Under the pieces are notes generated by a model that worked only from the letters and a program-made list of their open reading frames with translations, did no database searches and was not told where the DNA came from. The position numbers and the translations under genes were made by a program. A stretch of DNA of 43,585 nucleotides from Chiloscyllium plagiosum (taxonomy: Eukaryota). The stretch is from contig NC_057746.1 of assembly GCF_004010195.1 (NCBI RefSeq), forward strand, positions 30,220,045 to 30,263,629, in the 5' to 3' direction. Of the stretch, positions 1-43,585 are shown piece after piece; positions within the stretch are counted from its first letter, which is position 1; every line of letters begins with the position of its first letter.

Positions 1-90
1 TGAAAGTTCTCTAAGTGACTACTGATTTTTCCCTGATTGTTTCCTCTTGAACCGTACCCACCAGTGACATTAAACTAACTGGCCTGTAGT

Positions 91-3000
91 TACACAGAAC
101 ATAGAATATTACAGTACAGTACAGCCCATTCAGCCCTCGATGTTGCGCCGAATTGTGGAACCAATCTGAAGCCTATCTAATCTACACTATTCCATTTTCA
201 TCCACATGTTTATCCAGTGACCATTTCACTGCCCTTAAAGTTGACAGGTCTACAACTGTTGCAGGCAGTGCGTTCCACGCTCCGAGTAGTCTCTGAGTAA
301 AGAAACTACATCTGACATCTGTCCGATATCTATCAGCCCTCAATTTAAAGCTATGTCCCCTCGTGCCAGCCATCTCTATCCAAGGAAAAAGGCTCTCACT
401 GTCCACCCTACCTAACCCTCTGATTATCTTATACAGCGGCACGGTGGCTCAGTGGTTAGCGCTGCTGCCTCACAGCACCAGGGTCCCAGGTTCAATTCCA
501 GCCACGGGGGACCGTCTGTGTGGAGTTTGCATGTTCTCCCTGTGTCTGCCTCGGTTTCCTCCGGGTGTTCCGGTTTCCTCCCACGGTCTAAAGATGTGCG
601 GGCCAGGTGAATTGGCCATGGTAAATTTCCCATAGTGTTAACACACTAACCTAGTGTTAGGTGCATTAGTTGGAGGGAAAATGGGTTACTCTTCAGAGGA
701 TTGGTGTGGACCGGTTGGGCCGAAGGGCCTGTTTTCACACTGTAGAGAATCTAATCTAATCTCAATAAAGTCACCTCTCAACCTTCTTTATAACAAAAAC
801 AGTCTCAAGTCCCTCAGACTTCCCTCCATACCAAACAACATCCTAGTAAATCGCCTCTGAACACTTTCCAAAGCTTTCACATCCTTCCTATAATGCGAAA
901 ACCAGAATTGTATGCAAAACTCCAAGAGCGGCCGCACCAGACTCATATACAATCCAAAATTCAGTTCCTATCCTGATAAAAGCTAACACACTGTATGCCT
1001 TCTTAACAACCTGTCAACCTGGGTGGCAACTTTCAGGCATCTTTGCACATAAACACAGATTTCTCTGCTCATCTACACAACCAAGAGTCTTACCATGATT
1101 CTAGTACTCTTTATTCCTGTTGCTCCTTCCAAAGTGAATCACCTCACACTTTTCTGCATTAAACTCCATTTGCCACCTCTCAGCCCAGCTCTGCAGCTTA
1201 TCTACATCCCTTTGTAACCTGCAACATCCTTCAGCATTATCCACAATTCCAATGACCTGCGTGTCATCCGCAAATTTACTACCCATTCATCTACACCCTC
1301 ATCTAGGCCATTTATAAAAATGACAAACAGCAGTGGATCCAAAACAGTACACCACTAGTTAATGAATTCCAGGATGAACATTTCACATCAACTACCACCC
1401 TTTGTCTTCTTTCAGCTAGCCTGCTTCTGATCCAAGCTGCTAAATCATCCTCAATCCCATGGCTCCGTATTTTGTGCAATAGCCTACCATGGGGAACCTT
1501 ATCAAATGCCTTACTGAAGTCCATATACACCACTTCAACTGCTTTACCCTCATCCACCTGTTTGGTCACCATCTCAAAGAACTCAGTAAGTTTTGTGAGG
1601 CATGACCTACCCATGTTAACTATCCCTAATCAACTTATTCCTCTCTAAATGATTATAAGTCTTAAATCTTATAACCTTTTCAAACACTTTACTCACAACT
1701 GAAGTAAGGCTCACTGGTCTATAATCACCAGGGTTGTCTCTACTCCCCTTCTTGAACAAGGGACATTTGCTAACTCCAGTCTTCTGGCACAATTCCTGTA
1801 GACAAATGACGATATAAAGATCAAAGCCAAAGGCTCTGCAATCTCCTCCCTGGCTTCCTAGAGAATCCTAAAATAAATCCCATCTGTCCCAGGGGATTTA
1901 TCTATTTTCACACTTTCTAGAATTGCTAACACCTCGTCCTTGTGAACCTCAATCCCGTCTCGTCTAGTAGCCTGTATCTCAGTATTCTCCTCGACAACAT
2001 TGTCTTTTTCCAGTGTGAATACTGACAAAAAATATTCATTCAGCGCTTCCCCATTTCCTCAGACTCCAGGCCACAATTTCCCACTACTATCCTTGTTTGG
2101 CCCTAATCTTTCTCTAGTCATTCTTTTATTCCTGATATATCCTGATCCTATCTGCCAAAGACTTCTCATGTCCCCTCCTGGCTCTTCTTAGCTCTCTCTT
2201 TAGGTCTTTCCTGGCTAACCTGTAACTCTCAAGCGCCCTAACTGAGCCTTCACATCTCATCCTAACATAAGCTTTCTTCTTTCTCTTGACAAGAGATTCA
2301 AATTCTTTCATAAACCATGATTCCCTCGCTCGGCCACACAGTAGCTATTCCTTGAATAAACTCCACATTTTAATTATGCCCATCTCCTGCAGTTTCCTTC
2401 CCCATCCTGTGCATCCTAACTCTTGTCTAATCACATCTTAATTGCCTTTCCCCCAACAATAGCTCTTGCCCTCTGGTACATACCTATTCCTTTCCATCGC
2501 AAAAGTAAACATAACCAAATTGTGATCACTATCACCAAAGTGCTCACCGACCTCCAAATCTAACACCTGGCCAGGTTCATTACCCAGTACCAAATCCAAT
2601 GTGGCCTCGCTCCTTGTTGGCCTGTCTACATACTGTGTCAGGAAACCATCCTGCACACATTGGACAAAAACTGACCCATCTAAAGTACTCGAACTATAGT
2701 ACTTCCAGTCAATACTTGGAAAGCTAACGTCATCCCATAACAACTACCCTGTCATTTTCGCTCCTATCCAGAATTATCTTTGCTATCCTATCCACCACAT
2801 CTCTGGAACTATTCGGAGGCCTATGGAAAACCTCGCCTTTCCTGTTTCTAATCTCAGCCCATACTACCTCAGCAGACGAGTCCTCAAACGTCCTTTTTGC
2901 CACCGCAGCACTGTCCTTGACTAACAAGGCCACAGCTATCCCTCTTTTACCATCTTCTCTGTTCTTACTGAAACATCTAAATCCCAGAACCTGCAATAAC

Positions 3001-3925
3001 CATTCCTGTCCCTGCTCTACCCATGTCTCCGAAACGGCCACAACATCGAAGTCTCAGGTACCAACCCATGCTGCAAGTTCACCACCTTATTCTGGATGCT
3101 CCTGGCCTTTAAGTAGACACAGTTCAGACCACCTTCTTGCTTGCCGGTGAACTCTTGCAACCCTCATTTCTGACCTCACTACTCTCAACCTCCTGGACAC
3201 TGCAGCTACTATTTAGGTTCCCATCCCCCTGCTGAATTAGTTTAAAGCCTCCCAAAGAGCATTAGCACATTTCCCCTCCCCTGGGATATTGGTACTCCTC
3301 TGGTACAGGTGTAGACCATCCTGTTTGTAGAACCCAGAATGAGCCCAAATTATTCAGGTATACAAAACTCTCCCTCCTGCACCATCCCAGTAGTCTCATG
3401 TTCAACTCCTCTCTCTCTATATATTCTTTGCCTCGCTAGTACGTGGCACGGGCAACAAACCAGAGATAACAACTCTGTTTGTTCTAGCACTAAGCTTCCA
3501 CCCTAGCTCCCTGAATTTCTGCCTTAAATCCCCATCTCTTTTCCAACCTATGTCGTTAGTACCTATGCGGACCCCAACTTGGGGTTGCTCCCCATCCCTT
3601 CAACGACCCGAAAACATGATCCGAGACATCATGGAGCCTGGCACCTGGCAGGCAACATACCAACCGTGAGTCTCTCTCGTTCCCACAGAACCTCCTATAT
3701 GTCCCCCTAACTATGGAGTCCCCAGTGACTAGTTCTCTGCTCACCTTACTCCTTCCCTTCCAAGCAATAGGGACAGGCTCTGTGCCAGAGACCTGTACCC
3801 CATGGCTTACCCATGGTAAGTCGCCCCCCACCCCCACCTCAACATTATCCAAAACGGTTTACTTGTTATTGAGAGCAACGGCTAGACGGGTTCCTGGCAC
3901 CAGTTCCCTTCCGTCTCCTGACTGT
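91..3925 (-). mobile_element. Near full-length decayed CR1-type LINE (esterase-like ORF1, endonuclease, RT, 3' tail) with a nested HE1 SINE
   Basis: ORF fragments: GDSIVRG..LVCCLPGA (3556-3852, CR1 ORF1 esterase), AVSETW and LDLVLGNEPG..GDSDH (2438-3041, APE endonuclease), YMDFSKAFDKVPH and KFADD..WQMEFNAEKC (1101-1614, RT), TRGHSFKL..FFTQR (182-442). Broken by stops and frameshifts. Confidence 0.93.
436..762 (+). mobile_element. HE1-type tRNA-derived shark SINE
   Basis: Head GGCACGGTGGCTCAGTGGTTAGC (A box), GGTTCAATTCC (B box), TGTGGAGTTTGCA core, CR1-like tail ending in (AATCT)n. Confidence 0.9.
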
Positions 3926-4354
3926 CCTCTCACCATTTCTTGAATAAGCATTTCCCATTGTCATTATCCAATTCTCTAGCACCTATTCTTGAACTTGGGA
4001 GATTAGATATTTTGACCAGCTCTCTTCTATCACCATTCAGAAGATGGAAGTGCAGTGCTGATGTCACTGGACTAGTGTTCCTCAGCTTGGGGAGTTTGGA
4101 TGAAGAGGAGATGAAGGGAGGATAAGATGGCATTGAACTCAAATTCTGGCAAAAACCAAATTGGTTCATAACGTCCTTTAGGGAAGGAAATCTGCTGTCC
4201 TCACCCAGACCTGCCAACATGTGACTCCAGACTCATAACAATGTGGATGACTCTACACTGCTGTCTGAAATAGGCTAACATGTCACTCAGTTCAAGGACA
4301 ATTAGGGATGAGTAATAACACTGACTTTGCCCATAACTCCTACATCTCAATGGA

Positions 4355-4685
4355 AGAATTCCTCCAGTGTGGAACCAGGCCAATCGGCTCAACAAGTCCA
4401 CACCAACTCTCCGAACAGCATTCCATCCAGACTCACCCCTCTACTTTGTCACTGTAACCATGCATTTCCATGGCTAATCACCTAACCTGCACATCCCTGG
4501 ACACTACAGGCAATTGAGCATGGCCAATCCATCTGGCCTGCACATCTTTGGACGGTGGGAGGAAACCAGAACACCTGGAGGAAACCCATGCAGCGTTTGC
4601 AAACTCCAATCACCCGAGGCTGGAATTGAACCCAGGTCCCTGGCGCTGTGAGGTAGCAGTGCTGACCGCTGAGCCACCATGTCGC
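4355..4685 (-). mobile_element. HE1-type SINE
   Basis: Reverse complement of the same head and core (GGAATTGAACC...CTGAGCCACCAT). Confidence 0.85.
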
Positions 4686-4932
4686 ATTTCATTCAAGAAT
4701 AAAAGTGAACAACTTCACTTGCTTTAGCAACCTGCTATTTCAATTGGATTTAACTCTTTAGAAAAAAATAATTCCCATAAAAATAATGAAGTGCGCACTT
4801 TCAGCCAAGTTTGAAAATGCTCCATCACATAACGTCATGGAGAATATTCCTGACTTGTCCCTATTCATGTCGCTTAGAAAGTGTGCCTTTTTCTAATTAT
4901 TCTCAATTAAGCCATGAAGACTGAAAACTTAC

Positions 4933-5060
4933 TTTTGGCTTCAGAAAGTCAGACGATTCCTCATTGAGATATTTTTCACAAACACTGCAGAGGAGCTCGG
5001 ATCAGGAAGTCCATCCAGGAACGTTATAGTGAGCGGTGAAACCATCATTATCATGTTAAA
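4933..5060 (-). other. Candidate 128-nt exon, probably non-coding or a remnant
   Basis: Minus-strand polypyrimidine tract ctctcttcctgcag at 5061 and donor GTAAGT at 4932-4927. Stops occur in all three frames across the full exon. Confidence 0.35.
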
Positions 5061-5398
5061 CTGCAGGAAGAGAGTCTGGGAGAGAGAGACTGAGGAGATT
5101 GGATGAAGAGGAGATTGAGGGAGGATCAGATGGAAGTGAGCTCAGAGGAGAGAGAACATGATGAATAAGTAAATATGTTGCACACTTTTTAAAAACTATT
5201 TATGAGATGAAGGCATTGCAAGTTAGGCCAGTATTTATTGCCCGTCCCTAACTGCCTGAGGGGCAGTTAAGAGTCAACCATATTGCTGTGGGTCTGGAGT
5301 TACAGGTAAGCCAGACCATGTAAGGATGGCAGTTTGGGGATGATGCTGCTCATTTAACACGACTATGTTGTCGTTGGGTTTTTTTCAGAGAGTGCGTT

Positions 5399-5615
5399 AA
5401 AAGATTAGAGTGGTGCTGGAAAAGCACAGCAGTTCAGGCAGCATCCGAGGAGCAGGAAAATCAACGTTTCGGGTATTCAGAATATTCCTGATAAAGGGCT
5501 TTTGCCTGAAACATCGATTTTCCTGCTCCTCGGATGCTGCCTGACCTGCTGTGCTTTTCCAGCACCACTCTAATCTAGAATCTGGTTTCCAGCATCTGCA
5601 GTCATTGTTTTTACC
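5399..5615. mobile_element. Penelope-derived short repeat in inverted (hairpin) configuration
   Basis: AGATTAGAGTGGTGCTGGAAAAGCACAGCAG..GGAAAAT arm and its reverse complement flank a degenerate CTGATAAAGGGCTTTTGCCTGAAAC motif. Confidence 0.75.
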
Positions 5616-5969
5616 TAGTGTGTTAAAAGACACAGGTTCTGACAAATCTGGGTTTCGAAGTGTTTGAGGGCCAATTTAATTATAACTAACAGATACTGCC
5701 TCAGGAAAATGGCTTTTAAGTTTAAAAAAAAATACTTGTACAATGAAAGTGGAGAAGCCAATTCTCCCAGCTCAGCTTTTCTCTGGTTTGGTTTGGTCTG
5801 TCTATTCACTGAAAGCAGTCAGAGGTTGTGAAGCTGCTAGACCCAAGAGACGCAGGTCCATGCTGACCCTCCCTCTCTCTCTGACTTCTCTCCTGGAAGA
5901 CCCTGCGTTTGATTTTACCTTTTGTGCCAAGGGGTGTTTATGGGGATTGTTGCAAGTATTTGGAACAGC

Positions 5970-6075
5970 CTGATGAAGGGCTTATGCTCGAACCGTCAGA
6001 TACCTGACCTGCTGTGCTTTGCCAGTGCCACACTCTTGACTCTGATCTCCAGCATCTGCAGTCCTCACTTTCTCC
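5970..6075 (+). mobile_element. Penelope-derived short repeat fragment
   Basis: CTGATGAAGGGCTTATGCTCGAAC...CCTGACCTGCTGTGCTT...CCAGCATCTGCAGTCC. Confidence 0.7.
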
Positions 6076-6076
6076 T

Positions 6077-6650
6077 ATGGATATCACTGGCAAGTGATTA
6101 AATGTCAGCCTGACTTGTCTCTTTCTTGAAATGCTGGTGAAGGTTTGACAGAACTGAGCGGCTGGTTAGATAAGCTGTTCTCAAACTTTTGAGGGTGAAA
6201 GCCCTGTTTTCAAATGAAACTACCACATTCCCCCTCCCCCAAATTAGACTTGTCATCACATGGAAGTACTGCTTATAAAGAATATTTTACTAATGATTTT
6301 AACAAAACCAATATTTGCATTTCCTTACAGAGATCACTCTAGTGTTTGTCCCTTAGGAAGAGCACGGAGAAAGTTAGATTAGTGAGAGGTCCACGGGGTA
6401 AGAGACCACTGACTGCACTCAGTAAAAGATTTTGTTGCGTCGTCAGACAGAAACAGAAAAGTGAGTGTTTTTAACTGAATACATTTTGCACTAAGTAGAA
6501 AAATTACACATTTCAATTTGGTAACAAACTGCAAGTGAAGTAACAAGCAATTTAAACATTTGATTTTTCTGGGATAGTAATTAAAAAGTAGGTGGGAAGT
6601 TTTGGTAATATGAGGGTTATGTATAAACTACTTTATATTACTAAAGCCTC
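6077..6650 (+). repeat. Diverged local duplicate of ~11900-12980
   Basis: Shared ATGGATATCACTGGCAAGTGAT..TGTCAGCCTGACTTG..TTTGACAGAAC and later ATTTCAATTTG..TAACAAG blocks in the same order. Confidence 0.75.
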
Positions 6651-6699
6651 TTGTTGAGTAATTCTTCTAAATGTGAAACCTAATTGTCATAGAGTCATA

Positions 6700-7870
6700 C
6701 AGTGCCCATTGTTCATTGAGTCAGCACTGACCTATTGGCATGAATCCCATTATCCATTGGCCCATAAGTTTGAACAGTATGACATTGCAAACACACATCT
6801 GCATACATTTAAAGATTGTGTGGTATTCTCTCCCCAGACCCTCCCAGACTCCAGACTCTCACCATCCGCTGAGTAATTTTTTTTCTCAAATCTCCTTCAA
6901 GCCTCCTGTCCTTACCCTTAATATTGTGTCCCCTTGTTCTTGACCCTTCAACAAGGAGACCAGCTGCTTCCCACCCACCCTGTCTATGCCCACATTAGGT
7001 CCTCAATCAGGTCCACCTTCAGCTTTCTCTGCTCGAAAAACACAACCCCAGCTTAATCAGCACACCCCAAAGGTAAAATGCTTCCAATGAGACAACATCC
7101 TGGTGAATCCCCTCTGTACCTGCCTCCAGTGAAATCACCTCCTGTAGTGAGGTGAACAAAACTCCACATAGTACTCCAACTGTGGCCTGACCAAAGGTTT
7201 TACGGCTCCAATATAACACCCCTGACCTTAACTGATAAAGGCAATGGCCCATATGCCTTCTAACCACCCTGTTAACTTGTCCTGCCACCTTTAAGGATCT
7301 GTGGGATAAGCATCCCAAGATCCCTCTGTTCTTCTGAGCTTCCTAGTCTCCTGTCATTCATTGAGAAATGCCTTATCCTGTTACTTTTTCTAGCGCACCA
7401 CCTCCCATTTGATCTGCCATTCTGACCAACCCACCTTTATCTTCCTCAAAACTCAAACCTTCTTCCTCACTATTCACCACCCAGCAAATCCCTGTGCCAT
7501 ATACAAACTTGCTGATCACAAACCCCTCCCCCACCACATTCTCTTCCAAAACTGATGGATGACAGGAGTCTTGTTCACAAGCAATCTCTGACATCCTGGG
7601 TGAGAAAATAGGCAGACAAGTGACAGACTGAGTTGAAGCAGAGGATTATGAGGTGATGTGTCTTAACAGAAGGAGGAAAGAGGTACAATGTTGGCTTAAT
7701 GTTATAATTCTATCGACAGGAACAGAGGGGTCTGGTGGGAGGGTCATGTGGATGAATCTTTGATGGTGACAGGTCATATTGAGAGAACAGTCAGCAAAGC
7801 ACAGCGGCTCTTGGGCTTCAGAAAGGGAGACATTGAGAGTGAAAGCAGGGAATAGAATGTAAACCATTTT
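6700..7870. mobile_element. Old degraded CR1 fragments (minus ~6700-7480, plus ~7600-7870)
   Basis: Remnants such as SLKVAGQVNRVVR and ISKFV..; typical CR1 3' wording. Confidence 0.65.
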
Positions 7871-8100
7871 AGTAAAAACTCCGATAAAGTGATGGTTTTT
7901 CAGAACTCCCTGAAAGGAGCAGAGACCATTGGAAGGATTGAGACAGTGAGATTCCGAGTTTAGGACCCAGGCACCTGGAGTCACTGCTGTCGATGGTGGG
8001 GACAGAAAACCGGAAAGGGGTAAGAATGGAATCGAAGAATGGACTCAGCACAAGAGAAACTCTTCAATTAAAGTTTATTTCAGGAAAGGGGAATGAAGCA

Positions 8101-8678
8101 ACTATCTCCAGGATTGAATTATTTCTCACTAAATAAAAACCCCAGTGGGTCATGTTCTGTCTCCTGACCCTCACTATGTTCCTCCTTTTTACTTCCGTCT
8201 CCCTTTCCAGTCTCTGTGTCTGACTCTGAGACTTTAATGTTGCAGATTGCCTCTCCCTCCTGTTCCCTTATACTGACAGGAGCCAGCTCCAGGCTCTGTT
8301 CAGCTGATCAGAGACATTGGAGAAAGTTCTCACCTTTTCCCTGGACAGTCCCCAGCGGCTCCCCGTTCAACTCCTTGGATTTGATTGGGATCTTTCACGG
8401 GAATAATATCCACCCGATCCCACTGGGAATGACCCCTTCCTGAAATTAAAGAGGATTTGGGACTCACCTCTTACTTTCCCACAATCTGACCGAACATTTT
8501 CCGCCTTTTCCCGACAGATGTGTCAAAAGTAAAGACGTTCACAACAGCAGCCCCTCCCTGAAAAACATTACTTTCGTTTTTGACTGAATTCACTCTTTGG
8601 GTTTTGCTCCGTCCTTCGGCCAAATGTGTAACTGCAGGGAAATTGCTCCTTAAACGGTAATCCACAGAAAATTAATAA
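8101..8678 (-). promoter_or_regulatory. Promoter/non-coding exon-1 module, copy A
   Basis: About 11 differences by eye from copy B over ~575 bp. Donor GAG|GTGAGT at 8468, ISRE-like 8570-8580, kB-like 8637-8646. Confidence 0.65.
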
Positions 8679-8799
8679 AGTTAATAAAATTAATGATCGC
8701 CTCAAGCAATGCCATTCACTGATGAAGAGAAATCTGTGTGAATATATTTCATGGTGGGATCAGGAATATTTTCCAGGTTACACTTTGAATTCTGTTAGA

Positions 8800-9043
8800 G
8801 ACAAAAAAAACTGCAGATGCTGGAATCCAAACTCGAGAGGCAGGAGGCTGGAAGAACACAGCAAGCCAGGCAGCATCAGGAGGTGGAGAAGTCAACGTTT
8901 CAGGTATAACCCTTCACCCACCCCCAGTCCTGAAGAAGGGGTAGGTGGCTAGAATAACTCAGCAAGTCTGGCAGTATCTCTCATCTGTGGGCAGAAAGCA
9001 GGGATGCTGTCAGACCTGCTGAGTTATTCCAGCCTTTTCTGTT
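8800..9043. mobile_element. Penelope-derived short repeat with internal inverted arms
   Basis: ACTGCAGATGCTGGAATC..GGCAGCATC..ACGTTTCAGG; flanked by TTAGA at 8795-8799 and 9044-9048. Confidence 0.65.
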
Positions 9044-9499
9044 TTAGATTCCGTTGGGTGGAATGTCCAAATAAGTCACTGGACACCTGGGAGTTCACTT
9101 CCAGCATCAAAGAGTTTATTGGAATTACACGGGTGGGAAGAGACCCTCTGAGAATCCAGAGAGCTCTCCAGCCAACAGAGGAAATTTTATTTAAATCCCA
9201 TTTTCATACTTACAGTCCAATCAGTTCATTATTAATTACATCTACATCCAGTCAATAATTCACGTGACTGCGTGATCTATGATGAGTAACCCTGGGGACA
9301 ACTTCAAAATTTCTCATGCTCTCACGGTGTTTATGAGACACCCCATCTTTAACCTTGGGTTTCTTACAATGTGTTCAATCAACCCACATTCCAGTGCCTG
9401 CTAGTTTTTACATCTGTGATTCAATTCTTCATAATGAGGATATGGAGACTGCTCTTCACTGTCTAAGATTGACTTTCTCACCTCATTATTGTCATCAAG

Positions 9500-10805
9500 T
9501 CATAGAATCATAGAGATGTACAGCACGGAAACAGACCCTTTGGTCTAACTCGTCCATGGCTGACCAGGTATCACAAATGAATCTAGCCCCTTTTGCCAGT
9601 AATTGGTCCATATCCCTCTAAATCTTTCCTATTCACATATCCATCTGATTAGATTAGATTACTTACAGCATGGAAACAGGTCCTTCGGCCCAACAAGTCC
9701 ACACCAACCCTCCGAAGAGCAACCTACCCAGACCCATTCACCTAACACAACGGGCAATTTAGCATGGCCAATCCACCCTAACCTGCACATGTTTGGATTG
9801 TGGGAGGAAACCGACGCAGACACGGGGAGAATGTGCAAACTCCACACAGACAGTTGCCTGAGGTGGGAATTGAACCCGGGTCTCTGGCGCTGGGAGGCAG
9901 CAGTGCTAACCACTGTGCCACCGTGCCATCCACTGATGCCTTTTAAATGTTGCAATTGTACCAGCCTCCACAACTTCCTCTGGCAGCTCATTCCATACAC
10001 ATACTACACTCTCATGCAAAAGCTGCCCCTTAGGCCCCTTTTATATCTTTCCCCCTCACCTTAAACCTATGTCCTCTAGTTTTGGACTCCCCTATCCCAG
10101 GAAAAAGACCTTGTCTAATTACCCTATCCATGACCCTCATAGTTTTATAATCCTCTATTAGGTCCCCCCTCAGCCTCTGATGCTCCAGGGAAAATAACCC
10201 CAGCCTGTTCAGCCTCTCCCTATAGCTCAAACTCTCAAACAATGGCAACATCCCTGGAAATCTTTCCTGAATCCTTTCAAGTTTCACAACATTCTTCCGA
10301 CAGCAGGGAGCCCAGGATTAAACATAATATTCCAATTGTAGCTGAACTAATGTCTTGTATAGTTGCAACATGACCTCCTCACTCTGACACTCAATGTACT
10401 GACCAATAAATGATAGCATACTAAATGCTTTCTTCACTATCCTGTCTACCTGTGACTCAACTTTCAAGGAACTATGAACCTGCACTCCAAGGTCTCTTTA
10501 TTCAGCAATCCCCAGGACCCTAACATTAAGTGTATAAGTCCTGTCCTGATGGGCCTTTTCAAAATGCAGCACCTCACATTTATTTAAATTGAACTGCATC
10601 TGCTGCTCCTCGGCCTATTGGCCCATTTGATAATGATTCCATTGTATTGGAGGAAACCTTCTTGGCTGTCCACTACACCTCTAATTTTGATATTATCTGC
10701 AAACTTAGTTCTATATTCACATCCAAATCATTTATGTAAATGACGAAAAGCATTGAACCAAGCACATACCCTTGAGCCACACCACTGGTCAAAGGCCTTC
10801 AGTCT
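9500..10805 (-). mobile_element. CR1 LINE 3' portion
   Basis: KLERIQERF..LGLFSLE..LRGDLIE..TRGHRFKV (10030-10287); CATAGA-type tail at ~9500. Confidence 0.9.
9648..9928 (-). mobile_element. HE1-type SINE nested in CR1
   Basis: (ATTAG)n tail and GCTAACCACTGTGCCACCGTGCC head. Confidence 0.9.
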
Positions 10806-10952
10806 GAAATTCTTCATGAAATCTCTCATGCTTTTAATTTTTTTTGTGCATGTGAATCTACAACAACTTCAGAATTTATACTGATGGTTATTTGAAGAAT
10901 CTAAAATCTACGATTGCAATGGATTGACTAATTGAAAATTCACTTCATAATT

Positions 10953-11262
10953 CATGGTGACTCAGTGGATAGCACTGCTGCCTCACATCACCAGGGTCCC
11001 AGGTTCAATTCCAGCCTTGGGCGACTGTCTGTGTGGAGTTTGCACACTCTCCCTGAGTTTGCGTGGGTTTCCTCTGGGTGCTCTGGTTTTCTCCCACAGT
11101 CACAAAGATGTGCAGGTCAGATGAATTGGCCGTGCTAAATTGCCCATAGTGTTAGGTGCATTAGTCAGAGGGAAATGGGTCTGGATGGGTTACTCTTTGG
11201 AGGGTCGGTGTGGACTTGTTGGGCCGAAGGGCCTATTTCCACACTGTAGGGAATCTAATCTA
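10953..11262 (+). mobile_element. HE1-type SINE
   Basis: Head GGTGACTCAGTGGATAGCACTGCTGCCTCAC, B box GGTTCAATTCC, (AATCT)n tail. Confidence 0.9.
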
Positions 11263-11534
11263 AATGTAGAATTCTTATGTGATGTTCTCATCTAAGTATC
11301 ATGCGTAAGCCTGTTGTACGGTCTCAATCTGTTATTTTGGGAGCTACAGGACTGCTACCGTTGTTCCAACTTATGCTGACTATATTCAGCAAATATTTTC
11401 CCAAAACTTCCAAAGATCACGGTCAGCCATGTTTTTACTGCTTTTGCCAAGGGCAACTGTCGGCCATCTTGTGCTGCTCAGTGATGGACAGCCCTAACAT
11501 TCCTGATTTTCAACACCCATAGTTCTTTGAATTC

Positions 11535-11815
11535 CCGCCTTTGACTGCTCTGAGGGATCGTTCTTGGGGTAGAGTTTGAGAACCACTTGTTATTCCATAA
11601 CATTGAAGTTCAGTCACCAAACCTGGAAGAGAAATCCAAAATCTCAAAACACTCTGAGTGAAAGGGTTTCTCTCACTTGGTTCTAAATCTTTTGTCTTTA
11701 ATCTTACAGCATATGAGTCTTAGGCTATTGGAAACACTTGCTGCCTCTCCATAAACTGCACTGAAAGGTGAGGAACATTAGAAAGTGAGCAAACGGTGCA
11801 AAGACAGAATGGGCT
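11535..11815 (+). repeat. Upstream flank of module A, paralogous to 22622-22875
   Basis: Shared AGAGTTTGAGAACCAC..GGGTTTCTCTCACTTGG..TGCTGCCTCTCCATAAACTGCA; visibly more diverged than the core module. Confidence 0.85.
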
Positions 11816-12149
11816 TGACACTGAGCTACTGCCCATTCTAATCAGGAATGTATCTTTAATTTGCTGTTTCCTGCCCTATCACACACTTTATCCTTGGGCA
11901 TGGATATCACTGGCAAGTGATCTGCTGTCAGCCTGACTTGGCCCTTCTTGAAACATTGGTAAAGTTTTGACAGAACAGAGTGGCTGGTTAGGCAAGTAGT
12001 TCTCGAACTTCTTGGGTTGAAAGCTCTATTTTTAAACCAATCAGTAATCACTGACCACCCGCACTACCCACCACCCAATCCCCCACTGCTCCCCACCCCC
12101 AAACCGCACCGAACTTAGAATTGTCATAAGGTGGAATGTTTCAATCATT

Positions 12150-12390
12150 GGACGATAAGAAATAGGAACATGGGCAGGCCATTCTGCCCCTCAGGCCTGC
12201 TGCACCATTCAACAGGATCATGACTGATCTGACATTCCTAACATCCACTTTACTGAAGGGCTTTTGCCCGAAACGTCGATTTCGAAGCTCCTTGGATGCT
12301 GCCTGAATTGCTGTGCTCTTCCAGCACCACTGATCCAGAATTTTAGCCCTTTCCCCATAGCCTTTCACTCCCCTACTAAATGAGAATCAA
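12150..12390 (-). mobile_element. CR1 3' tail interrupted by a Penelope-derived fragment (~12250-12340)
   Basis: ATAAGAAATAGGAAC..GGCCATTC tail; GAAGGGCTTTTGCCCGAAACGTCG insert. Confidence 0.65.
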
Positions 12391-12489
12391 AATATCTCTT
12401 AGCTATTTTTTAAAAAATCCTATTTCCTTACTCTGAGAGAGTTATTAATGTTTGTCCTGCCCAGTCCACACTCAGAAAATATATTATGA

Positions 12490-12700
12490 TTTAGAGGAGT
12501 CGGTGTTGGACTGGGGTGGACAAAGTTAAAAATCACACAACACCAGGCTTCCAACAGGTTTATTTGGAAGCACTAGCTTTCGGAGCGCTGCCCCTTCATC
12601 AGGATGATGAAGAACCATCTGATCAAGGAGCAGCGTTCCGAAAGCTAGTGCTTCCAAATAAACCTGTTGGACTATAACCTGGTGTTGTGTGATTTTTAAC
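12490..12700. mobile_element. Penelope-derived inverted element (second family) with hammerhead-like cores
   Basis: GTTAAAAATCACACAACACCAGG..AACAGGTTTATTTGGAAGCACTAGCTTTCGGA arm and its reverse complement. Confidence 0.75.
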
Positions 12701-12984
12701 AGATATAAGAGAGTAGATAACTTAGAAACAGTTTGATTATTGGGACAATGATTGGTATTGTCAGAGAGGAATACCGAGTAAAACTATTTTCCTTGGAAGG
12801 TTTTTATTCTATGTAGAGCAATTAAAAATTTCAATTTGTAACTAACCTCAGGAGAATTAACAAGAATATGGCACAGAGCAGGTCTGGATTTATTAATTTA
12901 CGAGGACAATATTTGTAATAGCAGGTGAGAGAGTTGTGGGTCATTTTAAACTTATAGATTAACTATTTTATGTAACTCCCCTTC

Positions 12985-14450
12985 ACTGCCAGGACAGGTT
13001 ACCTGAAGGGGCTGGGAATATGGTTCAGAGACACTGGGGCATATCACCAAACTGAGGCAGAAACTGAGGCTTTGGGAACTCCTGCTCCCTCTCCATTGAA
13101 GGTAAAAGCCGGCCCATCAGGTGGGACACACTCTCTCTGTTGTTGCATGTGGTACAGGTCTTTCTCATTCCCAAAACTGCACTGTTTCAGTCACCCGAGC
13201 CATCGTCCACTTCATTTGGAGCTCTAAGATTCCTGCAGGGCACCATGTACAACACTCTGGATTTATGGGGAAGAATCTACCCAACATCACCTTCATCCTG
13301 ATGGTCCCTTTGTGTGCGGCTGCATCAGGCTGTGTGTAAACGCTCAGTACACAAACACCAAGTGTCAGTCTGTACTGAGGGTCAGTACAGACTGTCCCCG
13401 GGCTTGTGAAGGATGGGCCTGGCCTTGCTGCTGCGGAACTCCCCAAATAGTTGGACCGTTCCGTATCACCGTCCCTGATGGACACATTTATGAAGGAAAA
13501 CACCTTTGACCACATGTCCACCAGGAAATGGTCAGCACGTGGTGTCCTTGAGACCCTGCGGGAAAAGGAGAGGGCTGATCCTGTCGCATGGTTCCCTGGG
13601 CAGACTGTCAAAGCCATTTGGCAGAACATCTCATCACCAGACCGTTCCAACAAGCATTCCTGAAGAAGGGCTTATGCCTGAAACGTCGATTCTCCTGTTA
13701 CCTGGATGCTGCCTGACCTGCTGCGCTTTTCCAGCAACACATTTTCAGCTCGTTCCAACAAGCACCAGGACATGGCTCGGCTGGTGGTGAGAAGGGCACT
13801 GCCTATGAGATCCTTCATGTACACACGCCAGTCTGTGCCATCGCACACTGCCCTCGAAGTGGCTGCAAGGGGGTAGAGACTGTCACACATCTTTGTAAAG
13901 GAAGTCTGAAGGAAGGTGCAGTGGTTTGTGTCCAGGTTTGTCCTGAGCAGCTCCGTGACGCGGGACCCTCTGCTCTACGGTCTGTTCCCCGGGACACACA
14001 CCGAGACAAACATCAACTGCACCTGGAGGGCCATCAACTCGGTGAAAGATGCTCTTTGATCTGACGGAAACCTGCTGGTCTTCCAGAGCAAGGAGCTGGC
14101 CCTGACCGAGTGTTACAGACTGGCACAGTCCAAGGTGCAGGACTACGGGCTGAGGGACACACTCAGGCCTGGGGCAGTTGCTGCCAAGGCCCATTGGGGA
14201 AAGACCACTGTCTGAGGGCTCTCTGCTGAAGGGAAATGACAGGGCACTCAGTTATTGGACCCTCATGGTGTCTCAAATGCATTTAAATATTGTCTGGTTC
14301 AAGTAAGAGATGACTCTGGTTTGTTTGGATAGAGTCAAACTCCAATGTTTGTTTGTTCCCTTGACCTGCTGCTGTCCAGAACCAAACTGTGTTGGTGATT
14401 ATGTATATAAATATAAGGATTTCTTTCAATGAATAAAGTATATTTCTGAA
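12985..14450 (+). mobile_element. Tx1-like (L1 clade) non-LTR retrotransposon, 3' part, decayed
   Basis: WSARGVLETLREKE..WFPGQTVKAIWQNISSP..NKH and C-terminal zinc-knuckle region; ends AATGAATAAAGTATATTT. Confidence 0.8.
13657..13750 (+). mobile_element. Penelope-derived short insert with a 14-bp target-site duplication
   Basis: CGTTCCAACAAGCA at 13643-13656 and 13751-13764 flanks TTCCTGAAGAAGGGCTTATGCCTGAAACGTCG... Confidence 0.8.
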
Positions 14451-14576
14451 ATTTACAGAAAATTCTGCCTACGATGTGTAATCAATCTGCCCGACCACCT
14501 TCAATGTTTGGTGTACACAGAGACACAAGCCCCTCAGCACATACAGCCCCGTTGGAATTGTACGTTTTATTTTATA

Positions 14577-15076
14577 NNNNNNNNNNNNNNNNNNNNNNNN
14601 NNNNNNNNNNNNNNNNNNNNNNNNNNNNNNNNNNNNNNNNNNNNNNNNNNNNNNNNNNNNNNNNNNNNNNNNNNNNNNNNNNNNNNNNNNNNNNNNNNNN
14701 NNNNNNNNNNNNNNNNNNNNNNNNNNNNNNNNNNNNNNNNNNNNNNNNNNNNNNNNNNNNNNNNNNNNNNNNNNNNNNNNNNNNNNNNNNNNNNNNNNNN
14801 NNNNNNNNNNNNNNNNNNNNNNNNNNNNNNNNNNNNNNNNNNNNNNNNNNNNNNNNNNNNNNNNNNNNNNNNNNNNNNNNNNNNNNNNNNNNNNNNNNNN
14901 NNNNNNNNNNNNNNNNNNNNNNNNNNNNNNNNNNNNNNNNNNNNNNNNNNNNNNNNNNNNNNNNNNNNNNNNNNNNNNNNNNNNNNNNNNNNNNNNNNNN
15001 NNNNNNNNNNNNNNNNNNNNNNNNNNNNNNNNNNNNNNNNNNNNNNNNNNNNNNNNNNNNNNNNNNNNNNNNNNNN
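14577..15076. other. Assembly gap (500 N)
   Basis: Run of N. Confidence 1.
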
Positions 15077-15119
15077 GCATCCTTGCAGGAGGATTCGCAG
15101 TCGAGTTAAAATCAACTAG

Positions 15120-15365
15120 GTAAATGCAAGGACTGCAGATGCTGGAAACTAGAGTTTAGATTAGAGTGGTGCTGGAAAAGCACAGCAGGTCAGGCAGCAT
15201 CCGAGGACCAGGAAAATCGACAGCTCGGGCGTTTAACTCTTCTGCGAATCCTCTTTTACCTGCTCGATTTTCCTGCTCCTTCGATGCTGCCTGACCTGCT
15301 GTGCTTTTCCAGCACCACTCTAATCTAGACTCTGGCTTCCAGCATCTGCATTCCTTGTTTTCACC
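15120..15365. mobile_element. Penelope-derived inverted (hairpin) repeat
   Basis: TGCAGATGCTGGAA..TAGATTAGAGTGGTGCTGGAAAAGCACAGCAGGTCAGGCAGCATC..GGAAAATCGA and its reverse complement. Confidence 0.8.
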
Positions 15366-16109
15366 CAAGGATTAATTCAGCTCGGCCAGCTGTATTTGTA
15401 CAGGAAATCAGCATTTAACATTATTAACTCCGAATAATTCACAAAGACAGCCCTGATAAGGGCATTACAATTGTAGTCCTGTATATGGACTTTCATAAGT
15501 TTTGGGAATAGCTCAAAGTTCACTTTGACCGAGTATTGCTTCTCCAGCAACCCAACACAGATATTAGAGGGAATTCAAAGTGTCTCAAATGTTGTTCGGT
15601 TTCTAAAACTGAGGCAAATTTTGCACTTGGCATTTAAATTAACTTTGTCCTTAATTGATAGGTTCCTTCCCAATCAGAGGTACATGAGCACGAGGCAGCC
15701 GCACAGTGATGAGGGGACTCGTTAGGCCTGATAAGCGGGAGCTGATTCATGGCTCTGAAACTCTAGTTACATTAAACACAGGAGACTCCTATTAGTGCAC
15801 AAAGTTGGTTGAACATAGCTTCAGGGAACTTCACTTCGAAGATTTGTCACAGTGATGTACAACGCACCATTCGGATATTTGAAACTAAAACAAGGAGTGG
15901 CCTGAGACAGCCACCAAATAACAGTACGACCCAAGAGCTGAGGTCTGGAGGCATTAATGTCGCCAGCTGGTTGGTGATTGGTTAGAAGTTCTTTTTCCTC
16001 TAAAATTAGAGCAGTCATTTAAATTATGGCCATTGTAACTGAAGCACTGCATTACATTTATAGTTTGTTAAATTTATATCATTCAGTTAATGAAATACAT
16101 GATGAAGAT

Positions 16110-16900
16110 GATGGAGACAGCAAAATGGCTGTGGTGCAGCTGTAACAAGCACCAGGGTGATCCACAGCAACCACATCTGCAGGAAGGGCCTACAGCTCAA
16201 GGAACATAGCCTCAGAGGTGATGAGCTGAAGGTGAAACTTTGAACTCTGCAATGGATCAGGGAGGAACTTTGACACTGTCCCAGGAAGCAGCCATATCTC
16301 ATTAGTCAGATACTTCAGATCTGGTGCATGGTGAGGGACAGAATGATGAAAGGGTGGGAAATGAGGTAGTTTTATCATCCCAAAGGTAACAGAGGAGGAG
16401 GAGCCTCAGCCCATGCGCCTGTCCAACAGCTTTGGAGGTTGTTGCAGGGGCTTCAGGAAGGGTGAGGAAACTGATGACAACACCCAGGATGACAGTACCA
16501 TCCAGTGGGGGCAGAGTGAGATACGATTAATTCATGATCGCATTTCAAAGGATTCTCTAGCTAAGAGTGATCATATCATGACAGAATTCCTTACTTAGAT
16601 TGTGAGTGAAAAACTAGAGTCTTATATGTAAAGGCATTTACAAAGGAATGAAGAGAGAATGGGCTGAAGCAGACCTTCTGCAGCAAATTAAGGTAATTAT
16701 GGGCAATATCAAATTGAACCTAAAAACATAAAATGCTCCAAAGATTCACAGAAAGACTGAAGGTCAAGAACATTTTAGAAATCAGCAAAGAATAACTATA
16801 AAAAAAAGGAAAAGTTTGAGTCCAAGAGAAATACAAAAACAGAGAGTAAGAACTTCTATAAATTTACACTGTAAGGCAGCACTTCTAACTGTCAACATAG
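16110..16900 (+). mobile_element. Old degraded CR1 fragments
   Basis: CR1 ORF1-like wording (ACATCTGCAGGAAG, GATGAGCTG, GATCAGGGAGG) and AGTGATCATA. Confidence 0.5.
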
Positions 16901-17472
16901 CCTGGTGTTCATGCCCTTCAAACTACAGAGGAAGGAAGTTTTTCCATATTGGAACACAGGCTTGGCCAGTCATGACTGTCCTTGAGTATCCATCTTGGGG
17001 ATCAAGGGATAGGAATGTGGGAAACATCTTCCCATCCCATATTAAAAGGGAAGAGTGGGAGGCAGAAAGTATTCTGGTGATTTGGCCAATTCACCCATTT
17101 TGCTGAAGCCATTTTCTGAGCATTCCTCTAATGAGGAATGTCAAAATTCCACGATATTTTATGTAAACTCTGTGTAGATCTTTTTTGCACTTCATGTATT
17201 TACTTATAGATAATTTACAAATGAAACGTACTTTTGAAATTAAAAAAGTAAAAAAAAATTGTCTATCTCAACTTTTACCGTATCAGCTTCATGAAGGTAC
17301 ACCTTTCCCTGTTAGAGGAATACCTACAGATTTTTTTTCTGTGCATTATGAAATGCACAATGTGCAAGTATTTTTAACTGGATAAATAACATGTTTCATA
17401 AAAAAGCACTTGGATTTTGACTGAAATATCAATTTGATTTGATACTCATTTGTCGTTAATGTGTTTACTCAC

Positions 17473-17820
17473 CTCCAACTTTCAGCTCAATTGTAGTTTC
17501 TTCAAAATTTGCCTTATCATCAACGGTACACAGGTATTTCCCCTCATCAGACACCCTCGTGTTCTTTATTCGAAGAGAAACATTGCCTTTGGATACTTCA
17601 TCTTGAAACAGTTCAGTCCTTTTCCTGTATGCCTGATGTTGAGCAGCGGTGTCGTCTTGACCGTTTCTGTATGCGTGAACTGGTAACCGAATGTCTGATT
17701 TAAACCAGCGCACCACCATGTTGTTGACAAATACCTGCGGCACAAGGTAACACTCCAGGACAGCATCTTCCCCCACAATGGCTACCACAGGATGGCTTGG
17801 GCCACTCACTCGGAATTCAC
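17473..17820 (-). CDS. Butyrophilin/MOG-like IgV-domain exon (B7 family)
   Basis: 348-nt phase 1-1 exon between ctgcag (17826-17821) and GTGAGT (17472-17467). Encodes EFRVSGPSHPVVAIVGEDAVLEC..VRWFK..VHAYRNGQD..YRKRTELFQDEVSKGNVSLRIKNTRVSDEGKYLCTV..ELKVG with both Cys, the Trp and DxGxYxC. Confidence 0.95.
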
Positions 17821-18864
17821 CTGCAGAGTTAATGTCTCATTAAACTGCTCCAAATTTCAAACATATCCGTAATTAAACTTCAAAATCACTGTGTTATTAG
17901 AGACTACAATTTTAATCAAACAGCTATAAGCAACACCTTTAATTTATTTTCCTATGTAAATGTATTTATGATCCCATGTATCTACATTTATTATCCCTAG
18001 ATAGCTGTACTCATTTTCCTTTGTACCTGTACTTACTGCACTATGGACCGTATTTATTGCACTATATAGCCGTTGAGCAAAAAGATTTATTTTTCAAAAT
18101 CATTGTTTTTATTACCATAGAGATCAACAAACCAGAATTTACTGAAATATCCCAGTGATAAATAAGACAAGATTTCACTTAATCATCTTGAATGTAACCA
18201 AAACAAGCAGAAATGACACAAATTAACAAGTAATTTGTTGCTAATTAAACTATAAATCACATATTATGTAGCTGATACAACAAAGATCAAGCTCACAAAT
18301 TGGCAATTTCCTCAGTATAAATGGTACAAATCTCAGCTACAAAGTCCTTCAAAGCCCAAGATCTCCTCAGGTAGAATTCCAGTTCCTTCTTTAGGGAATT
18401 ACCCACCGACCTTCATCTGGCAACGGATGCCAACCAGAGTTCCCTGGGCACAGATATGACAAGAACTGTGTATTCTGGATCTCCCTCTCTAACAGCATTG
18501 TGGGTTTACTGACAGCACGTTGACTGCACAAGTTCAAGAAGCTAGTTCACCACCACCACCTCCTGAAGGGCATCTAGAGGAGAGTAGTACACACTGGCTC
18601 AGCCAGCAATGACCATGTCCCCTGCCTAAATAAAGGAAACGGCCTGTCTCAGTCTGAGACTGTGTCACCTGGTTCTAGACCCCTAGCAGGAGAAACATTC
18701 CTTCATCCTTCCTTGTCAATCCCTCCTGGAATTTTTCATGTCTGAATGAGGTCACTACAGAAAGTACAGGTCCCTGATCTTTCCTCATTGGACATTCCCT
18801 CCATCTCAGGAATGTGTTTGGTGAAACTTTGTTTCACTCCTTCTGTGCAAGTATCCTCCCTCAG

Positions 18865-18960
18865 AATCATAGAATCCCTACAGTGTGGAAACAAACCCTT
18901 AGGCCCAACAAGTAAACACCAACGCTCCAAAGAGTAACCTACCCAGACCCATTCCCATCT
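18865..18960 (-). mobile_element. HE1/CR1 tail fragment
   Basis: ATCATAGAATCCCTACAGTGTGGAAAC..GGCCCAACAAG. Confidence 0.7.
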
Positions 18961-19899
18961 CTATGATTCTATATACTTCAGTAAGGAGACTAGAGCTGGC
19001 CATGTGGACCCAGTCAGAAACCTGATCAAATTCCTGCCAATGTCCACTTTCGACCAAGCCAGCGATGAATATAGAACTTTTCCTCTATCTCTGCTACCAC
19101 TTCCAGTCAGAAAGTCTGCCAACTGAACCAAGTCCACTTCACACAGCCTTTCCCCACTCCAACATCACACAGACTACACTGTAACACAATGAACAGAGTA
19201 AATAATGTCCAGTTTAATAAATTTGCGATGGGTCTAGTTTTCTTTAATTCATATGTTTCTCTTTACATCTGAGTATATCTGAGGCTGTTGCTCAGTAATG
19301 TATTACCAGTCAATCCCTTCTGAAAGTAAACGAGAATTGAATGTTGCAGCTGATGTGGAGAAAAACAAATATTTCCAGCAACAGCAGAACCAATCACTGA
19401 GTCACAGAATCCTTCAGCACAGAAGGTAGCCATTCAGTCCATCGTGCCTACACTGTATTACCCAGTGTCAATCTCCTGCCTTTTGCCCATATTTTTCAAA
19501 ACTATTTTCATCCAAATAATCATCCAATGCCCTCTGGAATGTCTCAACTGAACATTCCACCACCCCACTTCCAGGCAGTATATTCCGTAGTCTAACCAGT
19601 TGCTGCGTGAAGATGTTTCTTACATCAGTTTTATCTAATTAACTAATGTGCCATTTCTAAACTGCTATTTCTTAAACAAACTTAACCAGCAGAAAGTTCC
19701 TTACAGATTATTGATTGCCTACATTAAATAATTGTGGTCATGAACCCCAAAACCTAGTATCGTTCGATGCTTTCACAAACATTTTATGGTCAAACCATAT
19801 TTTTGGAAATTGCACTGTATTGTGTGTGTCATTCCCTAAATTCATAAAACCATCTTAATATTTTGGGAAGGGGCTTGAACAGCTTTTAACTATTTATGA

Positions 19900-20370
19900 C
19901 GAACATAAGAACTAGGAGCAGGATAGGTTAACCGGCCCATTGAGCCTGCTCTGCCATTCAATACGATCATCGCTGATCATACTATGGACTCAGCTCCACT
20001 TCACTGCCTGCTCACCCTAACCTGATTTCTTTACTGTTCAAAAATTTATCTTTGCCTTAAAAACAATGAAGTAGCTTCAATTGCTTCACTGGGCAGGGCA
20101 TTCCACAGATTCAGAACCCTTTGGGTGTAGAAGTTCCTCCTCAGCTCAGGCCTACATCTGCTCCCCCTTATTTTGAGGCTATGCCCCCTCATTCTAGTTT
20201 CACCTGCCAGTGGAAACAACCTCCTTGCTTCTATCTTATCTGACCCCTGCATAATGTTTTTATAAGATTTCCCCCTCATTCTACAGAATTCCAATGAGTA
20301 TAGTCCCACTCGCCTCAATCTCTTCTCACAAACCAACCCCCTCAACTCCAGAATCCACCAAGTGAACTCT
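19900..20370 (-). mobile_element. CR1 LINE 3' end
   Basis: GLYSLEF..RGHSLKIRG..FYTQRVLNLWNALP. Confidence 0.9.
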
Positions 20371-21431
20371 CTCCTGTGTCAGGAGATGCTGAGGAGCTGG
20401 GAAAAAGGCAATAATTTCTGAGGATGAGAGCACTGTCAGGGACAAATATCACCAAGACCATGATAGCGCTATTCATCACTGAGTGCCAGGGCAGACAGAT
20501 CCTCGTTAATACTCATTTCTAATAGGTTTGTGTTGGGTGAAGATATCACTCAGTTTTGTTGATGTCTGTTGCTGCAAAGACAAACAGCCTGGGTGTTTCC
20601 TGATAAAAAAAAGTGTTTTGATTTGGTCTGTCTTTGCCCATCCTAATCTTCACCAAAAGATTCCTTCCCCATTGGTTTGAACATTTCACATCATCTGCTG
20701 TTCCCACCTTCAGGAATGGAGATTTTGCGTGTTCTGATGACAACTGGGAAGACAGTCACAGTCCATTCCGAGAGCATCGTGACATTTAATGGTGTGAACA
20801 GAGGTTGGCTTGAGGCTTCATTCATGATCCTGTGTCCGAGAGCTGCACACTCAGTTCTCTTAGAGTCAGGATCATAGCTGAACTGGTGTTACTTCCCCTT
20901 CCTGTCTTCCCCTGACCTTGGCTCACCTGTCAGTAAAATATATATCCAACTCAGCCATGGACATCATTAAATGTTCAGCTTCCACCACCTTCTGGGGAAG
21001 GAAATTCCACACTCTAAATGATCCTTGAGAAACAACATTCCCATCACCTTCTTAAAGGGAAGATTCCTTAATCTTAAACAATGTCCCTAGTTCCAGTCTC
21101 TCACACACAAGGGAAGACATCAACGAGGGATCCGCTCTATTCAATCGCTTCAAGAACTTTAATGTTTCACAGTCATTGCTGTCATCTGTTATGAATTCAT
21201 TTTAAGGAAAAGCCAAACTCTCTATTTGTTAAAATTGTGAAAGATTTTAAAGATATTATTTCCTCTGAACCAGCCTTTGAACCTATTCTCTGTAATGATT
21301 CCAAAGCAAAATCATTGACCAAAGTGTCAGTTAAGGTCCGAAATGTTCATTTACTAATACACAGTTCCAACTTCACACCAGGATTGTGTGTTGTATCTAA
21401 TCAATACTGATTAATTGTTAATGTTCCTTAC

Positions 21432-21489
21432 CATAGGCAGTGCATGGAATCCCAATCAGTAAAAGCAGAATGAGGTGAACTCCTTCCAT
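21432..21489 (-). CDS. Signal-peptide exon of the butyrophilin-like gene (whole exon 21519-21432)
   Basis: ttttgtttgtgtgtcag acceptor, 30-nt UTR, aagATGG Kozak context, MEGVHLILLLLIGIPCTAY+G, phase-1 donor GTAAGG. Joins in frame to the IgV exon (..AYG-EFRV). Confidence 0.9.
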
Positions 21490-21948
21490 CTTTGTGAGGT
21501 CTGTGCAGATTAACCTGGCCTGACACACAAACAAAATATAGCTGTCATTAGGGTCCTTCAATGTTTGCTTCAGAGTGTAAACATTTCATTGTTCAATACC
21601 CACTGTGTCAGAAACTCTATGAACACATTCTCCTGTCCAGGTTAACACAATTCTTTCACATTGACCTTTTTCATTTCATCAAAAACATGTGTCCTTTCAG
21701 CCAAAAAATATCTGAGAGCAGCAATGAGACATGGAAAGGCTTTCAGCACCATCTAAAAGGAGCAGGCAGCAGTGGAGAGGGATTAATGGGTTGAGAGAGT
21801 AGGAGAGATTTGGAGTTTAGGACCCAGGAAGCTGGACTCACTGCTGTCGATGGTGGGGACAGAAAACCCGAAATGGGAAAGCGGAGAATAGACTCAGCAC
21901 AAGTAAAACTCTTCAATTAAAGTTTGTTTCAGCAAAGGTGGCATCATA

Positions 21949-22527
21949 ACTATCTCCGGGATTGAATTATTTCTCACTAAATATAAACCCCAGTGGGTCA
22001 TATTCTGTCTCCTGGCCCTCACTATGTTCCTCCTTTTTACTTCCGTCTCCCTTTCCAGTCTCTGTGTCTGACTCTGAGACTTTAATGTTGCAGATTGCCT
22101 CTCCCTCCTGTTCCCTTATACTGACAGGAGCCAGCTCCAGGCTCTGTTCAGCTGATCAGAGACATTGGAGAAAGTTCTCACCTTTTCCCTGGACAATCCC
22201 CAGCGGCTTCCCGTTCAACTCCTTGGATTTGATTGGGATCTTTCAGCGGGAATAATATCCACCCGATCCCACTGGGAATGACTCCTTCCTGAAATTAAAG
22301 AGGATTTGGGACTCACCTCTTACTTTCCCACAATCTGACCGAACATTTTCCGCCTTTTCCCGACAGATGTGTAAAAAGTAAAGACGTTCACAACAGCAGC
22401 CCCTCCCTGAAAAACATTACTTTCGTTTTTGACTGAATTCACTCTTTGGGTTTTGCTCCGTCCTTCGGCCAAATGTGTAACTGCAGGGAAATTGCTCCTT
22501 AAACAATAATCCACAGAAAATTAATAA
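21949..22527 (-). promoter_or_regulatory. Promoter/non-coding exon-1 module, copy B (likely promoter of the BTN-like gene)
   Basis: Donor GAG|GTGAGT at 22317, 797 nt from the signal-exon acceptor. ISRE-like ACTTTCGTTTT 22419-22429, CCCCTCCC GC-box, kB-like GGGAAATTGC 22486-22495, local CpG enrichment. Confidence 0.7.
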
Positions 22528-22984
22528 TGGTCACCTCAATAAATGTCTTTAGTTGATGAAGTCTGTGTGTATATATTTCACGGCGGGACCAGAATTATTT
22601 TCCAGGCTACACTTTGAACTCCAGCCTCTGAGTGGTCTGTATTGAGGCAGAGTTTGAGAACCACCTGTCACTCCACAGCATTGAACCTCAGTCACTAAAC
22701 CTGTAAGAGAAATTCACATCCTCACAATACTCTGTGTGAAGGGGTTTCTCTCACTTGGCTCTAAATCTCTTGTCTTTATTCTGACAGCACTTGATTCCCT
22801 GGCCATTGGAAACACTTTGCTGCCTCTCCATAAACTGCATTAAAAAATGAGCAACATTAGAAAATTAGTGAAACAACTGCACAGAGGCTGGGTCCCATCA
22901 CCAAGTCACCCTTCACCTACTAGTGCACAGTACACTGGCTGCAGCCAATCAGCACAGAGTCAGTACTGAACTGAGGGTGTTTTT

Positions 22985-23540
22985 AGAACATAGAACAGTA
23001 CAGCACAGCACAGCACAGGCCCTTCAACCTTTGATGTGCCAACCTTTTAATCCTACTCTCAGATCAAACTAACCAACATAGCCTCCATTTTACTATCATC
23101 CATATGCCTATCCAAGGGTCATTTTAATGCCCCTAATATGTCTGACCCAACCACCACCATTGGCAATGCATTCCATGCACCCATCACTCTGTTAAGAACA
23201 AACATTTGACATCTCCCCTAAACCTTCCTCCAATCACCTTAAAATTATGACCCCTTGTGATCGCTGTTTCTGCTCAGGGCAAAGTCTCTGACTATTCACT
23301 CCACCTGTACCTTTCATCACCTTGTACACTTCTATCAAGTCACTGCTCACCCTTCTTCACTTCAGTGAGAAAAGCCTTAGCTCCCTCAACCTTTCTTCAT
23401 AAGACATGCCTTTCAGTTCAGGAAGCATCCTAGTAAATATCCTCTGCACCCTACCTAAAGCTTCCACATCCTTCCGATAATGAGGTGACCCGAACTGAAC
23501 GCAATATCAAAGTGTGATCTAACCAGGGCTCTATACAACT
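22985..23540 (-). mobile_element. CR1 LINE 3' end
   Basis: AGAACATAGAACAGTACAGCACAG tail and typical CR1 3' body. Confidence 0.85.
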
Positions 23541-24625
23541 GGGAGTCAATGACCAGCTCCTTCACTTTGCTGACATTCAGGGAGAAAAATTGGCTTTACA
23601 CCATGCCATGAAGATGTCTGACTCTTTCCTGTACTCTCTCTTGCCGTTGTTTGAGATCTGACCCACTATGGTGGTATCATCAGTAAATTTGTGAATGAAG
23701 TTAGTGCTGAATTTGGCCCCACAGTTGTGAATGTATAAGGGGTACAATAAGGGGCTGAGCATGCAGCCGGTGTTCGGGATTATCGTGGAGGAGATGCTGT
23801 CACCTATCCTTACTGATTGGAATCTGTGGATCAGGAAGTCAAGGATCGAGTTGCAGAGTGGGGAGCAGGGTCCTAGGTCTCAGAGTTTGGGGATTAATTT
23901 TGTTGGAATCATAATGTTGAAGGTGTAACTAAAGTCAATGGATAGGAGTCTGGGATAAATGTCCGTGTTATCCAGGTGTTCCAGGGATGAGTGTAGGGCC
24001 AGGGAGATGGCATCTGCCATGGACCTATTACCCCAGTCGGCAAACTGCACAGGGTCAATCAAGGCAGTCGGGAAGGCTGGGGTTGATGCTGTGACTAACG
24101 TTTTGAAGGTTGTTATAATTATGACGTCAGAGCCACCGGTTGGTAGGCATTGAGGCACGCTGCTTGATTTGCTTTTGCACCGGGAATGATAACCGTCTTC
24201 CTGAAGTAAATGGGAACTTCAAAACCGTAGTAACAAGAGATTAAAGATATCAGTGAATACTCCTGCCAGCTGGTCCATACAGGGTCTGAGTGCACGGTGG
24301 GGGACTCCATCCAGGCCAGTCCCTTTCCATCGGTTCACTCTCAAGAGACAAATCTAATGTCTGTAGCGGTGACAGTGGGTAGAGGCCCACCCGAGGCTAT
24401 TGGGAGAGGTGATGTCATTTCACTGACCTTCTGTTCAAAGTGAGCATCAAACACGTTGAGCTCATCAGGGAGGGACGTACTGTTACCCGTGATTCTGTTT
24501 GACTTCACTTTGTAGCCAGTTATGTTGTGTAAGCCTGGTTACAAGTGATGGGGGCCTGTGTGATTAGTCTGGGTCTCAAGCTCCGTTTGGTATTGTGTCT
24601 TGGTGTTTCTGATGACCTTACAAAG
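23540..24625 (-). mobile_element. Rex1/Babar-like non-LTR retrotransposon RT remnant
   Basis: CLNAYQPVALTS, DAISLALHSSLEHLDN..IDFSYTFN, LSPLLYPLY..KFTDDTTIVGQISNN. Confidence 0.85.
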
Positions 24626-26170
24626 GTTCTAAATAATTAGCAGAATAACAAAAAGAAACTTCATCACGAAAGTGAAGACTCCTTAGCTGCAGAACCGACA
24701 ATTAGATCCTACAATTAGAATTCTTACTTTATTGTCATGGACTCACATAAGTGAAGTCAGAAGTTTACAAAGTTGCTCCTTATGGCGCCATCTTAGGTAC
24801 AAAGGTAACAAGATCTAGAATCTTCAGAATAAATTAGAAGAATAGAGAAATAAAAGGTTCAGCATCACAGTCATTCAAACGGACCGAGCCGGGTCTTACC
24901 TCCAGTCCGCACTGGGCCTCGTCCCCAGGCTGTGCCAGGAAGCTCCCTCTGCTCCGCATCAAACTTCGATGACCCACCGATCACTGAGCATTGGCACAGC
25001 TGATGACCCATCAGTGCCCGCTGTAGGCCCACTGCAGACCCTGCTCCAGGCACCGAGCTCCACCACTGCTAATGACACTCCAACACCACTCTATGTATCT
25101 ACTGAAGCATTGAAAATAGACAAGAACTGCTCCTTGCTCAATCTACACTTTAAGAACTGAAAATACACAACTGTTTCTTGTTAACCCCCATCAGTACGTT
25201 TCCAGTGACAGGCTACATCAGGAGTGCATAAACTATTCCATCCAATCATAGGACTCCGTTCAAATCGGATCTGCTGAATTCCGAAAATTCTTGCTTCCCA
25301 CAATCCTAACCGATCCTCCAATCCTTGTTTCAACAAACTCCTTCCCCCCTCTGAACCACGCTCAGGTCAGAGAAATGAGCCATTTGCCGTGACAAGACCC
25401 TGGTGTTGCCTCTCGGAGGAATTGTGGGTTAGATTCAGGAATCTCTTGCAGTGTAAGGTCAGAGGGTCTTACCCAAGGCCCCCAGCCAGTCCCTGTTACT
25501 GGGGCATTATTTGACATTGAGTTGACACGGAAAATATGAGGAATCACAAGGAGTTTCTGAAGGACAGAAGTAAACATTGAGCTGGCACAGGGAGTATAGA
25601 GGGGGCATAGGAATTGTTTTGAGAGATGAGTTGACACGGAGAGTATGAGGGGCCATGTGGATTGGGTGAAGGAATGAGAGAGTTCAGGGATAGAGAGGCC
25701 CTGGTTGTATAAACAGCAGGGGGAGGAAGTCCCAGAGAACCAAGGCAGGGTCTCTAACCAGCCCCCCTCAGCACTCTCCTTCACCTTGATGACCCAGGGT
25801 CTGATTCCAGGTTCAGTGAGCCCCACTCTGTCCCAGACTTTCCCACTATACTCAGCACCCCCCTCCCCCCACCAAACCCTGTCCCCAACTCCCAAACCCT
25901 GACCCACCACTGTCTTTGGAGAGAACAATTGTACAATTCAGGGTTCTTCTTACTGAAGGGAGTCCAGAAATATCCCGACTGGAGCTACCTGCCTCAGTAA
26001 CGGTCGGGAAAATTTGCTCCTTACCTTCCAATTTGTAATGAGCAATGCCACAGAAGGTCTCCAAGCTGGAGTTACCTCGTTTAAAAATGTCTGTAGAAAC
26101 CTTTGTGTGGAATTATTTATGCTTCATGTCACAGCAAGTTATTCAGTTTATTTATTATTTCTGTTTCCAG

Positions 26171-26197
26171 AGTGGAAGAGAATTTGTGAGTGTGAAG
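26171..26197 (+). other. Candidate orphan 27-nt exon resembling the butyrophilin pre-B30.2 exon
   Basis: tttattatttctgtttccag|AGTGGAAGAGAATTTGTGAGTGTGAAG|gtaaga; phase 1-1 reading (E)WKRICECE. Confidence 0.4.
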
Positions 26198-26246
26198 GTA
26201 AGATTTTAACTTAAAAATGTTTTAACACAGGAAAAAAATCAAAAGA

Positions 26247-26451
26247 AACACACACACACACACAGACACACTCCTCTCCATACACACAACACCCACTCAC
26301 ACATTCCCCCCATGAATCTCTCTTCCCCCCTGAACACACACACACACACATTCTCCTCCCCAGACACACATTGTCCCACCCCAAACACCACACATCGCCT
26401 TCCACAGAGGTACACACATCACCACCCTCTACAAACGCGCACACACACACA

Positions 26452-26497
<46 letters not shown>
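26247..26497. repeat. Compound (CA)n/(CT)n microsatellite region
   Basis: Direct observation. Confidence 0.9.
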
Positions 26498-26498
<1 letters not shown>

Positions 26499-26554
26499 CA
26501 ACCACCCCACCCCTGCCCAAATCTACGTAAACATCCCCTCACACACCATAAAAC

Positions 26555-26950
26555 TATAAGATACCAGAGCAGAATTAGACCATTCGGCCCATTGAGACTG
26601 CTACACCAGTTGCTCATGGCTGATATGTTTCTCGACCCCATTCTCCCTCCTCCTCCCTGTAACCTTTGACCTCATTACTAATCATGACCTCTGTCTAACT
26701 CTATTCAAAATACACACAATGACTTGCCCTCTGTGGCAATGAGTTCCACATATTAACCATCCTCTGGTGAAGAAATTCTTCCTCATTTCAGTTCTAAAGG
26801 ATTGTCCCTTCACTCTGAGATTCTGCCCTCAGGTCTATGTATCTCCTACTGGAGGAAATATCTTCTCTAAGTAAACTCCACTCAGTACAGATCCAGAGTC
26901 CTCAACTACTCCTCAGATACTCACTTTTAATCCATGGGATTATTCACGTA
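26555..26950 (-). mobile_element. CR1 LINE 3' end
   Basis: ATAAGATACCAGAGCAGAATTAGACCATTCGGCCC tail. Confidence 0.8.
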
Positions 26951-26954
26951 AACC

Positions 26955-27922
26955 CATCAGATCATGTCGATCAGTTGGAGCAGCAGTAAGAGGCAGTGAG
27001 AAATTTACAGGAGCTGGTGGTGTGATGGATGGCAGTTGCAGAAAGGGAGTGAAACTGAAGATACAGTCAGGGAGATGGGTTACAGCCAGGAAAGGCAAGA
27101 GGGGTAGGCAGGCAGTGCAGGAGTCTCCTGTGGCTATCCCCATCTCAAACAGGGATGCTGTTTTGGAAAATGTAGGGGGTGATGGACTCTCAGGGGAATG
27201 TAGCACTGATAGCCAGGTTTCTGGTACCAAGACTGGCTCCAATGTAACGAGGGGTAGGTCAGGTTCCAAGCGTTCGATTGGAGAGACAGACATTCCTGCA
27301 GCTGACAGCGAGAAATCAGAATGGTGTGTTGCCTCCCTGGTGCCAGGATCAGGGATCTCTCAGAGAGGGTGCAGAATATCCTCAAAGGGGAGTGGGACCA
27401 GCAGGAGGTCATTGTACACATTGGAACTAATGACATAGAAAGGAAAAAAAGATGAGAGTCTGAGAGGTTAGGCAGGAATTTAAAAAGGTGGTCCTCGAGT
27501 ATTGCAATATTTGGATTAATCTCAGTGCTACGTGCTACTGAGGGAAGGAATAGGAGGATAGAGCAGATGAATGTGTGGCTGAGGAGCTGGTGCAGGGAAG
27601 AATGGTTCACATTTTTGGATCATTGGAAGCTCTTCTGAGGTTGAAGTGACCTGTACAAGAAGGGTGGATTCCACTTGAATTGAAAGGGGACTGATATACT
27701 GGCAGGGAGATTTACTAGAGCTGCTTGGTAGGATTTAAACTATGTTGGGGGAGCCCTGGAAGATAGTGAGGAAAGGGAGCAGTCTGAGACTGCAATAGTT
27801 GGGAAAAGGAGTAATTTGAACAGTCAGGGAAGGCAGGAAAAAAGCAAAGAACCAGGCAGGACTGATAAAGTTCTAAATTAGAGGAAGGCCAATTTTGACG
27901 AAATTAGGCAAGATCTTTCAAA
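26955..27922 (+). mobile_element. CR1 LINE 5' portion (ORF1 esterase-like), decayed
   Basis: GRWVTARKGKRGRQAVQESPVAIPISNR; GTGTTGCCTCCCTGGTGCCAGG; CACATTGGAACTAATGACATAG. Confidence 0.85.
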
Positions 27923-27924
27923 AG

Positions 27925-29450
27925 TTTCCAGGTGCACCATTTCAGAATGCTGCTAACCATGATCCTTTACAATCACCTTTGACCTGCCGAGAGGAAGAAT
28001 TTGTCTTCCAATACGCTGAGCATACTCAAAAGGAGACTCATAGAGTTTATTTCCCCCAAAAAACTAAACTAACTACAAAACACAAAAGGCACTTACTGGT
28101 GTCTCTACCCCCTGCCGACAAAGGGCACTTACATTTCCCACACACACCTCCATCCCCTCACTTCCAGCTCAAGCTGCACCCCAAACCCAAGCAATGGGAG
28201 AAACCAAACAAAGGACATTGTAAACACAGGGGTATAACCAAAACAGTGAGCCCTCTGCCCACTCCTCACAATATATAACTTTACCACTCCAGCTCGGAGA
28301 GAAAAAAACCCACCGACAACAGCTTCTTTGGGAAAAGAGTGAAAGTATAAGAAATAAAAGCAAGACAAAACAAAGCCCAGACACTGTTGTCCATGTCCAT
28401 AAACACATCGACATTATTTTAAAAGGTCCAAGAAGTTCTTGGCCTGCTCCAAGGAGTGAAACGACTGCACAGTCTCCTTGTACGTAATACAAAGCACTGC
28501 TGGGTAACTCATCGAATACTGAATACTGAGGTCCTTTAAACTTCTCTTAACCTCATCAAATGATTTCCTCTTATGGATCACTGCTGCAGAAAAGTCCTGG
28601 AAAAACATTATCTTAGTTCTCTGATAGGTCAGGGCCTGCGGTTCTCTCCCCAACCTTCTGGAAGCTGTCATGACTCTCTGCTAGTCCCTGTAGTATTGAA
28701 ATCAGATCAGAACCAGGTGGGGACACTGACCCTGACTGGATCTGTGCACCGCAACCCGGTGAGCTCTGTCAACCTTCACCCGGTCTGCCTTGGCATCCCA
28801 GCCAAGAAATGAGGCAACCAGTCTTCAAATAAACTTGCTGGCTGCCCACCTTCTACACCGTCCAGCAGGGCGATGACCCAGATATTTTTCCTCCTACCTC
28901 TATTTTCCAGGTCATTGACTTGCTGAGTCAGGGCCCGAGCCTGTTTCTCAAGGGCATGGATCTGCCCCGCTGAGGTCTCGACCTCAGTCTCTAACACTGC
29001 GGTCCGCTGCTCAACCTCTTCAACTCGCTTCCTGAGCCCTTCCAACTCCTTCTCATGCTTTTGCAGCATGGCTGAGATGGGCTCTCGGTGATTATGAGTC
29101 TCTTCTCTCATCTCCTGGATCAGCTGTCGGATCACTCCGAGTTTCTCCATGATGTTGTGCTGTGCAGGCATTTCTATCACAGCTGGTGAGGGAGCTGCAG
29201 CTGCTGCCCCAGTCACAGTCTCGGGCCCACTCACTGTTTCAGAGTGTCCCGAGTGTTGAGACTTGGCCGTTTGCTTCCTCTTAGTCATTCTCACACACTC
29301 CAAAAAGGTTTTAAACAGTTCTTTTATCGTTTAACAATAATTTCTTTGTAAAAATAACTAAGGTGGGGGGTGAAAACATATTACTGCCTTGGGTTGGGGT
29401 GCAGAGCTCAGCAAAGCTGATCTATTCAGATTGCCACCATCTTGAATCCC
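27925..29450 (-). mobile_element. L1 element 5' half: 5' UTR, disrupted ORF1p, inter-ORF spacer and first codons of ORF2
   Basis: Coiled coil plus DLENRGRRKNIWVIAL (28776-29303) and IMFFQDFSAAVIHKRKSF..YPAVL (28414-28671) match L1 ORF1p (Transposase_22). MVSSILKWCTW near 27960 is an ORF2 start. Confidence 0.88.
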
Positions 29451-29451
29451 C

Positions 29452-30080
29452 TAGTAAGTTTGGAGACGACTCTAAAATTGGAGGCGCAGTGGACAGCATA
29501 GGAGTACAATGGGATCTTGATCATAAGGGCCAAAGGGCTGAGGAAAGCAGATGGAGTTTAATCTAGATAAATGTGAGGTACTGCATTTTGGAAAAGCAAA
29601 TCAGGGCAGGACTCTGCACTTAATGGGAAGGTTCTGGGAGTGTTGCTGAACAAAGAGACCTTAGGGAGCAGGTTCATAGCTCCTTGAAATTAGAGTCGCA
29701 GGTAGATAGGATAGTGAAGAAGGTGTTTGATATGCTTTTCTTTATTGGTTAGTACATTGAGTAGAGGAGTTGGGAGGTCGTGTTGCGGCTGTTGATTAGA
29801 CCACTTTTGGAATATTGCATGCAATTCTGGTCTCCCTGCTATAGGAAGGATGTTGTTAAACATTATCACACAGAGTGTGGTGTGTGTATGGAAGTGATGG
29901 AGGCTGGTATAATTACAACATTTAAAAGGCATCTGGATGGGTATTTGAACATGAAGGGTTTAGAGGGATATGGGCCAAATGCTGGCAACTGGGACTACAT
30001 TTATACAGGATATCTGAACAACATGGACGGTTGGACCGAAGGGTCCGTTTCCCTGCTGTACATCTTTGTGACTCTATGAC
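29452..30080 (+). mobile_element. CR1 LINE 3' portion with an internal deletion
   Basis: KFGDDSKIGG, RPLLEYCMQFWSP, FKRHLDGY, GACTCTATGACTC tail. Confidence 0.9.
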
Positions 30081-31943
30081 TCCTCTGGGCCCCCTTCAAT
30101 CCAGTACATCTTTCCTTAGATATGGAGCCCAAAACTGCTTTTGTATTTTCAACGTTGCACATTGCCAACATCCGAACTGCCAACTAAACCGATATTAATA
30201 TTTAGTGAATTCTGAAATAGGACTCCAAACTCTGTCTGTTCTTCAGATTTCTGAAGCCTTTTTCTAGCTATAAAATTCACTTTTATTCTTCCAATCAAAA
30301 TGCATGGCCTCACACTTTCCCACATTGTATTCCATCTGCCACTTCTTTGCCCACCCTTGTAGCCTGTCTATGTCTTTCTGTGGCCTCCTTGCTTCCTCAA
30401 TACGACTTGCCCCTCCACTTAACTTTGTGTCATTTGCAAACTTCACAACAATATCCTTAGATCCTTCTCTGAGATCATTAATATTTTGTGTGGAGAGTTA
30501 TGGTCCCAACACTGACCCCTGCAGAGTTCCACTCATCACTGGCAGCCACCCTGACAGAAGACCCCTGTTACATCCCCACTGTCTGCCACCTGCCAGTCAG
30601 CCAATCCTCTATCCATGTCAGTACATTGCCCTGAACGCCATGGGTTCTTACACCTTGTCAGAGGCCTTCAGAAAATCCAAATAGATCATGTCTACTCAGT
30701 AATAGAATCCTAATAGAGCCATACAGCGTGGAACAGACCCTTCGGTCCAACCAGTCCATGCTGAACGTAATTCTGAAATAAATGAGTCCTATCTGCCTGC
30801 TCCGAGCCCATATCTCTCCAAACCTTCCCCATTCTCGTACTTATCCAAATGTCCTTTAAACATTATAATTGTAGCTGCATCCACCACTTCCTCAGGAAGT
30901 TCACTGCACATACAAACCACCCTCTTGTAAAGAAATCGCATCCTATATCTTTAAAATTTCTCTCCTCACATCTTAAAAATGTGCCCCCTGTATTTGAAAT
31001 CCCCTCTCCTAGGGAAAAGACAACTACCATTAACCCTATACCTCTTATTATTTTAGAAACTTCTCGTAGGTCACCTCTCATCCNNNNNNNNNNNNNNNNN
31101 NNNNNNNNNNNNNNNNNNNNNNNNNNNNNNNNNNNNNNNNNNNNNNNNNNNNNNNNNNNNNNNNNNNNNNNNNNNNNNNNNNNNNNNNNNNNNNNNNNNN
31201 NNNNNNNNNNNNNNNNNNNNNNNNNNNNNNNNNNNNNNNNNNNNNNNNNNNNNNNNNNNNNNNNNNNNNNNNNNNNNNNNNNNNNNNNNNNNNNNNNNNN
31301 NNNNNNNNNNNNNNNNNNNNNNNNNNNNNNNNNNNNNNNNNNNNNNNNNNNNNNNNNNNNNNNNTCATCCGCAAACTTACTCACTATGCCTTCTACGTTT
31401 CATCCAAATCATTTATATAGACGACAAACAAAAGAGGACCCCGAACTGATCCCTGTCGAACATTGCTGGTCACACGTCTCCAGTCTGGAAAGTAACCCTC
31501 CACCATTGCTCTGTCTCCTGCTGTTCAGCCAATTATGTATCCAATTGGCAAGGACACCCTGAATCCCATGGGACCTAACTTTCCTAATTAGGCTACCAGG
31601 CAGAACCGTGTTAAAGGCTTCACTAAAATCCAAATAAACAATGTCAATTACTCTGCCATCAACAATCTTTTTGGTAACTTGCTCAAAAAAAAACAATCAA
31701 GTTTATGAGATATGATTTTCCTCACACAAAACCATGCTGACTCCCTAATCAATTTTTACCTCTCGAAATGTTCCTAAATCCTATCTCCAACAATTTACCC
31801 ACAACCAAAGTCAGACTCGCAGGTCTATTGCTCCCTGGGGGTTACTCCTCATAACCTTTCTTAAACAAAGGTACAACATTAGCCACCCTCCAGTTATCAG
31901 GCACCCCACACGTAGTTAGAGATGATGCAGATATGTCTGCAAG
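30080..31943 (-). mobile_element. Nested CR1 fragments spanning the gap at 31084-31364
   Basis: KFANDTKL..WQMEYNVGKC; YLDFSEAFN; WRVANVVPLFKKG. Confidence 0.85.
31084..31364. other. Assembly gap (281 N)
   Basis: Run of N. Confidence 1.
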
Positions 31944-32443
31944 NNNNNNNNNNNNNNNNNNNNNNNNNNNNNNNNNNNNNNNNNNNNNNNNNNNNNNNNN
32001 NNNNNNNNNNNNNNNNNNNNNNNNNNNNNNNNNNNNNNNNNNNNNNNNNNNNNNNNNNNNNNNNNNNNNNNNNNNNNNNNNNNNNNNNNNNNNNNNNNNN
32101 NNNNNNNNNNNNNNNNNNNNNNNNNNNNNNNNNNNNNNNNNNNNNNNNNNNNNNNNNNNNNNNNNNNNNNNNNNNNNNNNNNNNNNNNNNNNNNNNNNNN
32201 NNNNNNNNNNNNNNNNNNNNNNNNNNNNNNNNNNNNNNNNNNNNNNNNNNNNNNNNNNNNNNNNNNNNNNNNNNNNNNNNNNNNNNNNNNNNNNNNNNNN
32301 NNNNNNNNNNNNNNNNNNNNNNNNNNNNNNNNNNNNNNNNNNNNNNNNNNNNNNNNNNNNNNNNNNNNNNNNNNNNNNNNNNNNNNNNNNNNNNNNNNNN
32401 NNNNNNNNNNNNNNNNNNNNNNNNNNNNNNNNNNNNNNNNNNN
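31944..32443. other. Assembly gap (500 N)
   Basis: Run of N. Confidence 1.
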
Positions 32444-33099
32444 CTGGGAGGAGTGTGCGGCAGATCAGTATCACTGTGTAACAGACTGGAAGGAGTGTGC
32501 GGCAGGTGAGTATCACTGTGTAACAGACTGGGAGGAGAGTGCGGCAGGTCAGTCTCACTGTGTAACAGACTGGGAGGAGTGTGCGGCAGATCAGTATCAC
32601 TGTGTAACAGACTGGAAGGAGTGTGCGGCAGGTGAGTATCACTGTGTAACAGACTGGGAGGAGAGTGCGGCAGGTCAGTCTCACTGTGTAACAGACTGGG
32701 AGGAGTGTGCGGCAGATCAGTATCACTGTGTAACAGACTGGAAGGAGTGTGCGGCAGGTGAGTATCACTGTGTAACAGACTGGGAGGAGAGTGCGGCAGG
32801 TCAGTCTCACTGTGTAACAGACTGGGAGGAGTGTGCGGCAGGTCAGTATCACTGTGTAACAGACTGGGAGGAGAGTGCGGCAGGTCAGTATCACTGTGTA
32901 ACAGACTGGGAGGAGTGTGCGGCAGGTCAGTATCACTGTGTAACAGACTGGGAGGAGAGTGCGGCAGGTCAGTATCACTGTGTAACAGACTGGGAGGAGT
33001 GTGCGGCAGGTCAGTATCACTGTGTAACAGACTGGGAGGAGAGTGCGGCAGGTCAGTATCACTGTGTAACAGACTGGGAGGAGTGTGCGGCAGGTCAGT
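32444..33099. repeat. 42-bp minisatellite, at least 15.6 units (runs into the gap)
   Basis: Unit CTGGGAGGAGWGTGCGGCAGGTCAGTATCACTGTGTAACAGA. Confidence 0.98.
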
Positions 33100-33870
33100 T
33101 CTTACTTGAATGGTAAGAAATTGCAGCACGCTGCTCTGTAGAGGGACCTGGGTGTCCTTGTGCATGAATCACAGAAGATTGGTCTGCGGGTACAACAGGT
33201 AATTAAGAAGGCACATGGAATTTTGTCCTTTATTGCTAAAGGGAATGAGTTTAAAAGCAGGGAGGTTATATTGCAGCTGAATAGGGTGCTGGCGAGGCCA
33301 CACTTAGAGTATAGTGTGCATGTTTTGGCCTCCTTACTTGAGAAAAGATGTACTAACACTGGAGGGGGTGCAGACGAGGTTCTCTAGATTGATTCTGGAT
33401 TTGAGGGGGTTAGCTTATGAGGAGGGACTGAGTAGACTGGGGATTATACTCATTGGAATTTAGAAGAATGAGAGGGTATCTTATCGAAACATATAAAATT
33501 ATGAAGGGAATAGTTAAGATGTAAGTAGAGAGGATGTTTTAAACTGGTGGGTTAAACTGGGACAAGAGGGCATCGCCTCAAAATGAGGGCGAGCAGATTT
33601 AGGCCGGAATTGAAAAGGAACTTCTTTACCGGAGGATTGTGAATCTATGGAATTCCCTGCCCAGTGAAGTCGTTGAGTCTTCCTCAGAAAATGTTTTTAA
33701 AGCTACGATAGGTAATTTTTTTGAACAGTAAATGAATTAAAGGTTATGGTGAGTGAGTGGGGAAGTGGAGCTGAGTCCATGAAAAGATCAGCCATGATCT
33801 TACTGAATGGCGGAGCAGGTTCGAAGGGCTACATGGTCTACTCCTGCTTCTAGTTCTTACATTGTGCTCT
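33100..33870 (+). mobile_element. CR1 LINE 3' portion
   Basis: VQQVIKKAHGILSFI..ARPHLEY; tail CTACTCCTGCTTCTAGTTCTTA. Confidence 0.9.
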
Positions 33871-33889
33871 TATGTAAGAGAAGAGAATA

Positions 33890-36800
33890 GAGAAACCTGG
33901 GCAGATAATGTGTTGCAGCTGTAGTATGTGGGAACTGGTGATGCCAGTGTCACCCACAGTGACCATATCTGTAGCAAGTGTTGGCTAATCATAGAACTTT
34001 GACTCAGAGCTGATGAGCTGGAATTGAGCTGCTGATACTGTGAACCACCAGGGAAGGGGAGCAGTACCTGAACAGCTCTTAGTTTAACGACATCAAACGT
34101 AGTCCATGGTCAGGACCAGGGCAATGTGACTGTTATTGAGGCAGGTTTTGGGATCCAGAATTCAGCTTCACAGGAGCCTTTGCCAGTCCCTTGTCCCTAA
34201 GGTACAGTCTGAATGAGGGTACAGACTGAAGGGAGGGAAAGTGAACTGACCCCCCACCAGTCTGATGGGGGAAGAATAGAGAAATGTATGGTAATAGGGG
34301 ACTGACAGAGTTAGGGGAATAGATACTCTTCTCTGCAGCGATGACAGGATGTCCCATAGGCACTGTTGCCTGTCTGGTGCCAAGATTAAGGACATCTCTT
34401 CTGGGCTGGAGAATAATTTAATGTGGGAGGGGAAGGATCCAGTTAACATTGTCCACATACATACCAATTACATAGGCAGAACAAGGAAAGAGATTATGCT
34501 GAGAGATTATGAACAGCTCAGGGCAAAATTCAATAGAAAAACCACAAAGTTAATGATGTCCAGATTACAACCTGACATGTAAATTGCAATAATGTAAGCA
34601 AGAGTAGAGAGAGCTTAAATATTGGTGTGGAAGAAATGGGCACTGGGACCAGAAAATAATTTATTTTAAATCAATATTTAATATCAGTCTTCATGGTGGA
34701 GAACACTACAAAACATCCCAAAGATATCAGATCAGTTAGTTACTGATGAGAGAAAATGTCTCGTCACAATCTTTATCATGACAGCCAAAGTATTTGACAA
34801 ACCAATGGGACTAAAAGTAGGCAGATCACCAGGGCCTGATGGCCTGCATCCAGCAGTTTTAAAGGAAGTTACTGCAGAGACAGTGGGGGCATTAGTTAAA
34901 ATATTCCAGAATTCACTGGAATCCAGGGTGTTCCCAGCAGATTTGACTGAGTTTTTTGAAGAAGTAACAAAGAGGACTGATGACAGCAGAGTGGTAGATG
35001 TGATCTATATGGATTTCAGTAAAAATGTTCCACAAAATTCCCCATGGGAGATTGGTTAGCAAGGTTGGATCTCATGGAATACAGGGAGAACTAGCCATTT
35101 TGATACAGAACTGCTTCAAAGGTAAGAACAGAAGGGGGTGTTGGTGGAGGGTTGCTTTTCAGACTGGAGGCCTGTGACCAGTGGTGTGCCGCAAGGATCG
35201 GTGTTGGGTCCAGTACTTTTCATCATTTATATACATGATTTGGATGCGAGCATTAGAGGTATAGTTATTAATTTTCCAGATGACACCAAAATTGAGGTGT
35301 AGTGGACAGCAAAGAGGGTTACCTCAGATCTTGATCAAATGGGCCAATGGGATGAGGAGTGGCAGATGGAGTTCAATTTAGGTAAATGTGAGGTGCTGCA
35401 TTTTGGGAAAGGCAATCTTAGCAGGAAGTAGACACTTAATGGTAAGGTCCTCAGGTGTGTTGCTAAACAAAGAGACCTTGGAATACAGGTTCATAGTTCC
35501 TTGAAGTGAAGAAGGCGTTTGGTATGCTTTCCTTTATTGGTCAGAGTATTGAGTACAGGAGTTGGGAGGTCATGTTGCAACTGTACAGGACATTGGTGAG
35601 GCCACTGTTGGAATATTGCATGCAATTCTGGTCTCCTATCTATCGGAAAGATGTTGTGAAACTTGAAAGGGTTCAGAAAAGATTTACAAGGATGTTGCAA
35701 GGGTTGGAGGATTTGAGCTATTGGGAGAGGTTGACCAGGCTAGGGCTGTTTTCCCTGGAGCGTCGGAGGCTGAGGAGGGATATTGTAGAGGTTTATAAAA
35801 TCATGAGGGGCATGGATAGGATAAATAGTCAAAAGTGTTTCCCTGGGGTGGGGGTGTCCAGAACTAGAGGGCATAGGTTTAGGGTGAGAGATGAAAGATA
35901 TAAAAGAGACTTAAGGGGCAACTTTTCACGCAGAGGTTGGCACGTGTATGTAATGAGCTGCCAGGGGAAGTGGTGGAGGCTAGTACAATTGCAATATTTA
36001 AAAGGCATCTGAATGGGTATATGAATAGGAAGGGTTTGGAGGGATATGGGCCAGGTGCTGGCAGGTGGGTTTGAGATATCTTGTCGGCATGGACGAGTTG
36101 GACCGAAGGGTCTGCTTCCATGCTGTACATCTCAATGACTGTCTGACTCTACATGATAGTGCATTAAAGAAGGGAGGGAAACAGAAACCAGGAAACGATT
36201 GGTCAGTTAGTCTTTCATTCAGGAAATGCCATTGGTCAGGAAGAAATAGCAAAAGATTTAGAAAAGCTGAACATAATCAAACAGAGTCAACATGCTTTGT
36301 GCAAGAGAAATTACGCTTGACAAACTTTCGAGAGTTCTTTGACGATATAAAAACTAGAGTTGCTGAAGGGAACTGGTGAAAGGAGCTCACTTGGATTTCC
36401 AGAAGACATTTGATAAGGTCCTTGACTCTTGCACATGCTCAAGGTATTGGGGTAATGTATTAGCATGGATTAAGATTCAGTGATCACACAAAACACACAG
36501 TCAGATTTGATGAGTCTTTTTTAGGTTGGAACAAATTAATCAGTGGATTCCTACAAGCCCAAATTATTTACTGCCCATATTAATGACTCACGGGAAGAGA
36601 GACAGCATAATGAATCAAAATTTGCTGATGGTGACAAAATGATATGTTGTGATGAGGAAATAAGAAATCTCCAGGGGAATATCGATAGGTTTGATGAGTG
36701 GACTGAAACTTGGCAGATGGAGTTTAATGGAGCAAAATATAAGGTGATGCACTTTGGTAGGAACAATCAAAAAGGCAAACAATTACATAGATGGAAGGAG

Positions 36801-37760
36801 ACTCCATAGAAAAATGCCATGAAGAAGGATCTGGGTGTTCTTGTGCATGAAACACAAAAACGTTAAAATGGAGGTGCAGCAAGTAAATACAGCTAGATTG
36901 CTGGGTTCAGAGCAGAAAGCATGGCTCCAAGTTTACAACACTAGCTTTCAAAAGAAACATGAGAGAACAAATCCTCTTAAAAGCACATCTTGTAATAGCT
37001 CTAACTATGTCCCCTTGTTTGAGATTTCCCCACTATTGGAAACAACTCAACACATACCCAAATCAAGCCCCTGTCAAATTTTCCTTTCAGAAAGACTACC
37101 CCTAATTCTTCTAAACTCTCATGAGTAAACATATTTTCGTGTCTTTTTTTTAATTGGCGGTCGTATATTAGCGTGAATAGAGAATTGGCCAATTTAATAT
37201 TGGACAGAGAATTGGGATAAGGGGCCCATTTTCTGGATGGCAACCTGCAACTAATGGAGTGCCACAGAGGTCAATATTTGGGCCAAAATTATTCACGATA
37301 AATATAAATGATTTGGATGATGGAAGTGAATGTAATGTTCCAAGTTTGTGACTGATACGAAAATAGGTGAGAGTGAAGTGGATGACACAGAAACTACACA
37401 TGGATATAGACAGGGTTAGCGAGTGGACAAGATCTTGGCAGGTGGGATGTACAGGTCAACAGCCATATCTGCGGAACCGCTTTCCACAGATTCAGTTACC
37501 CGCAGTTTACCGTGGCCCAAACATATTATAGGGAACCTTCTGGAACCAGGGACCTGCCGGGAAGGTAAATTTCCCATTTAAATGAATGGGGTCGTACCTA
37601 TCCATGGTTTCAGGCTTCTGTGGTTGGTCTTGGAACATATACCCCGTAGGTATGGCAGGACTACTGTGATGTGGGGAAATATCAGTTTATACACCTTGGT
37701 TGGAAGAATAGAGAAACGGAATATTATTTAAATGGAGAAAAATTGCAAAGGGTCACACCA
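33890..37760 (+). mobile_element. Cluster of nested CR1 fragments; youngest piece ~34935-36150
   Basis: CCLSGAKIKD..VHIHTN; SPGPDGLHPAVLKE; YMDFSK; YRTLVRPLLEYCMQFWSP..TRGHRFR; KFADG..WQMEFN. Confidence 0.88.
37452..37666. mobile_element. Tigger/pogo-derived MITE (MER8-like) inserted in CR1
   Basis: TA|CAGG..GCCATATCTGCGG left end and CCGTAGGTATGGCAGGACTACTG right end form imperfect TIRs; CGCTTTCC..TTCAGTTACCCGC subterminal motif. Confidence 0.6.
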
Positions 37761-37774
37761 TAAATGAATTTGCT

Positions 37775-38360
37775 AGTCACAGAATCAGACAGCACAGACA
37801 TAGACCCTGCAGTCCAATTCAACAGCACTACATATACATCCAATCTGTCCTACTCCCATTTACTATCATTTGGTCCATATCCCTCTAAACCTTTCCTATT
37901 CATATCCCTGTCCAGATGTCTTTTAAATGTTGTAATTGTACCAGCCTCCACCACTTTCTCTAGCAGCTCATTCCATACTCACACCATGGACTCTCTCGCC
38001 TCAAATAATGCTGACCTTGCTAATGATGCTGTTGCCTACTGCGCACCCTGTACAATGTAACCTGTATGCCTCTGTCTACATCTTTCTACATCTATACGTC
38101 CTGTTTACTATGATCTGCCGGTAATGCTTGTAAAAAAAGCTTTTTACTGTACTTTGGTACACGAGACAATAAATACTTCAAGTCAAATAAAATCTCTGCA
38201 TTAAAAAGTTACCCCCAGATCATTTTTAAATCTTTCCCCTCTCACTTTACACCTATGCCCTCTAGTTTTGGCCTCTTCCACCACAAGAAAAAGACTTTGC
38301 CTATTTACCCTATCCATGCCCTTCCTGATTTTATAAATTCACCCTCCAGCCTCCAGGGGA
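37775..38360 (-). mobile_element. CR1 3' end interrupted by a Rex1-like 3' tail (~37985-38180, plus)
   Basis: CR1 tail wording; AAAGCTTTTTACTGTACTTTGGTACACGAGACAATAAA. Confidence 0.7.
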
Positions 38361-38511
38361 AACACAGCCCACCTCCTAACAACAAAAATCCCTGCACCTT
38401 CAAGTTGTCTGCCCTGACAGTGAACGGGATAACAATCTCTCAGGCCATTTTCCAGAGGACATGGCCCTTGCTCTTAATTTGATCTGTTTTGGATCCTGAG
38501 GGCAGTTTGAA

Positions 38512-38820
38512 CTAGATTAGATTACCTACAGTGTGAAACAGGCCCTTCGGCCCAACAAGTCCACACCGACCCACCACCCATCCAGACCCATTCCCCTACA
38601 TTTACCCCTTCACGTAACACTACGGGCAATTTAGCATGGCCAATTCACCTAACCTACACATTTTTGGACTGTGGGTGGAAGCCAGAGCACCCAGAGGAAA
38701 CCCACACAGACACAGGGAGAATGTACAAATTCCACACAGACAGTTGCCTGAGGCGGGAATTGAACCCGAGTCTCTGGTGGTGTGAGGCAGCAGTGCTAAC
38801 CACTATGTCACCGTGCCACC
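38512..38820 (-). mobile_element. HE1-type SINE
   Basis: (ATTAG)n tail, GCTAACCACTATGTCACCGTGCC head. Confidence 0.9.
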
Positions 38821-39184
38821 CACAAACTGGTCAGAGATGTTAACCACTCCGTACACTGACAGTGAGTCTAAGCAGGAGATAATGATGATGTCTATGTCCT
38901 GGGAGGTTTGTACCTCAGAGTCTCCACAATCTGAGATCATCCCCTCCACTTCTCACATACCCCCATCCTGGCTGATGGGATTCAGGAAAAAGGACAACAG
39001 AGGGATAGATCTGCTCGTGCTTCACAGAATGACAGAATGATGATGTTGTATAGGGAGGCCATATTGCCCATCATGCCTACACCAGCTCTTTAAAGACAAG
39101 ACTTAAACAAAGGAGCAATGTCGATGAAGAAATGCGGAACATTAACCTGCTTTAAAGGTTTGTTCCCCGAGATGTAAACACTCA

Positions 39185-39731
39185 ACTATCTCCAGGATTG
39201 AATTATTTCTCTTTAAATTGAAACCCCAGTGGGTCATGTTCTGTCTCCTGGCCCTCACTATGTTCCTCCTTTTTACTTCCGTCTCCCTTTCCAGTCTCTG
39301 TGTTTGACCCTGAGACTTTAATGTTGCAGATTGCCTCTCCCTCCTGTTCCCTTATACTGACAGGAGCCAGCTCCAGGCTCTGTTCAGCTGATCAGAGACA
39401 TTGGAGAAAGTTCTCATCTTTTCCCTGGACAGTCCCCAGCGGCTCCGCGTTCAACTCCTTGGATTTGATTGGGATCTTTCAGCGGGAATAATATCCACCC
39501 GATCTCACTGGGAATGACCCCTTCCTGAAATTAAAGAGGATTTGGGACTCACCTCTTATTTTCCCACAATCTGATCGAACATTTTCCGCCTTTTCCCGAC
39601 AGATGTGTAAAAAGTAAAGACGTTCACAACAGCAGCCCCTCCCTGAAAAACATTACTTTCGTTTTTGACTGAATTCACTCTTTGGGTTTTGCTCCGTCCT
39701 TCGGCCAAATGTGTAACTGCAGGGAAATTGC
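39185..39731 (-). promoter_or_regulatory. Promoter/non-coding exon-1 module, copy C (upstream side ends at a CR1)
   Basis: About 97% identical to copies A and B by eye. Donor at 39553, ISRE-like 39655-39665, kB-like 39722-39731 directly abutting CR1. Confidence 0.65.
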
Positions 39732-40045
39732 ACAGATCAGGTGAGGAGGGAATGGGATGCGGTCGTTCAAAACTAGGGAACACAGATTTAAGGTGAGAGG
39801 AGAAAGGTTTAAAAGCGACCTGAGGGGCAACCTTTTTACACAGGGCCTGGTTCACATATGGAATGAACTGCCAAAGGAAGTGTCAAACTCAGGTACAGTT
39901 ATCATATTTGGAAAGGTACATGAATAGGAAAGGTTTGGAGGGATATGGACCAAAAACAGGTCAATGGGAATGCTTCAGTTTGGGAAACATAGTTGGCATG
40001 GACAAGTTAGACTGAAGGCTCTGTTTCCACGCTGAATCACTCTAT
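39732..40045 (+). mobile_element. CR1 LINE 3' end
   Basis: AACTAGGGAACACAGATTTAAGGTGAGAGG..GGGCAACCTTTTTACACAG. Confidence 0.85.
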
Positions 40046-40136
40046 CCTTTCCCATTCCCCTCACATTTCTCCCTCCTCTCTCATCATCTTCCCTACTCCT
40101 CTCTACATTACCTCCCTTTCCATGCCCCTACTTTGT

Positions 40137-40652
40137 CATAGAGATGTACAGCACGGAAACAGACTGTTTGGTCTAACTCATCCATGCTGACCAGATATCC
40201 CAACCCAATCTAGTCGCACCTGCCAGCACCCGGCTCATATCCCTCCAAACCCTTCCTATTCATATACCCATCCAGATGCCTTTTAAATATTGCAATTGTA
40301 CTGACCTCCACCACTTCTTCTGGCAGTCCATGCCCCACGCACACACCACCCTCTGCGTGAAAACGTTGCCCCTTAGGATTCTTTTGTATCTTTCCTCTCT
40401 CTCACTCTAAACTTATGCCCTCTAGTTCTGGACTTCCCCACCCAAGGGAAAAGTTCATTCACCTTTTCATGCACCTTTTCAAGTTCATGCCCCTCATGAT
40501 TTTATAAATCTCTATAAGGTCACCCCTCAGCCTCTGACGCTCCAGGGAAAACAGACCTAGCCTATTTAGCCTTTCCCTATAGTTCAAATCCTCCAACCCT
40601 GGCAATGCCCTGTAAGTCTTTTTCGAACCCTTTCAAGTTTCACAACATTCTT
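40137..40652 (-). mobile_element. CR1 LINE 3' end
   Basis: CATAGAGATGTACAGCACGGAAACAG tail and body. Confidence 0.9.
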
Positions 40653-40654
40653 TT

Positions 40655-40965
40655 CTATCACTACTTTCCCTACTCTCCTCTATTCCCCTCCCACTTCTCT
40701 CCCCCTCACCTCTCCATCCCCCTCCTCTCTCAGCATCCTCCCCACTGTCATCTACCTATCCCATCCCTTCTCTACCCGCCCTCTCCTCTCTCACCATCCT
40801 CCCCAATATCCTCAATCTCACTTACCCTCTATCCTCTTCTCCTCCCTCAACATCCTCTTCATTCCCCTCTCCTTTCTCACCACCCTCTCATCAATATGCC
40901 TTTTCACTTCTCTCCCCTCCCTCCCCAGTTCTCTCTATCCTCCTTCCCTCCCAATCTCCAGTCCC
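40655..40965. repeat. Pyrimidine-rich low-complexity tract (continues 40045-40135)
   Basis: Strongly C/T-dominated on the plus strand. Confidence 0.85.
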
Positions 40966-43024
40966 TCTTGGTGTGGAATTGTTGAACTGAGGGCAAAAGC
41001 TGTAAAGTTTGAATTGAAAGATGAGGTTTGATTTCTCGAGCTTTCATTGAGCTTCACCATGTTGTGGTGATTCTATCAGAGTGACTGATGTGGTTTGGGT
41101 CCAGTCACTATGTTTACACTTCCTGCAAGTACTTGTTGGAAGATTGATTTAGTGAAGGCTTAGTAGGGTCTCGTCCTCAAACACATCAGAATTTTATTTA
41201 TTCATGTGTGGAATGTGGGTGTGACTGTCTGGCCAGTATTTATTACCCAGCCCTAGGGACAGGAGCAGCTCATTCAGCCCTGGAGCCTGTTCAATGAGAT
41301 CATGGATGATATGGGGTTTAAAAGACATATTAAAATCTCTCTCTTTAACAAAGCTTTTGGGAATTTGATCTCATATCCTTTGAGGTGGCTAAATATCATA
41401 TTTTGTCTTATAATGTTTCTGTAAATGCCTTGAGATGGTTTATTAAATTAAAGTTATGTCTGTTGGTATGAGTCAGTCACTAGGTTGAAGGAGTCTGTCA
41501 GTCAGTCAACTTTGAACATAAGTGGTAAATGTCAGGAACCTATAACAGTACTATACAGTTTAAAAATTGTCAACGTAAAGAGGTTATATCAGGATTAAAA
41601 TAAATTGTATGAGTTTTGGTGAGACTTGGCCCGCTGACACCCAAATCTTACATTTACATTCTGCACTTACCCTTTTGATAGGAGCTGTCAAAATGGCTGC
41701 CCATGTTGCTGAACCTTTAACTTACAGAATACAGCAACTGATTGCTGTGAGACTGGGGCATTGTCTGCCATGGTCAGACTGTTCTGAACAGTGAAGGACC
41801 TGTCAGAATGTAAGTACAGCTCTGCATTTATGAAGGTGCACTGATTGGAATCTCCTGTTAAAAATGGGAAGCTGTTTTCTTTACATTAAAAGGAATGAGT
41901 GGAATGGTAATCTGTGTTTGATTGCTTCTCCTCTAGACTTCTGACCCAGAGTTTAGTTTTGCAGATCCAGCAGTTAGTGGATGAAGCAGATATTCCCGAA
42001 ACTCCAGATACCTGAAATCCTGTTCTTGAGAATTTCTTGGTTAAACCTGAAGTAGTGGACTGTGACCAATTCTCAGGAATTTCAATCCAAGTTCGCTGGA
42101 GTCAAAACTGGACATTTATCATCAATCTGTTGCTGTCAGAAATTCAGCTTCATCAACAAGTAATTCAGCGGATATGAGAAGTCATCACATTTTATCTTTT
42201 GTATCCAGACATTCTGGACACAAATGTCTTTTCCCTTTTGTCCTTTTTTAAAAAACTATCATCTCTGAAGGCACTTGTCTTGGTTTTGCTGTGTCCTTGT
42301 GTGGGACTTAGGAAGTATAAGTTTAATTTCAGACCACAGCTTAGGTGCTAACCAGAGATTGTCACTTCCTTTTTTATTCACTTGTGGGACATGGGTGTCA
42401 CTGCCTGGACTAGCATTTATTGCCCATGCCTAGTTGCCCTTGAGAAGGTGGTGGATCCACCTACTGCAGTCCATACGCTGTAAGTAGACCCAGAACGTCT
42501 TTACAGAAATAACAGAAGAGAGTTCCAAAATTTTGAACCAGTGGAAGTGAAGGAATGGCAATATATTTTCAAGTCAAGAATATGTTTTGTTTGTAATGTA
42601 AGGGACGACATATTTTCCTTTTAGGGTACAAACTGGAGTGGAAGTCAGACATTGCTGTGTGCAAATTAAATGACTTCCATTGAAAGCTGTACTGGTCTCT
42701 GATACTTTTGGGACCAGAAAGGTTATTACATTGCTGAGATTAAGAGTTTGGATCAAAGAACAACTGCTTGACAACAGCCTTCTGATTGGTCCTGGTACAG
42801 GTTGTCATAGGAACGTGTGTAATGCAGCCAGGAGATATCCAAAGCCTTACCAAGGGAACAGCTGGTTCACTCTCCCTTTTCTGTGTGAGGCATCCTTAGC
42901 CCTGAAAAGAGAAACTCTCTCCCTCATCACTGAGAGACCTTCAAAAGCCTGCTGAAAAGAAACAGTGATCTTCCTTTGTTTGCTATGAGTGGAAAAGACA
43001 TTCCAGGACTTTGAAAAGGAAGAA

Positions 43025-43585
43025 CTGTACCGACTAAAGAAGGTGCAAAACTTGACCTACTCTTGAGAAATAAGGCAGGGCAGGTGACTGAGGTGTCAGT
43101 GGGGGTGCACCTTGGGGCCAGCGACCATAATTCTATTAGTTTTTAAATAGTGATGGAAAAGGATAGACCAGATCTAAAAGTTGAAGTTCTAAATTGGAGA
43201 AAGGCCAATTTTGACAATATTAGGCAAGAACTTTCGAAAGCTGATTGGAGGCAGATGTTCGCAGGTAAAGGGACGGCTGGAAAATGGGAAGCCTCCAGAA
43301 ATGAGATAACAAGAATCCAGAGAAAGTATATTCCAGTCAGGGTGAAAGGGAAGGCTGGTTGGTATAGGGAATGCTGGATGACTAAACAAATTGAGGGTTT
43401 GGTTAAGAAAAAGAAGGAAGCATATGTCAGGTATAGACAGGATAGATCGAGTGAATCCTTAGAAGAGTATAAAGAAAGTAGGAGTATACTTAAGAAGGAA
43501 ATCAGGAGGGCAAAACGGGGACATGAGATAGCTTTGGTAAATAGAATTAAGGAGAATCCAAAGGGTTTTTACAAATATATTAAGG
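43025..43585 (+). mobile_element. CR1 ORF2 fragment (endonuclease end and linker) running off the window
   Basis: PTKEGAKLDLLL..SDHNSI..LNWRKANF..IRRAKRGHE..IKENPKGFYKYI. Confidence 0.9.

Follow-up and report, generated by a model that had tools for sequence, protein, structure and literature searches.

A likely promoter and 5'-untranslated-region (5'-UTR) module, placed by public gene models on distant butyrophilin (BTN) paralogues, probably stays near-identical through repeated gene conversion in the bamboo shark Chiloscyllium plagiosum (probability roughly 0.7). The window, meaning the whole stretch of 43,585 nucleotides that was analysed, is a bamboo-shark BTN cluster and holds three copies of the module (A, B and C). 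These copies and the flanks of A that have homologues beside B are located as follows:

8099..8646, minus strand: core of copy A, with the exon-1 donor, internal acceptor, second donor and IRF-type site all intact
21948..22495, minus strand: copy B, the shared 548-bp core, comprising a promoter-like upstream part, exon 1 and the start of intron 1
about 39184..39731, minus strand: core of copy C, placed by self-BLAST, alignment and change-point analysis
7898..8098, minus strand: downstream flank of A, homologue of B 21741-21947 (77% over the full stretch)
11525..11804, minus strand: upstream flank of A past an inserted repeat block, homologue of B 22612-22885 (about 79-83%)

Self-BLAST bears out the initial annotation in its claim of three near-identical copies. 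A (8099-8646) and C (39183-39731) are 97.5% identical, B (21948-22495) and C are 97.1% identical, and the unit common to all three is 548 bp. The annotation's estimate of about 11 differences between A and B is likewise accurate, with 562 matches, 10 mismatches and one gap over 8101-8672 (11 differences in 573 positions). The A and C cores differ by 13 mismatches and one gap, and those of B and C by 16 mismatches. All three copies read on the minus strand and share one orientation, as first claimed, but runs of N at 14577-15076, 31084-31364 and 31944-32443 place them on three separate contigs, so their common orientation and order rest on scaffolding. Copy C aligns with the others over the core only. 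BLAST finds no alignable flanks there, save a faint trace of 30-60 bp on the left (1 and 4 of 150 shuffles), and the right side adjoins a LINE 3' fragment. Its second donor is lost through a GT to AT change at 39417.

The sharp step in identity between core and flanks, proposed from the first inspection, is well supported. Across the longer self-BLAST alignment of A and B (7935-8792 against 21788-22621) identity is 90.5%, falling to 82.8% in the upstream flanks (A 11548-11784, B 22626-22863), while about 88% of aligned bases in the downstream flank of A within 7935-8100 are identical to B. Together the flanks give 411 matches and 73 mismatches, a divergence of 15.1% that clearly exceeds that of the core (Fisher p about 1e-16), as the annotation had also held. 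Change-point analysis of A/B identity, controlled by 100 permutations, selects 8111-8655 as the best segment (support intervals 8100-8179 and 8642-8675) with a log-likelihood gain of 29.5, against at most 9.5 in the permutations. Between them the intervals take in both edges of copy C, as they should if homology to a distant paralogue sets the limits of exchange. Identity extends into the intron, where only four A/B differences fall in the 234 bp below the second donor (98%). GC content is 46-47% in the core, 41-42% in the B flanks and 44-45% in the contigs, a comparison confounded by the CpG-richer promoter.

Copy B holds a non-coding, spliced first exon that belongs to a BTN gene, and likely its promoter. 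The exons of this gene within the window are:

22317..22400, minus strand: non-coding exon 1, its 3' end set by RNA joints and its 5' end putative
22182..22288, minus strand: alternative internal 5'-UTR exon within the core, its acceptor used in one RNA run and its donor at 22182 predicted
22535..22736, minus strand: alternative exon beyond the upstream edge of the core; one run shows it spliced to 22288
21432..21519, minus strand: BTN signal-peptide exon, with its ATG at 21489
17473..17820, minus strand: BTN IgV exon, 98-99% identical to BTN3A3-like models of Chiloscyllium punctatum and Hemiscyllium

RNA joints 22317->21519 and 21432->17820, both with GT-AG ends, occur in two of four RNA runs and splice exon 1 to the signal exon and then to the IgV exon on the minus strand. 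The resulting order, in which the signal-peptide exon precedes a phase-1 IgV exon of BTN/MOG type, is the BTN pattern. Exon 1 contains an upstream open reading frame of eight codons (22346-22320), and in A the counterpart of the 22535..22736 exon has a GC donor. The IgC, transmembrane, heptad and B30.2 exons are absent from the window; the spliced B contig continues 1510 bases beyond the IgV exon, and the nearest models (P0002, P0124) carry all four elements. Single-cell runs are uninformative, with no reads in X22 and about two on exon 1 in X21. On the plus strand of the same contig, 3.4 kb from B, there is a BTN micro-exon, which suggests rearrangement. The description of the unit as a promoter/first-exon cassette holds for the spliced first exon and is too narrow otherwise, given that the core extends about 370 bp downstream of the exon-1 donor and that some transcripts begin upstream of exon 1. 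Within the window, BTN-like coding exons do follow B alone: no BTN coding exon occurs within 8 kb downstream of A, and the N-termini of 136 + 29 proteins locate no signal-peptide exon downstream of A or C.

The promoter-like part contains a candidate site, AAAACGAAAGT, which we take to be of IRF/ISRE type by its match to the consensus:

22419..22429, minus strand: candidate IRF/ISRE-type site in B
8570-8580 and 39655-39665: the same candidate site in A and C

The pattern has five matches in the window against 1.67 expected by chance, and three of the five are the cassette copies. The candidate would lie close to the putative transcription start, as an ISRE promoter requires, and it is compatible with the zebra-shark copy described below with no change needed. 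Between this site and the exon-1 donor there is no Y box, the element that stands between ISRE and start in an NLRC5/CIITA SXY promoter; CCAAT/ATTGG in the cassette is confined to 22164 and 22232, on the downstream side of the donor. A kappaB-like decamer was rejected, with 141 one-mismatch matches against 220 expected.

According to public gene models, the exon is common to distant BTN paralogues. Two of 165 proteins examined begin with the cassette translation, XP_043533798.1 from the bamboo shark and XP_059495480.1 from the zebra shark, and in both the exon translation stops at the same donor as exon 1 of B. Both are automated models, and their joins of exon to IgV are as modelled. Their IgV domains are only 51% (XP_043533798.1) and 44% (XP_059495480.1) identical to that of B. 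Rays are present in the clade of B and in that of XP_043533798.1, and XP_059495480.1 belongs to a third; the BTN clades that the models join to the exon split before sharks and rays diverged. The earlier suggestion that the cassette is common to a gene cluster gains support from the same exon fronting such distant models. The peptide of XP_043533798.1 upstream of exon 1 has no significant homology (41 of 500 shuffles), and an exhaustive search with the translated cassette returns two weak matches at 25-36% identity, a chance-like result. A search of a clustered protein database finds no match and is uninformative, since XP_043533798.1 is not a cluster representative and was itself missed.

The zebra-shark copy needs at least 15 changes in 43 codons over 22366-22495, equivalent in simulation to about 15% divergence, whereas A, B and C differ once over the same 130 bp. 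This comparison is made at the peptide level with a single zebra-shark copy, which is not a clean orthologue test because it belongs to another paralogue. In the zebra shark the final 16 codons of the exon show no change (0/16 against 14/43 upstream, p 0.007), so that the 19-codon identity between XP_043533798.1 and exon 1 may be due to constraint and not to conversion. The final 48 bases of exon 1 look constrained.

The initial annotation offered conversion or strong constraint. Conversion fits better than constraint alone, with constraint apparently acting on those last 48 bases. Purifying selection alone, keeping the module alike in old paralogues with no exchange of sequence, is improbable. 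It would suit the unchanged codons of both other models, the unchanged IRF-type site in the zebra shark and a unit centred on a transcribed first exon, but the divergence of about 15% where A, B and C differ once makes it unlikely (P 0.02 even at 4.5% expected). At an expected divergence of about 3% under constraint, the A/B counts would be unremarkable (P 0.10 over the 130 bp and 0.04 over the core). Nor does selection readily account for 98% identity across 234 bp of intron, and the longest stretch invariant in all three copies (122 bp) is no longer than chance (P 0.15). One-off recent short duplications or unequal crossovers might instead have carried one gene's front end to other genes, making hybrids like those of chicken BG, or to an orphan location, without continuing conversion. 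The unalignable flanks of C, the partial near-identical BTN duplicates in Chiloscyllium (P0022, P0023, XP_043533798.1) and the rearrangement suggested by the micro-exon near B would agree with this scenario, which we nonetheless consider unlikely: A and B are homologous yet diverged on both sides of the core, a result a single crossover would not yield, C keeps its faint leftward homology, and the module is also present in the zebra shark on a third-clade gene.

It is very improbable that a fragmented assembly made or smoothed the near-identical copies. The three contigs and the missing 3' BTN exons invite that suspicion, but each copy has private alleles, and RNA run X17 contains both A-type alleles (the 22246 deletion and 22373) and a C-type contig that extends 120 bases into a non-B flank. 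B 21768-22194 is matched with two differences in run X4, and collapse presupposes near-identity and could not make the identity step. Co-option of a young transposable element or solo LTR as a promoter, suggested by a unit of about 550 bp at 97-98% identity with sharp edges at C and by more diverged partial copies transcribed elsewhere, has scarcely any likelihood. The edges of C bear no target-site duplication, no direct repeat of at least 5 bp and no terminal inverted repeat; A and B occupy homologous sites; every gene-assignable copy precedes a BTN gene; the cassette has no Rfam match; and the core does not show the read pile-up seen on repeats in the same stretch. A highly expressed diverged copy has a loose end that is absent from the window. 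In a search by shared sequence words, three other organisms contain 0.22-0.31 of the words against 0.475 for A + C in this window, a result not counted as evidence, and no RNA-recorded run appears among the matches listed.

Repeated gene conversion would work through promoter-centred tracts that replace about 550 bp and leave coding exons and flanks to diverge, with a short segment (the terminal 48 bases of exon 1 and probably the IRF site) additionally under purifying selection. A and C would head other BTN genes, the coding exons of which fall in gaps or beyond the window. One transcript contig combines the B flank and B-private alleles with C alleles at 22068 and 22073, but not at 22181, a pattern such as a conversion patch would leave; it is a single record at a depth of 6.4, possibly a chimera of assembly. 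Comparing three sequences without outgroup DNA yields no sites informative about the donor.

Genes that bear the module are predicted to be co-expressed and interferon-responsive. If so, very different receptors would be switched on together by one module. Should the conversion reading be correct, it would be a clear example of conversion that targets regulation rather than coding sequence across very old paralogues. It would also supply a concrete set of co-regulated shark BTN genes that can be tested, among which short reads would be unable to assign promoter or 5'-UTR signal. In mammals, butyrophilin heteromers regulate gamma-delta T cells (PMC6868513). More tentatively, and with considerable doubt on our part, carpet sharks might use one interferon-responsive module, kept identical by promoter-directed conversion across BTN genes that predate the shark-ray split, so that structurally distant chains are always co-produced as heteromer partners for gamma-delta T cells. 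Little literature on shark BTN genes was found.

To call the cassette an undescribed system was an overstatement, since concerted evolution and shared 5' ends are known in human BTN3A and chicken BG genes. In SIGLEC11 and SIGLEC16, too, conversion between immune-receptor paralogues covers upstream DNA and first exons, as proposed for the shark module, although it involves one gene pair and includes coding exons. The chicken BG genes form a tandem cluster of the BTN family, with a promoter and 5'UTR common to sets of genes and correlated with expression, and with separate histories for other gene parts, as here (PMC4046983). That account describes two promoter types with poorly resolved V regions, where the shark has one module and IgV domains 44-51% identical, and its authors prefer unequal crossing-over and find no obvious evidence for homogenisation, where the shark module has identity steps on both sides (PMC4046983).

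Human BTN3A1-3 similarly have a 5' gene part homogenised among paralogues, and promoters with an ISRE and IRF1 dependence are reported (PMC6790196; PMC11257985). There the IgV coding domain is what is homogenised, among duplicates of primate age, and an SXY module is part of the promoter (PMC6790196; PMC11257985). The shark unit is non-coding DNA of duplicates that appear to predate the shark-ray split, with no Y box found in the expected place. 'BTN3A3-like' is an automatic label, not orthology. Lasting conversion limited to one segment, including an intron, with diverged neighbours is described for the mammalian gene pairs BMP8A/B, DDX19A/B and TUBG1/2, whose upstream regulatory regions diverge (PMC2720389), while in the shark the regulatory front end would be the converted part. 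The shark case is a variant of known BTN/BG concerted evolution rather than a new kind of element or system.

The promoter/5'-exon module is a real feature that was correctly spotted in the initial annotation, and it extends beyond the window. Self-comparison of the window confirms three cassette copies at the annotated positions, all on the minus strand, with a 548-bp core common to all:

8099-8646, minus strand: copy A
21948-22495, minus strand: copy B
39184-39731, minus strand: copy C

The near-identity of A and B inside diverged flanks also holds, with 10 substitutions and one gap over 8101-8672 versus 73 mismatches among the 484 flank bases that align (Fisher p 1e-16). A change-point fit places the identity steps at 8100-8179 and 8642-8675, with a log-likelihood gain well above that of any of 100 permutations. 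Similarity to C is confined to the 548 bp, and its edges, at A 8099 and 8646, lie within or right at these step intervals. On its right side C adjoins a LINE 3' fragment (self-matches within the window), presumably of CR1 type; on its left there is at most a faint homology trace of 30-60 bp (1 and 4 of 150 shuffles). Transposon hallmarks had been named as evidence against the annotated reading, and the hallmark test came out negative at copy C. The copies sit on three contigs with N runs between, so their relative order and orientation depend on scaffolding. In sequencing run X17, A-type alleles (the 22246 deletion and 22373) and a C-type contig extending 120 bases into non-B flank count against an assembly artefact.

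Copy B contains exon 1 (22317 to a probable 5' end at 22400, minus strand) of a butyrophilin (BTN) gene with two further exons in the window:

21519-21432, minus strand: BTN signal exon
17820-17473, minus strand: BTN IgV exon, sharing 98-99% identity with BTN models of Chiloscyllium punctatum and Hemiscyllium, and matching BTN/MOG structures

No IgC to B30.2 exons of this gene were found within the window. The gene identifies the window as bamboo shark, probably C. plagiosum, because that species' models for this type of gene, among the fetched proteins, comprise just a detached B30.2 fragment and one partial duplicate. RNA evidence comes from four runs compared over 17300-22900. Contigs in two of the four, X4 and X17, are spliced 22317 to 21519 and 21432 to 17820 with GT-AG ends; X21 has about 2 reads on exon 1 and X22 has zero reads. 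The spliced X4 contig (1979 bases) extends beyond the IgV exon. Run X4 carries the label 'DNA?', and a processed copy is formally a possible source of its joints; we treat it as a transcriptome, given its canonical joints and the zero depth of several intron bins. X4 also splices an exon lying upstream of the core (from 22535 to 22736 or beyond) onto an acceptor at 22288 within the core. The core therefore contains intron and an alternative internal exon besides exon 1, and part of the transcripts begin upstream of it. We infer a main start site in the core, contigs being unable to reveal start sites. At 22625, X4 has 9 additional bases similar to the homologous flank of A; B as it stands in the window thus has a small deletion in the upstream exon, as one allele. 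Record 11 of X4 (depth 166) matches 22138-22223 at about 92% and continues into 119 bases absent from the window; it is a more diverged, abundant copy at another locus. Record 12, matching 22165-22260 with 6 differences, may be a further diverged copy.

When 165 fetched proteins were compared with the cassette by their first 120 residues, its translation was found to open two BTN models, P0140 and P0161. In C. plagiosum P0140 (XP_043533798.1), 19 codons match up to the exon-1 donor, followed by an IgV 51% identical to B's. Its front end departs from A (stop codon), C (one residue) and B (upstream residues), and therefore is probably a fourth module copy. In zebra-shark P0161 (XP_059495480.1), 69 codons match from 22524 to the exon-1 donor (cost 29.5, where 15 shuffles all gave 97 or more), and the model goes on into an IgV 44% identical to B's. 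Both are automated models with predicted exon-to-IgV joins; we trust them because the cassette match ends, in each, at the donor used in B. A 70-row tree combined the IgV of the window with three units taken from a fused gene model of whale shark and with 66 cartilaginous-fish proteins, hand-picked from part of the fetched set; most isoforms and all non-chondrichthyans were left out. In it, B, P0140 and P0069 fall in three well-supported clades, P0069 being the cluster representative of P0161, itself absent from the tree. Rays are present in both the B and P0140 clades (midpoint root, without a clade test), so these duplications are older than the divergence of sharks from rays, about 250-300 million years ago. 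The likely reading is a promoter/5'-exon module common to ancient BTN paralogues and probably homogenised by gene conversion. The signal peptides of P0060 and P0127 (zebra and whale shark, P0141 clade) start MEG... like the B clade, unlike their own clade's MKE/MKQ..., possibly the trace of an earlier conversion that extended as far as the signal exon.

The initial annotation had offered gene conversion or strong constraint, and the zebra-shark copy, a paralogue rather than orthologous DNA, bears on both. Over 22366-22495 it requires no fewer than 15 changes across 43 codons (about 15% by simulation; 10-20% also fit), whereas A, B and C show one difference over the same 130 bp. The upstream part of the core is therefore free to change between lineages, yet the bamboo-shark copies, with flanks that differ by 15%, hardly vary in it. 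A single difference in 130 bp has a probability of 2e-8, 2e-5 and 0.02 at 15%, 10% and 4.5% expected divergence, and at 3% it is unremarkable (P 0.10). In the 234 bp below the second donor (predicted at 22182), A and B are 98% identical. Record 10 of X4 (21768-22194, 2 differences from B) carries B flank and B private alleles together with C alleles at 22068 and 22073, not 22181, and looks like a conversion patch in a single contig of depth 6.4. The last 48 bases of exon 1 look constrained, and the zebra-shark copy needs zero changes in the last 16 codons (p 0.007). An 8-codon upstream ORF (22346-22320, minus) lies within this unchanged stretch, stops three bases before the exon-1 donor and could be a target of that constraint. 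The 122 bp surrounding the IRF-type site in which A, B and C do not differ are no longer a stretch than chance would give.

Most likely, neighbouring BTN genes mispair at the sole segment they still have in common, which is then overwritten by short conversion tracts. With a paralogue as distant as C, exchange would be limited to the extent of shared homology, which would account for the A/B steps coinciding with C's edges. Selection on a short core within the module, perhaps also for co-expression, would preserve this homology. As a guess, C may head a gene of the P0067 type; in the whale-shark fusion model this gene immediately precedes the one of B type, in zebra shark it bears the module, and the 120 C. 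plagiosum proteins listed include none for it. A may, equally as a guess, head a P0026-type gene, whose C. punctatum accession adjoins that of the B-type gene.

Immune inducibility, which the annotation had raised as a possibility, is a prediction for this cassette, drawn by analogy with human BTN3A promoters (PMC11257985). Each copy has one putative IRF-type site, against a chance expectation (from the shuffle mean) of about 0.02 in 548 bp, and at this site the zebra-shark peptide requires zero changes. No Y box was found in the core where an SXY module would require one. A kappaB-like site was rejected, its frequency being at chance level.

The BTN cluster is turning over: Stegostoma has several nearly identical models of B type, and Chiloscyllium has partial, near-identical BTN duplicates (P0022, P0023 and P0140, with truncated IgV, without signal peptide or without B30.2). 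On B's contig but the opposite strand, a 27-nt phase-1 BTN heptad micro-exon (26171-26197, plus) encodes EWKRICECE, a peptide also present in C. plagiosum P0084/P0139. Its splice sites are good, but the rest of its gene was not found in the window. Of 88 candidates, it alone matches BTN perfectly over its full length, and it suggests an inversion, nesting or a remnant. Elsewhere, a 184-codon frame (28776-29330, minus) has coiled-coil Pfam matches below cut-off and resembles an L1/Tx1 ORF1 fragment. A 42-bp minisatellite (32444-33099; 15.6 copies, 94% matches) adjoins a 500-N gap, and a long decayed LINE (about 760-3900, minus) retains endonuclease and reverse-transcriptase fragments, a SINE-like repeat interrupting near 440-760.

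No published account of this shark module was found in the literature searched, most subscription papers lying outside its reach, and a term search finds no butyrophilin in the main text of the bamboo-shark genome paper (PMC7677710). In hominoid BTN3A genes, the homogenised part is the IgV domain (PMC6790196). Three mammalian gene pairs with long-lasting conversion have upstream regions that diverge (PMC2720389). Chicken BG genes have promoter and 5'UTR types common to gene groups and tracking expression; their authors invoke unequal crossing-over with no obvious homogenisation, unlike the conversion reading for the shark module (PMC4046983).
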